A DNA stretch of 64,000 nucleotides from Candidatus Latescibacterota bacterium (GTDB lineage: Bacteria; Latescibacterota; UBA2968; GCA-2709665), in NCBI GenBank assembly GCA_963667175.2, contig CAXXXF010000006.1, forward strand, positions 32,001-96,000, written 5' to 3'. The notes below the pieces were generated by a model. The model had not been told where the DNA came from. It worked only from the letters and a program-made list of their open reading frames with translations, and made no database searches. This document shows positions 1 to 64,000 of this stretch, piece by piece. Made by a program: the position numbers and the translations under genes. The first letter of the stretch is position 1. Each line of letters begins with the position of its first letter.

Positions 1-905
1 AATTCGTTCAATGGACCCTCGACCTCACTCTTGAAGTCAATTTCGTCAAGATCGACCGTTCCGAATCCGCTCTGCGCGGCCACGAGGAGATGGTTGCGGT
101 CGCGACGGAATGGCGGCGTGGGCCAATCGGAAGTGGGATCGTGCCCCATCAGGCTCGTGCCGACGGCATCGGTGGCGATGATCTGGTCGCCCGAGATGAG
201 GGCGTTGCACACGCGGCCCTCGCCGTCCCATTCACGACCCCATTGACCTGTCGTGGCGTCGATGATATTGAGGCACGGGTTGGTAATACGCGCCAGATCG
301 GGCAGCACGTAGGACAGCCGGATTGCGTGGTGGAAGTAGGTGCGCACGCGACCCTCCGGCGGAATCGTGGGCGTGAGGCCAAAGAGGTTCTTGGTGCAAA
401 GTGTGACGCCCATGAACAGGTGGTTCTTCAACTTGGCGACGGAAACGACCTCATCCGCTTCGCTGAAGCACCGGCTGAGCGTATAGCGCTGGAACATGCA
501 GCCGCCGCCCGGTACGTCATACTCGGCGAAGGGAGGATAATTCGACTCCGCGTGCTCGACGTCAAATTCCTCGAGCAGCGGAAGGTAGTTGAAGTAGTCC
601 GTCGCGGCCCCGGACGCGTCCCGGCAGAATGTGTCGGCGGCGACAAGGTCCGCGGACGTCCGCTCGCGCAGGAGCCGAAGGACGGCGCGGAAGACGGCAT
701 CGTCGACAAGCTCTCGACGGCGGCCCTTGAATCGAGCCACGTTCGTATGCCCCATGTTGAACTTGAACGCAATGCGCCCCGCTCTCTCAAGCTTCTCCCA
801 GGAACGCGCAAGCGGGGCGGTGGCCCGAACCAGGTTCTCATAGACCTCTTCGTCGGAGGCCCGGTGATCGCAATGGACTGCACGAACGCTGAATTTATGG
901 TTCAT
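1..905 (-). CDS. DUF362 domain protein (3' end outside window)
   Basis: Own translation from ATG at 905 with AAGGAG RBS: MNHKFSVRAVH...VVSVAKLKNHLFMGVTLCTKNLFG...ISGDQIIATDAVG; the KLKxH...TLxxKNLFG motif is typical of DUF362. Confidence 0.8.
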   Translation of the reverse strand, partial: MNHKFSVRAVHCDHRASDEEVYENLVRATAPLARSWEKLERAGRIAFKFNMGHTNVARFKGRRRELVDDAVFRAVLRLLRERTSADLVAADTFCRDASGAATDYFNYLPLLEEFDVEHAESNYPPFAEYDVPGGGCMFQRYTLSRCFSEADEVVSVAKLKNHLFMGVTLCTKNLFGLTPTIPPEGRVRTYFHHAIRLSYVLPDLARITNPCLNIIDATTGQWGREWDGEGRVCNALISGDQIIATDAVGTSLMGHDPTSDWPTPPFRRDRNHLLVAAQSGFGTVDLDEIDFKSEVEGPLNE

Positions 906-1082
906 TTCTATACTCTCCTTGTGTGAACGGCGGTTCCGGGGTCGGTCCATCAGACGATGGGTTGCCCGAATGTTTCAACAGGCTGGGACAGTCGCGGCGT
1001 CTCGTGCGATGGCGGAATGCCGGCAGGGTAGCTCATCCGGCAAATTCCAAACCGATGTGTAATGAGATATGTTCCTTCAACT

Positions 1083-1424
1083 TCAATTGCCATCCATTTC
1101 CTGAGATAGATCCACGAGCAACGACAATTCTGTCACCGACCTTCGAACCCACGTGTCTCGCTTGAATTGACGGTGATATGCATCAATTTCGCGCAAAGAC
1201 TCGTTGGCCACACGCTGTGCCCGCTCCATATTCTCCGAGCGAATGTAGGAAAGCAGGTAGTCGTCACCGTTCAAGGAGAAAAGAAACCAGGACTCAATGT
1301 CCACTCCTTCATCGCGTAGTGTCGCCAATGCTTCGTCTTTGCGCGCATTGATTGTACTTGCCCATTCCGACACCCGTTCGCCGGAGTCTTTCTTAAGCTT
1401 TATCAGGTACGCCTTCACGTCCAT
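1083..1424 (-). CDS. DUF6176-like small alpha/beta protein
   Basis: 113 aa ORF; EALATLRDEGVxIESWFL and IDAYHRQFK segments resemble DUF6176. Confidence 0.65.
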   Translation of the reverse strand: MDVKAYLIKLKKDSGERVSEWASTINARKDEALATLRDEGVDIESWFLFSLNGDDYLLSYIRSENMERAQRVANESLREIDAYHRQFKRDTWVRRSVTELSLLVDLSQEMDGN

Positions 1425-1480
1425 GGTCGCTCCGGTTATTTGTCCAGACTGTATGCTACTTCAGTTGACGTTTCTGTCAG

Positions 1481-1572
1481 CCGTATGCCGGCCTCCGGCG
1501 TGCCAGGTTGGGTAATGAGGAGCAGCCGGCTTTCCTTCGTGATATAGGCGTAAGCTCTTTGACGGTTTTCAT
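1481..1572 (-). pseudogene. 5' fragment of a NUDIX hydrolase gene, frameshifted
   Basis: Reads RAYAYITKESRLLLITQPGTPEAGI, matching the N-terminus of 10017..10457. The ATG is out of frame by one base and homology stops after ~30 codons. Confidence 0.75.
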
Positions 1573-1711
1573 TGGAGTGGGGATCGGAGAAACCCGTGTC
1601 TCACGTGTCCTGTAACATTCTCGGCACCCCCGTTGCCGGAGGTGCCGTGTCAACCGATATATAGGCTTGTCGGATCACCTGAGATTTAAGTGCCAACCAT
1701 TACCTCTTTTT

Positions 1712-2017
1712 TCATTCATCTCCTGCTAGTGCTTCTGACCAACGCCTGGCCATTGCCCTCAATTCTTCCTCATGGTCGGGCCAATCGTGAAGCGTGGCTG
1801 GATCAAAGTCAGCACCATTGGGCCAGACGAGTGTATGGACCTCGGAATCGATACGCACCTGATTAAAGAGCACTTCATCCATCAGAGGTCCGAACAACTC
1901 GCCCTCGAGAACCGGACGAAAATCGATTTCCTGTGTCGTTTTATCGTTGAATCTGACATTGATCCGATGAGGCCCGACAATCTCAAATTCAATGACTTCA
2001 TAGATCGAATGACTCAT
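1712..2017 (-). CDS. DUF2442 family putative antitoxin
   Basis: VRFND...IDFRPVLEGELFGPL...TLVWPNGADFDPATL motif; directly downstream of a DUF4160 gene. Confidence 0.85.
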   Translation of the reverse strand: MSHSIYEVIEFEIVGPHRINVRFNDKTTQEIDFRPVLEGELFGPLMDEVLFNQVRIDSEVHTLVWPNGADFDPATLHDWPDHEEELRAMARRWSEALAGDE

Positions 2018-2028
2018 TCCATTCTCCC

Positions 2029-2298
2029 TTAATGTAGCGGATCGATCGGCAAGGGCGGATGCCCGGATTGGAGCCGATCCCAATCTACAAGTAGCTCAAT
2101 CTGGTGTAACTCCGCCCAGGCTTCGACGAATCGTCGTTGCCGGCGTGGCAAAGTCCCTGCGATCAATTCAACAGTATCCACAGCGTAAACGGCCACTTCA
2201 TCTTGATAGTAGGCGTGAAAATGAGGCCGATGGTGCTGTGTTCTCGGTTCGGCAAACATGCGAATGATGATTCCGAAAAACCGAGAAATCTCAGGCAC
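2029..2298 (-). CDS. DUF4160 family putative toxin
   Basis: GTG start with AAGGAAG RBS; PEISRFFGIIIRMF...HHRPHFHAYY...VEAWAELHQIELLVDW. Confidence 0.85.
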   Translation of the reverse strand: MPEISRFFGIIIRMFAEPRTQHHRPHFHAYYQDEVAVYAVDTVELIAGTLPRRQRRFVEAWAELHQIELLVDWDRLQSGHPPLPIDPLH

Positions 2299-2450
2299 TT
2301 GTCTTCCTTGCGATATGGATTCTGTCGACATAATCCCGCAGGAAGTATACCGAATTCTGCGAGGGTAGGCAAAACCCGAATTTGGAGAGGTGGGCGTCTG
2401 CTGTTGCACATGCGAGCTTGACCAATAAGCCCGTCAAATCTCCATGTTGG

Positions 2451-2580
2451 CGAGCGTCCTCAAAGACTGCGAAACCGCGAAGAAAGTTAGGCGAGGGGGC
2501 TGTTGCCTCGAATCCGCGGACACGGTGCTACCTGTGTACGCTACTTCGGTTGGGGGACGGTATGCATCGGGTTGGCTGAT
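2451..2580 (-). repeat. Long attC-like intergenic repeat, copy 1 (related to 5706..5838)
   Basis: Colinear similarity over ~125 bp (gcgaaga.agtt.ggcga ... cctgtgt.cg.t.cttcggt.gggg ... gcatcgggt.ggctgat). Confidence 0.6.
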
Positions 2581-2712
2581 TCTCGCCTTTCAGGCTATGC
2601 CTTCGATTGCAGCCTCGCCCAGGCGAATCGCCGCATCGGGAAGCGCGAGTATTCGGTCTTCCAGTCCCCAGGTTCTCCGGTTCGACGACGTCGGCCCCCA
2701 CTTCCGGTGGAG

Positions 2713-3567
2713 CTAGCAGAGGCGTTTGGCATAATAGTCGGCGAAGATGAGCGGGAGTGCGGCCCGTTCATCATCTGTGGGAGGCCGGATCGAGAAGTAC
2801 CCCTTAACGAACTGCTGCATTTCCTCATCGGTAAGCTGTCGACCCACGGTCCCCATCAGCCATTGCATCCGGACCATCACGACGTCCTCGAGCGCCGGAG
2901 CGACGTGAGCTGAATTGAAGTCGGTGAAACGGACTTCGCCTGATGGCGAAGAAATCGTGTTCCAGCTTCGCACGTCTCCACGACAGAAGAGCCACCGGAC
3001 GTCCATCTTTTTAGGTGTGTCATTCAACTGTGCTCGAAGCCGAGCGACAGCGTCCGCCATGTCCGAGGAAAACGTCGTCCTCTCGCAATATTCCAGAGCC
3101 TCGGAGATGTACGGCCGCACATCTCCGACTTCTGATCTGCAGGCTGGAAAGTCTTCGCTCGCATCGTGAACCCGTGCGAGCGCCACCCCCACGTCGCGGA
3201 GCGTGTCGACGCGGTCTGCGACCTCTCCCTCCAGGAAGCCCTCGACCGAAATCACCAGGTCTCGAACGGACTTGCATAAGCTTCCGTCCGTGGTTGGCCG
3301 GATGTCAGGACAGGGCGCGCCGCGATCGGAAAGGTGTCGCACGAACGCCGCGATGGTTTCGGGATGGGTCGCACAGTCCCACCCCGGATTCACGCGGAAC
3401 ACAACGCGTCCGTCCCGCAAGCTGTCGCAAAAGAAGACGCACCGCGAATTCGCCCTGCGGACGCGGGTTACTTCCAAGTCCCAGAATCGCTTGCAGAGAT
3501 CCACGATCTCCCTCTGATCAGGCAGCGGGCCCGTTTTATCTCTAGTTCTGGGATAACGTGTTTCCAC
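2713..3567 (-). CDS. Aminoglycoside phosphotransferase/homoserine kinase-like protein, possibly with premature stop
   Basis: RGDVRSWN catalytic-loop-like and FTDFN metal-binding-like motifs. The frame stays open 40 codons past the TAG, to 2590. Confidence 0.75.
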   Translation of the reverse strand: METRYPRTRDKTGPLPDQREIVDLCKRFWDLEVTRVRRANSRCVFFCDSLRDGRVVFRVNPGWDCATHPETIAAFVRHLSDRGAPCPDIRPTTDGSLCKSVRDLVISVEGFLEGEVADRVDTLRDVGVALARVHDASEDFPACRSEVGDVRPYISEALEYCERTTFSSDMADAVARLRAQLNDTPKKMDVRWLFCRGDVRSWNTISSPSGEVRFTDFNSAHVAPALEDVVMVRMQWLMGTVGRQLTDEEMQQFVKGYFSIRPPTDDERAALPLIFADYYAKRLC

Positions 3568-3607
3568 TTGCTCTCTTAGCTCAGGGCCGGTCGTATCTGC
3601 ACGTAGC

Positions 3608-3696
3608 TGGTGACGTTATGGCTGTTCTGCGAACCTGACGAAGCCAGCTTGGGGCGAGGGGTGGATACCTCGAGCCGCAGACAGCCAGTTCTACGC
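3608..3696 (-). repeat. attC-like site
   Basis: ggtgacgtt ... tggctgttctgcg pairs with cgcagacagcca (one bulged base) ... gttctac; carries the family motif tgcgaacc. Confidence 0.65.
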
Positions 3697-3817
3697 TTGC
3701 GGCATGGCCCCTTTCATACGAAGCATAAGAACGGACTAACTCGAGGCCCACACCGAAAACACTCGATTTTGTACTTCCTGAATCTGGTCTTTCAGTCAGC
3801 CAGAGCTCAATTTACCG

Positions 3818-4333
3818 TCATGAATCGATGGCATGAAGATTGTACCGGTCAAATAGCATCCTGGTCTTCGGATTCCTCATCGCCCCGAGTACAGAGATTC
3901 CGACAACCTCTCCTCCCAGGCGTTCGATCAATCTGACGAGAGCCTTCGCCTGAGCCCCGGTTTCTATCACATCATCGACGACCAGAATTCGATCACCCTC
4001 AGAAACAAGACTGCGATTCACCTCCAGTGCCTTCTTCGTTCCTGTATAGTCAACAAAGGAAATCTGAGCCACATATCGACGAAGCGTAGGAAGGGCGCCT
4101 CCCGTCCTTATCGGTATAAATCCCTTTCCCAGTTTGAGTGCCACCGCGCTGCCTAGGACGAAGCCCAATGCTTCTGGACTCGCAACCTTTTCGAACTGCA
4201 CCCCCACAAATGGTCTGGCCAAATCGGTCACCAGATGCTTTAACACGGCGGGACTATTGCAAAGGGGCGTTAGATCGACCTTGTTTCCCCGAACCCTACG
4301 ACCTATATGGCCCTTGTAGTAGCTCCAATCCAT
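3818..4333 (-). CDS. Adenine phosphoribosyltransferase-like type I PRTase
   Basis: PEALGFVLG and PRPP-binding ILVVDDVIETGA motifs. Confidence 0.85.
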   Translation of the reverse strand: MDWSYYKGHIGRRVRGNKVDLTPLCNSPAVLKHLVTDLARPFVGVQFEKVASPEALGFVLGSAVALKLGKGFIPIRTGGALPTLRRYVAQISFVDYTGTKKALEVNRSLVSEGDRILVVDDVIETGAQAKALVRLIERLGGEVVGISVLGAMRNPKTRMLFDRYNLHAIDS

Positions 4334-4404
4334 TGTTCACGCCGTTCCTGAGCAGGAAGCTTGTCGATAATTCAGATTGTCGGCGGGACACTTTACTGAC
4401 CACA

Positions 4405-4826
4405 CTATCTGGTTGGTCTACCTGCATGCCTGGACACAAGACGCGCGATTGACGCTTCCAGTGTACCCTTTGACTTACAATGTCTAATTGCACTAAGAAC
4501 CCTGAGACGCGTAAATTCTGTATTCTCTTCAATCACTATTTAAAATAAATCCAAGCAGCTTCGCTTCTGTGAAACTGAGCCCAATCACAGTTCGCGTAGC
4601 GTGGCATATCATGCATATAGAAATCTCTTTCTGCATAGATAACACCACTATCCCTCTTCGTGTATCGAATATCTACCTGCTGAGATTCAAGATAGGTTGT
4701 TACCGCATCCCAGACCAGCGCCTTTGGAGTCTTTTTGAAATCCTGCCGCAATTCGAAATCATAAAGCTGGGAATACGCAGAGCAACTTACCAACAATAAA
4801 CAGAAAATTACACCGAAAGATCGCAC
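4405..4826 (-). pseudogene. Frameshifted putative lipoprotein/exported protein
   Basis: Signal-like N-terminus (LLLVSC). ORF stops at 4536, but adding one A in the ttttaaa run continues IVIEENTEFTRLRVLSAIRHCKSKGTLEASI to a stop at 4405. Confidence 0.55.
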
Positions 4827-5680
4827 AATAGGTCACCCATGTTAGAGTTCTCCGTACCTACGCACCCGAGCAGCGGGCCCGTTTCATCTCTGGATCTGGG
4901 ATAGCTGCCAAGCCAGTCTCCCGTCACGAATTCAAACGACCAGTTGTCTGTGTTCAGCACACCCATGCACCCCTCGTGGACTGCCGGCTTTTGTGATCGC
5001 CGCGCATCGCTGACGACACTTGCGACCTGCACGCACATTGTGTCATACACCCGGCGTGGTGCGACGGGGTGGTGGAAATGGCCATACACATGAAATGCAG
5101 GTTTTCGTTTCTTCAGGAAGCTCAGCATCGCATCGGGACCCGGCGCCAGGCCTTCGGATTCGGCGCCGACTCCGAATCCTCCTTCGTGGGAGACCAGGAC
5201 TTCGACGACATCCCCTGAACGAGAATCGAGCCCGCCGGGATCCCCTGCTTCACAGAATCCAACCCGTACGTCCCGATCGTGATGGACGAATCCGTCGGGA
5301 ACGGACTCGAAGATACCGTGCGGATCGATGGGTTGGGGATGTCCAGGTCCTTCTTCATCTAAAGTTCGAAGCGCTGCGAATTCGTCGTGGTTCCCCGCCG
5401 TAACCAGAATGGGCCGAGTCAGATACTCACGGATCCTGGCAGGGAGAGTGGCTTCAACACTATCCAGCAGGATCAGCTTAGCCAGGTCATAGACGGCAGG
5501 ATCCCACTTCTCGAACCTGTCGTATGGCACGTCTCCAGTCCTGGGTTCCGGCAAAACCCCCAGGTCACCTACCTGCACCACGAGATCAAACGGTCTTCTC
5601 CTTTCGGATTGCCAAACCAGCAGGACTGACAGGGCGTGACAAACCCGCCCGTGTACATCACCGATGAATGCAATCTCCAT
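4808..5680 (-). CDS. Calcineurin-like metallophosphoesterase
   Basis: GDVHG, GDLG, GNHD and GHFH motifs. Confidence 0.85.
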   Translation of the reverse strand: MEIAFIGDVHGRVCHALSVLLVWQSERRRPFDLVVQVGDLGVLPEPRTGDVPYDRFEKWDPAVYDLAKLILLDSVEATLPARIREYLTRPILVTAGNHDEFAALRTLDEEGPGHPQPIDPHGIFESVPDGFVHHDRDVRVGFCEAGDPGGLDSRSGDVVEVLVSHEGGFGVGAESEGLAPGPDAMLSFLKKRKPAFHVYGHFHHPVAPRRVYDTMCVQVASVVSDARRSQKPAVHEGCMGVLNTDNWSFEFVTGDWLGSYPRSRDETGPLLGCVGTENSNMGDLLCDLSV

Positions 5681-5705
5681 GGCGTTCTCGTTCCATTCAG
5701 CTTGC

Positions 5706-5838
5706 GCCTGACGTTTCCGCGGGCTACGAGACTGCGAAGAGAGTTGGGCGAAAGGCCCTTTGCCTTGAATTCGAGTACACCTTATTGCCTGTGTGCGATG
5801 CTTCGGTGGGGGAAAAGGTAAGCATCGGGTCGGCTGAT
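5706..5838 (-). repeat. Long attC-like intergenic repeat, copy 2
   Basis: Begins gcctgacgtt (core-like); similar to 2451..2580. Confidence 0.6.
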
Positions 5839-5875
5839 CGCGCGCCCCGCGCGAAGTGGTACATGTCGTGCGACG

Positions 5876-6319
5876 CTATTGGTCCAGCCGTTTGTAGAAG
5901 AACACCTCTCCCAATTCATCGTCAAAGGGAATTCCCTCCAGATTCCCACAGCGTTCGAAGCCTACATGCCTGTGCCAGGTTTGAGGTTCATGCTCGTTGA
6001 CAGCACATGAACTCAGCAGAACCGTCTCGTCTCGTTCCCTCAAGAGACGCTCCAGAAATCCCAGGAACGCCCTCCCTACACCCTTGCCTTGGTATTCCTT
6101 ATTCACGACGATTGAGCTGATATAAGGGATCCCGCCCTGTTGACCTGGCCACAAATACGAAAGGTGCAACGCGCCTGCCAATCCGCCACCAGACTCAGCC
6201 ACGAACAATTCACTCAGACCGGGAATCTGATGAGCGGGGTAATTGGAGTCCAGCTTTAGTGTATACCTGCACCAGTCCAAATCGGAATCGGTGGCCGGTC
6301 GTATGGGGATCTCATTCAA
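5876..6319 (-). CDS. GNAT family N-acetyltransferase
   Basis: VNKEYQGKGVG acetyl-CoA motif. Probable TTG start at 6319 with GGAG upstream; the longer ORF overlaps the next gene. Confidence 0.8.
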   Translation of the reverse strand: MNEIPIRPATDSDLDWCRYTLKLDSNYPAHQIPGLSELFVAESGGGLAGALHLSYLWPGQQGGIPYISSIVVNKEYQGKGVGRAFLGFLERLLRERDETVLLSSCAVNEHEPQTWHRHVGFERCGNLEGIPFDDELGEVFFYKRLDQ

Positions 6320-6458
6320 TGTTGGAGTGCTCCCGATATTGCATACCTTACGCCCTACCTTTTGTTCTGTGTGGGAAACCGGTTGCCCGAAATCAGCTGC
6401 CAAGTCGCACGTAAGTCCGGAACCACGAGCGCCCCCTCGTCGTCTCCCGGGCCAACCC

Positions 6459-7067
6459 TCACAGGATCTCCTTGCCGAAGTCGGCGTAGGTCCCTGCGGC
6501 GGAAAGCCTGATCGGGGCGTTGATTCCATCCAGCTCGGTGGCCACGGAATCCAGTGCTGCGAAATCGGGGACGGTCCACACGGCCAGCCCGCCGGGTTCG
6601 GGCGCCAGCATCCCGATTCTCTGGACGAGGAGATTGAGGGTGAACTCAGGATGCTGTTTTGCACGGCTCTCGTAGAAGCCCCTGACCGTATCCGCGGTGT
6701 CGCGGGAAGCGAAAAACTCGGCGTAGTAGGCGCCGTTGCGGGCCGGGACCGGTTCGAGCAGCGGAGTGTAGCACCCGGCCGCGTCGATCCGCGCGACCTG
6801 AAAGAACGGCTGTTCCAGGTCGTCCGCCTCGCCGCTTCGAAAGATCCGGTCCCACGCGTCGATCCTGTCAAGGCCGGCGTTCCGCGTGTGCCAGACCGTC
6901 ATATAGCCCGGATCGGGCCCCAATCGCCACGTGCGGCCGACGGACAGAACCAACTCGTCCTCATACCCGCTGTCCCACCCCTCCTGGCCCTGTGCGGCCT
7001 GCGAGCGAAACGTCTCCGGATCGACGCCCGGCAGACGGCTGATGTACTCGATGTAAACAAGGCCCAT
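6459..7067 (-). CDS. Hypothetical protein, two similar alpha/beta halves
   Basis: 202 aa ORF 21 bp downstream of the oxidoreductase; internal repeat YIEYISR / YAEFFAS. Confidence 0.6.
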   Translation of the reverse strand: MGLVYIEYISRLPGVDPETFRSQAAQGQEGWDSGYEDELVLSVGRTWRLGPDPGYMTVWHTRNAGLDRIDAWDRIFRSGEADDLEQPFFQVARIDAAGCYTPLLEPVPARNGAYYAEFFASRDTADTVRGFYESRAKQHPEFTLNLLVQRIGMLAPEPGGLAVWTVPDFAALDSVATELDGINAPIRLSAAGTYADFGKEIL

Positions 7068-7088
7068 CGCGTGTGTTGTCCTGTTGCC

Positions 7089-8141
7089 TCACGGCCTGGC
7101 CACAGGGACCTCTTTCCCGGTCGCCGCCGAGGCATAGAGCGCGTCCATGAGCCGCTGAATTCGCACGATCTCCGTACCCGATACGGGAGAAGCCTCACCC
7201 TGGCGGACGGCACGCAGGAATTCGACGATCAGCGGCCTCATATCGTAGTCGGCGGGCTTCAAGGCGGGGGTCTCCTCACGCCACGATCGTCCGTCGTCGG
7301 TCCAGATTTGAAGTGGCGAAATAGACGCTGCACCGCGGTCGCCGAGAAGGGTCCAGCCTTCGTGTCTGTCAGACGGCGCCTGAAGAAAATTCGCTTCCAC
7401 AGTCAGGATGGTATTGCCGGACAGCCGAATAAAGGCCGCGCCGTAGTCCTCGAAATCCGGATCGAGCGACGCCGGATCGACGTCGTCTCGTATGGTTCCG
7501 GCCGCAATCGGGTAACTGGAGACCCGCTGATGGCAGAATGCGCTGGCGGTCAGCGGTTCAAGGTTGCCAAGCAGCCAGAGCACGAGGTCGAGGTTGTGGA
7601 TCGTCCAGTGCGCGAGAGCGCCGCCGCCGCACGATCCACGCGACCGGTGCGCCATCGCCGGCAGTCCTCGGGCACACCCACCCCACGTTCGAACCGCGTG
7701 TACGTGACCGAGTACGCCGTCCGCGATCCGGTCTCTCAGGTACCGGGACTCGGCCCAGGTCCGGTATTGGAAGCAGATGCTCAGCAGTCGATCGTTTGTT
7801 TCGGCGGCATGGATCATGTCCCGTGCCTCGTCCGAATTCATCGCAACGGGCTTTTCGCACAGGACGTGACATCCCGCCTCAAGGCACATCACCGCGAGGG
7901 CTCGATGACTCGAGGGTAGCGTCGCAATGCTCACGACGTCGGGCCGGGTCCTTTCGAGCATCTCTTCCGCATCCAGAAATCCGGCGACGTCAAACTGCTT
8001 TCCGGCCCACGCCACCCGTTCTGGTTCCAGATCGCACACGCCTACAAGCGAACAGACTCCGGCATCTTCCGCCTCCTTGTAGGCCGGCAGATGTTGCGTG
8101 GTTGCGATCTGGCCGCACCCGATCACGGCGACTTTAGTCAT
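7089..8141 (-). CDS. Gfo/Idh/MocA family oxidoreductase
   Basis: KVAVIGCGQIA Rossmann motif and HVLCEKP. Confidence 0.92.
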   Translation of the reverse strand: MTKVAVIGCGQIATTQHLPAYKEAEDAGVCSLVGVCDLEPERVAWAGKQFDVAGFLDAEEMLERTRPDVVSIATLPSSHRALAVMCLEAGCHVLCEKPVAMNSDEARDMIHAAETNDRLLSICFQYRTWAESRYLRDRIADGVLGHVHAVRTWGGCARGLPAMAHRSRGSCGGGALAHWTIHNLDLVLWLLGNLEPLTASAFCHQRVSSYPIAAGTIRDDVDPASLDPDFEDYGAAFIRLSGNTILTVEANFLQAPSDRHEGWTLLGDRGAASISPLQIWTDDGRSWREETPALKPADYDMRPLIVEFLRAVRQGEASPVSGTEIVRIQRLMDALYASAATGKEVPVARP

Positions 8142-8383
8142 GAGCCCCTCGCAGCAGGAGGATAAACTTCACGCCGGATCGCAACACCGATGCGTTGTGC
8201 GCCATCACTCGGGCGTTCGACCCGCCCATCGTCAACGACTCGACGATTCATTGAGCCGCGCCAGTCACGTCGAAGCTCTCAATGGGACGAACGTTTAGCG
8301 CACATCATTGATGATTGTCTTGGGTTATTGATCATTTACTTCCTGTATACGACACCTACCGGGCGTGTTGATGAAAATTATCA

Positions 8384-8560
8384 TCAGACGGCAAAGGGCG
8401 CCTTGGTTGGTTTGCGACGTGGAAATGACACGGGCTTGCGGGACAATCGGGCTTGCCGCTTTTGAATATCTTCAAAAATAGCATCAATATCGTAATCAAA
8501 CTTAGCCGCGTATTGCTCACGGAGCTTCCGTGTTTCTTCCACTATCGGATCTTTCCACAT
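8384..8560 (-). CDS. Small protein, probable antitoxin partner of the PIN toxin (not in ORF track)
   Basis: Own translation MWKDPIVEETRKLREQYAAKFDYDIDAIFEDIQKRQ... (58 aa), starting 3 bp after the PIN stop. Confidence 0.7.
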   Translation of the reverse strand: MWKDPIVEETRKLREQYAAKFDYDIDAIFEDIQKRQARLSRKPVSFPRRKPTKAPFAV

Positions 8561-8563
8561 AAC

Positions 8564-9037
8564 TCAACCCTCCATCAGTTCCTGAGGTGTGCAGATGATA
8601 GGCGGTGCAAAACCTTGTTGAAAACAGATCTCTTCTATCCGCGGTCTCAAGGCCGCATTTGCAATGTGCATGCAATTCCACGTGAGCAGATATTCCATGC
8701 CGTGCACCGCTGCAACTGCGATATGGTAGGCATCCATTTCAGCTGTGTCCGGAATCGGTCCTTCAAGAACCAGTTTTCTGGCAAGTTCCCTGACTGCTTC
8801 GGTCACCGCAAGCTTTGGTAAAGCTTCAATGGCATCCAGACGTCTCTGCGCAAACTCAGGATCTCCAAGGCTCGCTTCTGCGGAAATCAGTTCGGAAACA
8901 AAGAGATCGAAATCGGGCCGACGTGTGTCCCACCACTCAATGGTTGTACTCTGATTTGCCGCAACCCTGAGGTCGTTGCTTAAACGTGCGGCCAGATAAC
9001 TGAGCATCGATGTTTCTATGTAGACCTTTGGCTTCAC
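8564..9037 (-). CDS. PIN domain (VapC-like) toxin
   Basis: VYIETSMLSYL...DAYHIAVA...YLLTWNCMHIAN. Confidence 0.88.
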   Translation of the reverse strand: MKPKVYIETSMLSYLAARLSNDLRVAANQSTTIEWWDTRRPDFDLFVSELISAEASLGDPEFAQRRLDAIEALPKLAVTEAVRELARKLVLEGPIPDTAEMDAYHIAVAAVHGMEYLLTWNCMHIANAALRPRIEEICFQQGFAPPIICTPQELMEG

Positions 9038-9194
9038 TGGTTACTCCAGTTTGCATATTTGATTACCTACTGATTGTGTAAGAAGGACTCAATCAATCTC
9101 AGTCCTGAAAAATACCTGAAAAAATCCAGGATGAGGCCATAATTCTTGTGTGCGATCATTTTGGGTGGCGCGTTGAGGTTTTCGCGCTGCTTGC

Positions 9195-9277
9195 ATTTAA
9201 CGGCGCGCCGGTTTGCGAACCGAGAAGGGAGTTGCCGAAGGCCAGGGCTCAGTTGCCCAAGACGTGCTACATTAAGC
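9195..9277 (-). repeat. attC-like site (degenerate right arm)
   Basis: atttaacg ... ccggtttgcgaacc ... gttgccgaaggccagg ... attaagc. Confidence 0.7.
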
Positions 9278-9305
9278 AGATATCGGCGGCTATGCGAAGC
9301 CCCGG

Positions 9306-9884
9306 TCAAATCTCCCAACCTGACTGATATGTACGGCCTTTGAGGCGTTGGGCAAGTTCGACAAATACTGTCAACGACTTCCTCACTCGTGAAGTTGACG
9401 CCTGGTCCAGTTTATTGTCCGACGTCCAGTTTGCTTCGTGCACGTATACATTGTAAGGACTCACGATGCATTTGAAGTCGAGAATCATCGAGACGGCCAG
9501 CGACGTAAACGCCATATAGCTGTGCGGCACACCACCCGAATTGACAAACATCACTACCTTGTCATAGAAGGCGCCTCTGAGCGATCCGCCTGGTGGCGTA
9601 GAGCCAATATACTCGACGAATTTCTTGAGCTCGGAGCAACAGGCCCAGTTGTAGACCGGACTGGCCAATATTACCGCATCAGATGCCGAAACGATCCTGT
9701 GGCACGATTGGTACACCTCAGACGAATAGATCTCGTCGTCGTCGAAATTCGGCGGATCAAGCTGACAAAGATCGATGAAATCAACCTGGATGCCCCTGTC
9801 TTCCAGCGCGGTCCGACACATAATGGCCAGCACCCTGCTTCGACTATCGGCCTTGAGACTGCTGCTGACGACCGAAATCCTCAT
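9306..9884 (-). CDS. NADPH-dependent FMN reductase
   Basis: SSSLKADSRS and ILASPVYNW...LKKFVE motifs. Confidence 0.88.
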   Translation of the reverse strand: MRISVVSSSLKADSRSRVLAIMCRTALEDRGIQVDFIDLCQLDPPNFDDDEIYSSEVYQSCHRIVSASDAVILASPVYNWACCSELKKFVEYIGSTPPGGSLRGAFYDKVVMFVNSGGVPHSYMAFTSLAVSMILDFKCIVSPYNVYVHEANWTSDNKLDQASTSRVRKSLTVFVELAQRLKGRTYQSGWEI

Positions 9885-10016
9885 CTGGAACTTTCCTCAA
9901 AGTCGGCACGCATCTGGCGCCCGGCTTCCCACCGGAATCCGAACACCGAAACCTGACGAGGGGCAGCTGCGGGATATGGCGAAACAGACGCGCCAGCGCG
10001 CAACAAAAGGATTGCA

Positions 10017-10457
10017 CTACTCGATTGCGTTCATTGACGCTGCCAGCAAGTCAATCTTGTCGTCGTAGTTGGCAACGAGTTCCGGAAGTGAACTGACGTC
10101 GGCCCAAAAGAACTCGAATGGATGGATGACGGTTCCGTCCTCCGCATGTTCTCCGTGGCGCCATGTTTCTTCCGTCGGCCCTTCCACAGACAGATGAAAG
10201 AACCAGCGAAACTGCAGTTCATCGCTGCCGCAGTCCCGCATGTCCCGGGTATCCCGGCCCAGGAACCGTTCAAATCTCAGCCCGGTTAATCCGGTCTCTT
10301 CCCTTGCTTCACGCATCACCGCATCCCGAGGACTCTCTCCGGGCTCAATCGTCCCAGCAGGCACCTGAATACCGGCCTCGGGCGCCACGGGTTGCGTAAA
10401 GAGGAGCAGCCGGCTCCCGTTGGTGATATAGGCGTAGGCTCTGTGGCGCGTCTTCAT
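10017..10457 (-). CDS. NUDIX hydrolase
   Basis: GTIEPGESPRDAVMREAREETGL Nudix box. Confidence 0.92.
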   Translation of the reverse strand: MKTRHRAYAYITNGSRLLLFTQPVAPEAGIQVPAGTIEPGESPRDAVMREAREETGLTGLRFERFLGRDTRDMRDCGSDELQFRWFFHLSVEGPTEETWRHGEHAEDGTVIHPFEFFWADVSSLPELVANYDDKIDLLAASMNAIE

Positions 10458-10757
10458 TGGAGTAGGGGTTGGCTAGACCCTGGTCCCATATGGGCTACAA
10501 GATACTCGGCACCCCGAAGCCGGAGGTGCCGTATAAACCGATGTGGAGTTCTGCCGGACCATAGTAAAATTCAAGACGCAATGAACACGCGAAGCGCGGA
10601 CTGCGCAGTTACAGGACGCGTGCACTACTTGCGGGCATCCGTCCATCCCATCTCTCTGCGTTGTTTGGTGCACGGCTTGTCGCAGTGCACTCACTGCGCG
10701 CGTACTCGTCCTGCCTCTTCACGGAGCTGACGTCAACCGACTGGGTTTTTGATTCAA

Positions 10758-10787
10758 GCTGAGTGCTGAAAGCTGACGGCTGATAGC
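10758..10787. repeat. Tandem heptamer repeat (GCTGANN)x4
   Basis: gctgagt gctgaaa gctgacg gctgata gc. Confidence 0.7.
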
Positions 10788-10841
10788 AGTCTTCGATGCT
10801 CCCGGTCGGTCGAATCCCGGCAGTCAATCCCGGAGGCAGCA

Positions 10842-11489
10842 CTAGGGCCACTTGTAGTGGCGTATCTTCGGATCGCGGTATTTCGCTCGAGTGTCCCACC
10901 ACATTGCAATGCCGATCCCTCCCCCGTCGTAGCTGGCATCGGTCACCTGGTTGACGAGTTTACCGTCAATATAGGTCGTCAGCGAGCGGTGCCGGGCAGA
11001 AATGATGAGGTGGTACTCGCGCCCTTTCTCCAGCGGATAGTTGACGACACTGAGCTTGGTGACACCGTGTCGGTCCGGATCACGCAACGTGACGTTTATC
11101 GACTGCCAGGCATAATCGAACTCCACGAAATAGAAGCCTTTCCTGTCGTCAGTCACGCGGAACGGGAACTGCATGCACGAGCCCTTTTCCAGCGTGACAA
11201 AAAGCGAATATTCGTAGTTCTTCCAGTTGGAATCACCCTGAAACAGATGGGACTTGCGTTTGCCGTCCAGTTTCCCGACAACGGCGTCGCCATTGCGAGA
11301 CCATGCTCCGGATGACGTGGTCGGCCCCCAACCTTCGAGGCCGTTACCCTGAAGAAGGGTTTGCCAGGGGATGATCAGGCCGTCGGGGCGGCTCCGGCCA
11401 TAGTCGTCCTCCGGACCTGCGGCCGCTTCGTTGCGAGGCACTGCTGCCAGGAGCATCGTGAGTACGCCAAACAGAATGAGTTGACTCAT
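10842..11489 (-). CDS. Secreted DUF1080 (3-keto-disaccharide hydrolase-like) protein
   Basis: Signal peptide; WQTLLQGNGLEGW, WKNYEYSL and GGIGI...YRDPKIR pattern. Confidence 0.75.
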   Translation of the reverse strand: MSQLILFGVLTMLLAAVPRNEAAAGPEDDYGRSRPDGLIIPWQTLLQGNGLEGWGPTTSSGAWSRNGDAVVGKLDGKRKSHLFQGDSNWKNYEYSLFVTLEKGSCMQFPFRVTDDRKGFYFVEFDYAWQSINVTLRDPDRHGVTKLSVVNYPLEKGREYHLIISARHRSLTTYIDGKLVNQVTDASYDGGGIGIAMWWDTRAKYRDPKIRHYKWP

Positions 11490-11535
11490 GCTGTTATCCC
11501 TGATTTCGCCATCGGGTGTGTCTGAACGCCGGCGT

Positions 11536-11880
11536 TTATTGTCGTGCGTCTGGCGCCAAGACATCAGCGAGTGTTTCTGTCGCCCACTGATTGATACTCT
11601 TTCCACTTACTTCAGCAGCCATCGCGATCGCCGCGTGAACCTCTGGAGGAACGCGCAACATCAGTTTGCCGGAATACGGCTTTTGAGGGGGTCTGTTGAG
11701 CTTTTCACAGGTTTCTAGATAGTCGTCAACCGATTCTTCAAAAGCATAACGCAGTTCCTCAACTGATTCGCCGTGAAAGCCTACCACGTCATTGATCCCT
11801 GCAATATGACCAATGAAGCAGCCATCTTCATCACTATAGTCAATCCTAGCCGCATATCCTCTATGGGTCATCGTGTTCAT
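11536..11880 (-). CDS. hicB: HicB family antitoxin
   Basis: FHGESVEELRYAFEESVDDYL...PYSGKLMLRVPPEVH...SINQW. Confidence 0.93.
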   Translation of the reverse strand: MNTMTHRGYAARIDYSDEDGCFIGHIAGINDVVGFHGESVEELRYAFEESVDDYLETCEKLNRPPQKPYSGKLMLRVPPEVHAAIAMAAEVSGKSINQWATETLADVLAPDARQ

Positions 11881-12131
11881 GGAGTAACTCCTGCCCGTTG
11901 TAGAAAACGTCTGGCATCACGCACTTGATAGAATCTTGCCTCCCTGTGAGGGTGAGGTCGGTGAAAGGTGGCGACGACACCATTGAACGCAAACCGCACC
12001 CGCGAACCTCTGCCTTCAATTGATTCAGCTCCAATTGCCTTGAATAAAGCTTCAATACGCCTCCACTCCAGTCCCGCAGGAACGGGCGTTTTGAAGATAT
12101 CAGCCAAAGTATCCCGGTGCCGTTTGTTCAC
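11877..12131 (-). CDS. hicA: HicA family toxin
   Basis: EGRGSRVRF...FHRPHP; 4 bp overlap with hicB. Confidence 0.93.
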   Translation of the reverse strand: MNKRHRDTLADIFKTPVPAGLEWRRIEALFKAIGAESIEGRGSRVRFAFNGVVATFHRPHPHREARFYQVRDARRFLQRAGVTP

Positions 12132-12135
12132 GAGT

Positions 12136-12166
12136 AAATGATATCACAATCTGATATCATTTGCAA
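12136..12166 (-). promoter_or_regulatory. hicAB promoter with palindromic operator
   Basis: Minus strand TTGCAA-17 nt-TATCAT, 6 nt before the GTG. Inverted repeat aaatgatatca-N5-tgatatcattt overlaps it. Confidence 0.8.
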
Positions 12167-12260
12167 GGGATTTATCGTGGCCGAAGACAAGGCGCGGGAC
12201 CGACGCGAATCCTCGGATTCGGCGAAGGAGCACCTGCCTGTTGGCGGGCAGGCTCCTTCA

Positions 12261-13082
12261 CTATGCAAAAACGAGATTGTACAGCTTCGCGGCTTGCTCG
12301 AAAGCAAGCCTTACGAATTCATCCCTTTCCTTCACCCTCGAATGTTCCGTCAGGACCTCAAGAGTAATCGGTCCGCCGTAGTCGGTGTTGCGGATAATGC
12401 CGCACAGATTCTCCCAGTCAATGAAGCCATCGCCGGGGATGACATGGTCAACGTACTCACGGACCCGATCTGACAGGTGAAGTGCCAGAAGCCGGTCTGA
12501 CATCGCCTCAAGCAAGGTGAAGGGCCTTGGGCCTCCCATCTGATCGTGTGAAGAATCATAGCAAAACCCGAAAACCTCAACTGGCAGACTGTCAAGAGCG
12601 CGCCGAACAAGATCCGTAGCGGGGCCGGGATGCACATTCTCGAGTGCCAACTTAATTCCGGTGTCCCGAAGGGTTGAAGTCAGAGCCTCGCAGGTGGCGA
12701 GAGCCGCATCCAGGTGTTTGTGCGTCTCCTCTGGCTCAAGGACGAATGGCCCGGCGTGTACGACGACGATCGATACATCGAGAAAGGCCGCGGATTCAAC
12801 CGTGGCGGCAAGGGTCGAACACGCGCGTGGAAGATGAAGCGGCTTGCCGTGAATTGTGTCTATATGCAGGTCGCAGTCAAGCAGGAGATCCCGCAACCCG
12901 GATCTTTTCGTGTCACCCAGGTACCTTGCGTGTGGTTCTTGCGCTCCAAGCGAAACATGCGTAAATCCTGCGTCTGCTATCGTGGGAAGCAAATCCTCAA
13001 GTGCACAGTCATACGCAAAGGAGGTAGCTATGGATGTTTTCGGGTGGTTCAAGTGACCTCGCTTCAGGATGGCTCCGTTCAC
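12261..13082 (-). CDS. Sugar phosphate isomerase/epimerase (xylose isomerase-like TIM barrel)
   Basis: LALEN, YDSSH, LHLSD, HVIPGDGFIDW and ITLE motifs. Confidence 0.88.
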   Translation of the reverse strand: MNGAILKRGHLNHPKTSIATSFAYDCALEDLLPTIADAGFTHVSLGAQEPHARYLGDTKRSGLRDLLLDCDLHIDTIHGKPLHLPRACSTLAATVESAAFLDVSIVVVHAGPFVLEPEETHKHLDAALATCEALTSTLRDTGIKLALENVHPGPATDLVRRALDSLPVEVFGFCYDSSHDQMGGPRPFTLLEAMSDRLLALHLSDRVREYVDHVIPGDGFIDWENLCGIIRNTDYGGPITLEVLTEHSRVKERDEFVRLAFEQAAKLYNLVFA

Positions 13083-13098
13083 GTTCCCGCAGCACTTC

Positions 13099-13190
13099 GG
13101 CTGACGTCCTCACCACCTTCGATCCCGTGGGTGCGGGGTGAGTGCGACCACCAGGCGCTTCTGCCATGCAGCGCAAAATGGACGTAAGAC
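13099..13190 (-). repeat. attC-like site (degenerate)
   Basis: ggctgacgt ... gcagcgcaaaatggacgtaagac; position between two genes. Confidence 0.5.
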
Positions 13191-13209
13191 TTCAACCGGT
13201 GATTTTCAC

Positions 13210-14139
13210 TCAGTTAATTCTCTGCGGGCGTAACGTTCGGTTCGGCGCTTCCGCAAAAGACGCGATAGAGGAGGTGCGCGCATGGCCGCCACTCTGCCTC
13301 CGCTTTTCGAGAATCCTGCGGAGTTCACCATGCTCCCAGTTCCCACTATCGCCATCCTCACGCCACTTCATGTTGTATGTCTCTCGCTTGCAGACGTCCA
13401 GGTACTTTGGCGCCAGCGTGAGCCACGTCCTCCCTGAAGTGACACTTCCGAAGCCGTTAAAGCATGGGGAGTGCATGTAGAGCAGGTTCTTCGCCATGTA
13501 CGTCAGATAGTCTTCCGAGCTATACCTGGCGCCATTGTAACTCAGTTCGTCATTGCTGAAAATAGCCTTGTGCCGGCAGAGTCGGTCCCTTGTCTCCCAT
13601 GGATTCAGGATCAGTCCGTCAGAGTCAGACAGATATGCATTGTACGAAGGGTCAACCATCACCCACTTCGAGTGAGAAGTACTCCAAACCACCGTAACAA
13701 TATGATTATCATAGTCATACGGATTCAGAGGATTCAGAGATATCAATCTGCTCGGCAATCCCAGAGACAGACAGGCTTCTGTCAGCACGATAGAAAGCAT
13801 GTAGCAGTTGATGCCATAGTCCTCGCCTTTGCCGAACGAATACCTCAGAAGTCCCGAAGCGTTCATAGGAAGGGATTTGCAGACTTCGGGCAGCGATTTG
13901 GTTATGTCGCCTCGGTGGCATACGCCTTCAGACATCCACTGCATTAAGTTCAGAATCCCGGACCATTCGTCTCCACCTCCGGCAACCTGATCAAGTCGGT
14001 ATGTCTCGCGCAGCCGCTCGATCTCAGGATGTGAGAGTTCATATTGGAAGCCAGGCGCCGACTCGTCTGGCAACGAATCAAACTCGTCAAACAGGCGCAA
14101 GAGCCCGCAGTGTAGCCTGAACTGGTAATTCATCGTCAT
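13210..14139 (-). CDS. Transglutaminase-like domain protein
   Basis: GINC...H.V..VW...WVMVDPS Cys-His-Asp triad. Confidence 0.82.
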   Translation of the reverse strand: MTMNYQFRLHCGLLRLFDEFDSLPDESAPGFQYELSHPEIERLRETYRLDQVAGGGDEWSGILNLMQWMSEGVCHRGDITKSLPEVCKSLPMNASGLLRYSFGKGEDYGINCYMLSIVLTEACLSLGLPSRLISLNPLNPYDYDNHIVTVVWSTSHSKWVMVDPSYNAYLSDSDGLILNPWETRDRLCRHKAIFSNDELSYNGARYSSEDYLTYMAKNLLYMHSPCFNGFGSVTSGRTWLTLAPKYLDVCKRETYNMKWREDGDSGNWEHGELRRILEKRRQSGGHARTSSIASFAEAPNRTLRPQRIN

Positions 14140-14175
14140 TACCTCAAGTTATGTTGATTCTATCTTCCCAATTGA

Positions 14176-14260
14176 TATATCATCCTCCCGGGCTGCGAAC
14201 CTGCGAAGCAGGTTGAGCGAAGGCGCGAATACGCAGGAGCCACAGCCCGTCGTGTTGCAA
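14176..14260 (-). repeat. attC-like site (left core lost)
   Basis: cgggctg/cagcccg arms, aacctgcgaagcaggtt hairpin, gttgcaa end. Confidence 0.6.
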
Positions 14261-14310
14261 GCAGGCGGCCTGATCACGTGAAGCCCAGGAGGGCAATAGT
14301 CTACATAACC

Positions 14311-14610
14311 TGGGTCGCCAGTCCCAGCATGTGGTACACTTTTCCGCCTCCGCTTTCCTCAACTTCGACACAGGAGAACCCAATCTCACGAGCCGTCAGC
14401 AAGAAAGCTTCCGTGTTCCTGATCAGACAGCACGACGGGTGCATACGGTTACCCAGGACGGCGGGCATGGGAAGGTGCTGAAGAGCTTTTCAATGACGTC
14501 TCCAGTCTGAGCCGGGCAAGGACGTGTTATAGTAAGCGCCAAACCTGTTCTCTTACCGCAGCAATCTCAATTCCGCACACATTCCCGCCAGACGGCTTTG
14601 AAAGGCTTTC
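14311..14610 (-). pseudogene. Internally deleted copy of the glycosyltransferase region at 45980..46770
   Basis: 14311-14490 aligns to 45980-46158 and 14500-14585 aligns to 46663-46745; ~500 bp between are missing. Confidence 0.85.
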
Positions 14611-14740
14611 CTGTGTAATTCCATCAGGTACGAATAGGTGCTCGATCTCAAGATGCGTCCACTCTTGAAAGTGACCTTCAAGCTCGGATTGGGAGCGGCA
14701 ACAGGTTGTAATGAGAAAGTTTCATCTCGGTCGGCTGCCG

Positions 14741-15658
14741 CTACTCGGGAGCCCCAAGTTCACGGAGTCTATCAATTTCCCGGTAGACCGCACGTTGTTC
14801 ACGGTCCAGAGTGCCGTCCGGCCCGGAGCGCCATCTCTGACGCGCCAATGCATAACCCAAAGGCGTGACTTCCTTGATTTCGCTCCCTACACAACATCTC
14901 GCCCGCATGGATAGATCCGGTCCGTGTCGCAGGAGACAATCGAAGGCTTCGTAGCAAGAGCCAAAGGCGCGCCCAATTGTGTGAAAGATGGGCGTCTGTT
15001 CACCGGTTCCATCAAAGATGATCTGGGTACGTCGCCCATCATTCGTCTCATGGATCGGACCGATCGCATCAATGTCCGCCCCATAATTGAGCAACAACTC
15101 CACGAACTCCGCATCGTTGTGGGCCGCAGCCACGTGAAGCAACGTGCCGCTGGTTGGTATGGCGTGCGAAGTGTCTTCGTGGATCTGGTGAATCAATAAC
15201 GGGTCCCGTTGAATTCGCCGCTCAAGGGAACTCAAATCGCCGCGATGAATATCCATGTAGGGTCCATCTTCATAATCAGCTCCGGCGTCGATGAGAACAT
15301 TCACGAATTCGTAACGCCACTGACCGGCAGAACCCAACCCGGCCATGAGTCCCGGATTGGGTCGCACGCCACGAGCGAGTAGACGCTTGACCTGCGCCAT
15401 GTCCCGATTACCAACGCAATGGGCGAGCGAGTGGTTCAGGAAATCAAGGTTTGCACCCGCGGCTAATAGCGCATCAATGCTTCCCTGTTGATCGCACGCA
15501 TTTGCGTAACGGATCGGCGTGATTAATCGCCGGCGTCCCTTGCTATCGGTCCATAGGAACTCCTGGCCGATCAGAGTTGGATCCCGATCCAGAAGTTCAT
15601 TGATGCGCGAGATATCGCCTTTCTCAATGGCTGTCTTCAACGGATTATCGGTGCCCAT
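14741..15658 (-). CDS. Ankyrin repeat protein
   Basis: GTLLHVAAAHNDAEFVELLLNYGADIDA and TPLGYA. Confidence 0.85.
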   Translation of the reverse strand: MGTDNPLKTAIEKGDISRINELLDRDPTLIGQEFLWTDSKGRRRLITPIRYANACDQQGSIDALLAAGANLDFLNHSLAHCVGNRDMAQVKRLLARGVRPNPGLMAGLGSAGQWRYEFVNVLIDAGADYEDGPYMDIHRGDLSSLERRIQRDPLLIHQIHEDTSHAIPTSGTLLHVAAAHNDAEFVELLLNYGADIDAIGPIHETNDGRRTQIIFDGTGEQTPIFHTIGRAFGSCYEAFDCLLRHGPDLSMRARCCVGSEIKEVTPLGYALARQRWRSGPDGTLDREQRAVYREIDRLRELGAPE

Positions 15659-15680
15659 GCCTATTCGATGCTGTGATTTG

Positions 15681-15790
15681 GAATTTCACATAACTACGGT
15701 ATTACCGGACAGTTACGGTAATTCGTATCTGGTCGGAGGATCTGCGAACGTTCGATTACGTTGGAGCTTGTAGCCGAAGATGTTCAGGAA
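15681..15790. repeat. Dispersed ~110 bp element, copy 1 (copy 2 at 55199..55316)
   Basis: Shared taactacggtattaccg.a.agttacggtaat ... gatctgcgaacgttcg ... tgtagcc ... atgttcaggaat. Confidence 0.75.
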
Positions 15791-16035
15791 TACTATTAAT
15801 CGGCCACCGTCTCTAATCGAATCCTGCTTCATTCTCATTCGTTATTACATCAAGGTGCCTATGGGTTCTTGCGAGATCCGTATGCAGAATTGCCCAAAAT
15901 GAAGGTTATTTCCCGATGCCGGCGCATGTGATTTGAAGTAGACTCAGCTTCCCCGCTGTCACGACCGGTCGAGACAGCCAGGATTCTCTACAGTCCGCCG
16001 GATGAACTTGTAAACAGGGCAAACGAAACCGTAGA

Positions 16036-17478
16036 TCACGTACCTTTGAATCCCGCCAGATATTCGGCGATTTCCTTATGTCCCGCGTACCGTGCCCAGT
16101 CTTCCGGCGTGGCGTCGTGTCGATGATCTTTGATGTTCACGTCGATCCCTTTACGAACGAGATACACCACCTGTTCCATGCGGCCGGCGAAGGCGCATTC
16201 GTGCAGGATGCTGGCCGGCTCGTGGGTACTCCATCTCGTGTTGAAATTCGCGCCGTGATCCAGGAGATAGTCCGCGATCTCGTAATTCCCGTTCTGCACC
16301 GCCCACGCTAATGCCCTGTCGACGATCTCCTGAACGCTGGCCAATGCTGATTCCCCGGGTGGGCAGGCATACAAGGATGGATCGCCCAACCGCGGAAAGC
16401 CGTTCGCAAACCTTTTTGCGACTGCTTCCATGTTGCCCAGACCGGCAGCGTGGGGCAGATCGTCAGGCACTGGCCAGATCTGCGACAAGGCCGAAACGTA
16501 GTCGGCATTGCCGTATTCGAGAGCATAGAGGACGGCGCGAGACGCCGGCGGTTCAGCCGCTGTGGTGATGGCCGCGCCGGCCGTGATCACGGCTTCGATC
16601 ACCGGCAGTTTTCCCTCGGAGCAGGCCGCGACTGCAAGCAGCATTTCCTGGGTCTTGAGATAGCGGGGTCCCAGTAGAAAGGGTTCGGTCGCGAGCAGAT
16701 CGCGAATGGAATCCGCGTCTCCGTCGTCCAATGCAGCCAACAGCCGCAATTCCACGGCCCGGCGCCAGATCAGACCGGGATCGTCGTCCGCCTCCCTGTA
16801 GGAAAGCGTTTGTCTTCCCCCCTCAGGCCCCTTCTCCAGCAGGAAATCGATAAAGGCCATTTTCCCCCGCCAGGCGTCCACGCGAGTTCCTAGATCGTCG
16901 TCGAACCGAAGGCAACGATCCATCAGGAAGTGCGCGACGTCGTGATGACCCAACCGGCAGGCATAGAGGAACGCATCGGCAACGATCAGCCGGTCATCCG
17001 CTGGATCGGGCCAATCCGCCTCAGCGCCGGTGTAACCGGTGCGCAGTTCCGGCTCCGGGCGTCCGACGTCGTGCAGGCCGCCGGCGGGGTCGAAACATTC
17101 CCGCACCCCATCGAGATCGCCCCTCGCGGTCAACGTTCGAAGGTTTTCCGGCAGTACGCCCTTCCCGTCAAACAGCGCCAGCATGCCGTGGGCGCCGGTG
17201 TCGATTGCCCTCAAGTACACCCGGGGATGCATAACCGCGCCGGCGTCGAGCAGCAGGCCGGCGCAGTCGGGCCGGTTGAACACGGATTCATTCCCAGCGC
17301 CGGGAAAGTTGGAATACGAAATGGTGGCGTAAAGTAGAACGCCGCACTCGTCGTCCGGATTGTACCAGGTGAGCAGACCCGGGTGCTCCGAAACGAGGCT
17401 CTCAAGGCGAGCGGTATCGTTGGCGTCGATGGCCTTCACAGCTGCTTCTACAGCCCACTTCAACTCAGGAGCGGACAT
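16036..17478 (-). CDS. Ankyrin repeat protein
   Basis: ALAWAVQNGNYEIADYLLDHGA, ILHECAFAG and TPEDWA. Confidence 0.85.
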   Translation of the reverse strand: MSAPELKWAVEAAVKAIDANDTARLESLVSEHPGLLTWYNPDDECGVLLYATISYSNFPGAGNESVFNRPDCAGLLLDAGAVMHPRVYLRAIDTGAHGMLALFDGKGVLPENLRTLTARGDLDGVRECFDPAGGLHDVGRPEPELRTGYTGAEADWPDPADDRLIVADAFLYACRLGHHDVAHFLMDRCLRFDDDLGTRVDAWRGKMAFIDFLLEKGPEGGRQTLSYREADDDPGLIWRRAVELRLLAALDDGDADSIRDLLATEPFLLGPRYLKTQEMLLAVAACSEGKLPVIEAVITAGAAITTAAEPPASRAVLYALEYGNADYVSALSQIWPVPDDLPHAAGLGNMEAVAKRFANGFPRLGDPSLYACPPGESALASVQEIVDRALAWAVQNGNYEIADYLLDHGANFNTRWSTHEPASILHECAFAGRMEQVVYLVRKGIDVNIKDHRHDATPEDWARYAGHKEIAEYLAGFKGT

Positions 17479-17493
17479 CGGTATTTCTGTCTC

Positions 17494-18444
17494 CTACATG
17501 AGATAGCGAAACGCATCCTTCGCCCGCTGCAGCCTGGTCGTATCATCAACCAGACGGGCCAACTTGTGGAAACCATAGAGCGTTTTAATCCGGTGAGTCA
17601 GCCTTGCGCGATCCCTCCTTAGAGTGCCGGATTCCCAATAGACGGGGGTGCAGGGATCTTCTTCAGCCGGCGCTTCCGTCCCCAGTTCGTCCTCGACGTT
17701 CGGCAGGGTTCTCCACAGGCGGACATGACGATGGTGGGCCTCAAGTCCTTTCTGCGCCAGGTCAGCGTAGCCACACTCAGACAGATCGATCAGCGAAGCG
17801 GAATGGTTGATAACGTGCCACAATCCCCCGTATCCCTGTCTCCGTTCGGCAGCTGTCTCAAGAAGCTCATCCAACACCGCTTCGATCACGCCCTCCAGAT
17901 TGGAATACGGCGGAAAATCCGAATGTTCCGGCAACACGATCATGTCACCGTCGATCCGACCTTTTTCCCTCCCGTAGTAGCCGCTTCCAGCAGATGCCTG
18001 GTCAAAGCCCCCGATCAATTTGCATATGCCATCGATGATAGACGATGTTGCGTGCATGGGGTATTCCTGGAGCGCCCTAATGGAAAGAGAGGCGAAGATC
18101 ACGTTGTGACCCGAGGAGCGTGTTTCTCCGATGTTTCTGGAGAGGACATGGGCGATGCGGTCAATCTGATCTACCTGCACGGCTTCGTCCGGATACGGCA
18201 GAAACAGTTCCGGCGTTGTGATGGATCCGCCCTCGCCCGGGTCGAATACCGACTCACCATTGAGGACACGATCCAGTTCCTTTTCTATACCCGCATGAAC
18301 CTTCCTGTCCAATTCACTGTGTTCCTTACTGAAGAGATAGCCAGCGACGAGAGTTGCGCCCAAATGTCCTGTCATGGTATCCACAAGGTGGGCTCGGCTC
18401 AGTCCCAACAGCCCTTTTTCCAGATACTCAGGTCTAACCGCCAT
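17494..18444 (-). CDS. Hypothetical His-rich helical protein
   Basis: 316 aa ORF with GGAG RBS, co-oriented with neighbours; no family recognised. Confidence 0.7.
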   Translation of the reverse strand: MAVRPEYLEKGLLGLSRAHLVDTMTGHLGATLVAGYLFSKEHSELDRKVHAGIEKELDRVLNGESVFDPGEGGSITTPELFLPYPDEAVQVDQIDRIAHVLSRNIGETRSSGHNVIFASLSIRALQEYPMHATSSIIDGICKLIGGFDQASAGSGYYGREKGRIDGDMIVLPEHSDFPPYSNLEGVIEAVLDELLETAAERRQGYGGLWHVINHSASLIDLSECGYADLAQKGLEAHHRHVRLWRTLPNVEDELGTEAPAEEDPCTPVYWESGTLRRDRARLTHRIKTLYGFHKLARLVDDTTRLQRAKDAFRYLM

Positions 18445-18548
18445 ATGTCTTCTCCACGCCTTGACTCAGTGAGTCAGGCAACTCCCAAATGGCTTTCCCT
18501 CGCATCTTGAAACAGATACCCATTGATAGCGAGACTGCGGGACGTCGG

Positions 18549-19301
18549 CTATTGCCGTTCGTAGAGGGAATCAATCGGGAGATAGCCGGAATTAACCGGC
18601 AGAGCGCGCTCGACGATCCGGCCTCGCTGAACCTGGAGCGACCAGGCTCCGGATTCGGCATCGGCGGAGATGACCCTGTACCCGTCAGGCGTGAACCCGA
18701 CGGCGCAGTCATTGTCGATGGCGAGGCCGTTTCCACCCTTTCGCTTTAACATATCGTGGAAATCCTGCCTTCTGGGTACGCCAGCTGTATCTCCGTTGTA
18801 GTGAGGACACGCCAGACCGCGCAGAAGTCCCATGCCGGTGACGGCTATGTAGCGCCAGTCGTCGGGGCTGTAGAAGGATATCGAGTCGCTGTGCCCGCGG
18901 TCGAACCAGCAGATCGCTCCTGCGCTCACGCCGTAGAGGACCGCGCCGTCTGTATGAGCCGCCCTGAGCAAGGCGTCGACACCAAGCCGCCGCCATCGGC
19001 GCATCATCTTGAGCGTGTTTCCACCACCGACGTAGATGATCTCGGCCCAGGCGATCTTTTCGGCTATGGACTCCGTCGATGGCGGTTGGCCAAGCAGGTA
19101 GAGCACATCGGTGTCGCACCCGTAGCTCTCTCGATACGCTCTGTCGAATGCTTCCCAGTACTCGACCGAATCGCTGCTTGCCGTCGGGATGAACAGGGTG
19201 TTTGGGTTCGATGATCCCGACAGCTTGATGATTTCCACGTCGATGGGCCGGGTTGCCAGGGTGCTGATGTCTCCGCCACCTATTGCGACGATGCTTCCCA
19301 T
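18549..19301 (-). CDS. Peptidase E (S51) family protein
   Basis: IVAIGGG, FIPTAS, IYVGGGNT, GVSAGAICWF and CPHY motifs. Confidence 0.9.
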   Translation of the reverse strand: MGSIVAIGGGDISTLATRPIDVEIIKLSGSSNPNTLFIPTASSDSVEYWEAFDRAYRESYGCDTDVLYLLGQPPSTESIAEKIAWAEIIYVGGGNTLKMMRRWRRLGVDALLRAAHTDGAVLYGVSAGAICWFDRGHSDSISFYSPDDWRYIAVTGMGLLRGLACPHYNGDTAGVPRRQDFHDMLKRKGGNGLAIDNDCAVGFTPDGYRVISADAESGAWSLQVQRGRIVERALPVNSGYLPIDSLYERQ

Positions 19302-19356
19302 CACATGACCCCGTTGGTAGTCAATCTGTGAGCAGCGCGAGACATGCGGACCACAT

Positions 19357-20127
19357 TTATGCGGCAAGCGAATCGTAATTCTCTTTCAGCCACGTGTTTT
19401 CTTCTTTCAGTTCCGCAAGATCCCCACGTTGGTAGAAGATAGACCACGGGAGGAGTCCTCGGCTCCCCAGAGTCTCGGTCCTGCGGTACTCTTCCAATTG
19501 CAGATCGCTCAGGGTGTCCAGGATTGCGCTGGTATCCGTGCCGTATGTGTCAGAAAGTACAGCTAACCTGGACCTGAGATCCGGCATATCGGAAAACCCG
19601 ACTTTACTCCAGTGCGCTTCGCCTCGGAGAGGCACCGCATACCAGGCAAACTGACTGACATCGCTGAGGGGATCACCCGGCTCGGCAAAGTCCCAGTCGA
19701 TTATTCCTTTCAATTTTCGCCCTTCCCAGACAGTATTCCAGGGTCCAAGGTCCCCGTGCCGGATGATCATCCCGGGTCGCCAGGCTACATTGGGAACAAC
19801 CCATTCGGCATCCTCGGACGGCTCGAAATCCCTCACTGCATTGTGATATCGGGACAGATAAAGCGCGACCTCGGCAAGGCCCTTTTCCTCGAGCATCACC
19901 TCCGGCCATGGTCGCCGGGCAACTTCTCCAGGGATAAACGAAAGCACCTCGCGTCCGAGTTCGTCGAATCCGAGGACACGAGGAACTCCTGAAAAGCCAA
20001 CCGCCTCCAGGTAACGCAGCAGGGCATGCACGGCCGGCGTCCACCTGTGGACAGGTCTGCGCACGGTGTCTCCAATCCGCACAACGGGATTGACACAACC
20101 CTGGTCGGATTCGCCCTCTTGCATCAT
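19357..20127 (-). CDS. Aminoglycoside phosphotransferase family protein
   Basis: HGDLGPWN and IIDWD motifs. Confidence 0.88.
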   Translation of the reverse strand: MMQEGESDQGCVNPVVRIGDTVRRPVHRWTPAVHALLRYLEAVGFSGVPRVLGFDELGREVLSFIPGEVARRPWPEVMLEEKGLAEVALYLSRYHNAVRDFEPSEDAEWVVPNVAWRPGMIIRHGDLGPWNTVWEGRKLKGIIDWDFAEPGDPLSDVSQFAWYAVPLRGEAHWSKVGFSDMPDLRSRLAVLSDTYGTDTSAILDTLSDLQLEEYRRTETLGSRGLLPWSIFYQRGDLAELKEENTWLKENYDSLAA

Positions 20128-20180
20128 CGTCAGATTCTCCCAATCCTGATTTGATTGCCCTCTTGTTTGGCCTCATGTCT

Positions 20181-20269
20181 CGCTACGATATGCCAGTTTG
20201 CGAACCGCCAAGGTGGCTGCTGACAGCCTGATCGGCAACGGTGCCGCAGCGCAAGACGGGCTGTTAGCA
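20181..20269 (-). repeat. attC-like site
   Basis: ccagtttgcgaaccgccaaggtggctg ... gcagcgcaagacgggctgttagca. Confidence 0.72.
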
Positions 20270-20292
20270 GACGTCGCCAGTAGCATTCATCG

Positions 20293-21219
20293 TCACATCA
20301 GATCCGGTTCAGGGAGTCCAAGTTCCTTGACCGTCCACTGAAGACCTGTAATGAGCTGCGCCTGCTGCAGTTTGCGAACCAACGGCGCGTGGGGCAGATC
20401 CGGCAACCCTGCACGCGAAGCGAAATACCCCGTAACGTACGACGCCAGGCGACCGGCGTCCGGAAGAATATCCTGTGGAGACGGTCCACCCTCGTGGCGA
20501 AGGCCGGGCAGCCAGAAAGCAATGTCGAGATCGGGATTGCCGGAGCAGGCGTTGTTCCAGTCGATTAGAACGGCCCGGTCGTCACGAAAGCAGATGTTGT
20601 CGCTTCTCACGTCAAGGTGGACAAGCGCATTGCCTTCAGGTTCAACTCTATCGTGCGCCTCAAGGAGGGTGGGCAGACACTTTGTCAACCACGATTCGCT
20701 TGCGACGCGTATCGACAGGAAGGCCTCCGGGTGCGACGCGACTTCGTGCCATCCGCGATGCGTGAAGATGTCCTGATATTCGGGCACACTCGCCTGGCTC
20801 CCGTGTATCGTTGCCAGACTGTCAAGAACCCTATCGACGCGAGAAGCCGTCCAGGGCGGTGGCCACGCGTTCCCGGTCAGGTCCTCCAATATCAATAGAG
20901 TAGGTTCCTCCTCATCATAGGCCAATACGTCCGCCATGAAATCGCCGGAAAGCTGGCGGTAGACCAGAATCTCGGAATACAGCCACGCGCTGGTGCGCCG
21001 GTCCGTAGCGCACTTTGCAAATGCCGTGTTGCCGTCGCGGAATCTTACGATTCTCCGGCAGGCGTTTGTGTAACCTCCCTGAACCGGTAACAGCCGCTCC
21101 ACTCCCCGTCCGGTCAGGTCCGCTATTCGTGATTCAAGTCCGTCGCAGCAGATGTCCGGTCCCATAAATAACTCGCCATTCTCCCACCGATTTATCATGT
21201 CCGGCTGAAACGTGGTCAT
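20293..21219 (-). CDS. Aminoglycoside phosphotransferase family protein
   Basis: HLDVRSDN and LIDWN motifs. Confidence 0.85.
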   Translation of the reverse strand: MTTFQPDMINRWENGELFMGPDICCDGLESRIADLTGRGVERLLPVQGGYTNACRRIVRFRDGNTAFAKCATDRRTSAWLYSEILVYRQLSGDFMADVLAYDEEEPTLLILEDLTGNAWPPPWTASRVDRVLDSLATIHGSQASVPEYQDIFTHRGWHEVASHPEAFLSIRVASESWLTKCLPTLLEAHDRVEPEGNALVHLDVRSDNICFRDDRAVLIDWNNACSGNPDLDIAFWLPGLRHEGGPSPQDILPDAGRLASYVTGYFASRAGLPDLPHAPLVRKLQQAQLITGLQWTVKELGLPEPDLM

Positions 21220-21282
21220 TGAATGTGCTGCCTGCGCTGAACTTGCCGAAGTGGCTTGTCGAAATGTTGAAATGCACGCGCT

Positions 21283-21909
21283 TCATTTCATCAGGAAGTT
21301 CCTGCCATACCGATACGCGATCTCGAGATTCCTTGCCGTGTTGCTCGATGTTGCAAAATGATCCGCCATCCCGGGAAGAAATGCAAACTCACAATGCTTC
21401 ACACCCGCGTCAGGGCGGAGGCGATCATGCGTGTATAACCGCCTCATGGCTTCAGCAATTCCGGACTCTACGAATCCCTCTAGAGAATTTCCAACAGGAC
21501 AGAGAACGAGCGCTCTTTCCATGGAGAGGCGTGGAAACGGATAGGTCTCCCTCGCGAATTGGTACTCGTAGGCGTATCCGCAGACCCAGACCCGGTCGAA
21601 CCATCCCTTCAACTTCGCCGGACAGTCGCTCCACCAGACCGGAAAGACAAAGGCCAGTCCGTCTGCCCTGCCGATCTTGCTGTGTTCGGCTTCCACGTCC
21701 GGCGGTATGGAGAGGGTGGGGCGATTGCCCTGGACGTTCATCTCGCGAATGTACTCATCCGGAGTCATTTCGCATTTGAAGTCCATTTCATACAAGTCCC
21801 CGATCTCGTAGGAATGTCCTCCGTCGTCGAGTCCTCGACAAAGTTCGTCCAGGACCTCCCCGGTGAAAGACCTCCTCGTCGGATGCGCAAAGACAATGTA
21901 TGCGTGCAT
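21283..21909 (-). CDS. NAD(P)H dehydrogenase (quinone), flavodoxin-like fold, copy A
   Basis: IVFAHP..SF and FVFPVWWSDCPAKLKGWFDRV. Confidence 0.9.
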   Translation of the reverse strand: MHAYIVFAHPTRRSFTGEVLDELCRGLDDGGHSYEIGDLYEMDFKCEMTPDEYIREMNVQGNRPTLSIPPDVEAEHSKIGRADGLAFVFPVWWSDCPAKLKGWFDRVWVCGYAYEYQFARETYPFPRLSMERALVLCPVGNSLEGFVESGIAEAMRRLYTHDRLRPDAGVKHCEFAFLPGMADHFATSSNTARNLEIAYRYGRNFLMK

Positions 21910-21983
21910 CAAGGGATCTCCGCCGGCAGCGGTGCAGGCCACGCCGCTGGACAACACGGCGCTGTCTTCGAAAGGAGTCTCAA

Positions 21984-22256
21984 TCAGGCATGCGCCGTCA
22001 CGACCGGCTGAAAGTAACCTGACTGTTCAGGTGTATGCCAGGCGATTTTCGAAAATCCGGCGGACTCCAGGGCCCGAGTGAGCTCCTTGCGCCGGATTGC
22101 CCGGTAGCGCGTCCTTAGCTCTCTTACTTGCCACCCATTCGGCGCCCGGGTCATTTTGAATAGCCGAATCAGGCAGGTATCTGATTTCTTCGACCAGTCC
22201 CAGACCTGAAACGTAATGACCTCGCGCTCCGATGCACCCTGAACGTTCGCGCCCAT
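21984..22256 (-). pseudogene. 3' fragment of the SAM-dependent methyltransferase at 28373..29149
   Basis: Near-identical to the last ~90 codons; SAM-binding motif absent. Confidence 0.88.
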
Positions 22257-22308
22257 AAACGATCACGTTATTGACATAGTGACCACCGGTGCACCTACTT
22301 GTCCGCGA

Positions 22309-23094
22309 TTATTTGCCTCGCAGGTAATCTACGTAATGGCTTATGTATTGGTCGCCGGCCTCATCAACGCACCTATCGCAGAAATTCTCTTCCGCAATAG
22401 GTGCATATGAGGCCACGGTCTCACGGCCACAGCCAGCACACACTTCGCACCGGTAGAGATCAGCCCTACACAGGTGGCAGTGCACGTAGTCTCCGTTGCG
22501 GAGAGTCATCACTTTCTCGGCAGCGCATCGGGGACAGGGATCCACGATGGCTCCTCCTTCCTCGATTGCTGCTTTTCTTGCAGACTCCACGACATTTCGC
22601 CAATCACTGAGCATTTCGTTCGCTTGCGACCAAAGATCCCCTGGTAGAAAGCTTTCCAGCGGCGTGTCCATTTGTTGGCGCAAGTAGGTTGCAATGAAGT
22701 CGATCAGCATTGGCAACTGAAATTCCGCATCTTCACGATTGAAGGTCGGCATGTGATGCACGATCTCATGTCGACCTTCCGTAACTCTGTCGATTAAGTG
22801 AGCTTGATCGGGATCGAGGGGTAAACCGAAGTTTGCGAGCCGACGAGGAACGGCGGCTAACGAAACCGTCTTTTCCGCACCGGGGTTCTTTGCATCAATG
22901 TTGCGGTACACCAAGGTCGGATGGATTCGACGGAGCCGTTCTTTGAGCACCAACTCTGTCGTAACGACGGCGTGGACGATAGCAAAGTTCAGCTTCCGCG
23001 ACCGGAAATTGCGCATAGCCTCGACAAGGAATTGCTTCGCTGACGGCAGCAAAGACTCGTTCTTGTCATTCCAGTTTGTCAACTTACGTCCCAT
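22309..23094 (-). CDS. HEPN-like helical protein with C-terminal zinc-ribbon region
   Basis: ELVLKERL...RHEIVH (RxxxxH) followed by four CxxC pairs (CPRC, CHLC, CAGC, CDRC). Confidence 0.6.
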   Translation of the reverse strand: MGRKLTNWNDKNESLLPSAKQFLVEAMRNFRSRKLNFAIVHAVVTTELVLKERLRRIHPTLVYRNIDAKNPGAEKTVSLAAVPRRLANFGLPLDPDQAHLIDRVTEGRHEIVHHMPTFNREDAEFQLPMLIDFIATYLRQQMDTPLESFLPGDLWSQANEMLSDWRNVVESARKAAIEEGGAIVDPCPRCAAEKVMTLRNGDYVHCHLCRADLYRCEVCAGCGRETVASYAPIAEENFCDRCVDEAGDQYISHYVDYLRGK

Positions 23095-23414
23095 TTTAGA
23101 CCAATTGCAAGCTTTCGAGTTCTCGCAGGACTATGTCTCGCCCCGCCTCCGCTGTCTTGGCAGAAAACTTGATAACGCGCCCGCCAATTGAGTCTGCGAT
23201 ACACGACAGAGGATCAGTATACCGCGGTCGCTCCAAACCCCCGTTGCATCGCGTTTGTCGATCCGGGTTGGGATATTGGAAAGGCTGGCAGTCATGCCAA
23301 AGACGCGCCATTCGTTGTCAAGAAGGACCGAGGGGCACATGCACCGAAGTGCAAAACCGATGTTCTACGCCGTCCCCATTCACGCTGGCAGTTGTCTGGT
23401 CGTAGGGTAGTTGC

Positions 23415-24056
23415 TCACAGTGCGGGAGCAGTAGAGTCCTTCAGAGGCACCACCCAAACGACGAAATTCTCATAGAATAGCATTCGAAAGACGGGTTCTT
23501 CCATCTCTTCTGAGGGCGGCAAGACATTATACAGAAACACCATCTGGTTCTCACCGTGGGAAGGAAGTGGCGGGCAATTCTCTTTAGCCCATCGCATCAA
23601 CAGCCCGTATTCGTCCTCGCTCATATCTGCCGCGACCAGATTCGGAGTCATAATAATCAAGTCTCGATTCCATGGTTTACCGAACTCATGGAAGTGTAGT
23701 CCATAGGCGATCTTTTTCATTGTACGGTTGAAACGCTCGCGGTTGATCTCAAACGCCCTTGTAGTTCCTTCTGGGATTTCGACTCTCTGTGTCGTGCCAA
23801 GCGTTGTTTTTGCAAGACCCAGGCTGTCTTTCAGCGAATCCACGGTCCTATCAATGAACTGCTTAAACCCTGTTGCATTGTTCCCAATGCACATGGCGAT
23901 GATGTTCCGCACGTATTCATCGTCCTTGGATGTATCCTCATTGTGAACGGAGCACGATCGAACCGTAATCAACTGCCTTCGGTACGAACCTTCGTCAGGA
24001 AAGAAGCATTTTGCTGGTACGTGCTCTCTCGATGTAGCACTGGCTCGCCATGTCAT
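23415..24056 (-). CDS. HNH-like protein lacking the first CxxC
   Basis: ATSREHVPAKCFF...LITVRSCSVHNEDTSKDDEY resembles the HNH EH..P...CxxH/CN core. Confidence 0.55.
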   Translation of the reverse strand: MTWRASATSREHVPAKCFFPDEGSYRRQLITVRSCSVHNEDTSKDDEYVRNIIAMCIGNNATGFKQFIDRTVDSLKDSLGLAKTTLGTTQRVEIPEGTTRAFEINRERFNRTMKKIAYGLHFHEFGKPWNRDLIIMTPNLVAADMSEDEYGLLMRWAKENCPPLPSHGENQMVFLYNVLPPSEEMEEPVFRMLFYENFVVWVVPLKDSTAPAL

Positions 24057-24322
24057 TTCACTCTCGTATGTATTCGCTGGTCGGACAAAAGTCGCGTAGG
24101 CAGGATTTATGCGAAGGTTGACGTGGGAATGCCTGAAGCCGCGCGGACGACGTTATACGCCGACAGCCCCCTTCGCGCAAAACGAATGAGGGCTGCCACG
24201 TCACTGGCGTACGATCGCCTCTTCTTTCTTCAACGCTACCGATGTTTTCTATATTAATTTTTCCAAAAGGCGATGACTGAGCGGCAGTTGCGTCGCGAAA
24301 CGCCAATATCTGCAGAAGCCCA

Positions 24323-25027
24323 TTACCCCTCGTATTGAGCAGGTGGCTCAAGTAGCCTGAGTTGGGAGACCTCGCGACCCATTCGTCTGGCAGCGCCGTG
24401 GAATGAATTCTGTTCGACGTCCTCATTGCCCCATTGATCCCAACCCCCCCTTACAAAGCGAGCGAAGAGCTCCAAATAGGGCCCAGGTGAACACGCTTCA
24501 ATGATGTCATAAATCTCGTCCGGCTTGCGTGAGTGCTCACGCTTTCTGGTAGGGACCAGATTCACCTGGGTCCTACCCGCGGGAAGCGTCCGCATCGAGC
24601 CGCGAACACCGAAAAGAACCAACTCAGTGACATTCCTGAAATAAAAGCCGACGCCCCGCCCATCGGGGCCTCCATCCTTGCGGATTTTGTACCAGACAAT
24701 ATTCGTCTTGTACGTAAATCCCCATGTCTTCATCACTTCCAAGCCCCAGGCCAATAACGCGTTAGGAACCCATAGATATAGGTGAGAATCCTTACCCGTT
24801 AACTGCGGCACAGGCAGCTCGCAGATTTCATCCAATGTCATTGTCGGATAGCGCATTAACCGCTGATGTTCCGGAGCCACCTTGCCGGTACGATTCTGAA
24901 ATCTCCACGGAGGGTCCGCCAATATCGTTGTGTACGGTCCGCTTGCTTTTGACGCCAGGTCCTGCGAAGCCGTCGGTCGCGGGATATTAACAATCTTCGT
25001 CAAAGAGCGGCTCCTTTGTACGTCCAC
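24323..25027 (-). CDS. MT-A70 family adenine methyltransferase
   Basis: ILADPPW, HLYLWVPN, WGFTYKT, HSRKPDE and YLELFAR; start codon uncertain. Confidence 0.9.
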   Translation of the reverse strand: MDVQRSRSLTKIVNIPRPTASQDLASKASGPYTTILADPPWRFQNRTGKVAPEHQRLMRYPTMTLDEICELPVPQLTGKDSHLYLWVPNALLAWGLEVMKTWGFTYKTNIVWYKIRKDGGPDGRGVGFYFRNVTELVLFGVRGSMRTLPAGRTQVNLVPTRKREHSRKPDEIYDIIEACSPGPYLELFARFVRGGWDQWGNEDVEQNSFHGAARRMGREVSQLRLLEPPAQYEG

Positions 25028-25240
25028 TCATCACGAAATTCGCTCTCAAGAATCGCGGATGCATGGCGCCATTCATGAATCTCGTAATTGCTGCGAATCG
25101 CGTCTGGAAAGTGTTCTATAGGCATGGTAGAAAGATAAGCCTCAGTGCGCGTCGTCGCAAGATTTCGTTAAGAACGATCGGACGACGAAGACACGGGTTT
25201 TCGTTCCGCATCTACAAGATATACCAACCTGAAATATTCA

Positions 25241-27216
25241 GTGCGCCGTGAAAAGGCGCGGAACTTCAGTGGGTGAGAGTCCCACCCGACAAGTGTTGCC
25301 ACAGTCGGTAGCAATCGGAGCGGGGACGTAGGAAACGACATCTCCGAAGCCTCCGGTGTAGAGGGTCGCAAGGCGACTTGGCGAGTATGCGGGCCGAAAC
25401 GTGAGTGAACGCTGCGCAGGCCTCGAAAAGGGTAATGCGGGAGCCGACCCGCCTGAATTTCGGGGAAGGCCGCCGTCGTTGGGGAAGCAGGCAACGCGAG
25501 CACCCAACGGTCCCGCCGGGGTAGTGGCGGAGGCACGTATACAAGGAGTTCCGACGCAACACGGGAAGCCCCAGGCGGTGGTGGAGACACCAACCGGCAG
25601 CCCGTGAGGGTCAGGCCGGGCCGCGTGGGGTGGCGGAGAGGCCCGTAGTACCTGAGAAGCCGGGTAATGCCGGCGGAGGAAAGGGGCCTTGGTTCAAGGG
25701 CAACGTCAAAGGAGCGAGAGCCTGGAGATTGGTATGAGCCTAAGACCTCCGGAAAAGGTTCGGAAGTTGCAGAGGACGTTGCATGCCAAAGCGAAGGAAT
25801 CGCCCGGCTACCGATTCTACGCGCTGTATGACAAGGTGTATCGCGAGGACATCCTGCTTTATGCGTACCGCTGCTGCAAGGCCAACGGCGGCGCGGCGGG
25901 CGTGGACGGCGAGACGTTTGCGGATATCGAGTCATATGGGCAAAAGCGGTGGTTAGGCGAACTGTCGGAAGCCGTAAGGAGCAAATCGTATCGGGTGTCT
26001 CCGATCCGTCGGGTGTATATCCCCAAGCCGAACGGGAAGCAAAGGCCGCTGGGCATCCCGACGGTGAAAGATCGGGTGGTGCAAACCGCGGCGATGCTGG
26101 TATTGGAGCCGATCTTTGAGGCGGACCTGCCAGCGGCGCAGTATGCGTACCGTCCGAAACGGAGTGCGCACGACGCCATCAGGGCGGTTCACAGTCTGGT
26201 GAGCCGTGGCCATACGCAGGTGATCGACGCGGACTTGAGCGGTTACTTTGACACGATCCCGCATGCCGAGCTGATGAAATGTGTGGCGCGTCGCATCAGT
26301 GACGGGCGTATGCTGCGCCTGGTCAAGCTGTGGCTGACCGCGCCGATTGAGGAGACCGACAAGCGGGGCCGCAAACGTCGAACGACGCCGAACAAGGATC
26401 AGGGAAGGGGGACACCGCAAGGCGCCCCGATCTCGCCCCTGCTGGCGAACCTGTATATGCGGCGGTTCATTCTGGGATGGCAGGTTCGGGGACATCAGCA
26501 ACGCCTGAAGGCTCATATTGTCAACTACGCGGACGATTTTGTGATCTGCTGTCGCGGCACCGCAAAAGAAGCGATGCGCGCGATGCGATCCATTATGAAG
26601 GCGCTCAAGTTGACGGTGAACGAGCAGAAGACGGGCATATGCACGCTTCCTGAAGGACGATTTGACTTTCTGGGCTACACCATCGAACGCTGTTACTCAC
26701 CAAAGACGGGAAAGGCCTATATCGGCACGCGCCCGTCAAAGAAGGCCATCCGGCACATCTGCCGGGCCATCAGCGAGGCAACGGCGCGGCGGTGGCTGCT
26801 GAAAGACCATCAAGAACGGATTGCCCACCTGAACCGAAAGCTAACAGGGTGGGGCAACTACTTCCGTCTTGGTCCGGTCAGCAAAGCCTACCGGAGTGTG
26901 GACAGCCACACCCGGCAACGGCTCCGCTGGTGGTTGTGCAACAAGTACCGAATACCGGGAAAGGGGACGTCCCGTCTCCCTGACGAGGTCCTCTACAATA
27001 CGTTGGGCCTGACCCGGCTGGAGGTGCAGACGCACAACCTTCCGTGGGCGAACGCATGACTCCTTGTCCGAGAGCCGGATGCGGTAAATCCGCACGTCCG
27101 GTTCGATGAGCGGGACGTGGAAACGGAGCGCGGAGCGGCTATGGAGGCACCGCCAGACGAAAGGGGCGGAAACAGATAGGCCTCTCCTACACCACCGCGC
27201 CACCTCTCGACTCTAC
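25241..27216 (+). mobile_element. Complete group II intron
   Basis: 5' GTGCG; domain V gagccggatgcggtaaatccgcacgtccggttc (27072-27104); domain VI ending ctcgactctAC; RT ORF inside. Confidence 0.93.
25734..27059 (+). CDS. ltrA: Group II intron reverse transcriptase/maturase (no endonuclease domain)
   Basis: GAAGVDG, RPLGIPTVKDRVVQ, GTPQGAPISPLLAN, YADD, FDFLGY and GWGNYF; ends after domain X. Confidence 0.95.
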   Translation: MSLRPPEKVRKLQRTLHAKAKESPGYRFYALYDKVYREDILLYAYRCCKANGGAAGVDGETFADIESYGQKRWLGELSEAVRSKSYRVSPIRRVYIPKPNGKQRPLGIPTVKDRVVQTAAMLVLEPIFEADLPAAQYAYRPKRSAHDAIRAVHSLVSRGHTQVIDADLSGYFDTIPHAELMKCVARRISDGRMLRLVKLWLTAPIEETDKRGRKRRTTPNKDQGRGTPQGAPISPLLANLYMRRFILGWQVRGHQQRLKAHIVNYADDFVICCRGTAKEAMRAMRSIMKALKLTVNEQKTGICTLPEGRFDFLGYTIERCYSPKTGKAYIGTRPSKKAIRHICRAISEATARRWLLKDHQERIAHLNRKLTGWGNYFRLGPVSKAYRSVDSHTRQRLRWWLCNKYRIPGKGTSRLPDEVLYNTLGLTRLEVQTHNLPWANA

Positions 27217-27392
27217 CGAAAACCGGTGGACTTGTCGTATAATCGATTGATTTTCAATAACATCAGTGGAGAATTTAACGAATTCCATTAAGAGTCCGGA
27301 ATCGGGCTGGCCGGCAAACGTTGGGGTTTCAAGTTGGACGGACTTATCGCTGTTGCTTGCCAGAGTGAGCATTTGCCCTGGCTCCTGGTTTC

Positions 27393-27527
27393 TAATCCTG
27401 CTTAATCCTGCAAATCCTGATCGGTTTTTCTGGTTTTTTTTCGCGTTTTTTCGTGTATTTCGTAGTTTCTGATGTTCGTTTTCTCGTGCTTTTTGGCTTT
27501 CATCCTGTCCATCCTGTCCATCCATGT
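27393..27527. repeat. Cluster of three different 9-10 nt-period triplet repeats
   Basis: (aatcctg..)x3 at 27393-27420, (tttcg....)x3 at 27439-27467, (catcctgtc)x3 at 27501-27527. Confidence 0.75.
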
Positions 27528-27671
27528 TTGTTCCGTTTCATGGATTAATGGGGACCAAGAGAATCTGGCTTTACAAATCTCATTACAGACGGCGTGGAAT
27601 CAGCAGCCGGCAACCCGACAATGTTTCCAGCGTCATCCTCAGATCGAATGAGGCGCCCGTTTCACTCTGCG

Positions 27672-28298
27672 TCACTTCATCAGGAAGTTCCTGCCATACT
27701 GATACGCGATCTCAAGATTCCTTGCCATGTTGCTCGATGTTGCAAAGTGATCCGCCATACCAGGGAGGAGTGCGAACTCACAATGCTTCACACCCGCATC
27801 AGGGCGGAGGCGATCATGGGTGTATAACCGTCTCATGGCTTCAGCAATTCCAGCCTCTTCCAGACCCTCTAAAGTATTGCCCACCGGACAGAGAACGAGA
27901 GCTCTTTCGACTGAGAGTCGCGGAAACGGATAGGTCTCCATGGCAAACTGGTACTCGTACGCGTATCCGCAGACCCAAACCCGGTCGAACCATCCCTTCA
28001 GCTTTGCCGGACAGTCGCTCCACCAGACGGGAAAGACAAAGGCCAGGCCATCTGCCCTGCCGATCTTGCTGTGTTCCGCCTGCACGTCCGATGGTACGGG
28101 GAGAGTGGAGCGATTGCCCTGAACGTTCATCTCGCGAACGTACTCATCCGGACTCATCTCGCATTTAAAGTCCATTTCATACAAATCGCCGATCTCGTAT
28201 GAATGCCCACCGTCGTCGAGTCCTCGACACAACTCGCCCAGGACCTCCCCGGTGAAAGACCTCCTCGTCGGATGCGCAAAGACAATGTATGCGTGCAT
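27672..28298 (-). CDS. NAD(P)H dehydrogenase (quinone), flavodoxin-like fold, copy B
   Basis: Same motifs as copy A with a few amino-acid changes. Confidence 0.9.
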   Translation of the reverse strand: MHAYIVFAHPTRRSFTGEVLGELCRGLDDGGHSYEIGDLYEMDFKCEMSPDEYVREMNVQGNRSTLPVPSDVQAEHSKIGRADGLAFVFPVWWSDCPAKLKGWFDRVWVCGYAYEYQFAMETYPFPRLSVERALVLCPVGNTLEGLEEAGIAEAMRRLYTHDRLRPDAGVKHCEFALLPGMADHFATSSNMARNLEIAYQYGRNFLMK

Positions 28299-28372
28299 CA
28301 AGGGATCTCCGCCGGCAGCGGTGCAGGCCACGCCGCTGGACAACACGGCGCTGTCTTCGAAAGGAGTCTCAA

Positions 28373-29149
28373 TCAGGCATGCGCCGTCACGACCGGCTGA
28401 AAGTAACCTGACTGTTCAGGTGTATGCCAGGCGATTTTCGAAAATCCGGCGCACTCCAGGGCCCGAGTGAACTCCTTGCGCGGGATTGCCCGGTAGCGGG
28501 TCCTTAGCTCTCTTACTTGCCACCCATTCGGTGCCCGGGTCATAATGAATAACCGAATCAGGCAGGTATCTGATTTCTTCGACCAGTCCCAGACCTGAAA
28601 CGTAATGACCTCGCGCTCCGATGCACCCTGAATGTTCGCGCCCTCAAACGACGGTTTTTCCGCGAGCAGCCGATCGTAATCTCGAATACTGGCAACCAAC
28701 AGTCCATCAGTCGTCATCGTGCGCCTGATGCTTCGGAGAGCGAGAGTCAGGTCTTCGTCAGTCAGGAGATGAGGCAGTGAGTTATCGCAACTGATCACAA
28801 CGTCGAATTTGTGGGCGAAGGCACATTCCACCTCACGAACATCGGCAACGGCGAATTCAATCTTCAGCCCCCGGTCAGCTGCTTCCGATTTCGCCCTTGC
28901 AATCGCCTTCGGGCTTAGATCTGACGCGAAGACTTCGTATCCCTGCCGCGCCAGGCCAATTGCCTGAGTGCCGATTCCACAAGAACAGTCCAGGACAAGG
29001 GATGCATTTACTGACGATTCACGTTGAATCAACCTATCCAATACACACGACTGCCGCTCGATTGCCGATTCCCACTCTGCGTAAACGTGATGGTAATCAG
29101 CAGCCAGGTCATCGTAAAAACGTCTGACGTCTTCGCTCAACGTTGGCAA
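28373..29149 (-). CDS. Class I SAM-dependent methyltransferase
   Basis: VLDCSCGIGT and FDVVISCDNSLPH. Confidence 0.9.
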   Translation of the reverse strand: MPTLSEDVRRFYDDLAADYHHVYAEWESAIERQSCVLDRLIQRESSVNASLVLDCSCGIGTQAIGLARQGYEVFASDLSPKAIARAKSEAADRGLKIEFAVADVREVECAFAHKFDVVISCDNSLPHLLTDEDLTLALRSIRRTMTTDGLLVASIRDYDRLLAEKPSFEGANIQGASEREVITFQVWDWSKKSDTCLIRLFIMTRAPNGWQVRELRTRYRAIPRKEFTRALECAGFSKIAWHTPEQSGYFQPVVTAHA

Positions 29150-29466
29150 CTCCCTCGTGTGACAAGACCATGAAGCGAGAGGAACTCCTTGCGAAGGGAT
29201 GCCTCGGATTCCCGTAGTCGGAACCTGTCCGCATCGGTGACGGCGTCAAGGACAAATGGATGCAAGTCAAGATCAGAAACTTCGGGTACAGCTTCATTCC
29301 GATGAACACTTCCCCACACGTAGACTGAGGCAAGCCGTTCATCGAATACTTCGCAATACACCGAGACGTGGTCCACCACGGCATCTCTGAAGAAGCCATC
29401 CGCGATGGCGTCGAGATTGACAAACCTGTCGAGGTCTTTTACAGCCACGACACCTCCTTCGCGCAC
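29137..29466 (-). pseudogene. Truncated nucleotidyltransferase
   Basis: VYVWGSVHRNEAVPEVSDLDL motif; ORF ends shortly after, running into the next gene. Confidence 0.6.
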
Positions 29467-29508
29467 GGGTCGCTGTCGCGTTTCGGGCGTGACTGACTAT
29501 GCAGGCCG

Positions 29509-30117
29509 CTATTCCGACAGTAACCCTTGCCAGCGATGCCCTTCAGGATACAAGACTTCCAACCCGGCCGCCAACCATCTCTTTGCCTCGGCGGACATCA
29601 GCGGCAGGCACGTTTCAAAGTCCAGATCATCTTTCGAACGAGGATTCCTGGCTTTGTACAGCAGTTGAACCTCAATCCGTATGCAGGGAACATTTCTGTA
29701 TGCGACGATCAAGTCTCTTCGTAGCCCGCCAATCAGTCTGCTGCGTTTGCTGAACCACCTGTCGCCTTCGCTCTCAGTCAACATGATCTGAAGCTGCCAT
29801 GCCTGTATGCCGGTATGACCCCATATGTCATGTATCCCGTAAGGCAGGTACTCTGACTCCGCCCATGGTCGCAATGAGCCGGGTGGATCAGCCGCGTACA
29901 GATGCCAATCCGAGAGCCAGCGCTGTACCTCGAGTTGTTGATCCCGGTACACGATGACGTCAATATCACCGTGGTCCCGTACACGGGTTCCCACGAACTG
30001 CTCTACCGCATGGCCGCCGGCGAGTCCCCACATGAAAGGATCGTTGGCGAACAATTTCGTCAACTCCTTGACGGACAAGGGTTTCCATTGGCTGAAGGGA
30101 ATCTCAGGAGTGGTCAT
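29509..30117 (-). CDS. Nucleotidyltransferase, ANT(2'')-like family
   Basis: WGLAGGHAVE...RDHGDIDV and VQLLYKA...KDDLDF. Confidence 0.82.
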   Translation of the reverse strand: MTTPEIPFSQWKPLSVKELTKLFANDPFMWGLAGGHAVEQFVGTRVRDHGDIDVIVYRDQQLEVQRWLSDWHLYAADPPGSLRPWAESEYLPYGIHDIWGHTGIQAWQLQIMLTESEGDRWFSKRSRLIGGLRRDLIVAYRNVPCIRIEVQLLYKARNPRSKDDLDFETCLPLMSAEAKRWLAAGLEVLYPEGHRWQGLLSE

Positions 30118-30147
30118 ACAGGTCGCATTCTGCGCTTAAACGATATC

Positions 30148-30233
30148 CGCTAACGGTCCGGCACCCACGAACCTGCGTAGGGAGGTTGGGCGCAGGTGCG
30201 TGTGCACAGGAGCTGTGGGTACTCGTGTTACGC
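30148..30233 (-). repeat. attC-like site
   Basis: cgctaacg ... acccac/gtgggt arms ... gttacgc; the upstream gene's TAA lies inside the core. Confidence 0.78.
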
Positions 30234-31271
30234 GAACGTGAATTCGCCGGATACGCAATCCGGCTCCGTCGAAACCACCTCGGACCATATGGATGCAGTT
30301 TGTTCGAATGACAACTTGAGCTGAGACTTGCGCAGATTCTCATTGAGCAGCCACGAACCGGTTTCACCAGTACGAGCTGCATACCACGTAAAGGCATACA
30401 GGACGTCGCGTTTGTCGTCGAGCTCCGTGATCTCCTCACCCACCGCCAGGCGGGATGGATACGATGTGATGTGCCGCTCCACAACATGGGCGGGAGCGTT
30501 CGCGTATCTTGTTTCTACGTCATCCGCCGTAAGAGAGAACAGACGAACGATGCGACTCGCAATGGCTTCTTCATGGTGTTCGCGAGCCAGCACGCAAAAG
30601 CGAGTGAAAGCCCTTCCAAAGGACCGGTCACCCTGTCCCCATCTCTCCATCAGGCATGGGATTACCAGACGCGCGAGTTCCTGTATAGATATCCCAGCCG
30701 CGATCAGACGACCTGCCTGCAGATGTGACGTTACTCGATGGGCGAGCCGGGTTGCACGTCTGACTCGCTCGATTTGGCGCGCCCGGACAACCGAAGGATC
30801 AAATCGACCATCGGAGAGCCGGACAACGAAAGCAGGAGTATCGCAATCCTCAGACGCGTGAACCGATTGACCGAGATGGCCCTTGTCAGTCGCATGGAAA
30901 ATCCTCTCATTGGCCATCAGCTCATCCAGGTTAAGCTTGCCGTTGATCAAGTCGTCTGCCTCGTCGGCTGTGAAATGAAGCCGACCCGCGTCAACAGAAG
31001 TCGGCCACGAGTCTCGGGCCCACTCCCTTGTGATGGATAACGCAAGCTCGTCCACTCGTTTTGGGAGACCGTTGTCCGCCTCCCTGGTCTTAATGTAGAT
31101 GAGGTCTACATCTGATAGGGGCCAGGCCGTTCCTCGCCCCACGCTACCCCCAACAATCACGCCCGAAACGCCAGGAACAGATGCGATCCGTTCGATGGCT
31201 TCAACGGTTCGCTCCCGAAGAATGAGTTCCCAGTTTTCCAGGTGCCCCTGGAAGAGATCCGCTCTGAACAA
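30228..31271 (-). CDS. Nucleotidyltransferase domain protein
   Basis: VIVGGSVGRGTAWPLSDVDL motif with a helical C-terminus. Confidence 0.78.
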   Translation of the reverse strand: MFRADLFQGHLENWELILRERTVEAIERIASVPGVSGVIVGGSVGRGTAWPLSDVDLIYIKTREADNGLPKRVDELALSITREWARDSWPTSVDAGRLHFTADEADDLINGKLNLDELMANERIFHATDKGHLGQSVHASEDCDTPAFVVRLSDGRFDPSVVRARQIERVRRATRLAHRVTSHLQAGRLIAAGISIQELARLVIPCLMERWGQGDRSFGRAFTRFCVLAREHHEEAIASRIVRLFSLTADDVETRYANAPAHVVERHITSYPSRLAVGEEITELDDKRDVLYAFTWYAARTGETGSWLLNENLRKSQLKLSFEQTASIWSEVVSTEPDCVSGEFTFA

Positions 31272-31285
31272 ATCGAACTCACTTT

Positions 31286-31360
31286 CGCAAACGTCCCCAC
31301 GGTGCCCGAACCGCGAAGCGGTTGCGCGGAGGGCTCAGCCGGGCACGGTCGTATTAGCCG
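31286..31360 (-). repeat. attC-like site
   Basis: gcaaacgt ... gtgcccg/cgggcac arms, aaccgcgaagcggtt hairpin, attagccg. Confidence 0.75.
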
Positions 31361-31393
31361 GGGTATGGAGCTGCGCGCAAGGCACAAGATTGC

Positions 31394-33085
31394 TCAGGCT
31401 GGGAGACGATCTACGAAAAATTGGGTCGCTCTCTCGAATACTTCGTCGCGATGCTTTGCCAACCCGTGTGTATCGTCGGGAAAAACGACCAGCGAGCAGT
31501 CTCCACCAAAATCGTTAATATGCCTTTCGACTTGCCGCATTTCGTCCGTAGTTGCTACAGAGTCAAGTCCACCATGGAAGAGTAGAGCCGGTCTCTTGAT
31601 CTTTTCGGCCTGCCACAGCACGGATCTCTCTTCCAATGCCTTCTCGCGCGCAATAGGGTTGGCCGGAAGGAATCTGTCATGGTGAAGCCGCAGGACTCGT
31701 AAACTCGTACAGGTGCAGGTCGATACCGCACCCAGGAATGGTGAGGAAGGATTCGCCAGGGCCAGAAGGCTGAGAAAGCCACCGTAGCTGTTGCCAAACA
31801 GCGCGATCCTTCTGCCCGATCCAAATTGCTGCTGCCAAAAAACCCCACAATCAACCACATCCTGAACGTCCGAAACTCCGCAAACACCTTCATTGGCTCT
31901 CGCCAGATCATCGCCAAAGCCGGTAGAGCCCCTGTAAGCGACACGCACGACCTCGAAACCCTTGCGAACAAGCCACAGCGCCCATGAGTCGTTTCTATCG
32001 AGGCTACTGCCCGGACCGCCGTGCACGTACAACACTGCGGTCTCTCGCGGGGAATGTGGAACCAGGCGTTGTGCCGGCAGTTGCCAACCATCCGAAGCAG
32101 GAACTGTGAATTCCTCCAGCTTGAAGTTCGGCCCGGACTCCGTATGCTCAGCCTCGGCTGTACACTTACCCGACTCATCCCAACGGTAGACTCTATTGTC
32201 CGTGCCCAGGAAGTAGACGATGTCGCTGTCCGCCGCGATGGCAATTTGATGCCAGGTCAGGTTCTTCGGCACACTGACGCCGGATGGAAGCTTGAGCCGG
32301 GCGTCGACATGTCCCTCGGGAAACCGCAACCAGACGAGTTCATCGGGCAGAATGCAGAGCAGCCTGTTTGTTAGCGCGGAGAATGCTCCTTCATGCACAG
32401 ATCGATTGTCCCAGGTCCACACAGAATCTCGATTCGTAAGATCTACTACCCGAACGCCCTCTCCAACCTGGTCAACCTCCTGAAGTGAAAACCGCCTTCC
32501 ATCACGAGACCACGGGTATCTACCGAATCGCTGACCATTCGCCCCGGACACGAGGGAGGACATTTTCCGTTGTTCAATATCATAAAGGTAAACTCGCTTG
32601 GGCTTATCAGGCTCCTCAAGGTTCTGGCGATGAAATGCAATCCGGTCACCGGATGGGGACCAATTCGGAAACCTGTCTACAGCATCCGGGGAGGAGGTCA
32701 ATCTCTCAAGCCTGCCATCGGCCAGTGTGAGGCGGAAGATATCCGGTGGCCGTCCATCGGGTTGCCTGTCGTAGGCAGAGAATACGAGCCCCAAACCGTC
32801 CGGCGACCACTCACTGAAGCCAGCCTGCATAGACGGGTCTTCATACACGATCCTGGTGTTGTCCTGGGATACTTCATGGACACCAATTCGACCGTCGTTA
32901 CCGGAAAACGTCAGGCGAAGACCATCTGACGCCCAGCGCGGATGATGCGGCAGGAACTCGGCTGGGATCTCCCCGATGGTTTCCCCTGAGGATTCCATGA
33001 TCTTCAACCAGGCCTCACCCGAAATCCCACGGCACTGCAAGACTATTCGACCTGAAATTGGATCGACATCGAAATCGCTTATCAA
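31394..33085 (-). CDS. S9 family peptidase with TolB/PD40-like propeller
   Basis: WSPDG repeats, VHGGP, GNSYGG, catalytic D and H; TTG start after GGAGG. Confidence 0.88.
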   Translation of the reverse strand: MISDFDVDPISGRIVLQCRGISGEAWLKIMESSGETIGEIPAEFLPHHPRWASDGLRLTFSGNDGRIGVHEVSQDNTRIVYEDPSMQAGFSEWSPDGLGLVFSAYDRQPDGRPPDIFRLTLADGRLERLTSSPDAVDRFPNWSPSGDRIAFHRQNLEEPDKPKRVYLYDIEQRKMSSLVSGANGQRFGRYPWSRDGRRFSLQEVDQVGEGVRVVDLTNRDSVWTWDNRSVHEGAFSALTNRLLCILPDELVWLRFPEGHVDARLKLPSGVSVPKNLTWHQIAIAADSDIVYFLGTDNRVYRWDESGKCTAEAEHTESGPNFKLEEFTVPASDGWQLPAQRLVPHSPRETAVLYVHGGPGSSLDRNDSWALWLVRKGFEVVRVAYRGSTGFGDDLARANEGVCGVSDVQDVVDCGVFWQQQFGSGRRIALFGNSYGGFLSLLALANPSSPFLGAVSTCTCTSLRVLRLHHDRFLPANPIAREKALEERSVLWQAEKIKRPALLFHGGLDSVATTDEMRQVERHINDFGGDCSLVVFPDDTHGLAKHRDEVFERATQFFVDRLPA

Positions 33086-33152
33086 CGAATCCTCCCTCCG
33101 ATAGAACTGAATCGCACCCCTGGACAAACCGAACGAAACAGCCTCAAATTGG

Positions 33153-33243
33153 GGCTGACGTTTCGCCGGTTTGCGAACCACAAAGGTGGTTGCCGAAGGC
33201 CAGGACGGCGATGGCGCCGCAGCGCAACACCGCGTTGTCACAC
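33153..33243 (-). repeat. attC-like site
   Basis: ggctgacgtttcgccggtttgcgaacc ... gcagcgcaacaccgcgttgtcacac; close to 52214 and 58441. Confidence 0.85.
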
Positions 33244-33277
33244 GTAGATGGTCGACGTCGATGCCTAACGGCGCCGT

Positions 33278-34045
33278 TCAATTTGGCCCCTCCTTTTGCG
33301 CTTCGATCAGGAATTTCCTTGCCGTGAACGCCAGCTCATCGCCGCTGTCCAGGCGCTGTTGCAGCCTAAACAGGTGTTCCACGTGCGTTTCAACTGAAAA
33401 CCCGGGTACCAGCCAGGGAACAGCCTTCAGGTAATAGACCACGGCGCCCACGTCGGCGAAAGCCACCTGGCCGGACCATTCTTCGGCATTGAGAATCGTC
33501 AGACCGGTCGTTCTCAATTGAGCCACAACCCCTTCAAGGGTGGATCCGGGCCATTGCGGTTTAACGCCAAACGCTGCCAGCAGGTCATATGCCCATAACC
33601 CGTGAACCTGCTGTGTCAGGAATGTACCGCCAGTCGTGAGAATACGGGCAACTTCATCAGGGTTGAATGCAGAGTGGCGATTTAGAACAAGATCAAACTC
33701 GCTATCGGGAAATGGCATCGGATCGCAATCAGTCAATCGAACATCTGCAACTTTCGCTCCCAATGGAACGAGACGTTCTGTTGCCAACTTGAGGTTAGGT
33801 GCATATTCCTCCGTTGCCACAACCTCTTCGGGCCAGAATTCCTGTAAGTCCCGGAACCGCTCACCACCACCTGTACCCAGGTCAATGACAGATGAACAAC
33901 GACGCAAGAGCTCGGCAGCCCGTAAAGAATAAGACCATGGCGTCTTCTCTTCGAACATCCTGCCATCCAGCCAGGAAAAGTCCCATCCCGAGAAAGGCTG
34001 TTCTTCTTCACGTTGCCAACTATCGACAAGCTTGCCTAGACTCAT
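33278..34045 (-). CDS. Class I SAM-dependent methyltransferase
   Basis: VIDLGTGGGE and FDLVLNRH. Confidence 0.9.
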   Translation of the reverse strand: MSLGKLVDSWQREEEQPFSGWDFSWLDGRMFEEKTPWSYSLRAAELLRRCSSVIDLGTGGGERFRDLQEFWPEEVVATEEYAPNLKLATERLVPLGAKVADVRLTDCDPMPFPDSEFDLVLNRHSAFNPDEVARILTTGGTFLTQQVHGLWAYDLLAAFGVKPQWPGSTLEGVVAQLRTTGLTILNAEEWSGQVAFADVGAVVYYLKAVPWLVPGFSVETHVEHLFRLQQRLDSGDELAFTARKFLIEAQKEGPN

Positions 34046-34102
34046 GTTGCACGCTATCTGTGAGTCGTGCCGGCCAATTGATTGACCGGGCACACGTTTT
34101 TC

Positions 34103-34184
34103 GTGTTACGTTTTCCGTGCCCTAACCGCGAAGCGTTTGCGCGAGAGAAACCCAGCTCCGCATGCGGTTAAGCACGTGTTGTAT
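34103..34184 (-). repeat. attC-like site (degenerate)
   Basis: cgtgttacgtt ... cgtgc/gcacg arms, aaccgcgaagcgttt, gttgtat. Confidence 0.65.
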
Positions 34185-34225
34185 GATGCGGTGTCCACTT
34201 CGGATGGTCGCGGTAACGTCGTGGG

Positions 34226-34750
34226 TCAACCGATCACGGAGGACGTTTGGTGTCGGTTCAGCGGCAGCATGAAGTACGCACTGCAGTCACCCTCATGCTC
34301 GTTTACAGCAGGTTGAATACCGAAACCCATGGATATGTTAAGAGCGTGATTTTCAATGTTGCTGTAACAGCTGCGCTCTCGTACCTGGTAGCAGCCAAGA
34401 TCACGTGCCCAGGAAACCGCGGTCTGCTTTAATCGCCTCCCGATGCCCCGACGCCGATATTGAGGTTTGACGAAGAAGGCGACGACCTTTGCTTCCAGTA
34501 CTGGCCTTTCGTTGCGCTCAAGGCCGGGCTTGTCTTCATCGATCCCAATCTGCTGCGTCCAAAACCTCAGGTAACCCACCACTTGATCCCGAACATGCGC
34601 AGCAATGGTGAATGGCCCAGAGTGGTACTCGCACGTCTTGGCGTTGAGTCCGGCTCCTTCGCCTCTCTCGTCAGCGAATGCAAGGAATCTCTGCCATGAG
34701 GCGTGCGTGGATTCCAGCGGCATTATTCGGACGTTTTCAGGCAGTGGCAT
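34226..34750 (-). CDS. GNAT family N-acetyltransferase
   Basis: VKPQYRRRGIG motif. Confidence 0.88.
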   Translation of the reverse strand: MPLPENVRIMPLESTHASWQRFLAFADERGEGAGLNAKTCEYHSGPFTIAAHVRDQVVGYLRFWTQQIGIDEDKPGLERNERPVLEAKVVAFFVKPQYRRRGIGRRLKQTAVSWARDLGCYQVRERSCYSNIENHALNISMGFGIQPAVNEHEGDCSAYFMLPLNRHQTSSVIG

Positions 34751-34847
34751 TTCAATCTCCCGTCTGTGAGGTGAGTATTGACTCGGCATTCCGTATTAAC
34801 CACCGCCTCGGATGCACCGGGGTAGCCACTTGGCCTGTTTCACTTTC

Positions 34848-34937
34848 ACACGACGTCTCGCCGGCTTGCGAACCCGCGTAGAGGGTTGCCGAAGGCCAAC
34901 GCGCGTCTGCGCCACGGTGCAAGCCTTGCTGTGGGCA
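34848..34937 (-). repeat. attC-like site
   Basis: acgacgtctcgccggcttgcgaaccc ... gggttgccgaaggcc ... gcaagcc ... gtgggca. Confidence 0.78.
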
Positions 34938-34979
34938 GATGTCGTATCTCGGCCGCGATTTACTATGCAGGCTGCTGTT

Positions 34980-35102
34980 CCGAAAGGAGCGTTGGCGAAC
35001 AATTGCGTCAATTTCTGGACTGACAAGGGTTGCCAACGGCTGAAGGGAATATCAGGAGTGGTCATACAGTTCGCATTCTGCGCTTAAATGATGTCCGCTG
35101 AC
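34980..35102 (-). pseudogene. 5' stub of a second copy of the 29509..30154 cassette
   Basis: MTTPDIPFSRWQPLSVQKLTQLFANAPF plus leader; homology ends at the core site cgctgac. Confidence 0.88.
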
Positions 35103-35212
35103 GTGCAAGCATTGCAGAAGCGGCACTTCCAATCAGTGAATGAGATTTTTGGCATTAAGTCAGTGTCTCACGCCGGCCCGTTTGGTAAGAAGCGACGAAG
35201 GAGCGGAGAATC

Positions 35213-37027
35213 TTATAGATCTTCATTCGGCATCTGCGGATGTTGGGCAGGAAAGAGCGCATCCAGGAGCTCTGCCGCATCTCCGGTAAACAACATGCCC
35301 AACCGTTCGGCAATTTCACCAGGTGGTTCTTTTCCAATGATGATTTGTGCAAACTCATGACCACATTCAATGGTGTTTTCTGCTTTGCCGCCGGGCTGCA
35401 CAGAGATTTCACTGTTGTCGATGGATAGCACTGCAGACTGGTCCGGGATAGAAATCTTCAATGTGCCCATGAAATCTCCGAGACCCGATTTTCGTATACG
35501 TCGAGACAGTTCAGGTGCGATCTTACTCAGCGTCGTCTCCAGGTTGATGATGCGAATCTGGTTCCCCGTCCGACCATTGTGGTTTCTGGCTGAATAAAGA
35601 TGAGGCAACTGTCGCACGCGTCGTGCCAGCGCGCTGCGCCAGGGGAGTCGGACGAATTGCACCCTGTGTCCCTGGTATTGCCGGGCAAGTTGCCCTAAAA
35701 CGCGCAGGATCTGTTCCGGATCACCGGCTGAATCCGTATGACGCAGGTCGCGCCCCTCGTGATCTTTCTCTGTATTCGGGCCATCGTAGAGATAACCCAC
35801 CGCACGTCCGGTTTTATCGTTGAAAATGTACGCTGTCCACGGATCGTCGTCTTCCGGCGGGCATTTGCCTCTTCGGTATGTTGGACGGACGGTCGTGCCG
35901 GTCAATCCGTCGTGCCATCGATTGTGAAGTTCAGCCAGGTCTCTGCGCCCGTGAATCACGTTGACATGTACTTCCTCCAGCTCTATTTCCGGCGCTGCCT
36001 CAGGCAGGTGCTCGGTGTCTATAAAATACGTCTCCTGATCCGGCCAGGCAAGCACGTAGCCGAAATTCGCAAAGCGATCGAGCGGTTCGGTACGTGTACA
36101 CGACATATCATAACCATGGGCATACATGGCGTCCAGCGCCGCCTGAATTGTTGCCGCGTAGATCCCCTCATCCCGATAGTCGGGATGCACGGTCGGCAGA
36201 TTGATGCCCCCGGTCCGGACCGTTGCGCTGCCGATGCGCATCGACAGATCGTAAATGCCCGCGTGCGTGACCACATCACCATCCATCGTTCCGATCCGCG
36301 ACGTCAGCCAGTCGTAGTGACTGTGCGCGATGCGTCCTGCGCGACACTGACGGCTGATGGCGTTCCAGCGCCTGTCCAGCAACTCATAGATATCTTCGCT
36401 ATGATCCGCTTTATCCGGCGCCAGGATTTCTCGCACACGGTCAATGAACCGCTCGTCCCGCGAAGGCCGGCTCTCATGTATATTGTCCTTCACCATATCG
36501 AATAGCCTTTCCTTGAGCCGTTTCCGCGCCGACCGCAAACGGTTCTTCACGACGGCGACTGACACACCCAGAAAAGCGGCCACTTCCCGCTGTGAATAAT
36601 CCGAAATGTAGAACAAAGACACGGCCTGGCGCTCGTTTTCGGGCAATGTGTCGATCGCTTCTCGCACAAGGCACCGCATCTCGTTTTCTTCTGTTGTCCG
36701 ATCCGGATGCCGGTCTTCCGATGCGATCTCGACAAGCTGTTCCATGGATACGATCTCGACCTTCTTTCCCCGGCGCGTCATCCGATCGCAATGTTTGAAA
36801 ACGATCTTGCGTAACAAAGCAGGAAAAGCGAAGACATCGTACACCCGCTCCAGATTCACCCACGCCTCTAAAAACGCCTCCTGCGCCGCGTCCTGTGCCA
36901 GGTGAAAATCCCTCAACAACGCGAATCCGTATCCCACGGCGAGATCCTGAAAGCCTTCGACAATTTGCTCGTAGGCCGTCAGATCTCCTTGCTTTGCGCG
37001 TTCAAATATCGGCTTCAGTGTCTCCAT
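35213..37027 (-). CDS. ECF sigma-70 factor fused to Eis-like GNAT and SCP2-like domains
   Basis: AQDAAQEAFLEAW (region 2), YSQREVAAFLGVSVAVVKNRLRSARKRLK (region 4), then TVHPDYRDEG and YAHGYDMS...FGY. Confidence 0.8.
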   Translation of the reverse strand: METLKPIFERAKQGDLTAYEQIVEGFQDLAVGYGFALLRDFHLAQDAAQEAFLEAWVNLERVYDVFAFPALLRKIVFKHCDRMTRRGKKVEIVSMEQLVEIASEDRHPDRTTEENEMRCLVREAIDTLPENERQAVSLFYISDYSQREVAAFLGVSVAVVKNRLRSARKRLKERLFDMVKDNIHESRPSRDERFIDRVREILAPDKADHSEDIYELLDRRWNAISRQCRAGRIAHSHYDWLTSRIGTMDGDVVTHAGIYDLSMRIGSATVRTGGINLPTVHPDYRDEGIYAATIQAALDAMYAHGYDMSCTRTEPLDRFANFGYVLAWPDQETYFIDTEHLPEAAPEIELEEVHVNVIHGRRDLAELHNRWHDGLTGTTVRPTYRRGKCPPEDDDPWTAYIFNDKTGRAVGYLYDGPNTEKDHEGRDLRHTDSAGDPEQILRVLGQLARQYQGHRVQFVRLPWRSALARRVRQLPHLYSARNHNGRTGNQIRIINLETTLSKIAPELSRRIRKSGLGDFMGTLKISIPDQSAVLSIDNSEISVQPGGKAENTIECGHEFAQIIIGKEPPGEIAERLGMLFTGDAAELLDALFPAQHPQMPNEDL

Positions 37028-37423
37028 CTCGCTCCTCTGACTATGAAGTCCTTCACCGATAATATCCCATTTGGATTGCATTGGGTGTACTTATCCGATG
37101 TATTTTGATCTCCTGAAAGGAACAGGAAGATTCCAAGATATTAATAAACAATGGTTTAACAAAATCCGAAAAACGAGCGCGGGACTGTGCTATTCGATGA
37201 AATTCGGCCTGCCCGAAAGGCGTTTGGGTGGGTCGTCGGAAAGGAGAGAAGGGAGGACTTTGAAAGGCTGGGTTGTCGCGGATACTTGTCTCTGCCTGCA
37301 ATATGTCGTTTTTTCCTGGGGTGGGCAATTTCGGCAGACAATCCTCAAACTGCACGGTATCTGTGATCAGTGCCGATCAGTTGGTCGACCGGGCCCTCAC
37401 TTTTCGTTTAACATTCTCCCCTG

Positions 37424-38551
37424 TCAGGCCGGGGTTCCGCGCCAGAAATCGTTGTACGCCGCCAGCGGCCCGTCCCCGTGCGACCCGGTAGCCAGATCCA
37501 GCCCCCCGAAGAGATAGACGGACTCGCCCCCCACTGCCATAACGGGGATTCGCCTGACACCGGGACGTTCGGCGCCGGCAGAGTAGTCCTTCGCACCGTT
37601 GTGTGGATACAGACAGTCCCACCGGCCGGCACGAAGATCGTACTGCCACAGATCGTTCAGCTGGGGGTGCTCCCCTTCCCCTCCTGCAAATCCTCCGAAC
37701 AGATACAGGTAATCTCCGATCACAGCGTATCCCAGCCCGTACCGAGGGGAAGGCCGTGCAACATCATCCGCCCGGTTCTCCTGAATGCAGGTCCAGGCGC
37801 CTCCGTCGGGATCGTATTCCCACAGATCGTTGTAGAACTCCGGCGCTCGACCCTGACTGTCCCGACCGCCCCACAGGTAGAGCCTGCCGTTCCAGCCGGC
37901 CAGCACGGGACAGTATCGTTTCGGCGGCCAACCGTCGCGCCCATTCGATGCAGGCCCCAGGTACTCCCATTTCCCGGCCGGCGCCCCGTAGGTCCACAGC
38001 TGTGCGTGCGTCATCGCGCCATGTCCCCCCATCAGATACAGGGAGTCGCCCAGAGCAACCGCCCCCATCCCGCCGTACCCGGCGGGGCGATGCCCCTCCG
38101 CCGCAATTCCTGATGCGCGCCCGTCGTCGGGCTCTATCAGCTCCCACGAGGCTGTCTTCGGATCGTAGGCCCAGAGATCGTTCAGCTTGATCTCCCCCTT
38201 GCCGGGGCCCCGCACTGAGGACCCGCCAAAAAGATAAAGCCTGCCGTTCACGGGCAGCCAGGTCGTGAGCTTCCGGGTACACGGTCTGGTATCGGACGGT
38301 CTGAACCCGATGCGCCCATCGTGGTCTTCCAACCGCGTCCACCGGCCTCGACCCGGGTCGTAGCGCCACAGGTCGTTCAATGAGCCCTGGACGGAAAGAT
38401 CTCCAGGCCCCTTCGGCCGGCCGTACATCACTTTTATCCCGCCGAACAGGTAGACGCATCCATTGTAGCTCAACATCCCGCCGAAGGCCGCCCGCCTGCA
38501 GGGTACATCCTCGGCTTGCTCCTGATCCGGATGCAACAGTTCCCAATTCAT
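37424..38551 (-). CDS. Kelch repeat protein
   Basis: Six YLFGG...NDLWxYD-type repeats. Confidence 0.9.
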   Translation of the reverse strand: MNWELLHPDQEQAEDVPCRRAAFGGMLSYNGCVYLFGGIKVMYGRPKGPGDLSVQGSLNDLWRYDPGRGRWTRLEDHDGRIGFRPSDTRPCTRKLTTWLPVNGRLYLFGGSSVRGPGKGEIKLNDLWAYDPKTASWELIEPDDGRASGIAAEGHRPAGYGGMGAVALGDSLYLMGGHGAMTHAQLWTYGAPAGKWEYLGPASNGRDGWPPKRYCPVLAGWNGRLYLWGGRDSQGRAPEFYNDLWEYDPDGGAWTCIQENRADDVARPSPRYGLGYAVIGDYLYLFGGFAGGEGEHPQLNDLWQYDLRAGRWDCLYPHNGAKDYSAGAERPGVRRIPVMAVGGESVYLFGGLDLATGSHGDGPLAAYNDFWRGTPA

Positions 38552-38672
38552 AGCGGACCTCCGTACGGCATGACGTGCGATCCTGCGGAGAAAGTTCGGC
38601 GAATTCCATTGGTTGCAAAAAAATTCCGATACAGTTTATTCGCCGAGGATGATTGCTGCCCCCCAAACGGCT

Positions 38673-40130
38673 TCAGGACGCATAAAGAGCAAACAGCCTG
38701 GCGCGGTCCAGGTACACTTTGACCTTGACCCCTCCCCGTGCCTGTGAGACCATCTTCTCTTCGAGCCCACCCGCTTTATCCACGACCGCGCCTGGCGGAT
38801 CGCTTTTCCATTGTACCCGGTATTCTGTTTCATTCCCTGAGAAGCGTATGCAATCTTCTTTGCCAAAACCCGGCACGACCCGGTCAAACGGATCGACGAT
38901 CTCCACTCGCAGCGACCCGCCCGTCGCATCGGCGTTGATCCACAATGCATTGGCCTCGATACTCAGCGGGACCGTGGTCACAACCCCCTGCGCCTCCGTC
39001 TTCAGACAGACCAGCCGGTCCTTTTCGATCTTTGCCAGATTGATTCCCCGCCGGGACTCTTCGCCGTAGCGCGTCCCCTCGCCGTGCAGTTCGTTTGAGC
39101 AACTGTGATAGATCCAGATCTCGTCGTCACGGACAAAGGGGGCATGAGACGGATAGACACTTCCACTGTCGTGGCTGCCGCGGGGGCCGCAGTCCAGAAT
39201 GGGTTCGCGGTTGCCCGCCCGTTGCCAGGTCCGGCCGTTCTTCGAGTAGGTCAATTGGATGTCCATCCGGTTCATCCATTCCGGCATCCAATCTTCGATC
39301 CGGTTTCGGGCGATCCACCCCTCGTGGAGCGTGTGAAACACGGACAGGAAGCCGATACGAAAGTCGCGATACGCCAGCGAACTCATGCCGTAAAACTCCT
39401 GGTCCTGCGGCGGATCGTGCTCATCGGGTGCGACGATGATCTTGCGCGGGGTCCAGTTTTCGAAATCATCACTCTCGGCCATGCAAATGATGCGCACGTT
39501 AGGCCGGCCCCGAAGATAAACGACGTAGCGGTGAATCTTCGCGTCCCAATAAGCGACCAGGTGGGTATCCGAACCCTGTGGAATGACCGGGTTGAGCCAG
39601 CGCTGGGGCACGTCCCAATGAATCCCGTCGGCAGAATACGCCACACAGACCGGCTGCACAATGCCGGCGAATATCATGTCTCCGCTCTGGAACATGAAGA
39701 GCATCTTGTAGCGCCTGGCCGGGTCGGTTTCGATAGGGTCTTTCATGACTCCTGTCCCGGCCCCCCACCGCAGAAAGGGAAAGACCAGGTTATTCTCTTT
39801 GCTGCCGGCATCCTCAACGAGGTTGAGAACGGGTTTTTCCCAGTGGATGCCGTCCCTGGACACGGCGTAGGCCAGTCCGTCCGCCGCTTCGCCGCGCGCT
39901 TCGCTCAATCTTCGGCTCACGCCGTACCACATCTTGAAGGTATCTTCGTCGTCATCGTACAGGACGTTGACGTAGCCCCCGATCAGCCACTCCTCTTCCC
40001 AGGCCCGATCCTTCTCAATCAACGGTTGTTGCGAAACTTTCTTTGCGGGTACGACCCCTCGCGCGACGCTGTCGAGACTCTCGATAAACGTATTGTCAAT
40101 GAATAGGAAGGCCGCTTTCTCGTCCGTCAT
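38673..40130 (-). CDS. Five-bladed beta-propeller glycoside hydrolase-like protein
   Basis: YAVSRDGIHWEKP, YSADGIHW, SDDFENW and SKNGRTW repeats. Confidence 0.75.
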   Translation of the reverse strand: MTDEKAAFLFIDNTFIESLDSVARGVVPAKKVSQQPLIEKDRAWEEEWLIGGYVNVLYDDDEDTFKMWYGVSRRLSEARGEAADGLAYAVSRDGIHWEKPVLNLVEDAGSKENNLVFPFLRWGAGTGVMKDPIETDPARRYKMLFMFQSGDMIFAGIVQPVCVAYSADGIHWDVPQRWLNPVIPQGSDTHLVAYWDAKIHRYVVYLRGRPNVRIICMAESDDFENWTPRKIIVAPDEHDPPQDQEFYGMSSLAYRDFRIGFLSVFHTLHEGWIARNRIEDWMPEWMNRMDIQLTYSKNGRTWQRAGNREPILDCGPRGSHDSGSVYPSHAPFVRDDEIWIYHSCSNELHGEGTRYGEESRRGINLAKIEKDRLVCLKTEAQGVVTTVPLSIEANALWINADATGGSLRVEIVDPFDRVVPGFGKEDCIRFSGNETEYRVQWKSDPPGAVVDKAGGLEEKMVSQARGGVKVKVYLDRARLFALYAS

Positions 40131-40241
40131 CGGTCTCTCCTGGTATTGGATTTCTACCCCATCTTCCACCGAACTCGCTGTAGAATGTCGAAGATCAACA
40201 GTCCGTGCCGGGTTCAGGCCGATTCCCTGCTCGTACACAAT

Positions 40242-41117
40242 CTATATCTCAACAGTCGTAAGCTCGTCAGGACACACGATACAACCGTTATATCCGTTCC
40301 CATGATAGCCTCGGCGGAGCCTGGCGACGGTCTCCTCACCGCGCAGAGAACCGCAGTGGATGACCACGACCCTCGATATGCCGGCTTCATTAGCGATGTC
40401 AACGACCTCCGATATGTCCGCGCTGACGCCCCGGATCGGATGCGAAGCATCTTCGTCATTCTCTTTGAAATTGCGCATAGAGAGCCCGGTAACGAATGTA
40501 TCAACCCGCCTGGCCAATGGCCTCAGTTCGGGACAGTCCGCTGCATCGCACAGGAAGAGTACGCTGCCGCTATCCGTATCGATCCGGTACGCCAGCTCGG
40601 TCAGGTAAGGCTCGACATGAGGAACCTGTACAGCCGTCGCCTTCCAACCTTTGCCCTCGACAACCGCTCCTGAACTGATGTCGGATACATCGACCTTCAT
40701 GCCCGGACGGGGAAGCGTTCCGCCTCTCCCCACGTGCCCGTGGTGGCTGATGTGGTGTTTTCGACGCGCAACGATGTCGGGAAGGAAGGCGCCGTCCTTG
40801 CCAAAAAGGCGATCGACGAATTCGAATGTCGGAGGCGGACCAAAGACTCTGAGCGGAGGAAGATCGCCGGGGTCGAGATCGAACCGTAGCAATGCAAAGC
40901 ACGGGAAATCAACGATATGATCCGAATGATGGTGAGTCAGGAAAATCGAATTCACCTGTGTAGGGCTCATTCCCATGCGTGCCATCTTGTAGGTTGTGCC
41001 GGGGCCGCAATCAACCATGATACGATCGTCACCGATCTCGAGAATGCAGGAACACCCGTAGCGTTCACCCATACGGCTGGGACGAGGACCACCGTTTCCG
41101 AGAATGTGTAGCTTCAT
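40242..41117 (-). CDS. MBL-fold metallo-hydrolase (RNase Z/arylsulfatase-like)
   Basis: MVDCGPG and THHHSDH. Confidence 0.88.
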   Translation of the reverse strand: MKLHILGNGGPRPSRMGERYGCSCILEIGDDRIMVDCGPGTTYKMARMGMSPTQVNSIFLTHHHSDHIVDFPCFALLRFDLDPGDLPPLRVFGPPPTFEFVDRLFGKDGAFLPDIVARRKHHISHHGHVGRGGTLPRPGMKVDVSDISSGAVVEGKGWKATAVQVPHVEPYLTELAYRIDTDSGSVLFLCDAADCPELRPLARRVDTFVTGLSMRNFKENDEDASHPIRGVSADISEVVDIANEAGISRVVVIHCGSLRGEETVARLRRGYHGNGYNGCIVCPDELTTVEI

Positions 41118-41218
41118 TTGGCCGTCACCGGGTAGCCTTTCGCTTATCGTGCACTCATATTGGTCGTCTCGCCGCCAACTCTAGCTTATGACGATCAAGT
41201 CTCCCCGTTTCCCGCCTC

Positions 41219-42559
41219 TCAGCCTGCTTCGCGACGTTGACCCAGACGCAAAGCCCAGGGATCACCCAGCCGGTCAATAACCGCTTTTTCGCTCAAGCCT
41301 GAATGCTTCACCACCCAATTCAATTCCTCCTCGAGTGTGATCTCAAATCCGCCAGGATCGTCCGTGCAGATCGCAAGATCCACCTCTGATTCAAGGAATC
41401 TGTGAATCGGGTGGGCGCCGGAGTGCGGGATGCCACCGATACGAAGATTTGAGGTCGGGCAGCACTCGATCGCCGTTTCCAACCGTGTCAATTCGTCGAG
41501 GACGTACTCCTGGCGTGCGTGAATATTGGAGATTCTCGTGCTGTCATAGTGTGAGCGTACGACATCACCAGGATCCATCGCTTCCAGACAACGTCTCTCC
41601 GATTTCAGTTCGTTTTCTTTCACGACAACACCGTATTCGGACAGTTCTTCGGCTCTCTCCAGGTCATACGCAATCTGATCGAGACGTTCCTCTACCGATT
41701 CCTGTTCGTGCGCTCCAGGGCGCCTTGCAAGTGCTGTACGAGCGTCCAGGCCCAAAGCGATCGCGTGACCCAATCTTCTGACGCCCAATTCGGCGACTTC
41801 GTGACACCACCGGATTGCGCTCTCAAGCGACTTGTCGAAGTATTGTTCGCCAACGTGATATACGACATCAAGAGCCTGATCCGGTCGGGCTTCATTGTCA
41901 GTCTCCAACTGAGTCAACAATCGGGCCACATGCTTCGGTGGATTCCCTTCCTCGACGCTCGCGAAATCAACTCCCACGAGTGTTTCCACGAGCTCCGGAT
42001 GTTTTTCGAGTAAATCCCGGGTGAGTTTATAAGCATCCTCGGCAGCATGGCGCGGTATGCTCACAATGTACCTGGCCGTAAACGATGCGTCGCGGGCCGC
42101 CTGAAGAGCCCTGGCACAGAAGGGATGCCAGAACATAAACCCGTCCATTCCGCTGCCGCAGCGATATTCGACGTAGCGATAGCCTTCCCTCTTGTGGCGA
42201 GCGAGCATGTGCCGAAGGAGATCACCCTCACGATCAAGCTCACGGAGATGACTCCACACTCGCAAAAAGAACCCGTTCTTCGCCTCCCACCTCCCAAAAT
42301 CCCCTCCGTCCTCGACCGTGTACACGTAAGCTCGCCGGAGTTCTTCAAGTCCCGCAGCATCCTCTACAGCTCGATCGAATATTCCAATCGGATCTAATGA
42401 AGTCTCGTACAGCTCATTATAGCGGTCTACAAAGCCTTCCTCGTTCCAATTGACACCTCTGTAGACGTCCTTCCCGAGATCAAAAAAGTCCTGCGTCGTG
42501 TATGCACCCAGTATGTGAAGATGTAGATCTGTTGTGCTCAGATCCCTCAACGAGGGCAT
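41219..42559 (-). CDS. Adenosine deaminase-like amidohydrolase
   Basis: DLHLH, HVGE, RLGHA, CPTSN and CTDDP. Confidence 0.85.
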   Translation of the reverse strand: MPSLRDLSTTDLHLHILGAYTTQDFFDLGKDVYRGVNWNEEGFVDRYNELYETSLDPIGIFDRAVEDAAGLEELRRAYVYTVEDGGDFGRWEAKNGFFLRVWSHLRELDREGDLLRHMLARHKREGYRYVEYRCGSGMDGFMFWHPFCARALQAARDASFTARYIVSIPRHAAEDAYKLTRDLLEKHPELVETLVGVDFASVEEGNPPKHVARLLTQLETDNEARPDQALDVVYHVGEQYFDKSLESAIRWCHEVAELGVRRLGHAIALGLDARTALARRPGAHEQESVEERLDQIAYDLERAEELSEYGVVVKENELKSERRCLEAMDPGDVVRSHYDSTRISNIHARQEYVLDELTRLETAIECCPTSNLRIGGIPHSGAHPIHRFLESEVDLAICTDDPGGFEITLEEELNWVVKHSGLSEKAVIDRLGDPWALRLGQRREAG

Positions 42560-42669
42560 CAGGTGCCTTTCTGAAAGCCAAAGGAATCGTGTGGCTCGTC
42601 GCGAATCGGGCGAATTACTGTGTTCGCTAATGTTCAAGCATTGTAGACGCTTGCCGTCCCCAAGGGTTG

Positions 42670-42774
42670 GTGCGACGCTTGCGCATTTCAGCAAGCGGCA
42701 TGACAAAGGCAAGTGTGCCGCAGGCCAAGCGCCGATCGAAGGGAAGCCGCGCTGCTGCCATGCCGTTGTTAGTT
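42670..42774 (-). repeat. attC-like site (degenerate)
   Basis: cggcatg/catgccg arms and gttgttag end containing the upstream gene's TAA. Confidence 0.55.
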
Positions 42775-43647
42775 GCCGTTGCGATCTTGGGTCAGAAATG
42801 AGTGCACGACCCTGAAATACTCATCAGGCTGATCAACCCAAGTCATATGACCACACCGATTGAGGAAGACGATCTCAGACTGCGGAATCCGGTCCTTAAT
42901 CATATATGCCTGAGTGATTGGCTCGTAGTCTTGATACCCGTACACTACCAGGGTTGGCGCCGTGATCTCTTCGGCCTCAGCAAGCTGCATTTTGCGCTCG
43001 AAGTTCGCAGCGTCTCTCATAATCCGTCGGTATCCACCAGCCTGAAGGTACGTATCAACGAAGCTATCAACGTGCTCTCTTGAATAGAACATCGCGGGAG
43101 CCCACGCCCTGAATAGTGCTTCATCAACATCTCTGGGTACTCCCGATTGACTCTTTCGACCGGCTTCAAAGTCACGTCTTAGTTTTTCAAACTCATCAGC
43201 TGAAACCGGATAGGCCATTCGATCTCGATTGGCTCTATAATATTCACTCATCTCAGCGCTTAGGGGCCCTGGCCCTACCAGAACCAGGTGTGAAAGCCTC
43301 TCGGGATGGCGTTGGGCATATAACAGACCAAGTGCACTGCCCCAGGAGTGACCAAGAAGCGCCATCTTATCCAGTTGCAAATGGTCTCGAAGGACCTCGA
43401 GGTCCTCTACGAAGTTCCAGATGTCCATTGTTTCGTCGTCCAACTCAGGAACAGTTGATTCTCCTGACCCACGTTGGTCGTACAAAACACATCTGTACTT
43501 CTGCGCGAATAGCTGGCCCATTGGCCGGTAAAGCAAATGGTCGACGCTACCGTGAAGGCACACCAAAGTCATACTTTCGCCTACCTCAAACCAGGCCATC
43601 TGATGGCCGTTCGCGCTCAAGACATGTGCCTTCCAATCCGGTCGCAT
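42769..43647 (-). CDS. Alpha/beta hydrolase (proline iminopeptidase-like)
   Basis: YDQRGSGES, GHSWG and CGH. Confidence 0.9.
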   Translation of the reverse strand: MRPDWKAHVLSANGHQMAWFEVGESMTLVCLHGSVDHLLYRPMGQLFAQKYRCVLYDQRGSGESTVPELDDETMDIWNFVEDLEVLRDHLQLDKMALLGHSWGSALGLLYAQRHPERLSHLVLVGPGPLSAEMSEYYRANRDRMAYPVSADEFEKLRRDFEAGRKSQSGVPRDVDEALFRAWAPAMFYSREHVDSFVDTYLQAGGYRRIMRDAANFERKMQLAEAEEITAPTLVVYGYQDYEPITQAYMIKDRIPQSEIVFLNRCGHMTWVDQPDEYFRVVHSFLTQDRNGN

Positions 43648-43743
43648 GATCCGTCCTTTGCGGCGAGTTACGGGAGGGTTTCCCTCGCTTCCTCCACCCC
43701 GTTCAGGGGGTAACATAAAGGGCACAATATAGCCAGTGTTTAT

Positions 43744-44625
43744 TTAGGACGTGGCTCTTGAAGTCTCCGAGACCTCATTTTTTCCAATCGTGCCTATCGA
43801 ACCAAGCATCGCGCCGATCATCACCAGAAGGGCGCCTACCAGACTGAGGCTGTTGAGTCCTTCTGGATTTAGGATGTCCGGAAGCATCGGGGCGAAAAAG
43901 GCCATACCTGCTACTGTGATAAGGGGCGTCGTGGCAAGGACAACGCCGACTCTAGATGCCTCGATGTGGTCAAGTGCTTCTGCAAAACTCAGATAGGATA
44001 TGAGTGTGATCAAGGCGCAAAGAGTAAGCAACGCAGATTGGAACCGATTCAATTGGAACAACTCAGTGGGGTGGGAAAATGGTAAAAAGATCAGTGAGCC
44101 TGCCAGATAGACGAGAAACATAATTGATTGCGAGGGAATAGACTTCAGCAATTGCTTCTGACATAAGGCGTATACGGCCCAGGATGCTGCGGCAGCAATC
44201 GTGATCAGAATCCCGGGTAACAGTGAACCAGCACCAGAGAGGATTTCTGAATACCGCTGATTAAAAAACAAAATCAATCCGATAATCAATGTGATGAGTC
44301 CAAGACCTTGTAACTTGCTGAATGATTCCCGAAAGATGGCAAGACTGCCTATCAACAAGAACATGGGCGCTACTTGAATGACGACCTGAACCGTGCTGGG
44401 TGAAACATACTCCAATCCCCATAGGTAGAGCGCAAAGTTTCCACACAATCCTGAAACTGCAAGAAACAAAAATAGAAGCTTGAAACCTCGGAGTCTAAAA
44501 GCTTGAGATAGCCCATTTTTGCAGGCAACGACTATTGCCAATAATATTGTAGCTACGCCGAAGCGAAACCATGTAATCGTAATCACATCCAGACTGCTCA
44601 ACAAGCCCTTCAGGACAATGGGCAA
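43744..44625 (-). CDS. DMT/EamA family transporter, probably 5'-truncated
   Basis: Multiple TM segments with an EamA pattern; frame closed just upstream, so the first helix appears missing. Confidence 0.8.
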   Translation of the reverse strand: MPIVLKGLLSSLDVITITWFRFGVATILLAIVVACKNGLSQAFRLRGFKLLFLFLAVSGLCGNFALYLWGLEYVSPSTVQVVIQVAPMFLLIGSLAIFRESFSKLQGLGLITLIIGLILFFNQRYSEILSGAGSLLPGILITIAAAASWAVYALCQKQLLKSIPSQSIMFLVYLAGSLIFLPFSHPTELFQLNRFQSALLTLCALITLISYLSFAEALDHIEASRVGVVLATTPLITVAGMAFFAPMLPDILNPEGLNSLSLVGALLVMIGAMLGSIGTIGKNEVSETSRATS

Positions 44626-44640
44626 TACTCCGAATCACAC

Positions 44641-44960
44641 CTGTCCAAAATCGGTTTCAGTCTTGGACAGCATCTGGTTCACTTCCGCGAAGCAATCCCT
44701 CGACCAAGATTGCCTGAGATTCACAAAGTGCTTATTTCACGGGCTTATTGAGACGGAAACAGCACAATTATGGCCGCTGGAAACGTCACCTTGTTCTTGG
44801 ACAGCATTGCGCAGACGATGGCAAACCTGGTTTTCATTATCCGGGTCAAACCCGTCCAAAATCGCCTATTGTAGCCATTTTTCGAACCTTATCTCTGGGA
44901 ATCCGACGGTTCTTGGACAGCAGTGACTCCGAATAGAAGTGCTGTCAAGATGGACAGCAT
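44641..44960. repeat. Cluster of TTGGACAG-type motifs in both orientations
   Basis: TCTTGGACAGCA at 44661, 44795 and 44911; GTCCAAAATCG at 44643 and 44854. Confidence 0.7.
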
Positions 44961-45163
44961 TAATCCAACTTGCCAGTGACCGGTAGGTGTATGGATATTC
45001 ATTCAACGGTTCTGATTTGGGGTCATTGAGTTCTGTGCCCTATTTGCCAACGAGGGGTGGTTGGGTTCGTGCGCTACATTCCTGCATCGTCGTCACGGAT
45101 TTCGAGCTCGCAAAGAGAGTCACCGAAGGCCAAGGCGTCGTAGCAACCAGCCTTGGCTTCCAT

Positions 45164-45670
45164 CTACGTTATTGTTCCCTGAATCCGAATTGTACCTTCC
45201 AACAGAATCTCCGCGTGCTCGTCCTTCCGCTCGGTCTGCCAGTATCTTCGCGCCCTCTCAAACATCGATGCAAGGGTTTCAGACTCTTCGAAGTAACTTA
45301 TCAGATTCATGTCCGCAGCGAACGCGCGCGAACAATTAAGAATCTCGACATCATATAGTTCGCACGCTTCCCTGTGGGAGTCGAATCGTCTGGCAGCACT
45401 CGCTTCCGGCCAGAGAAAGAGGCAGTCAAACCGACTTGGCCTCTGGGGAAATTCCCGTAGACGAACAGTCTCCCACGCGAGTTCCATCATCACACGACCT
45501 GTCTCGGCGGCATTTGGAACCGTTATCGCAAGGGAGTCCGTTTGGAGTTCGATAAGGATCTGACGCATCAAATGGGTCTGAAAGTCTCCAGGTCTTACAA
45601 CGGCTCCGGAGCGAAGGCCGGATTTCGCCGACCAAAACAGGTGAGTTCCTTGACCAATATCACGAGACAT
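45164..45670 (-). CDS. DUF2441-like protein
   Basis: WETVRLREFPQRPSRFDCLF...ARRYW...EILLEG pattern. Confidence 0.6.
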   Translation of the reverse strand: MSRDIGQGTHLFWSAKSGLRSGAVVRPGDFQTHLMRQILIELQTDSLAITVPNAAETGRVMMELAWETVRLREFPQRPSRFDCLFLWPEASAARRFDSHREACELYDVEILNCSRAFAADMNLISYFEESETLASMFERARRYWQTERKDEHAEILLEGTIRIQGTIT

Positions 45671-45766
45671 TGATCAGGACTTCGCCCACTCGACAACAGT
45701 TTGCAGGTTGTTTTTTTGGCTCGTCACGGGTTTGTCTTGCTCCAAAACAGGACAGACGGCCCTTGC

Positions 45767-45810
45767 GTGAAACGTCCCGGTCACTTGCGAACTTGCCCGC
45801 ACGCAGTTAC
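45767..45810 (-). repeat. attC-like half site
   Basis: gtgaaacgtcccggtcacttgcgaac; right arm missing. Confidence 0.5.
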
Positions 45811-45841
45811 GTTTCCCCTTACAGCGGGAAGTCCGCATCGT

Positions 45842-46654
45842 TTATGTTCGATACTGCAAAAGCAGCTCTTCACACAATTCATCCTTCTCGGCGGGTCGAT
45901 GTTTGCGTGCAACGCCCCAGAAGTGTTTAACCATCTTAGAGGATAGAATAAAGTCCAACCCATGGGTCTTCATGACTTGAGTCGCCAGTCCCAGCGTGTT
46001 GTAGACTTTTCCATCTCCGCTTTCCTCAAAGTCGACACATGAGAACCCGATTTCACGAGCCGTCAGCAGGAAAACTTCCGTGTTCCTGATCAGACAGCAC
46101 GATGGATGCATACGGTCACCCAGGACGGCGGGCATGGGAAGGTGCTCAAGTGCTTTTCCTGGCCGGACGTCTTCAACATCGTCCTCCATCATGATATTGA
46201 TGAACTTTTCCGCCCCTCCTTCGTCAAGAGAACCCCACGGCACCTCAGTTTCCCCGTCTTCGGTGAATCTTGCCTGAATAGCCCAAACGTCGTTTGCGGC
46301 GCCGGCCAACTCGCTTGCCATCGTTGTCACGGTCTCATCCTGGACAAAGACAATATCCGCGTCCAAAAAGAGGAAATAATCGCAGTCCTGATGCGAAAGA
46401 ACAAAGTCACGGAGATTCTCGCCGTGATTGTTGCCGGGGGTGTCGCGGTCCCACTTTGTTTGCACGATTGGGACCTTCATGTCCTTAGCGAGAGACGTCA
46501 GATGCCGCATCTCATCGATTGAATTGTTGTCAAGAATCGTCAGGCGGATCCCCTCAAGATCGCTGTGTGTCGCATACAGCGATCTCAGCAAGAGCTCAAC
46601 AAAACAGGATGTGTCCTGGTTGATGGTGACTGCCTCGATTTGGCGTGTAGACAT
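45842..46654 (-). CDS. Glycosyltransferase family 2-like protein
   Basis: ILDNNSID and YFLFLDADI (DxD). Confidence 0.78.
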   Translation of the reverse strand: MSTRQIEAVTINQDTSCFVELLLRSLYATHSDLEGIRLTILDNNSIDEMRHLTSLAKDMKVPIVQTKWDRDTPGNNHGENLRDFVLSHQDCDYFLFLDADIVFVQDETVTTMASELAGAANDVWAIQARFTEDGETEVPWGSLDEGGAEKFINIMMEDDVEDVRPGKALEHLPMPAVLGDRMHPSCCLIRNTEVFLLTAREIGFSCVDFEESGDGKVYNTLGLATQVMKTHGLDFILSSKMVKHFWGVARKHRPAEKDELCEELLLQYRT

Positions 46655-46902
46655 ATGATGTGTCCAGTCTGAGCCGGGCACGGACGTGTTCCAGGAAGTG
46701 CCAGACCTGTTCCCTTACCGCAGCAATCTCAATTCCGCGCACATCCTCATCCGATCTCAAGGAAGGTTTTGACAGGGATCTCTGCGAAGCGTCGGGCGGC
46801 CTCTTCCAGAACGTCCACCTCCCGCGGAATAACACGGAAAGAGAACGAGATCTCGTAAACCTCGGGGAGTTGGTAGATGCTGTTCAAGGTTCTGCCCCAG
46901 CA

Positions 46903-47553
46903 CTAAGTCTGCATCAGTTCATGGATCAGCGGCGGGACCTGGCGGATATCGGTCAGTTGCCGGAATGCGCCGGTGAAGTCCAGGCCGCGCGTCAGCCCCT
47001 GCGGTATGACGATGCAGCGCAGCCCTGCCGCCAGTGCGGCGCGCAGCCCGCGGTCCGAGTCTTCGACTACGACGCACTCGGCGGCGCTGAGGCCGTTTTG
47101 CCGCATGGCCGTGAGGTAGGGCTCGGGATCGGGCTTGGAATTCCGGTATTCTTCGCGCACGAGCGTAAAATCGATGCAGTCCAGCAGGCCGGTGCCGGCG
47201 TGGATGATCTCAAAGTGCTCCCGCCGCGAACTGGTGACGATGCCCATGCGCACCGTGCCGTGGAGTTCGCGCAGCACCTGGCGGGCGCCGTCGATGACGG
47301 GTACGCCGGCGCGCAAGAGTTCGGTGTAGCGGGCGTTTCGCCTGATGCGGGCAGGTTCCAGCGCCTGTTCGTCTATGCCGTGTTCGGCGCCGACCGTGTT
47401 AAAGCCGCCGCTGGCCTTGAGGAAGAACTCGATGAAACGGGCTTCGCTCAGGCGCACGCCGAGGGGTTCCAGGGTTTCGCGGCAGGCCTGGTAGTACAGG
47501 CCTTCGGTGTCGACCAGGACGCCGTCGTTGTCCCAGAGAATGGCTTTCAGCAT
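46903..47553 (-). CDS. HAD family phosphatase
   Basis: WDNDGVLVDTE, KPDPEPY and VEDS. Confidence 0.92.
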   Translation of the reverse strand: MLKAILWDNDGVLVDTEGLYYQACRETLEPLGVRLSEARFIEFFLKASGGFNTVGAEHGIDEQALEPARIRRNARYTELLRAGVPVIDGARQVLRELHGTVRMGIVTSSRREHFEIIHAGTGLLDCIDFTLVREEYRNSKPDPEPYLTAMRQNGLSAAECVVVEDSDRGLRAALAAGLRCIVIPQGLTRGLDFTGAFRQLTDIRQVPPLIHELMQT

Positions 47554-47645
47554 AGCGCCTTATATCCTTTCCACTGCGCGGAAGTCGAAGCAGGCCATCG
47601 TTCGCGCCCGCGGCAAACCCTTCCGCAACGAGTCGAAGATCCTGC

Positions 47646-48959
47646 TCATATCCGGCCCTCTTCGGGTACCTCGCGCCCGCCGTCCCAGAAGCCTGGCTTG
47701 TCGGTCGCCGACGGCCAGTACCCTTCGGCGTCTTCATCCCACTGGTTTCCGCACATCGACGAGATGACGGTCCATTCCGCGGCCCCGAAATCCGGCTCGG
47801 GATGGTACAGGAAGCGCTTCAACCCCGCCTCCCGCGAAGCATTCAGGATGCCGTAGAGATCGCGCGCCTGCATCGGGTCGCCGCCGTGGGGACGGCGCCC
47901 GGTGGACACCCAGGCGATCACCTTGTCGGGATCACCTACGGCCGCCAGGGCCCGCCGGGTCTCGTTGTAGACCACCCTGGAGAAGAATTCGTCGGGGAAA
48001 CCCATCTCCATGTCCATCAGCGAGTTGACGCCGGGCAGCTCGATGCCCAACAGCGCCTTCACGACGGCGAAACACTCCGCCTCGCTCAGGGACGGGTTCC
48101 ACTTTCGCAACCGTCTTACCCAGCGGGATATGGTTCCGTACATGCCGTCCATGCCGCGGTGCCAATAATAGTGTTTCGGAAAGATATAGTCGAAGTACTC
48201 CGCCATCTGACAGTAATTCTGTCCGGTGAGCGATGACCACGCCGGGGCCCGCGGGATACCGCCCAGCTCCACCTTGCGATCGACGGCGTCGACCTGTTGC
48301 CGCATGTACTGCCAGTCGAAGCGAGAGCGCTCCTGCCGCTTGCGCAGCCAGTAGAGCACGTCCTCGTTGACGTCGAACAGGAGCATTGCCCCCAGCATCC
48401 CCCCGTCGGCGTGGTACCGCACCATATCCGGCGTCAGATTGTGCAGACGCTCCCGAAAGTGGGTGATGCCGCGCTGGATTCGATCCATCTCGGCGCCGAC
48501 CTGGGCGAAGCGGGCCTCCTCGCCCGGACGGATCTCCAGGAGCTCGCCCCCATGGTGGAATGCCAACTCGTAGTGGTTTTCGCCCGGACCGTCGACAATG
48601 ACGCCGTGCACCTGCGGAAAGGCGTTCATCTGGTCCTGCACGTGGGCGGTCGGGCCGCCTCCGGCGAATATCAGTATTCGCCAGCCTCGTTCCGCGGCGT
48701 TGTCCAGCATTGCGTGCAGCTTCTTCTCTTTTGAGACGTCGCGCGGACGTTGCTCCGGGACTTCCGCCCCCAGGGCCTCGTACACCTTCGGGTCGGGCGC
48801 CCACGCCGGAATGGTGGTTCCACCGTCCTGGAGGAACGTCATGCGGCCGACGGCCAGACCGCGCACGCCGCCATCCTCCCAGGCGTCGAACCGCTCCTCG
48901 AACCCTTCGAGCCAGTGTTCGAACGGGCTGTCACTGCAGGTGAATACCCAGAGTTTCAT
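47646..48959 (-). CDS. Hypothetical protein (possible TIM barrel)
   Basis: 437 aa GC-rich ORF with AAGGAGG RBS. Confidence 0.75.
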   Translation of the reverse strand: MKLWVFTCSDSPFEHWLEGFEERFDAWEDGGVRGLAVGRMTFLQDGGTTIPAWAPDPKVYEALGAEVPEQRPRDVSKEKKLHAMLDNAAERGWRILIFAGGGPTAHVQDQMNAFPQVHGVIVDGPGENHYELAFHHGGELLEIRPGEEARFAQVGAEMDRIQRGITHFRERLHNLTPDMVRYHADGGMLGAMLLFDVNEDVLYWLRKRQERSRFDWQYMRQQVDAVDRKVELGGIPRAPAWSSLTGQNYCQMAEYFDYIFPKHYYWHRGMDGMYGTISRWVRRLRKWNPSLSEAECFAVVKALLGIELPGVNSLMDMEMGFPDEFFSRVVYNETRRALAAVGDPDKVIAWVSTGRRPHGGDPMQARDLYGILNASREAGLKRFLYHPEPDFGAAEWTVISSMCGNQWDEDAEGYWPSATDKPGFWDGGREVPEEGRI

Positions 48960-49118
48960 TATTCCCTCCTTTGGGGTGGCAGGGACGATTCACGTTCACG
49001 TTCCCGCCGTGCGCGAATCGCGAATGCGCGAAGGCGCGGCAGTACGCAAGCCGGGCACGGGCGTGTCATATGATTTGCCAGCCTCGGATTCTGTGGGGCC
49101 TCTCAGGCACCGGGAGAT

Positions 49119-49907
49119 TTAAACTCTGGTCTCCACGAGTGCTCCTACATCGTCGTCGCCGAACAGCCATCCAGTGTCATCGTTTCCAAAGCGCTCGTTG
49201 ATCTCGTGCGCGTTGGGAAGCAATGCGTAGGTTTCCGGCGTATTTATCTTCGACCTGCGAGGGTCAAGGTGGAGGGCAAGCTTGTCAACATCAGGCGACT
49301 CAAGCCCCAGAAAGTTGAAGATACCTTTGGCAACGACGCGACTCTTCTTGATGTCTTCAGTGTAAAGCTCCTCATAGAACACCTTCAAGGTACTGCCTCG
49401 CGGGCGCTGCTCTATCACGTTACTGTAATAGTCTCTGAGTTCCGTCGCGTATTCGAGACCGTCCGCGATCTTCTTCAAGGAGACTGGCTTCAGATTCCGG
49501 TAGATTCGCCTGGTTTCCTCATTCAAGTCCGACATCTGCCAGACTTTCGTTTGTTCGGCGATGCATCCGGAGACTTCGGCTCGCAGCAAATTAGCCCTTT
49601 GCAGGAAGAGGACTGTGGCGTCAGCAGAAAGCAACAGATGGGTGTATAACTCTTTTGGAAGTTGGTAGCTGAGGATCTTTATCCCGTTGTACCTGGCGAA
49701 GAGATCGTCAAGGGCTTTCTCAAGCGACGGAACGTCCTCAATGAAATCCACGTAGTTCGTCTCACCCGGGTTTTCCCTCGCATATCCATGCCAAAAGGGC
49801 TCGAGAGCGAAATTCAATCGAGGATGTGTCTGAAGAACACGATACAGCGTCGTACTTCCGCTTCGGCCGTGCGCAAAGAGAACAGTTCGTGTGGGAGGAC
49901 TTTCCAT
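49119..49907 (-). CDS. Sulfotransferase-like (Stf0-like) protein
   Basis: HGRSGSTTL PAPS-binding loop, LQRANLLR and VFYEEL. Confidence 0.75.
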   Translation of the reverse strand: MESPPTRTVLFAHGRSGSTTLYRVLQTHPRLNFALEPFWHGYARENPGETNYVDFIEDVPSLEKALDDLFARYNGIKILSYQLPKELYTHLLLSADATVLFLQRANLLRAEVSGCIAEQTKVWQMSDLNEETRRIYRNLKPVSLKKIADGLEYATELRDYYSNVIEQRPRGSTLKVFYEELYTEDIKKSRVVAKGIFNFLGLESPDVDKLALHLDPRRSKINTPETYALLPNAHEINERFGNDDTGWLFGDDDVGALVETRV

Positions 49908-49924
49908 CAAAGTCTCTGCCTGGT

Positions 49925-52060
49925 TCAGTCTCCGGCCTCTGTCCACTGGTACACGTGGACCTCCAGTGGCAGGAACAGATCGATGAACTCACGAGACTCG
50001 CTCTGCGCCATGCGATCCTCGAACAGCACCCTGGGCTGAACCGGTCTGTCGAACCGCCACGTGCCCAGGACCAGGGCCGGTTCCACGTTGACCGCGATCA
50101 GGGTGTGGACCCCGTTGTGCAGCCGCTCGATGAAGTGAATGGCGTCGCCCTCCTGCTCGAGCTTCACGGACCGTACCCGGGCGCCCGCCGCCAGTGTCGG
50201 GGCCAGGTGTCGCACCTCGCTGGCGACCTTGAGCACCTCGGTCCATTGCCGCGGATAGATGGCCACGTCGTCGGTGTACTCCGTGCCGGGGATCTCGCCC
50301 CCGGGCGCATAGAACAGCAGCCCTTTGACACCCCTCGTCAGGGCGAGGTAGTTCATGGACCGGATCTCCTCGCGACTGGGCCGGAAACCCCCTTCGAGGG
50401 TTACGACCTCGCCGCGCTTGCTGTCGAGACGATAGTCGAAGGCCTGGGAGATGAACCACACATGCTTGCCCTTGCCCTCCACCCGCGCTGCCTCGAAGGC
50501 ATCGTCGAGGACCGGCTCGTAGATCGAGGTGATCGAGTCGTCGGGTAGCAGCGGGTTCAGGATGGGGTAGCCGTAAACGAAGTAGGCATCGCTGAGTCTC
50601 CCACCCCAGGTGAGCATGAAGATGACCGGGTGGTCCCTGTCGTACCGCCGGATGAGCTCGTAGGTCTCGGTCGCCAGGGGAGACTGGCTGTCGCTGGCGT
50701 ACTCGTTCCACCATCCCAGCGTGGCCGGGTGGTCCTTCGCCTGCTCCACCACCTCCGTGAGCCGCCCGGGCTCGCCTCTGCCAAGGGCCAGCGAGGCATA
50801 GTACACGTGCACCAGCCCCTTCATCCCGAGATCCAGCAGATCGTCCAGCATCTCCCCGGCGCCTTCGCCGATCAGCTTGTAGTTGATCCCGGCCTCGGCC
50901 GCCTGGGCGATGTAGGGCATCCTGCTCGTGGGAGAGACGTTCGACGAGTAGATTCCCACCGGAAAAAAGGGCTCGCCGTTGACGCGAAACACGTCCCCGT
51001 CGAAACGCGACTTCAATGGCGCCGGCTCGTTGACGCCGAAGCGCCAGCGCAGGCGATTGCCGGCGTTGCCGGCGCGGTCGGTGACGACCACCTCCACCTG
51101 GTGGATGCCGTCCTCCAGGGCTCCCGTCTCCGAGAAGGTGAATCCGCCCTCCGCTACGGCGGCGCCGGCGGTGACGTCCTCGCCGTCCAGCAGGACCCGC
51201 GCGGAGGCGACCTCGATGCCCGAGCCCTCGTCATGGAAGACGGCCGAGATGACCGGCGAACCGTCGACCCTCGCGTCGGGCGCGGGGCTGGGGAGCACGA
51301 GCGCCGGCGGGCTGGTGTCCCTCTTCACCACCGGCGTGGTCTGCGCCATCAGGCGATCCCGCATCGATATCCTCAGTTCCTTTTCCGCCTCGTATTGAGC
51401 GGCGATCTCCCGGTCGGACAGGGCGCGGTTGTACACCCGGACGTCGTCGATCTGACCCGTGAAGTGGCCGCCCAGGCCGGAGCCGTAAAAGCTGGCCCCG
51501 ATATACATCGGCGCCTCCAGGGCGCCGGTCACGAAGGGCTCATCGTACCGCCCTCTCAGGCCGCCGTTCACGTAGACCCTGATCCCGTCGCCGTCGTACG
51601 TGCCGGCCAGGTGAAACCAACTGTCCTGTTTGACGCCTCCGCCGGCGGCGCTCTTGCCGTGCTCTGGACACTCCACCAGGGAGAACCGGACCGCGTTCCG
51701 GCCGAGGCTGAGCCGGTAGTTCTGGCGCAGCGTGCTGCAACCGTTCTTCGACAGTACGGTCTGCCCGGATATGACGGGCGTGTTCACCCAGCAGGTCACC
51801 GTGACCGCATCGGAGAGTCTCAGCATCTCCGAGTCCGGGATCTCCACGTAGTCATCCACCCCGTCGAAGCGGAGGGCGTAGCCCTGATCCAGTGCCACGT
51901 ACTCGGCCCCGTGAATGGCGCCCTGGAGGCCGTGGCCCGAGGCATCGCCGGCCACGGAGCCGGCCCCCTCATCGAACATGTAGTGCGCCACGAGGCCATC
52001 CTCCCCCGCCGCGGCGCCGACGGCGAGGGAGAGGAGGATCAACCCTATCTTCGTTCCCAT
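49925..52060 (-). CDS. Secreted LamG-domain protein with Ig-like and glycoside hydrolase-like regions
   Basis: Signal peptide; WFHLAGTYDG...YVNG...FTGQIDDVRVYNRALS; VNGEPFFPVGIY. Confidence 0.82.
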   Translation of the reverse strand: MGTKIGLILLSLAVGAAAGEDGLVAHYMFDEGAGSVAGDASGHGLQGAIHGAEYVALDQGYALRFDGVDDYVEIPDSEMLRLSDAVTVTCWVNTPVISGQTVLSKNGCSTLRQNYRLSLGRNAVRFSLVECPEHGKSAAGGGVKQDSWFHLAGTYDGDGIRVYVNGGLRGRYDEPFVTGALEAPMYIGASFYGSGLGGHFTGQIDDVRVYNRALSDREIAAQYEAEKELRISMRDRLMAQTTPVVKRDTSPPALVLPSPAPDARVDGSPVISAVFHDEGSGIEVASARVLLDGEDVTAGAAVAEGGFTFSETGALEDGIHQVEVVVTDRAGNAGNRLRWRFGVNEPAPLKSRFDGDVFRVNGEPFFPVGIYSSNVSPTSRMPYIAQAAEAGINYKLIGEGAGEMLDDLLDLGMKGLVHVYYASLALGRGEPGRLTEVVEQAKDHPATLGWWNEYASDSQSPLATETYELIRRYDRDHPVIFMLTWGGRLSDAYFVYGYPILNPLLPDDSITSIYEPVLDDAFEAARVEGKGKHVWFISQAFDYRLDSKRGEVVTLEGGFRPSREEIRSMNYLALTRGVKGLLFYAPGGEIPGTEYTDDVAIYPRQWTEVLKVASEVRHLAPTLAAGARVRSVKLEQEGDAIHFIERLHNGVHTLIAVNVEPALVLGTWRFDRPVQPRVLFEDRMAQSESREFIDLFLPLEVHVYQWTEAGD

Positions 52061-52213
52061 ATTGACACTCGCATCTCCGAAAGGTCTGACTTGCGTTCCG
52101 CGATGGTATTTACAACCCTACATCCACACGTAAGGATCGTTCGACGGTGCCGAGCAGCGCCACAGGCAGGCGCGTGACAACTCCAAACCGGCAGCCATCT
52201 CAATTCGGCATTC

Positions 52214-52307
52214 GCCTGACGTTTCGCCGGTTTGCGAACCCCGGGAGAGGGTTGCCCGAAGGGTCAAGGCGCGAACAGCGCCGCAGCGCAACGCCGCGCT
52301 GTTACAA
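52214..52307 (-). repeat. attC-like site
   Basis: gcctgacgtttcgccggtttgcgaaccc ... gcagcgcaacgccgcgctgttacaa. Confidence 0.85.
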
Positions 52308-52327
52308 GATGAGGAGGGAATTCCACC

Positions 52328-52356
52328 TTGACAAGTGTCACGTTACACCTTACACT
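52328..52356 (+). promoter_or_regulatory. higBA sigma70 promoter with operator-like palindrome
   Basis: TTGACA-17 nt-TACACT, 6 nt before GTG; gtgtcacgttacac in the spacer. Confidence 0.82.
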
Positions 52357-52362
52357 TTGTCG

Positions 52363-52644
52363 GTGATTAAGACATTTGCAGACAAGGAAACCCAACGCAT
52401 TTACCGCACCGGCGAATCCAGGAGGTTGCCCGTCGACCTGGTGCGAAGAGCAATCCGCCGCCTAGATTACATCGACCTCGCCAACACGTTGAATGATCTG
52501 AGAGTTCCATCTGGCAACCGCCTGCACCGGTTGAAGAAAGACCGCGAGGGACAACACGCCATCGCCATCAACGAACAATGGCGCGTCTGTTTTCGGTTTG
52601 TCGACGGGGACGCTTACGACGTAGAAATCACGGACTATCACTGA
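52363..52644 (+). CDS. higB: HigB toxin (RelE/ParE superfamily)
   Basis: IKTFADKET...LRVPSGNRLHRLKKDREGQHAIAINEQWRVCFRF...VEITDYH. Confidence 0.93.
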   Translation: MIKTFADKETQRIYRTGESRRLPVDLVRRAIRRLDYIDLANTLNDLRVPSGNRLHRLKKDREGQHAIAINEQWRVCFRFVDGDAYDVEITDYH

Positions 52645-52656
52645 AAGGAGCATCCC

Positions 52657-52971
52657 ATGGCCATCACAAATACACAAAAACGCGCCATCCCGCCAACTCA
52701 TCCTGGCGAGATGCTGCGTGAGGATTTCTTGCCGGATTATGCGCAAACAGTGACTTCCCTGGCGGACGCATTGGGTGTATCCCGTCAAACGATAAATGAG
52801 CTTCTGCGGGAGCGGCGCGCCATCTCGCCGATCATGGCATTGAAACTTGGCCGCTTTTTTGGAAACTCTCCGGAATTCTGGATGAAGGCCCAAAACAAAC
52901 GAGATCTTTGGGAATCAGAGCAGCGACATCAAGGCGAGTTGGCGGACATCGAACCGCTCGCTATTCCGTAG
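52657..52971 (+). CDS. higA: HigA antitoxin
   Basis: PTHPGEMLREDFL, HTH region, FFGNSPEFW. Confidence 0.93.
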   Translation: MAITNTQKRAIPPTHPGEMLREDFLPDYAQTVTSLADALGVSRQTINELLRERRAISPIMALKLGRFFGNSPEFWMKAQNKRDLWESEQRHQGELADIEPLAIP

Positions 52972-53007
52972 ACACCTTCCCCTGCACAAACCCCTTCCCT
53001 CTTTTGC

Positions 53008-53102
53008 TCGTAACGTTTTTCGGTTGCCGAACCCCGAGCTTGTCGAGGGGTTGCCAAAGGCCAAGGCGGCGCAGCCGCCGCAGTGGCAACCGGTTGTTAC
53101 CG
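53008..53102 (-). repeat. attC-like site
   Basis: tcgtaacgtt ... cggttgcc/ggcaaccg arms ... gttaccg. Confidence 0.87.
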
Positions 53103-53118
53103 GATGTGAGATCTCGAC

Positions 53119-53862
53119 CTACCCAAACCCGTTCGTACGTATCCATTCGATTGAGGACGAAATTCCCTGGTCAATTGCTTCCAAGCACCACACGGCCTCC
53201 GGCGCATACTCCAGAAGAGCACTGCATACCTCACCAATAGGAATTGTCCCTTGATCAAGAGAAAGGTGCTCGTCGGACTCTCCGTGATTGTTGTGCAGGT
53301 GAACCCACCCGATTCTCGGTCCAAGTCGTTCGATCCACGCTATCGGAGGCTCACGAGAGTTGCAATGGCAGTGCCCAATATCGAGGCACACGTCGACTCG
53401 CGGATCATTGATCGTGTCGATCACTTCAGCGAGTAGGACGGCATCCCTCTCAAGCATGTTCTCAACATGGTAGCGGACAGATGCTTCCTTGCCGTTAAGA
53501 AAGTCATGCCAGAACGCAACACATCGGCGCAACCAATTCTGCGGTGCGCTGGTCCCCGGGACATATCCGTGGTGCAGGATGATGTCAGGACATTCGAGTT
53601 CACGGGCAAAGCCATACGCCAATTCGAATCGATGCCTGGTCACCTCCCGGATCAGGGGATCATAGCTTCCGGCGCACAGATCGCCGAAAGGACCGTGCAG
53701 TGACCGTGGATGAAGATCCCCCAGAGCTATCTGCAAACCGGGCACCTTCTCTGACTCGAGGAAAGACTGGATCTCGATCCCATATCCATGTTGCCGACAA
53801 ACTGCGGCCAGCGTGAGGTCATCGACAGCGACCATAATGCAATGTGGTTTGGAGCTCGTCAT
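53119..53862 (-). CDS. Sugar phosphate isomerase/epimerase (AP endonuclease 2-like TIM barrel)
   Basis: HVEN, CLDIGH and VHLHNNHGESDEHL. Confidence 0.88.
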   Translation of the reverse strand: MTSSKPHCIMVAVDDLTLAAVCRQHGYGIEIQSFLESEKVPGLQIALGDLHPRSLHGPFGDLCAGSYDPLIREVTRHRFELAYGFARELECPDIILHHGYVPGTSAPQNWLRRCVAFWHDFLNGKEASVRYHVENMLERDAVLLAEVIDTINDPRVDVCLDIGHCHCNSREPPIAWIERLGPRIGWVHLHNNHGESDEHLSLDQGTIPIGEVCSALLEYAPEAVWCLEAIDQGISSSIEWIRTNGFG

Positions 53863-53881
53863 ACTTCCCAAAACTCATTTC

Positions 53882-54017
53882 CGGTAACGTCCTCACAATT
53901 GCCGAAGCCGCCCAGTTTTTTTAGGGCGGTTTGGGTGAACATTGGCAGCCTTTTTGCGCCTTTGGCTTCTGCAATACGGATGACAATGTGAACTGGCAAT
54001 TGTGAGGACCGATATAC
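53882..54017 (-). repeat. Long attC-like site with a 15 bp perfect inverted repeat
   Basis: cggtaac followed by gtcctcacaattgcc ... ggcaattgtgaggac. Confidence 0.75.
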
Positions 54018-54329
54018 GTTTCGTCTGGCAAATTGCCTCCTACAAGTGAATCTCCAAAACCCCGCGTCGCCAACGTCGACGCCGTCATCTCCTGGGTCAG
54101 GCGAGATGCGATTTTCCGCTAACGGTCGGTGTGGCCGATGCGGCCGCACATCAGGAAACAGATTAGGTTTTTTCACCATCAGGCCAACAATTCAGATGCG
54201 GCCATTTTGGTTGGGTTGAGGTTGGGGTGGGTCTCGGCCGCATATTGTTAAGTGTTGTTGCAGATTGGGTGGGGTGAATTTGCTTGGACGACAAGGCCGC
54301 TTCTACTCAGATCATAGCCACCGATAGGA

Positions 54330-55079
54330 TTAAGAGCGTTTGTAGAATTTCAACAGCCACGCCTCACTTGGATGATGGGCCGCTCTGATCGCCTCGATAA
54401 CTCGTTGGTAGTCGAACTCAACATGCCGGCGAACGACCTGATATCCGGATTCGTCTGCATCAAGGATCGCGTATTTGGCTCGAAGATCAGCCGTCATGGG
54501 GTTGGAGAGGCTACCGAGAGTTACATAACGAACGCCGTCGAGGGTCAAGTCAGATTCCAAGTGCGCATGGCCTGCGAATATCACGTCCGCTTGGCAATCA
54601 GGGAACATCTCCTCTGCCTCCTTTGCGGCTGTGCCTTCAACAACGACGAGTTCATCGCTGGCTAGAGACGCATGGACACCGAGCAGACGCGTCCCATCCG
54701 GCAATGACATGCGCTGTTCAAAAGGCAGGTCTCTAAGCCACCCGAACCATCCCGTTGCGAATATCGCACCTCGCGCCCAGCCGTTGCCCTGTTCGACACT
54801 CACTAGAGAATTTAGCAGGCGGGGATCGCTCATCACGCGTTCGACGGACGGACCACGCCGTCCTCCCGTAATTGCGTAGCGATCTGTATTTCCGGATACA
54901 CACCGCGTTGATGGTAGTTTGGAGATCCGCTCCACCACGCCGACGGGATCAAAGCCTTGATTAAAGAGATCTCCAAGAATCCAGTAACTATCGACGCCGC
55001 CCTGTGATCTGATATCATCTAAAACCGCATCTAGCGCAATTGAATTCCCGTGGATGTCAGAGAGCATAGCGATACGCAT
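54330..55079 (-). CDS. Metallophosphoesterase family protein
   Basis: SDIHGN, LGD, GNTD and GHAH. Confidence 0.9.
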   Translation of the reverse strand: MRIAMLSDIHGNSIALDAVLDDIRSQGGVDSYWILGDLFNQGFDPVGVVERISKLPSTRCVSGNTDRYAITGGRRGPSVERVMSDPRLLNSLVSVEQGNGWARGAIFATGWFGWLRDLPFEQRMSLPDGTRLLGVHASLASDELVVVEGTAAKEAEEMFPDCQADVIFAGHAHLESDLTLDGVRYVTLGSLSNPMTADLRAKYAILDADESGYQVVRRHVEFDYQRVIEAIRAAHHPSEAWLLKFYKRS

Positions 55080-55198
55080 AAATTTTCACCTGATCAAACT
55101 CCTTCGGGCTACTTGCAGTCGGTCTGGGTAGGAGAAGCGCTATCTCAAAAGAGAAAGTTGCGCCACTTTCTGTGCCTTTTTGGGGTGGGGGAAATCTG

Positions 55199-55316
55199 CA
55201 ATTGCACTTAACTACGGTATTACCGAAAAGTTACGGTAATCCGTGCCTGATCCGAAGATCTGCGAACGTTCGGGAACATTCCACGCTGAAATTTGTAGCC
55301 CGAACATGTTCAGGAA
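55199..55316. repeat. Dispersed ~110 bp element, copy 2
   Basis: Matches 15681..15790. Confidence 0.75.
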
Positions 55317-55368
55317 TGCCGCCTATGGCGGCATCGTCGCTAATCAAAAACTGCCTCCCTTTCTTCCA

Positions 55369-55701
55369 TCAATGCATCCAGCGGGGTCCCTCGAAGGGTC
55401 CCAATTCAAACGATACGCCACAACTTTCAATATGCGCGATGGCCTCTTCGAAACCCTCCACTTCCAACGAGAGTCCCGCGCTGAGCACGGCTGGCGGTTC
55501 GCCACGAAACCAGGTCGTGGTCACCGCGAGAGTATCGAGGGGGCCTACAGCGTACTCGATGAAGCCGTCATCCCCATCGGGGCCGCGCGGAGGGTCGATG
55601 ACATTGGGTTCCGGCAGGCGCAGAACCGTCTCGTAGAATTCACGCGCGCGCTTTAGACTCGTCACCGGGTGGCCGACAAGAGCGAATTCTCTGATTTTCA
55701 C
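55369..55701 (-). pseudogene. VOC/glyoxalase family gene, 3'-truncated
   Basis: PVTSLKRAREFYETVL...LSLEVE; lacks the terminal DPDGN-type strand. Confidence 0.7.
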
Positions 55702-56013
55702 GCAACTCTCCTCTTCAGTTCAATCTTTATTATTTTCAACTCCTTGCGGATGATCGGATATTGTCGATTTTCCAAATTGGCGAGTTTCGGCTTGGGAGGA
55801 TACCGTCGGACTCGACGGCGCACCTGAGAACGTCCGGGCTGTTTTCTGCTCCGTCAAACGCAGCGGGGCCTACGTCGCACGACGTAAGCCCCTTTCGTTT
55901 CACCTCTTCGATGAGGTCCAACCAACGCCACCTTCATCGGCCCTATCCCTTCCGGCACGCCATCGCCCGGAAGGACGAGGAGAAGGGCAGTGTCGACCTG
56001 CTCCTGTTCCGGT

Positions 56014-57066
56014 CTATAGCAGATGGTCCAGAATGAGATTGGTTGATTCAACAATGCGTTGATCGCGAGGCCGTAGATCCGGTTCGAACGCCTTGCCCGT
56101 TAGATGTTGCAGACCCTGAATGTAGCGGACAGCGATTTCTCCCGCCTGCTCGTCCGTGAACTGCTGGTCCTTCTCGGTAACCATTCCTCGCGCGAATTCT
56201 TTCGAAAACGAAACCGGTTTGCCACCCCGCGTCAGCGGCTGTCCGTCGTCGTCCATACGCCAGAAGCGGCTCGAGTCCATCGTGTACAATTCGTCTGCCG
56301 CCACGATCCGATCTTCTGTGTTGACCCCGTGTTCCGTTTTCGTGTCCACGAGGATCATTCCGCGCTCGGCGAGATACTGGGAGACCATCCCGAAAGCCAT
56401 GATGGATGCGTTGCGGAGCTCGTTGTATTGGCCGGGCGTGCAGACATTGTTGTCAAAGAGATACTGCGGATCGATCGTACGATCCACCTTGTCCTTGGTG
56501 CTCGGCGTATCCATCAGGTATGGCAGTACGCCATTGGCGGACAACTGATCCACGTCGATCTGATGGCCCGCATAGTCGAGCGTCGACTCACCCGCCTCCC
56601 TGGCTTGCAGCCAGTGCTGATAGAGGGACGTCGAGGTGCTGCTCTCGGCGTTATACATCCGAAGGACGTTCTCCACCATGATCAGCTTCAAATTCTCTGC
56701 CGGAATCACCGTCGAACTGGCCTTAAGACCAGGCACCTTGAACTGAGAACTGCCCAATACGTGTTCCACCAAACGCAGCATGTGGTCATGATTGATCGCC
56801 AGCACCTGATCCTTAAACGGGATGGCCCCGCGATTCACATCGTGCGTCGATATCCGGTTGTTCCGGAACATCAGCCGGATCGGCTGGCCTTCGCTGGTCG
56901 CGAGGCTCTCGCCAAACACCGAGTCCGATACCTTCCCCTCCAGGATGGTGCAACCATCGAGACGCGGAAGATCACCATCGGCGATAATCTGCTTGATCGG
57001 ACGCCCCTCATTGACGCGTGCACCGTTCTCGGCCACTAATACTCTGATCTGGGTATCATTTAGCAT
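56014..57066 (-). CDS. purC: SAICAR synthetase-like protein
   Basis: GKVSD, RISTHDV, IPFKDQVL, TPSTK, ILVDTKTEHG and DELYTMDSSRFW. Confidence 0.82.
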   Translation of the reverse strand: MLNDTQIRVLVAENGARVNEGRPIKQIIADGDLPRLDGCTILEGKVSDSVFGESLATSEGQPIRLMFRNNRISTHDVNRGAIPFKDQVLAINHDHMLRLVEHVLGSSQFKVPGLKASSTVIPAENLKLIMVENVLRMYNAESSTSTSLYQHWLQAREAGESTLDYAGHQIDVDQLSANGVLPYLMDTPSTKDKVDRTIDPQYLFDNNVCTPGQYNELRNASIMAFGMVSQYLAERGMILVDTKTEHGVNTEDRIVAADELYTMDSSRFWRMDDDGQPLTRGGKPVSFSKEFARGMVTEKDQQFTDEQAGEIAVRYIQGLQHLTGKAFEPDLRPRDQRIVESTNLILDHLL

Positions 57067-57368
57067 GGGTACAGTCCTGTTCAGGTGAAGGCCTCTGGGG
57101 GGAGACGCTCAAGGGAACAGCGATCGTCGTAGAGGCTGGCTTTAGGAAGCGGATGGTCGTCAGGTCAAAGCCGGCGGGATGCCATGCGGGGGGAGTATAT
57201 GGGCGCAGCAATTACCAGTCGGCTTGTTACAGTGCTTAAGATACACGGTGTGTTCGCGCAGAGCAAGGAAAACCGGCTCGGACGTGGATTGGGTGAGGTA
57301 AATCCAAGCTTTCGGGTCTTGTGCACAATCAGCGGGGGTTGGGTGGTTGGGTATCCTCCGCCGCTTGC

Positions 57369-57452
57369 GTGTGACGTCTAAGTGCCCCCGAACCGCGTAG
57401 CGGTTGCGCGAAGGGGCACAAGCCCCGAAGCCGGGGGTGCCGTTGTTAGCCG
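57369..57452 (-). repeat. attC-like site
   Basis: gtgtgacgt ... ccccg/cgggg arms, aaccgcgtagcggtt hairpin, gttgttagccg. Confidence 0.8.
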
Positions 57453-57541
57453 ATGCGGCGCGCCCCGGGTCCAGACACAGCCATCAAAGTGGGTCAGTCT
57501 AGCGCACACCATACACGGCCCCGCTTGGTTTTTCCTGACTC

Positions 57542-58345
57542 TCAATTGGGAAAGCTGATAATCTCCACAGCTGATACAGAGATTACTCCGTGGTCATTGG
57601 TGACGTCACAAAATAGCATCTCCTGCTCGTTCAAAGAGGCCCTTTGGATAATTCGCCTGGCGGTGTCACAAACGACGGAACCGCCAAGAACACGGCCTTC
57701 AAGTATTGGGGTGACCTGGGAAACATAGTTGGACTGGATGACCGGCACATTGAACAATCCTGTAATCGCTTTCGCCCCCTCTCCGCACCCGTCTCGGGTC
57801 ATCTCGCCATCCTGGTTCGTTTTGCTCGTCGCGACACTTGGCCACAGAATCACGTCGCTGTCCTCTAGGCCTCGGCCTACCACGTGATCCAGAAAACTCG
57901 ATTCGGCGCAGAAGACAGAACCAAAAAGAATACCGTGGATGTCTACAGGAGACCGCTCCTCTGACTCTACAAAACCCCATAGTTTCTTCCAACCCTCGAC
58001 CAAGAATGTCCTGGAGCCAGCAAGTACCGGTCCTTCCCCCGGCTGCAGTAGCAACAGCGCATTGAGGAATCCTCTCTTCGAGAGAAAGGGCGAGCCAACC
58101 AGCGTGTAAACTCCAATTTCTTGGGTAACCATGCTCAGCTCTTCCAAACTCGTCTCGATTTGGCCGTACCAATCAGGCTCTTTGAAGAATTCGTGTAAGT
58201 GTTGATCATACCCGGTCAGCATCATCTCTGGGAAAACTATCAACTCAGCCTCATGGGATGCCGCCCTTTGCATCCACGCTTCAACAGTCGCGGTATTTTC
58301 TTCAACTGTTGCCGACATTGCGGGTTGTATTGAACAGACTCTCAT
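57542..58345 (-). CDS. Carbon-nitrogen hydrolase (nitrilase superfamily)
   Basis: LIVFPEMMLTGY and VFCAE. Confidence 0.85.
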   Translation of the reverse strand: MRVCSIQPAMSATVEENTATVEAWMQRAASHEAELIVFPEMMLTGYDQHLHEFFKEPDWYGQIETSLEELSMVTQEIGVYTLVGSPFLSKRGFLNALLLLQPGEGPVLAGSRTFLVEGWKKLWGFVESEERSPVDIHGILFGSVFCAESSFLDHVVGRGLEDSDVILWPSVATSKTNQDGEMTRDGCGEGAKAITGLFNVPVIQSNYVSQVTPILEGRVLGGSVVCDTARRIIQRASLNEQEMLFCDVTNDHGVISVSAVEIISFPN

Positions 58346-58440
58346 TTGATTTCTGGATAAGTAGGGCTGAGGTGTGTCATGGTCTTGCTCTTGTGCTCCG
58401 TAACCCGGGTTGGGAGGGGTTCCGTATTCTGCGCCGCATT

Positions 58441-58530
58441 CGGCTAACGTTTGACGGTTTGCGAATCCCGAAGGGGTTGCCAAAGGCCAAGGAGCGTAAG
58501 CGAACTAGCGCAACACCGTGTTGTTAGCCG
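58441..58530 (-). repeat. attC-like site (best preserved)
   Basis: Minus strand GGCTAAC-5 nt-GGTGTTGC ... GCAAACC-7 nt-GTTAGCC: R''/L''/L'/R' layout with an extra base in L''. Confidence 0.9.
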
Positions 58531-58586
58531 TCGGCACGCGCCACCAAAGCCATAACAGCCCTCTTTTCTATCTTCTTTGAGTTTAG

Positions 58587-59084
58587 TCAAAGGTCACCAA
58601 CTTCGCAGGGGTCCGGTACATTACTCTGTTCAGTTCCGATCCGTTTCACCATTTCAAGATACCAGGGAGCGAATCCACATTCCCGATAAAATGCCAGGAT
58701 ATCATCGAACCGCTTCGCGGCCGAGTAGAGCCGCATGTGACTGAATCCACTGACCTCTGCCCTAACTTGGACAGCATTGACCAACTGCCGGCCTAACCCA
58801 CGATGACGAGATCCGGTACGCACATACAGTTCAACGATTTCAAGAATACGGCTGCCTTCAGGGAATACACACTCGTCTCCATACGGCCGTTCGACGCAAT
58901 AGATGAATCCTACAGGCTTACAGCCATCCATCGCCAGAAAGAGCCAATCCAAGTCGCGGTCGTTCCACACCTCCACCGAATCGGGCCCATAGCCCCATAT
59001 TGCGCTCACGGACGCCAAGTCATTCTGCATCAAGAGAATCCCGGTTATATCCCCGTCGTTTCCTTTACGTATTGTAACAGTCAT
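58587..59084 (-). CDS. GNAT family N-acetyltransferase
   Basis: LYVRTGSRHRGLG and AFYRECGF. Confidence 0.88.
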   Translation of the reverse strand: MTVTIRKGNDGDITGILLMQNDLASVSAIWGYGPDSVEVWNDRDLDWLFLAMDGCKPVGFIYCVERPYGDECVFPEGSRILEIVELYVRTGSRHRGLGRQLVNAVQVRAEVSGFSHMRLYSAAKRFDDILAFYRECGFAPWYLEMVKRIGTEQSNVPDPCEVGDL

Positions 59085-59889
59085 CTGCCCCAGCCTCTCC
59101 ATGAAGCCAACTAAGGCCACTCGGCCAACCCTGGTCGGCCTTAGACAGGATGGCGCGATAGTAGTTATTCAATCCAGTAACGGTATAGTCAAACATCCTG
59201 GAATCGCGGACGTAGTAGTTGGCGATACCGCCTGCCGTGAACTGCTCTGGGTGCGTATACCAGGCTTCGGGACTTTGGTGCCGGACGACTAATTCGGCGT
59301 CATTCATGAGTTCCCACGTGGTTGCAGGAGTGCAATCCTCCCGTTGATAGACTACGCCCGAACTCGTGTCGACTGCTCCCCAGGCCCCAGAACGATGGAC
59401 TTCGACGATCACATGTCCACTGTAGGCTGCATTTAGATTGAAGAGATTCACAATGCGACACGGAAAGCCGGCAACTTGATATAGCGCACACCCTACTCGA
59501 GCCACGTCGGTGCACCAATCAGAACCCCTTTTGATGATCTGCTCTTCTGTTCCTCCAAATCTCATCGAGGACAGTCCGCCACTTGGCTTCTTTTCGCGCA
59601 AACCGAGCGTGGTTTGAGCGATAGCAGCAACCTGCTGCATACGATCGACGACTAGCGATTTCGTCTTAGAAAGAAAGGTCTCAAGACCTGGACGAGATCC
59701 TGCGACGTAGCCGATATCCAGGTCGGTAAAACCGTCGTAAAGGTAAGGAGCTGTGTCATCGCAGAGCCTCAACATATTGGATACGACCTCGCGGTCCACG
59801 CTTCCTTGAGCATGAGTGTCGTTCTCGAGCATGCACTGGTATGCACTGCCGAAAGCTTTAGGGCCTGTAAATCGTGTAAGGTTCGTCAT
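59065..59889 (-). CDS. Transglutaminase-like domain protein
   Basis: WCTDVARV...GHVIVEV...WGAVD triad. Confidence 0.82.
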   Translation of the reverse strand: MTNLTRFTGPKAFGSAYQCMLENDTHAQGSVDREVVSNMLRLCDDTAPYLYDGFTDLDIGYVAGSRPGLETFLSKTKSLVVDRMQQVAAIAQTTLGLREKKPSGGLSSMRFGGTEEQIIKRGSDWCTDVARVGCALYQVAGFPCRIVNLFNLNAAYSGHVIVEVHRSGAWGAVDTSSGVVYQREDCTPATTWELMNDAELVVRHQSPEAWYTHPEQFTAGGIANYYVRDSRMFDYTVTGLNNYYRAILSKADQGWPSGLSWLHGEAGADDCYNT

Positions 59890-59979
59890 TGTCTTGTTGA
59901 ACAATTGCCTCTACGGAAGAATCCCGGGGCAGTCAGGGTTGAACCACCGGTTGTGCTATTAGGTTTGGCGCGAGCTTTC

Positions 59980-60064
59980 GACTAACGTTCTTGCCGTGTG
60001 CGAACTGCCGAAGACAGTGGGACGAAGGGGCGGATGCACCAGGCCGCACGCGGTCGAGTTACAC
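59980..60064 (-). repeat. attC-like site
   Basis: gactaacgtt ... ccgtgtgcg/cgcacgcgg arms ... gttacac containing the NUDIX stop codon. Confidence 0.85.
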
Positions 60065-60565
60065 GTTGCCGTGGCCGGGTGGACGTAACCTGTCGTTCAT
60101 AGCCGGAAGCTCTTCAATCTTGCCGGTATTCAGACGTTCATTGAGTTCCCAGAGTGCGATTCGGTTGCTTTCCCATGTGAGCAGCCTTGTAGCTTCCTTA
60201 AAGGATAACCAGCTCACCTTGTCATGTTCATGTGACAAATCAAGTTCTTGACCGCTTACATCAACCGCAAATGAGTATTCAGGCACGACAAAGATGTCCT
60301 TGGACCAGTGTTCTGTTGGTGAGAATACCGTCTTGGGGACGGATGCGCGAGAATCCAGCCGAAAGAAACGTGCCCCCTTTGGAATGCCTGCCTCCTCTTC
60401 TGCCTCACGCCGTGCGGTTTGCTCTGCCGTCTCATCGTCTTCGGCGCCACCCGCAATGAACTGCCACATAGAGTCATCCGCCCTATGGAAGACGGCAAAC
60501 TGGTATCCGACACTCTCACTCTCCCTGAACGGTATCACGATCACTTGTAGTGGTTGCCTTGCCAT
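60059..60565 (-). CDS. NUDIX hydrolase
   Basis: GGAEDDETAEQTARREAEEEAGI and LSHEH. Confidence 0.92.
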   Translation of the reverse strand: MARQPLQVIVIPFRESESVGYQFAVFHRADDSMWQFIAGGAEDDETAEQTARREAEEEAGIPKGARFFRLDSRASVPKTVFSPTEHWSKDIFVVPEYSFAVDVSGQELDLSHEHDKVSWLSFKEATRLLTWESNRIALWELNERLNTGKIEELPAMNDRLRPPGHGNV

Positions 60566-60638
60566 GCCAACTATTCTCTCGGGCTGGGTCGCTCAAACTC
60601 GTCCATCACAGCAGAAATATAGCCCCGCCACGGTTTTC

Positions 60639-60723
60639 GTGTAACGTTCCCGCCACTTGCGAACCGCCGAGCGAAACGAGGTGGTTGCCGTCAGGCCAGG
60701 GAGCGCAAGTGGACGTGTTAGCG
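60639..60723 (-). repeat. attC-like site
   Basis: gtgtaacgtt ... ccacttgcg/cgcaagtgg arms ... gttagcg containing the upstream stop codon. Confidence 0.88.
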
Positions 60724-61239
60724 GCCTGTGCGGTCGCTGGCAGGCTTAAATCCCTGGACACCGATCTCGTCGTGTAGAATCCGATCAACGATGCAGCCAA
60801 GTTGCTGCACTTTCGCAAATTCGGCAGAGAGTTTCTCAATCAGGTCATCGTCGCCGAAGCGAACGTCTCGACTGAAGACCTTCATCGTACTGTTCGACAC
60901 CTTGTATCCCTTCCATGTCTCAATCATACCGCGTGCTTCTTTCACAAAAGGCCGGCTGAAAGCAGCGCGCTTCAATCGAGTTCCCGGAAATGTGTCTTGA
61001 TGAAGCACGTGCATGACAACACGTGTCTTCTTCTGTTGCATTTCACGGTCAGTAATCCAGGTCTCGAAATGGATACCCATTCCGTCTTGATTGAACCATA
61101 GGTCCCTGAACAGTTGAAGCCCTGATCCACCACTCTTGGGAAACGTGTCCAGTCGCGTTTCCCACCCATCCGAAAACCAGTCTGCCGTACGCAAATTACC
61201 GTCCAGCTTCTCCATCAAGGACGAATAGTCACTCCCCAT
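60718..61239 (-). CDS. Hypothetical protein
   Basis: 173 aa ORF with GGAGAGG RBS overlapping the upstream gene end; stop lies in the attC core. Confidence 0.7.
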   Translation of the reverse strand: MGSDYSSLMEKLDGNLRTADWFSDGWETRLDTFPKSGGSGLQLFRDLWFNQDGMGIHFETWITDREMQQKKTRVVMHVLHQDTFPGTRLKRAAFSRPFVKEARGMIETWKGYKVSNSTMKVFSRDVRFGDDDLIEKLSAEFAKVQQLGCIVDRILHDEIGVQGFKPASDRTGR

Positions 61240-62347
61240 CGGCCTCTCCTCTGCTTTCTGACGGGTGATCTGTCACTGCAGGCAAGACATGCCTTGTTAG
61301 GATGCGAAAGACCTGGTTGGCGACTGCGGATCCGTAATTTCCGCCCGTGAAGACGATCACCATCTCAACATCGGGAATCACGAACAGGAACTGACCGCCA
61401 TTTCCTTCGGCAACGAAGGTTTTGACAGGACGTCCGGCAACACTGAAGCGGTCCAGCCACCAGCCAAACCCATATCGTTCGTTTCCAAACTGAGGGCTGA
61501 CAGATTCTTCGATCCATTCCGCAGGCAGTACCTCAACTCCGTTCCACACCCCACGGTCCAGGTACAGCTGACCGATCTTGGCCAAATCACGGGGTCTGAG
61601 ACGAAGACCTGCATGCGTTTGCGGCAATCCTGTCTTTGTCCGCCACCAATCACTCCGAACGATGCCCAGAGGTCCAAAGAGATATTCGTTGGCGAAAGCA
61701 TCTGCGTGCAGACCGGAAACCTTCTTGATAACCCCCGCAAGAAGAATCGCACATCCGCTATTGTAGTTAAACCGTCTGCCGGGTTCGTCAGACATGTCAG
61801 CTGACAGTACATATCCGATGAAGTCGTCACTGTTCTCCATCTGAGCCTCCGAGTTTGGAGAACCAGGCTCAGATTTATGCGCTCCCGATTGGTCCCACCT
61901 GAACCCGGAAGTCATCGTCAGCAGATGTCCCAAAGTGATCTGTTTTTTCTCTTCGGTTATGTGCGCGGAGTAATCCGGGAAGAATTGATGCATGGGCACG
62001 TCAACAGAATCGATGAAGCCCTTGTCAATGGCTATTCCAACGAGCGCGGACGTTACACTCTTTGAAACAGAGCGTGTGTCATGTAGCTGGTCCTTGTCGA
62101 ATACGACATGCCCCCTCCACCCATCGGCGCCCGCAAAGTACTCCTCCAGTACCAGAATGCCTCGCCGAGCAATCAGAAAGCTGTGGAGATTCTTGTACTC
62201 CCCATCCCGGATCCTGGCCAGACACTCCGCTATCGTATCCGCATCCAGACCTTGTCCAGCCAGAGTACCAGTCCTCCAACCATCGGATGCATCAGCATGA
62301 CCTGTGCTGCACAGAGTGAGGAACATTGACAAGAACAGACGGTTCAC
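61229..62347 (-). CDS. Serine hydrolase, beta-lactamase/penicillin-binding protein family, with signal peptide
   Basis: SVSK (SxxK), HLLTMTSG, FNYNS, LRPRDLAKIG and GNGGQ. Confidence 0.9.
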   Translation of the reverse strand: MNRLFLSMFLTLCSTGHADASDGWRTGTLAGQGLDADTIAECLARIRDGEYKNLHSFLIARRGILVLEEYFAGADGWRGHVVFDKDQLHDTRSVSKSVTSALVGIAIDKGFIDSVDVPMHQFFPDYSAHITEEKKQITLGHLLTMTSGFRWDQSGAHKSEPGSPNSEAQMENSDDFIGYVLSADMSDEPGRRFNYNSGCAILLAGVIKKVSGLHADAFANEYLFGPLGIVRSDWWRTKTGLPQTHAGLRLRPRDLAKIGQLYLDRGVWNGVEVLPAEWIEESVSPQFGNERYGFGWWLDRFSVAGRPVKTFVAEGNGGQFLFVIPDVEMVIVFTGGNYGSAVANQVFRILTRHVLPAVTDHPSESRGEADGE

Positions 62348-62356
62348 CGATCTGAC

Positions 62357-62500
62357 TCCTAACAGCCCGTTGAAAAAGTCCATCCGGGCTACCTGCCTGG
62401 CCGCCCGCCTGCGCCGAGTGCCGCTCGGCAGGCAGGGCAGACAGGCGTCCGGCCCTTGTGACCGAATACCGGCGTTGCCTGCCTGCAGCAGGCAGGCGCT
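62357..62500. repeat. Lone attC core followed by an IS/MITE-like end and nested CCTGCC..GGCAGG hairpins
   Basis: tcctaac|agcccgttgaaaaagtcc ... cctgcctgg...gcagacagg ... cctgcctgcagcaggcagg. Confidence 0.5.
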
Positions 62501-62521
62501 CCCTCCCGGAACTACATGGAT

Positions 62522-63481
62522 CTACCCCGGAAACTCAGTCCTCAACAGCGGTTGAACACGATACCTCCACTGGCTCTCAATCAAGGAATGGTCTGGTGAT
62601 TTTGCGGCTGCTTCCAGGATATTCGCAGCTGCCCGACTAGCCATGAGGGTAGGTATGTACTTTTCCAAATCCATGCTGAGTGAACGAACTTCACGATACC
62701 CCTTCAATAACGCATCAGTCCTCTCCTGGAAACCGGGACGACCGTAGGTGCCGGACAGGATCACAGCGATGTCATACAAATAGTAGCCGAATCCGCAGTC
62801 GCCGAAATCAATCGCGATGGCGTGACCCGGTCGAAAGAGGACATTTCCGAAACTGAGGTCTGCGTGAATGAGGCCGAACATCTCTGTGTCGCCGCCCATC
62901 TGTTGTTCCGCTTCTGTCAGCCGACCATAGACCGTTTCCAGATCGCGGCGAACAGGAGCCGGTCCGATCTCATCTAAAGGAAACTTCGAACGGAAACCAA
63001 AAAGACCCTCAGCGTCATACGTAGGGCGATCAAAACCCGTGGGTGGCGACCACGCTTCAGAGTGATTGTGCAACTCACCCGCAACGCGGCCAAGCAATTC
63101 GAAGTGCCGAGGCGATCGGTGGTCCTGATCCAGGATACGTCCGTTTAGCCAGGAAGTAACGGATACCGGGAATGGTCCGGGCACGCCTGGAACATCTGCC
63201 ACGATAACTCTTTTGCCGTCAGGCGATCTATAGGGCTGTGGAACGGAGAGCGTGGTATCGTGGCAGAGAGCCTCCAGCCAATCCAATTCCGATTCAATGA
63301 TCCGGGGCGCCTTCTTGTCACGGTGAATCCGCACTCGATAATCGCCTGAATCGCAGGTCCACTTTGACTTGCGACAACGGCATTCTCCCAAACCCAGTTC
63401 GCGGAGCGCGGCCTTTGCCACCTTGTGTAACCTACGGATCCGTCCCTGGTGAGTTAGTTCTTCGAAGCTCCGTATGGCCAT
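62522..63481 (-). CDS. Phosphotransferase (homoserine kinase type II/APH family)
   Basis: HADLSFGN and IDFGDCG. Confidence 0.88.
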   Translation of the reverse strand: MAIRSFEELTHQGRIRRLHKVAKAALRELGLGECRCRKSKWTCDSGDYRVRIHRDKKAPRIIESELDWLEALCHDTTLSVPQPYRSPDGKRVIVADVPGVPGPFPVSVTSWLNGRILDQDHRSPRHFELLGRVAGELHNHSEAWSPPTGFDRPTYDAEGLFGFRSKFPLDEIGPAPVRRDLETVYGRLTEAEQQMGGDTEMFGLIHADLSFGNVLFRPGHAIAIDFGDCGFGYYLYDIAVILSGTYGRPGFQERTDALLKGYREVRSLSMDLEKYIPTLMASRAAANILEAAAKSPDHSLIESQWRYRVQPLLRTEFPG

Positions 63482-63569
63482 TCCGACCTCCACAAAAGCA
63501 CCGTCACCATCGGTGGAGTACCGACTCTCTCGCGTGCCGCGGGACCCGGTGTCCTGTCCCAGCAATGCC

Positions 63570-63670
63570 GCCTAACGTTCTCGCCACTTGCGAAGCCGCC
63601 GCAGGCAGTTGGGCGACCGAACTCAGCTTTTGCCGCGGCCGATCTCCGGTTGCTCGGCAAGGCAACAATC
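63570..63670 (-). repeat. attC-like site (left arm clear, right arm degenerate)
   Basis: gcctaacgttctcgccacttgcgaagcc, nearly the same as the 60639 arm. Confidence 0.7.
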
Positions 63671-63751
63671 CGGCGCGATCAGCGCGATTATGGCCAATGC
63701 CAGAAGGGGAAATTGTTGGGTTGATGGAACTCTCGTGTTCGGGACTTCCAT

Positions 63752-64000
63752 TTACTTTTCGTGAATTCGTCCAACCGGAAGCAGTTCCACACCATCATCG
63801 ATGCCCTGCTTATCGCCCTCGATTTCTGCGTCGCCGTTTTTTGTGATACGACCGACAGCGAACCTGAAGCTGAAAAGGTCCGCGTGTTTGAATTGGAACT
63901 TAAGGCGCGCGGGTTTTCCGGCGTAATCCCCGGGAGTGAGTCCGGACTGCCACGTGACCGGGTGGTCGATTTCGTCACCCCGCAGTGGCTTGCAGTCGTT
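63752..64000 (-). CDS. 3' end of a beta-propeller glycoside hydrolase-like protein
   Basis: Own translation DCKPLRGDEIDHPVTWQS...ARLKFQFKHADLFSFRF resembles the C-terminus of 38673..40130. Confidence 0.7.
   Translation of the reverse strand, partial: NDCKPLRGDEIDHPVTWQSGLTPGDYAGKPARLKFQFKHADLFSFRFAVGRITKNGDAEIEGDKQGIDDGVELLPVGRIHEK

Follow-up and report, generated by a model that had tools for sequence, protein, structure and literature searches.

Integron detection tools depend on the insertion that characterises the integrase IntI, and Treponema-type integrons, in which intI is co-oriented with the array, also encode an IntI with the IntI-specific domain. XerA, by comparison, resolves chromosome dimers at dif. 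In the accessible text of two sources the insertion is treated as defining and essential for integron recombination (PMC8138268; bioRxiv 10.1101/2022.02.06.479319). An "integron-like" subgroup of tyrosine recombinases comprises IntI and insertion-less IS91/IS3 homologues, and the openly readable parts of its descriptions call the insertion essential for integron function and ascribe no arrays or att sites to the insertion-less members (PMC8138268; bioRxiv 10.1101/542381). The accessible portions of further reports describe archaeal integrons in which attI lies downstream of intI and the IntIs possess the IntI-specific domain (bioRxiv 10.1101/2022.02.06.479319), and delta-attI-type cassettes of class 1 and 2 integrons, in which partial attI copies occur within arrays as cassette ends (PMC12901181). 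A prior description of a system such as the one presented below was not found in the openly accessible literature searched.

Judged from its sequence, the window (the whole stretch of 64,000 nucleotides that was analysed) is a genuine cassette array with an integron-like architecture, made of genes that were once mobile. The sequence-only reading had noticed about 20 related palindromes between co-oriented genes, and the present listing agrees with its limits: 23 attC-like sites or 3'-arm remnants, all on the minus strand, were found between 2449 and 63655 (Table 1), along with two more remnants near 14510-14542 and 46672-46704 that retain the 5' arm only. Counting non-overlapping ORFs of at least 150 aa, 48 of 53 in the window lie on the minus strand vs 77 of 126 in C6:200-400 kb. 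Four ORFs, with ends at 30228, 42769, 60059 and 60718, had been said to stop within an inverse core, and in each of them the stop codon is indeed the TAA of that core. Towards the right the array extends to ~C6:113 kb; towards the left the genes stay co-oriented up to the contig start, and no minus-strand sites were found below C6:29.7 kb. The cargo identified by Pfam among 67 scanned ORFs includes APH, GNAT, NUDIX, methyltransferases, HicA/HicB and DUF2442.

Table 1. Cassette array of the window, its attachment sites and two cargo modules, in window coordinates. One listing had limits off by one at 57375, 42629 and 34110.
Position	Strand	Feature	Remarks
2449..63655	-	Cassette array	Lies in a co-oriented region (C6:1 to ~113 kb, at least 113 kb long) whose head is near C6:118-122 kb
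60639..60723	-	Best-preserved attC-like site	11/11 stem pairs, 1x5 loop, bulge +4; R'' holds ORF 60718 stop
59980..60064	-	attC-like site ending NUDIX cassette	R'' vs own cassette start 3/3
58442..58529	-	attC-like site	+2 variant
57369..57451	-	attC-like site ending carbon-nitrogen hydrolase cassette	Own-start match 3/3
55206..55388	-	Recombinase 3' stub + attI-like site	Crossover G 55212; 71% identity (E 1e-17) to segment behind intact G088 recombinase
53882..53910	-	3'-arm remnant	TIM-barrel cassette begins here; G016 shares it from this position
53008..53102	-	attC-like site	Own-start match 3/3
52363..52971	+	Two-gene module, inverted, own cassette	HTH_3 gene (52657-52971) + small upstream ORF; Pfam
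52214..52307	-	attC-like site	Own-start match 2/3, next-start 0/3
48993..49071	-	attC-like site	10/11 pairs; core drifted to GTG
45767..45846	-	attC-like site	Decayed
45084..45170	-	Site	Strongly decayed
42625..42774	-	attC-like site	Long (~150 nt); R'' holds ORF 42769 stop; limits approximate
34848..34934	-	attC-like site	Decayed
34103..34175	-	attC-like site	Decayed; limits approximate
33153..33243	-	attC-like site	GAC/GTC core, compensated
31286..31359	-	attC-like site	Stem subfamily also beside short divergent recombinases (G016, G102, G106)
30148..30233	-	attC-like site	R'' holds ORF 30228 stop
20180..20269	-	attC-like site	Core damaged
15688..15879	-	Second recombinase 3' stub (more diverged) + attI-like site	Crossover G 15694
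14175..14260	-	attC-like site	Stem 9/11 retained, core lost
11536..12131	-	HicA/HicB toxin-antitoxin pair	Pfam
9195..9283	-	Site	Decayed, 3' arm retained
5706..5790	-	Site	Decayed, 3' arm retained
3608..3694	-	attC-like site	Decayed
2449..2535	-	Site	Strongly decayed; G015 orthologous cassette comes after intact core

The inverted module is one that we take to be HigBA-like, its toxin label being putative. Rfam returned group II intron matches only; the intron concerned (25241-27217) has at least six near-identical copies elsewhere in the genome, and its reading as a Group IIC-attC intron was set aside on account of these copies and of flanks devoid of a site. A true dispersed repeat with 67 matches occupies 62380-62500 and behaves unlike the attC-like sites. 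In two sequencing runs a joint was seen that omits 49919-52218, its end falling on the core of site 52214; its intervening letters are unread and it is uncounted as evidence. No run in the read search contained half of the query words, and the four runs examined were contigs of relatives.

The attachment sites are concentrated at one locus and on one strand. All 17 nhmmer matches at E<0.01 fell within C6:29.7-101.5 kb and on its minus strand; training sites account for 14 of the 17. An independent matrix, trained on 93 sites all taken from other genomes, gave 201 matches genome-wide when the 3' arm only was considered, 20 of which lie on the array minus strand (~10x the per-strand background); when both arms were required, eight of nine matches fell inside the array, and the ninth (C16) is without an inverse core. 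Decay is pronounced, with about eight sites retaining at least 8 of 11 stem pairs and many others decayed, and the automatic choice of R'' by folding energy is unreliable at the decayed ones.

Each site begins with R'' (nnnTAAC), one nucleotide, two base pairs and a single bulged base; a 9-bp stem follows, whose two arms flank a variable loop, and after them come five unpaired nucleotides and GTT. Compared with a canonical attC, this amounts to a 1x5-nt loop and a 3' arm longer by 3-4 nt, the offset being +4 in 72, +3 in 29 and +2 in 16 of 136 sites. An inverse core and a core (RYYYAAC ... GTTRRRY-like) with stop-codon overlap are present; the canonical register (5-nt and 5-6-nt spacers, conserved extrahelical base in L'') is absent from these sites, and the bulge is variable. 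The control aadA1 showed the canonical -1 register, as did 4 of the 16 IntI loci of the phylum (G157, G092, G097, G098), the other 12 being without a clear array to compare; G097 has one or two +4 hairpins near its IntI as well, and G098 holds both systems in one genome. The geometry of the window recurs behind homologues on a Chryseobacterium plasmid, a Fulvitalea plasmid and metagenome contigs, one of three plasmid loci (L036) being without an array. Stem pairing was 0.80 vs 0.51 in shuffled sites, a figure inflated by the selection of sites for arm complementarity; kin cassettes, too, do not count as independent. In sequence comparison the stem is conserved as pairing and not as sequence, and such a covarying stem fits a presumptive hairpin substrate.

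Past mobility was interrogated by a circle test on 65 distinct cassettes, in which R'' perfectly matched the start of its own cassette in 51 and that of the next in 5. The own start was the better match in 55, the worse in 2 and tied in 8, and the observed mean of 2.60 vs a permuted 0.95 was reached by none of 10000 permutations. Within the window itself the signal is weaker (of 8 pairs, five favour the own start, two the next one, and one is a tie). Homology-block starts lay no more than 8 nt from a crossover G in 12 of 137 instances, at 9 distinct sites, vs 0.68 expected and 0-4 in shifted controls, and the same cassette is found behind an attI-like site in one genome and behind an attC-like site in another. 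Sequence comparison shows in this way that the cassettes are excised and inserted as circles and that the crossover lies in GTTA.

The sequence-only reading had expected intI and attI to the right of position 64000. The array head does lie there, filled in the source genome (G000) by IS and MITE insertions, but no intI was found there, in the flanks, elsewhere in the assembly or in 14 congeners. With the TIGR02249 cut-off, IntI is found in 0 of 15 genus genomes (source and congeners, several of them single-contig), in 2 of 41 relatives and in 17 of 168 genomes across the phylum Ca. Latescibacterota. No member of the head-type recombinase family was found in the source assembly (95% complete, 18 contigs), and no intact one within the genus. 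Where relatives still have a recombinase at the syntenic array head, which adjoins the same peptidoglycan-binding and DNA polB genes, it is a tyrosine recombinase without the IntI insertion, co-oriented with the cassettes and followed on its 3' side by an attI-like site. The gene is frameshifted in G011, has its 5' part replaced in G013 and is reduced to a remnant in G002; this enzyme, and not IntI, is the one that relatives point to as cognate. The recombinase 3' stub with its attI-like site occurs in four copies in the source genome (two in the window) and in 13 of 15 genus genomes; similarity among copies ends at GTTA or no more than 10 nt from it, and a different cassette follows each copy. 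The closest intact recombinase, that of G088 (376 aa, 82% and 61% to the two G011 halves, tree support 99), is accompanied by the same attI-like site and by four co-oriented sites of 1x5 geometry. By synteny and association, a link that is indirect for the window itself, the array was probably built by an enzyme that had no IntI insertion and has since been lost here.

The spacing from the catalytic R to HxxR is 91-92 aa in this family vs 133 in three IntIs. VchIntIA (PDB 2a3v) was the top match in both Foldseek and phmmer, and the family groups with IntI and IS91-coupled enzymes, apart from Xer; among NCBIfam models, the G017 member exceeded the cut-off of one alone, archaeal XerA NF040815 (225.6 vs 220 bits). 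A quick tree, in which five loci gave no row, nested IntI beside the short divergent members (support 92), a placement at odds with a trimmed 48-row alignment, freed of one mis-picked row, in which IntI is sister to all insertion-less rows (support 84). Six recombinases of G020, considered as platform integrases, proved to be IS91-coupled modules. At 6 of 16 recombinase loci scanned, the examined flank held no convincing site. Pfam gave sub-threshold HARP matches in 16 of 49 recombinases of relatives, the best at 22 bits vs a cut-off of 25. The N-domain had 4o66 as its top Foldseek match (E 0.053), with no fold match at E<=0.001; in VIA, UvsW scored Z 7.9 with rmsd 1.8 over 62 aa for the whole model vs Z 5.1 and rank 3 for the N-domain alone. 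An Atlas search with the N-terminal domain returned unnamed clusters only, and a contig scan with one protein query matched only the query itself. Family members without HARP share these sites, so that HARP would be at most part of the explanation.

Taken together, we regard the window as probably an orphaned and decaying cassette array of a non-canonical integron-like system. The sequence-only reading had left the choice between an array and an integrase-less CALIN: a cassette array with no recombinase at present is what was found, and as an attC-type cluster without a nearby integrase it resembles a CALIN, but its sites are attC-like and not of canonical register. It is improbable that the locus is an ordinary CALIN whose cassettes were deposited by a canonical IntI (since lost, missing from the assembly or working in trans), with the insertion-less head recombinase as a bystander. 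Cassette anatomy and GTT crossover are integron-like, IntI is known in the phylum and, according to the accessible text of one report, intI loss can yield CALINs (PMC8618304); yet the genus genomes hold no IntI, the IntIs of the phylum accompany canonical-register attCs, the insertion-less gene carries the attI-like crossover fused to its 3' end, and fresh arrays occur in G016, G020 and G015 without any IntI. A second proposal, unlikely though slightly more credible, gives the role of working enzyme to the short recombinase that accompanies IS91-like elements, or to some other subgroup member acting in trans, and makes the head recombinase one of several site users. Besides six recombinase+IS91 modules, G020 contains no further family member at E<=1e-60, every one of these modules ends in its own hairpin, most are then followed by cassettes, one first cassette passes the circle test, and short divergent members head arrays of the same sites too. 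However, no such module is present in the source genome and none was found in genus genomes, the attI-like copies of the array belong to the HARP-type gene, and the proposal alters the enzyme while leaving its non-IntI nature unchanged.

Gene order correlates with that of the congeners at rho 0.79-0.95, with 5-12 order breaks per congener, and near-identical duplicate cassettes (97-98%) are present. These breaks and duplicates, and the two Xer-like genes of the genome, would suit ongoing shuffling of the array, either by XerC/XerD-like recombinases of the host or through homologous recombination from site to site, a reading that we consider very unlikely: erosion of the sites increases with distance from the head, gene order is largely inherited and many genes persist in it, the host Xer-like proteins are just 31-35% identical to the family, and the recombinase genes of G011 and G013 are 95% alike in DNA, so that the loss is recent enough for young duplicates. 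The sequence-only reading had itself named, as what would refute it, repeats scattered genome-wide in both orientations like REP elements, a lack of IntI in the genome or relatives and a conserved gene order across strains. The scatter is not seen, while the other two partly are; these reflect an orphaned, fossilising array and not REP-type repeats. REP-like or terminator repeats in a variable island, without site-specific cassette mobility, are accordingly scarcely credible despite the largely colinear congener order and the many genes without a recognisable site, being contradicted by the circle test, by breakpoints that fall at the crossover, by confinement to one locus and strand and by the different behaviour of the true dispersed repeat.

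Under the preferred reading of an orphaned non-canonical array, the platform would have consisted, by analogy with relatives, of a ~375-aa tyrosine recombinase of the "integron-like" subgroup without the IntI insertion and with an N-terminal HARP-like domain, transcribed in the cassette direction and followed ~130 nt behind its stop by an attI-like site. Each cassette would be closed by a hairpin-forming site, and the enzyme may act on the folded single strand, the odd loop geometry, perhaps with the HARP-like domain, substituting for the IntI insertion. The recombinase gene would then have been broken or deleted in the genus, leaving the array orphaned and its sites eroding. We lean, with some reserve, towards a wider proposition, in which insertion-less subgroup recombinases operate a second cassette system, widespread and distinguished by a 1x5 hairpin geometry, in three layouts (HARP-type co-oriented, short divergent and IS91-coupled mobile) that share one cassette pool, invisible to IntI-based tools and perhaps sister or ancestral to canonical integrons; the window would be part of a genus-wide fossil, more than 100 kb of captured genes being domesticated after enzyme loss.

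If insertion-less enzymes recombine such hairpins, cassette capture is wider than surveys show, homologues with such arrays having been found in Latescibacterota, Bacteroidota plasmids and metagenomes, and the cognate enzyme of some "integrase-less" arrays would be another one. Two natural enzyme-site pairs, a 41-residue insertion and a 4-nt register apart, occur in one phylum and even one genome and could make the origin of hairpin recombination directly testable; the genus offers a series of stages in recombinase loss and array decay.

Overall, the locus shares with sedentary chromosomal integrons and CALINs the co-oriented promoterless-type cassettes, the stop in the inverse core, the GTT crossover, a hairpin with one 5'-arm bulge, toxin-antitoxin and defence cargo and decay after integrase loss. 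It differs from integrons in a recombinase 41 aa shorter between the catalytic motifs (no IntI insertion) with a putative HARP-like N-terminus, in an attI-like site behind the recombinase 3' end, and in a site with a 1x5 loop, a net +3/+4 asymmetry and a variable bulge, where attC has 5x6 and -1. Treponema-type and archaeal integrons also have the insertion site 3' of the recombinase gene, but the enzyme here is without the IntI-specific domain. The internal attI-like copies at 15694 and 55212 are akin to delta-attI-type cassettes, which in the accessible text belong to IntI1 systems (PMC12901181), whereas those here come with a recombinase 3' stub. Archaeal XerA structures (PDB 5hxy, 4a8e) are the top VIA matches; unlike XerA, the enzymes here stand at the head of cassette arrays, alongside distinct Xer-like genes in the same genomes. 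The family also groups with IntI and the IS91-coupled enzymes, which the subgroup of Smyshlyaev et al. (PMC8138268) brings together; unlike in the accessible text of that description, insertion-less members are seen here at the head of arrays.

The genome under study (G000; 5.5 Mb, 18 contigs, 95% complete) carries the array on contig CAXXXF010000006.1 (C6), of which C6:1-121 kb has a G+C of 0.560 vs 0.598 elsewhere on the contig; a read search recovered pieces of the window from metagenome runs, sponge and marine ones among them. Related palindromic repeats between co-oriented genes, as described in the sequence-only reading, are real, since 23 sites or 3'-arm remnants lie on the minus strand from 2449 to 63655, 48 of the 53 long ORFs share that strand, and the four stop codons at 30228, 42769, 60059 and 60718 are placed within inverse cores as it had stated. 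With nhmmer (E<0.01), all 17 hits fell on the minus strand of C6:29.7-101.5 kb, 14 of them being training sites. A 3'-arm matrix built from 93 sites, all of other genomes, gave 201 hits genome-wide (20 on the minus strand of C6:1-122 kb), and eight of its nine two-arm hits were within the array. Below C6:29.7 kb neither scan found sites, though the genes there stay co-oriented. The cargo consists of genes of the typical cassette kind.

Cassette movement was interrogated in 65 distinct cassettes, none longer than 1.8 kb, by comparing the three variable bases of the inverse core (R'') with the cassette's own start and with the next one. The own start matched better in 55, worse in 2 and equally in 8, with perfect matches in 51 vs 5 for the next start and a mean of 2.60 vs 0.95 permuted; among the 8 pairs inside the window, 5 favoured the own start. 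One cassette is preceded by an attI-like site in the congener G013 and by an attC-like one in G000; a second shows the opposite swap between G000 and G007. Homology blocks started within 8 nt of a crossover in 12 of 137 cases (9 sites) vs 0.68 expected. As read from these junctions, cassettes have moved via circular intermediates with the crossover in GTTA.

An earlier expectation of a superintegron or integrase-less CALIN with intI to the right held for the cassette array lacking an integrase and failed for intI. The TIGR02249 profile gave no match over cut-off in G000 or in its 14 congeners (five of them single-contig), and passed it in 2 of 41 relatives; across the phylum, 17 of 168 genomes carry a canonical IntI. 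None of the three G000 tyrosine recombinases over the Pfam cut-off is near the array, and the head region (C6:107-122 kb) holds transposase genes of IS3, IS21, IS1595 and DDE kinds and a MITE-like element.

In congeners and other genera the site motif occurs in clusters confined to one strand. At the syntenic head, with the same peptidoglycan-binding and DNA polB neighbours, a co-oriented tyrosine recombinase is found in three relatives, frameshifted in G011, 5'-replaced in G013 and a remnant in G002. The IntI model aligns to it only either side of the insertion, and array-heading members have 91-92 aa between the catalytic R and HxxR, vs 133 in IntI1 and in two further IntIs. A segment of ~185 nt, comprising the last codons of the recombinase gene and the DNA behind, closes with an imperfect palindrome and GTTA, where similarity among its copies ends and a different cassette follows each; this segment is the equivalent of attI. 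At least one copy is present in 13 of the 15 genus genomes, and the start of two partial copies hints at a possible secondary recombination point.

The closest intact member (G088; 376 aa, 82% and 61% identical to the two G011 halves) stands at the head of four co-oriented sites built in the same way, and its attI-like site is of the G000/G011 type (71% to window 55207-55384, E 1e-17). Family members at E<=1e-60 occur in 29 of 168 phylum genomes, within the genus only as the two damaged ones; the family is large, with 4443 of 8000 scored candidates, and the source names of the best 120 include Spirochaetota, Chloroflexota, Firmicutes and an archaeon. The structure model predicts an N-domain, a core-binding and a catalytic domain, with VchIntIA and XerA as best matches. 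The N-domain weakly resembles HARP, a fork-reversal domain in SMARCAL1 and UvsW (excerpt of PMC4666394). Two quick trees conflict, with IntI nested in the insertion-less group or sister to it.

Site geometry was derived from 200 motif matches in 19 array stretches. A complementary 5' arm was present in 136 of them, and was exceeded in length by the 3' arm by 4 nt in 72, 3 nt in 29, 2 nt in 16 and other amounts in 19. In the +3/+4 classes (97 distinct sites), pairing is at offset 4 for positions 2-3 after AAC (81%) and at offset 3 for positions 5-13 (73-86%, each column showing several types of pair); between them, position 4 holds a variable base that stays unpaired. Stem pairing is 0.80 vs 0.51 shuffled, a value inflated by selection of the sites for arm complementarity. 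The aadA1 attC, scanned likewise as a control, gave 5/6, net -1 (the canonical register). Of sixteen IntI loci, 4 had sites of net -1 register on their classical side and the other 12 no clear array; near the IntI of G097 there are also one or two +4 hairpins. Sixteen insertion-less loci had +3/+4 sites at 10 and none at 6. Both enzyme types coexist in G098, each with its own site type. The same build recurs behind homologues on two of three Bacteroidota plasmids and at least several metagenome contigs. HARP-less recombinases facing away from their arrays (G016, G102, G106) draw on the same site subfamilies, as do the IS91-coupled modules of G020; not every layout therefore needs the HARP-like domain.

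The congeners have 19-43% of the window in common at a median identity of 84-94%. Conserved gene order across strains, one of the features that the sequence-only reading had said would refute an integron array, was largely found (rho 0.79-0.95 in seven congener stretches, 5-12 order breaks each), and only ~8 of 23 sites retain at least 8 of 11 stem pairs. With eroded sites, no enzyme and an order largely as in congeners, the array reads as inherited and frozen by recent recombinase loss.

Several mobile elements accompany such arrays. Each IS91 module in G020 closes with its own hairpin and GTT and most head cassette arrays; the same GNAT cassette lies behind the module in L031 and inside the array in L021, and the modules have the look of a mobile variant of the platform. 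In L047, L064 and L157, recombinase+IS91 modules are followed by similar hairpins too. The array of a Chryseobacterium plasmid (L037) is interrupted by an IS110 and a group II intron. Short homologues (H34-H40; 43% identity) lie on Acinetobacter and other plasmids, one annotated TnpF.

Features of the array, its head and compared loci
Feature	Location	Strand	Remark
attI-like copy (crossover G)	C6:117716		
attI-like copy (crossover G)	C6:106363		
attI-like copy (crossover G)	window 55212		
attI-like copy (crossover G)	window 15694		
Partial attI-like copies	C6:106353-106436; L028:12924-13002		start at second GTT ~75 nt upstream of main crossover
CBASS-type cyclase and Cap15/2TM effector pair	L006:15275-16941 = C6:111275-112941	array strand	entry: attC-like site at C6:113049
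Abi_C/AbiJ-like gene	L006:10536-11333		right of window
MITE-like element, 286 bp, non-coding	window 44640-44925; C6:117964-118249		24 hits in genome; C6:117964 copy 65 bp upstream of head attI-like stub, place expected for recombinase gene
Complete group II intron with RT/maturase	window 25241-27217	+	at least six near-identical copies genome-wide, plus ORF-less derivatives; no att site in flanks
MT-A70 methyltransferase, three unannotated neighbours, HEPN-like PADLOC match (PDC-S64)	window 22309-25027	-	possible defence or modification
Short palindromic dispersed repeat	window 62380-62500	both	67 hits across contigs; high depth in metagenome runs; unrelated to the att sites
Duplicated cassettes/stumps, 78-92% identity	window 21283-22262 and 27672-28650		
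Same	window 14299-14582 and 45966-46744		14299 copy: glycosyltransferase cassette with internal deletion, same joint in two metagenome runs
Same	window 1478-1630 and 10362-10515		
Same	window 30034-30155 and 34982-35103		
Six recombinase+IS91-transposase modules, G020	L021:13160-15479; L022; L023; L030; L031; L032		
IS110-family element, G020	L021:10413-11504; L022:10415-11506; L023:14707-15798	opposite to sites	three times directly behind GTT of attC-like sites; presumably resembles IS1111-attC elements
Symmetric ORF-less unit, 148 nt	L037:11132-11279; 13227-13374; 15608-15755		perfectly symmetric, AAC/GTT-bounded, at cassette junctions
322-aa recombinase, G016	L024:12456-13600		insertion-less, HARP-less, facing away from own array; relatives in G102, G106; GTT boundary upstream of start (classical integron layout)

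Overall, the window is probably part of an orphaned, decaying array of a non-IntI integron-like system, in which the insertion-less recombinase would act on the folded strand to catalyse the cassette reaction. Sequence comparison establishes that an attI-like site is fused to the 3' end of the recombinase and that the hairpin register is conserved. It is unlikely that the working enzyme is coupled to IS91 or is some other family member acting in trans. Quite unlikely is an ordinary CALIN.

Host Xer or homologous recombination is very improbable. A reading as REP-like repeats is scarcely credible.

Smyshlyaev et al. (PMC8138268; bioRxiv 10.1101/542381) assign enzymes without the insertion to an integron-like subgroup and term the insertion essential for integron function; for Ghaly et al. 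(bioRxiv 10.1101/2022.02.06.479319) the extra domain is what defines an IntI. CALIN origins are treated in PMC8618304, attC model building in PMC8352920, delta-attI cassettes in PMC12901181 and IIC-attC introns in PMC8876359. Literature searches turned up no account of arrays that insertion-less enzymes operate; supplements and papers outside the search may hold one. The array system works like an integron, but its recombinase is devoid of the IntI insertion and the +3/+4 register of its attC-like sites differs from that of canonical attC.

Follow-up and report, generated by a model that had tools for sequence, protein, structure and literature searches.

A decaying chromosomal cassette array in a Candidatus Latescibacterota genome, probably built by an integron-like tyrosine recombinase without the IntI insertion

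Genes and sites of the array

The window, a stretch of 64,000 nucleotides, lies in the middle of a co-oriented cassette array, whose extent (Table 1) had not been described in an earlier note on this DNA. The array head with its attI-like site is located outside the window at C6:117714. Twenty matches to our model of the attC-like site were detected in the window, all on the plus strand, and a genome-wide search with the model built here gave 18, all in C6:34-102 kb. Four copies of the attI-like site are left in the genome, two of them inside the window. A further unit (54247/55210) missed by the earlier note has the attI-like site as its upstream junction. Rfam contains no family for these attC-like sites and reported only a group II intron; this intron is not inserted in any of the sites. 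A promoter-like site (TTGACA-17-TACACT) is found at 52328 ahead of the higBA genes, but the promoter scan did not exceed the shuffle count. A consensus promoter scan of 52200-55500 for a Pc promoter gave none on the array strand.

Table 1. Features of the array in the window (ends: paired bases between the two cassette ends)
Feature	Position	Strand	Details
Middle of co-oriented array	1..64000	-	array at least C6:30-118 kb
Second attI-like copy	15692..15879	-	more decayed, with recombinase-derived tail
Three older attC-like sites	33153..34937	+	33153-33243, 34103-34184, 34848-34937; flank methyltransferase and GNAT cassettes; variant triplets
attC-like site	52214..52307	+ (folding, bottom strand)	left triplet GAC 52218 (variant), right GTT 52301; covariance model 68.7 bits
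higBA cassette	52220..53013	-	Pfam HigB, HTH_3; TIGR02607; ends 7/9
higBA genes	52366-52644, 52657-52971	+	oriented against the array
attC-like site	53008..53102	+	AAC 53012, GTT 53096; 50.8 bits
Cassette, xylose-isomerase-like TIM-barrel gene (epimerase of the earlier note)	53014..53887	-	gene 53119-53871; PF01261; ends 9/9
Long degenerate attC-like site	53882..54017	+	AAC 53886, 15-bp stem, right triplet GAT 54011; found by hand from the fold, no model match
Long attC-like site	54117..54253	+	AAC 54121, GTT 54247; found by hand, no model match
Metallophosphoesterase cassette at attI-like copy	54123..55211	-	gene 54330-55079; PF12850; ends 8/9, 15/18 plus two wobbles
attI-like site	55210..55339	-	crossover triplet 55210-55212; conserved inverted repeat to about 55240; 127 bp to recombinase stop codon
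Short tyrosine recombinase remnant	55340..55388	-	last 14 codons and stop, rest of gene deleted; tblastn 86% to residues 319-332 of G013 protein
SAICAR-synthetase-like cassette	55853..57374	-	gene 56014-57066; PF01259; ends 8/9; GTC/GAC variant triplet at both ends
attC-like site	57369..57451	+	GAC 57373, GTT 57445; 67.0 bits
C-N hydrolase cassette	57375..58447	-	gene 57542-58345; PF00795; ends 9/9, 17/18 with one gap
attC-like site	58442..58529	+	AAC 58446, GTT 58523; 62.2 bits
Two-gene unit, GNAT and transglutaminase-like	58448..59985	-	genes 58587-59120 and 59065-59904; ends 7/9
attC-like site	59980..60064	+	AAC 59984, GTT 60058; 59.8 bits
NUDIX cassette	59986..60644	-	gene 60059-60565; PF00293; ends 8/9
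attC-like site	60639..60723	+	AAC 60643, GTT 60717; 55.5 bits

Complementary cassette ends and the folded site

The earlier note had claimed that the downstream core of each gene pairs with the gene's own upstream core, usually better than with its partner in the same palindrome. All eight cores named there are present at exactly the positions given, and they pair as described (53096/53880 and 57445/58440, 9 of 9; 60058/60638, 8 of 8; higBA 52301/53007, 7 of 8). The ends of two additional pairs (33237/34102 and 34178/34846) do match, but only at 7 of 9 bases each and with variant triplets. The cognate core paired better than the same-palindrome partner in 7 of 10 units (all adjacent model matches 250-2000 bp apart). 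Shuffled pairings did not match equally well, cognate ones being far better: of the 24 ways to pair the ends of the note's four units, the cognate one scores highest, and in a set of eight (six from the note, two new ones) 40 of the 48 non-triplet bases are paired, compared to a non-cognate mean of 2.84 of 6 (exact p = 4/40320). Without hand-picking (the ten adjacent-match units), 3.0 of 4 bases paired against 1.85 after shuffling (p 4.5e-4), and in 84 units of relatives cognate ends also paired better than shuffled ones (p<1e-4). Single matches are not unique, as two of the eight cores fit a foreign end better (8) than their own (7), namely the higBA core with the NUDIX upstream core and the GNAT/transglutaminase core with that of the C-N hydrolase; core positions 1 and 5 hold consensus bases, with a value of 0.85 in pairs that are not cognate. 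A covariation of GAT and ATC cores is seen in three rows from about two cassette families and was not used as a test. Taken by itself, the footprint is routine and textbook for integron-type cassettes, and passages of PMC4889954 already describe it for integron cassette shuffling.

The pairing runs on beyond the core described before, so that the two ends of each cassette are complementary over about 17 bases (the triplet and 14 further bases), position 8 being a constant T·G wobble on the plus (bottom) strand. In 98 units, 3.38 of 6 bases of the outer block (positions 9-14) were paired compared to 1.89 after shuffling, and the T·G pair occurred in 69 of them. This was replicated in 63 units from loci outside model building (3.59 vs 1.88; T·G in 44), kin among the units not being independent. 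The 29 units of a canonical IntI array, a control consisting of this one array, remained at chance level (1.28 vs 1.50); a second canonical control (L140) had only seven usable sites and was left out. Support for the outer block from this genome alone is marginal (p 0.019, n=12). A bulged base in the outer pairing was rejected, the shifted register giving 2.32 vs 2.15 shuffled (p 0.076), and register 0 with the wobble holds.

The best-fitting inner loop is most often 7×4 without a bulge, compared to 6×5 with a bulge in 28 of 29 canonical control sites; the best stem had no bulge in 128 of 158 sites, but had one in all 29 canonical sites. The stem comprises 8-9 bp and its branched top is rich in GNA mini-hairpins on the bottom strand (364 GNA loops vs 65). 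This strand folds more stably in 131 of 171 sites (20 of 24 in this genome), and we infer it to be the recombination substrate. Canonical attC sites have a 5-6 nt spacer in each arm and an extrahelical base in L'', as stated in the part of PMC5027507 consulted; these sites have neither such spacers nor a conserved extrahelical base. The site type is present in 72 of 150 genomes sampled from the phylum.

Cassette exchange and the recombinase

Congeners carry the same cassettes in other orders: 17 of 33 cassette families seen twice or more have different neighbours among them. The C-N hydrolase cassette has a different upstream neighbour in G011. The SAICAR-synthetase-like cassette has lost the interior of its own attC, and in G009 the same left flank occurs with another attC. 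A homologue of the TIM-barrel cassette occurs in another genus of the family, and G016 matches 53073-53893. In nine independent families the identity between cassettes is 0.72-1.0 up to the AAC triplet and falls to 0.14-0.24 at +6 to +8, as expected for the composite sites with crossover at G^TT proposed earlier. This resolves the crossover to the level of the AAC triplet. Variant first or second triplet bases move with the left cassette (GAC and ATC families). Folding the units in silico as circles, the R box paired better in the circular form in six of eight; for the site at 54117..54253 its pairing p was 0.97, compared to 0.09 when integrated.

The proposal that the units were excised and integrated as circles thus stands in one part: order changes and AAC junctions support, on sequence grounds, that the units move as cassettes with joints at G^TT, whereas circular intermediates are what we infer. 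There was no circle junction among the joints listed for four contig sets, and contigs drop rare forms. A skip from 52973 to 57383 in two contig sets is not at AAC and resembles the G009 junction; it was read as a deletion and not as an excision. This genome cannot make circles on its own, because IntI is missing from it and the recombinase gene of the array is reduced to 14 codons.

The attI-like site lies 127 bp past the stop codon of a co-directional recombinase, and this distance is the same in four loci. It takes different cassettes at the same triplet, and three of the nine junction families have a cassette at an attC in one place and at the attI-like site in another. In six of nine cases in relatives, its flank is the upstream cassette's own end (6 of 6 bases). 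It therefore appears to be a receiving site beside a recombinase gene, as an attI should be.

The recombinase beside the array in relatives has a gap of 35 residues at the IntI insertion, with all its catalytic residues (R-K-H-R-H-Y) intact. An IntI with this insertion was detected neither in this genome nor in 14 congeners, as there was no TIGR02249 match over the cut-off or at E 1e-50. The closest solved structure by sequence and fold is VchIntIA (2a3v). The protein scores 218.6 with the XerA-like model NF040815 (cut-off 220) and also just below the TIGR02249 cut-off, but only 194 and 186 bits with the XerC and XerD models (cut-offs 335 and 330). In a tree omitting near-identical IS91 copies and pieces <230 residues, it is separated from XerC/D of this genome at 100/100. 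No order of events is claimed, because canonical IntI is weakly placed there (82/79, long branch).

The short recombinase carries an extra N-terminal domain that is weakly HARP-like. Eight of 11 members match PF07443 (best E 1.2e-5) with scores listed below the Pfam cut-off, and similarity to the HARP domain of SMARCAL1 (4o66) is weak (E 0.0056). Fold comparison gave Z 5.6 for UvsW, 4.9 for XPB and 4.0 for 4o66, but 5.9 for the unrelated CASTOR2; Foldseek found no match at E 0.001, and the Atlas search gave only unnamed clusters, at 0.89. An intact short recombinase is encoded in another family (G088, L040; L040:7683-8813). In congeners the gene is frameshifted (G011), has a replaced N-terminus (G013) or is reduced to fragments or missing, and cassettes 97-99% alike nevertheless occupy different contexts there.

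Matches to the site model lie within 10 kb of 14 of 23 short recombinases not linked to IS91, in one orientation per group, but near none of four XerC/D loci. Of the nine loci without a match, seven end at a contig edge close downstream. A short recombinase was found in 12 of 28 genomes with at least 10 sites compared to 27 of 168 overall, and 16 of the 28 had no match to it at E 1e-60. The same site type is also found next to recombinases of a divergent clade that do not have the extra domain (6 of 6) and next to those linked to IS91, so the HARP-like domain is not required for it.

Interpretation and comparison with known systems

We regard the window as part of a decaying chromosomal array, the units of which were swapped at a fixed AAC/GTT junction and which was probably built by an integron-like tyrosine recombinase without the IntI insertion, now deleted here. 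The short recombinase would perform the recombination chemistry, as far as can be judged from sequence. A decay gradient is seen along the array (rho 0.45-0.47, p about 0.02); the array is orphaned in this genome and appears to be wearing away from the distal end, a loss that the higBA cassette may retard. A recombinase hidden in an assembly gap is unlikely, as array head and flanking gene lie on one gap-free stretch, though the assembly is 95% complete.

Alternatively it might be that this is an ordinary CALIN, built and shuffled by a canonical IntI that was lost or acts in trans, with the short recombinase a bystander beside attI. Footprint and AAC crossover are as in integrons (parts of PMC4889954 and PMC5027507), IntI scores over the cut-off in 17 of 168 genomes of the phylum, the intact short recombinase is found in no congener, and activity reportedly depends on the insertion (PMC9668308, citing Messier and Roy). 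We nevertheless consider it unlikely: the geometry with 7×4 loop, outer arm and no extrahelical base is not canonical, the site model gave one weak match among 34 canonical sites and none at two IntI loci, the receiving site keeps a constant distance of 127 bp downstream of the short recombinase, and recombinases without the insertion, in three groups, stand at array heads in consistent orientation. The scarcity of IntI in site-rich genomes (2 of 28) was dropped as an argument, being close to the phylum rate (19 of 168) without enrichment.

It is quite improbable that the short recombinase acts like Xer or Cre on double-stranded sites, the hairpins being incidental. Its size and near-cut-off NF040815 score are Xer-like and the attI-like site resembles a conventional two-armed core, but the spacers of partner sites share no homology past the triplet and two consensus bases, the complementary ends include a T·G pair possible on one strand only, GNA loops and folding energy are biased to one strand, and the R box prefers the circular form. 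An IS91-type rolling-circle element with recombinase and Y2 transposase hardly comes into consideration as mover or builder of the cassettes. Five of six IS91-linked copies in G020 adjoin sites, which are among the best kept, but none of three in G017 has sites, the array head of the genus is without such an element, and the attI-like site follows a stand-alone recombinase. Chance matches from a shared consensus, picked by eye, are practically excluded despite the two consensus positions and the two cores preferring foreign ends, as permutations retaining the consensus remain significant here (p 4.5e-4) and in the 84 and 63 units elsewhere (<1e-4).

For the preferred insertion-less recombinase, a cassette would be excised as a circle, the bottom strand of which would, on folding, bring both ends together in a single long arm. 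The enzyme would then recombine this one strand with the double-stranded attI-like site, the exchange falling inside AAC or directly behind it. Replication would resolve the junction, because the spacers of the partner sites are not homologous. The T·G wobble might tell the strands apart, a task for which IntI reads extrahelical bases, and the HARP-like domain might bind the folded site at its fork or branch. With somewhat less assurance than for the array itself, we favour a second class of integron, in which insertion-less tyrosine recombinases read folded single-stranded sites by the long outer arm formed when cassette ends meet, the T·G strand mark and the 7×4 loop, optionally aided by a HARP-like fork-binding domain. 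Recombinase and receiving site may also be carried along within the array as a cargo of their own.

For integron finders the IntI insertion is a requirement, and a recombinase that lacks it has been judged not to be an integron integrase; this working rule is challenged here. If the short enzyme works, the rule conceals a whole class of platforms for gene capture. Recombination of single strands would in that case be older than the insertion or would have evolved on two occasions, and in many arrays called 'integrase-less' an enzyme would have been missed. The origin of tyrosine-recombinase action on folded single strands would become directly testable, because the enzyme, its receiving site and natural partner sites by the dozen are available.

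Like sedentary chromosomal integrons, including the co-directional 'inverted integrase' group, the array has co-oriented single-gene cassettes, composite sites with an AAC/GTT crossover, folding of one strand, a tyrosine recombinase with an adjacent receiving site and a toxin-antitoxin cassette against the array. Unlike them, the recombinase lacks the insertion of about 35 residues and has an extra N-terminal domain, the loop is 7×4 instead of 6×5 without a conserved extrahelical base, and complementarity of the ends, which includes a T·G wobble, reaches position 14 compared to position 8 in the control array. The array is not a classical integron as had been assumed, because site geometry and recombinase both differ. 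With a CALIN, defined in the parts of PMC4889954 and PMC9024848 consulted as an attC cluster lacking an integron-integrase, it shares many sites (as counted with the model built here, their geometry not being canonical), a genome without IntI and signs of decay; unlike in a CALIN, the missing enzyme apparently is a non-IntI recombinase, of which the last 14 codons and the attI-like site remain. As in delta-attI-type cassettes of mobile integrons, attI-derived sites replace attC inside the array and receive cassettes; unlike those described in the consulted part of PMC12901181, the internal copies here are accompanied by pieces of the recombinase 3' end that differ in length, the longest being nearly the whole gene. 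The short recombinase, just under both the NF040815 and TIGR02249 cut-offs, resembles the XerA-like family and the integron-like subgroup of tyrosine recombinases in PMC8138268, in which the insertion is not fully conserved, yet is called essential for integron function; the term attC occurs nowhere in that paper.

Complementary ends of the cassettes

For each gene of the array, the earlier note had claimed a match between its downstream core and its own upstream core. The cores named for the epimerase, C-N hydrolase, NUDIX and higBA units were all found in place, and the cognate pairing of these four was the best among 24 permutations. With eight units of the window taken together, 40 of the 48 non-triplet bases are paired. 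Shuffled core pairings do not match equally well, as indicated by the exact permutation p of 4/40320 here and by none of 20000 shuffles being as good in relatives. Single matches are not unique: 2 of 8 cores pair better with a foreign end than with their own.

To avoid picking by eye, covariance models of the attC-like sites were built from 12 window sites (R1) and from 145 hits (R2), and every adjacent pair of model hits 250-2000 bp apart was taken as a unit. For the ten units of this genome the count of paired bases is 3.0 of 4 compared to 1.85 after shuffling (p 4.5e-4), and the own far end outscores the palindrome partner in 7 of them. For eight related genomes (the 150 best of 165 hits, 147 of them complete sites, giving 92 units or 84 without duplicates) the value is 3.14 of 4 compared to 1.81, exceeding all 20000 shuffles. 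The matched-ends footprint is real and, as such, already known for integrons. Chimeric attI/attC and attC/attC sites arise on integration according to an excerpt of Cury et al. (PMC4889954), and, for the folded bottom strand, an excerpt of Nivina et al. (PMC5027507) has the crossover fall between A and C of AAC.

Receiving site and recombinase

The DNA behind the recombinase, a putative attI-like receiving site, occurs four times in this genome (see the table) and in 12 of 14 congeners, homology mostly beginning at T-AAC. The distance from stop codon to crossover is 127 bp in four loci and in the window. The outer flank is variable; for 6 of the 9 cases from relatives it fits the far end of the cassette upstream at all 6 bases. 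Here the attI-like flanks agree poorly (1-3 of 6) with the closest model hits, and a hand-found site at 54247 pairs with the copy at 55210 in 8 of 9 bases. Three cassettes occur next to an attI-like site at one location and next to an attC-like site elsewhere. Copies inside the array carry attached recombinase fragments with ragged ends. Within the array of G007, a related genome, a toxin-antitoxin-like cassette precedes a near-whole recombinase gene with its site (99% alike to G013). Units of 2.7-4.6 kb adjoining attI-like copies, unusually big for cassette cargo, have ends matching 6/6.

A tyrosine recombinase, or remains of one, lies at the array head in G011, G013, G015 and G038 and reads in the same direction as the cassettes. 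Its catalytic residues are retained, the 35-residue insertion is missing, and its score against TIGR02249 is 214 (cut-off 265). The solved structure closest to it, in sequence as in fold, is VchIntIA (model pLDDT 88). The intact protein, found in another family (G088, locus L040), has 376 residues including an N-terminal domain. This domain is weakly HARP-like, PF07443 being matched by 8 of 11 members and SMARCAL1 HARP at E 0.0056; its fold reaches Z 4.0-5.6 to HARP, XPB and UvsW domains, an unrelated protein 5.9. These three are fork-recognition domains. No member of the genus has an undamaged gene: it is frameshifted in G011, its N-terminus is replaced in G013, and 12 of the 14 congeners show no match to the short recombinase at E 1e-60. 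Insertion sequences at the array head are a likely cause of the recombinase deletion. Close relatives of the recombinase come from records titled Candidatus Latescibacterota, and one of the sequencing runs compared is labelled sponge metagenome.

Mobility, extent and decay of the array

Sites of the same type were detected in 13 of 14 congeners, and the same genes flank the array here and in two congeners (two checked). Upstream neighbours differ in 17 of the 33 cassette families seen at least twice, so order does vary among relatives and the part of the earlier claim stating that cassettes moved holds. Because no circle junction was found among the joints listed for four contig sets, the circles themselves are inferred; for 6 of 8 units, circularising in silico improves pairing of the R box over that of the integrated form. 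The site interior moves together with the right-hand cassette (identity 0.76, compared to 0.62 with the left shared and 0.57 for random pairs). In nine independent families with common left flank and different right side, identity is 0.72-1.0 as far as AAC and 0.14-0.24 6-8 bases beyond; the variant triplets GAC and ATC accompany the left flank.

Genome-wide, R1 gave 18 hits, all on the same strand and all within 34-102 kb of contig CAXXXF010000006.1 (C6); R2 gave 20 hits within the window and stretched the range to C6:117 kb. A simple gene caller puts 63 of the 66 genes of at least 90 codons in C6:30-102 kb on the minus strand. The cargo is typical of cassettes (GNAT, methyltransferase, NUDIX, phosphotransferase, phosphoesterase, toxin-antitoxin). 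The farther a site lies from the head, the lower its score and the rarer the intact triplets (rho 0.45 and 0.47, p ~0.02). Of 24 left triplets here 10 are AAC, compared to 122 of 147 in the relatives, whose sampled sites lie closer to the head. The footprint was left by an integron-like system whose array is now orphaned.

Features of the array and its surroundings (window coordinates unless prefixed; C6, contig; L, compared contig pieces)
Position	Feature	Remark
15692; 55210; C6:106361; C6:117714	DNA behind recombinase	attI-like
55340-55388	recombinase remnant	last 14 codons, all that survives here
13184-14179	compensated variant core	GAT and ATC at opposite ends; also G013, G007; neighbour changed in one family
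1478-1630/10362-10515; 14299-14582/45966-46744; 21280-22262/27669-28337; 29467-30155/34933-35103	duplicate cassettes	whole or partial, 70-89% alike
1712-2409; 8200-9037; 11900-12140	further toxin-antitoxin-like modules	DUF4160/DUF2442; by eye only: similar pair and HicA-like fragment
25262-27216 (+)	group II intron	opposite to array; flanks are none of the attC-like sites
25689-27059	its reverse transcriptase/maturase	intact
47584-52514; L031, L019, L022, L026	host-like genes of 437 and 711 codons, multi-gene blocks	mobile as units
62358-62478	short repeat	very high contig depth with numerous loose ends; a probable small mobile element
C6:6500-25000 (L005, L006); C6:104400	two MITE- or REP-like repeat families, ~100-150 bp	in intergenic gaps of the distal part; genes still co-oriented, no attC-like site remaining
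L007:11536-15680; L008:2329-10765	array head	full of insertion sequences (IS1380-like, IS3, IS21, IS1595); Abi_C, lone Cas2-like gene

Mechanism and comparison with integrons

The analysis directly shows that the ends are complementary, that one strand is favoured, that junctions fall at AAC, that a receiving site exists and that the recombinase at the head lacks the insertion. Probably, the array was built by an integron-like system in which this recombinase moves cassettes via the folded bottom strand. The cassette would leave the array as a circle, its bottom strand would fold with the two cassette ends making up one long arm, and a single strand would be exchanged with the double-stranded attI-like site. 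By analogy with IntI (PMC5027507), replication may resolve the junction. A T·G wobble might set which strand is used.

That a canonical IntI built the array, acting earlier or in trans, is unlikely. IntI hits occur in 19 of 168 phylum genomes; none was found in this genome, which gave only XerC/D-like hits, nor in any of the 14 congeners. The short recombinase is present in 27 of 168 and R2 sites in 72 of 150 phylum genomes. The 28 genomes with at least 10 sites contain the short recombinase in 12 cases (absent from 16) and IntI in 2, about its base rate. Sites lie within 10 kb of 14 of 23 non-IS91 short-recombinase loci (8 co-directional, 6 divergent) compared to 0 of 4 XerC/D and 0 of 2 canonical IntI loci, counts in which kin are non-independent and the site model was trained on this lineage. 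Seven of the nine non-IS91 loci lacking hits have a contig edge shortly downstream, and in the divergent clade without the extra domain 6 of 6 loci have sites. This separate clade, likewise insertion-less, heads well-kept arrays in classical divergent orientation (L097, L098, L099, L102, L105, L106, L036).

Recombination on double-stranded sites appears very unlikely. Pairing at positions 9-14 is weak in this genome alone (2.25 compared to 1.56 shuffled, p 0.019, n=12); over 98 units it amounts to 3.38 of 6 compared to 1.89, with T·G at position 8 in 69, and over 63 units from loci outside model building to 3.59 compared to 1.88, with T·G in 44. The + strand is favoured by GNA loops (364 vs 65) and by folding energy (131 of 171). 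An IS91-type element as driver is hardly credible. IS91-linked copies have sites in 5 of 6 cases in G020 and 0 of 3 in G017 (beside transposases). In G020 (L109-L114) such elements, combining short recombinase and Y2 transposase, head or sit inside several separate arrays with this type of site, co-directional in 5 of 6 copies, and may represent a mobile version of the platform.

Cury et al. studied 21 insertion-less recombinases close to attC sites and judged them not to be IntI, according to an excerpt (PMC4889954). The comparison also drew on further literature (PMC9668308, PMC9024848, PMC3053210, PMC12901181). No description of such a system turned up in a search of non-subscription literature. 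In the single canonical array used as control, the IntI array of Gemmatirosa (34 sites, 29 units), pairing is 0.76-1.0 through position 8 and at chance level beyond, and R2 gave one weak hit on the 34 sites. The inner loop is mostly 7×4 here with the bulge absent in 128 of 158, whereas 28 of the 29 control sites combine a 6×5 loop with a bulge. The Gemmatirosa IntI runs co-directional with its array (L139). The system described here fails two of the defining tests of a canonical integron, yet appears to work like one.
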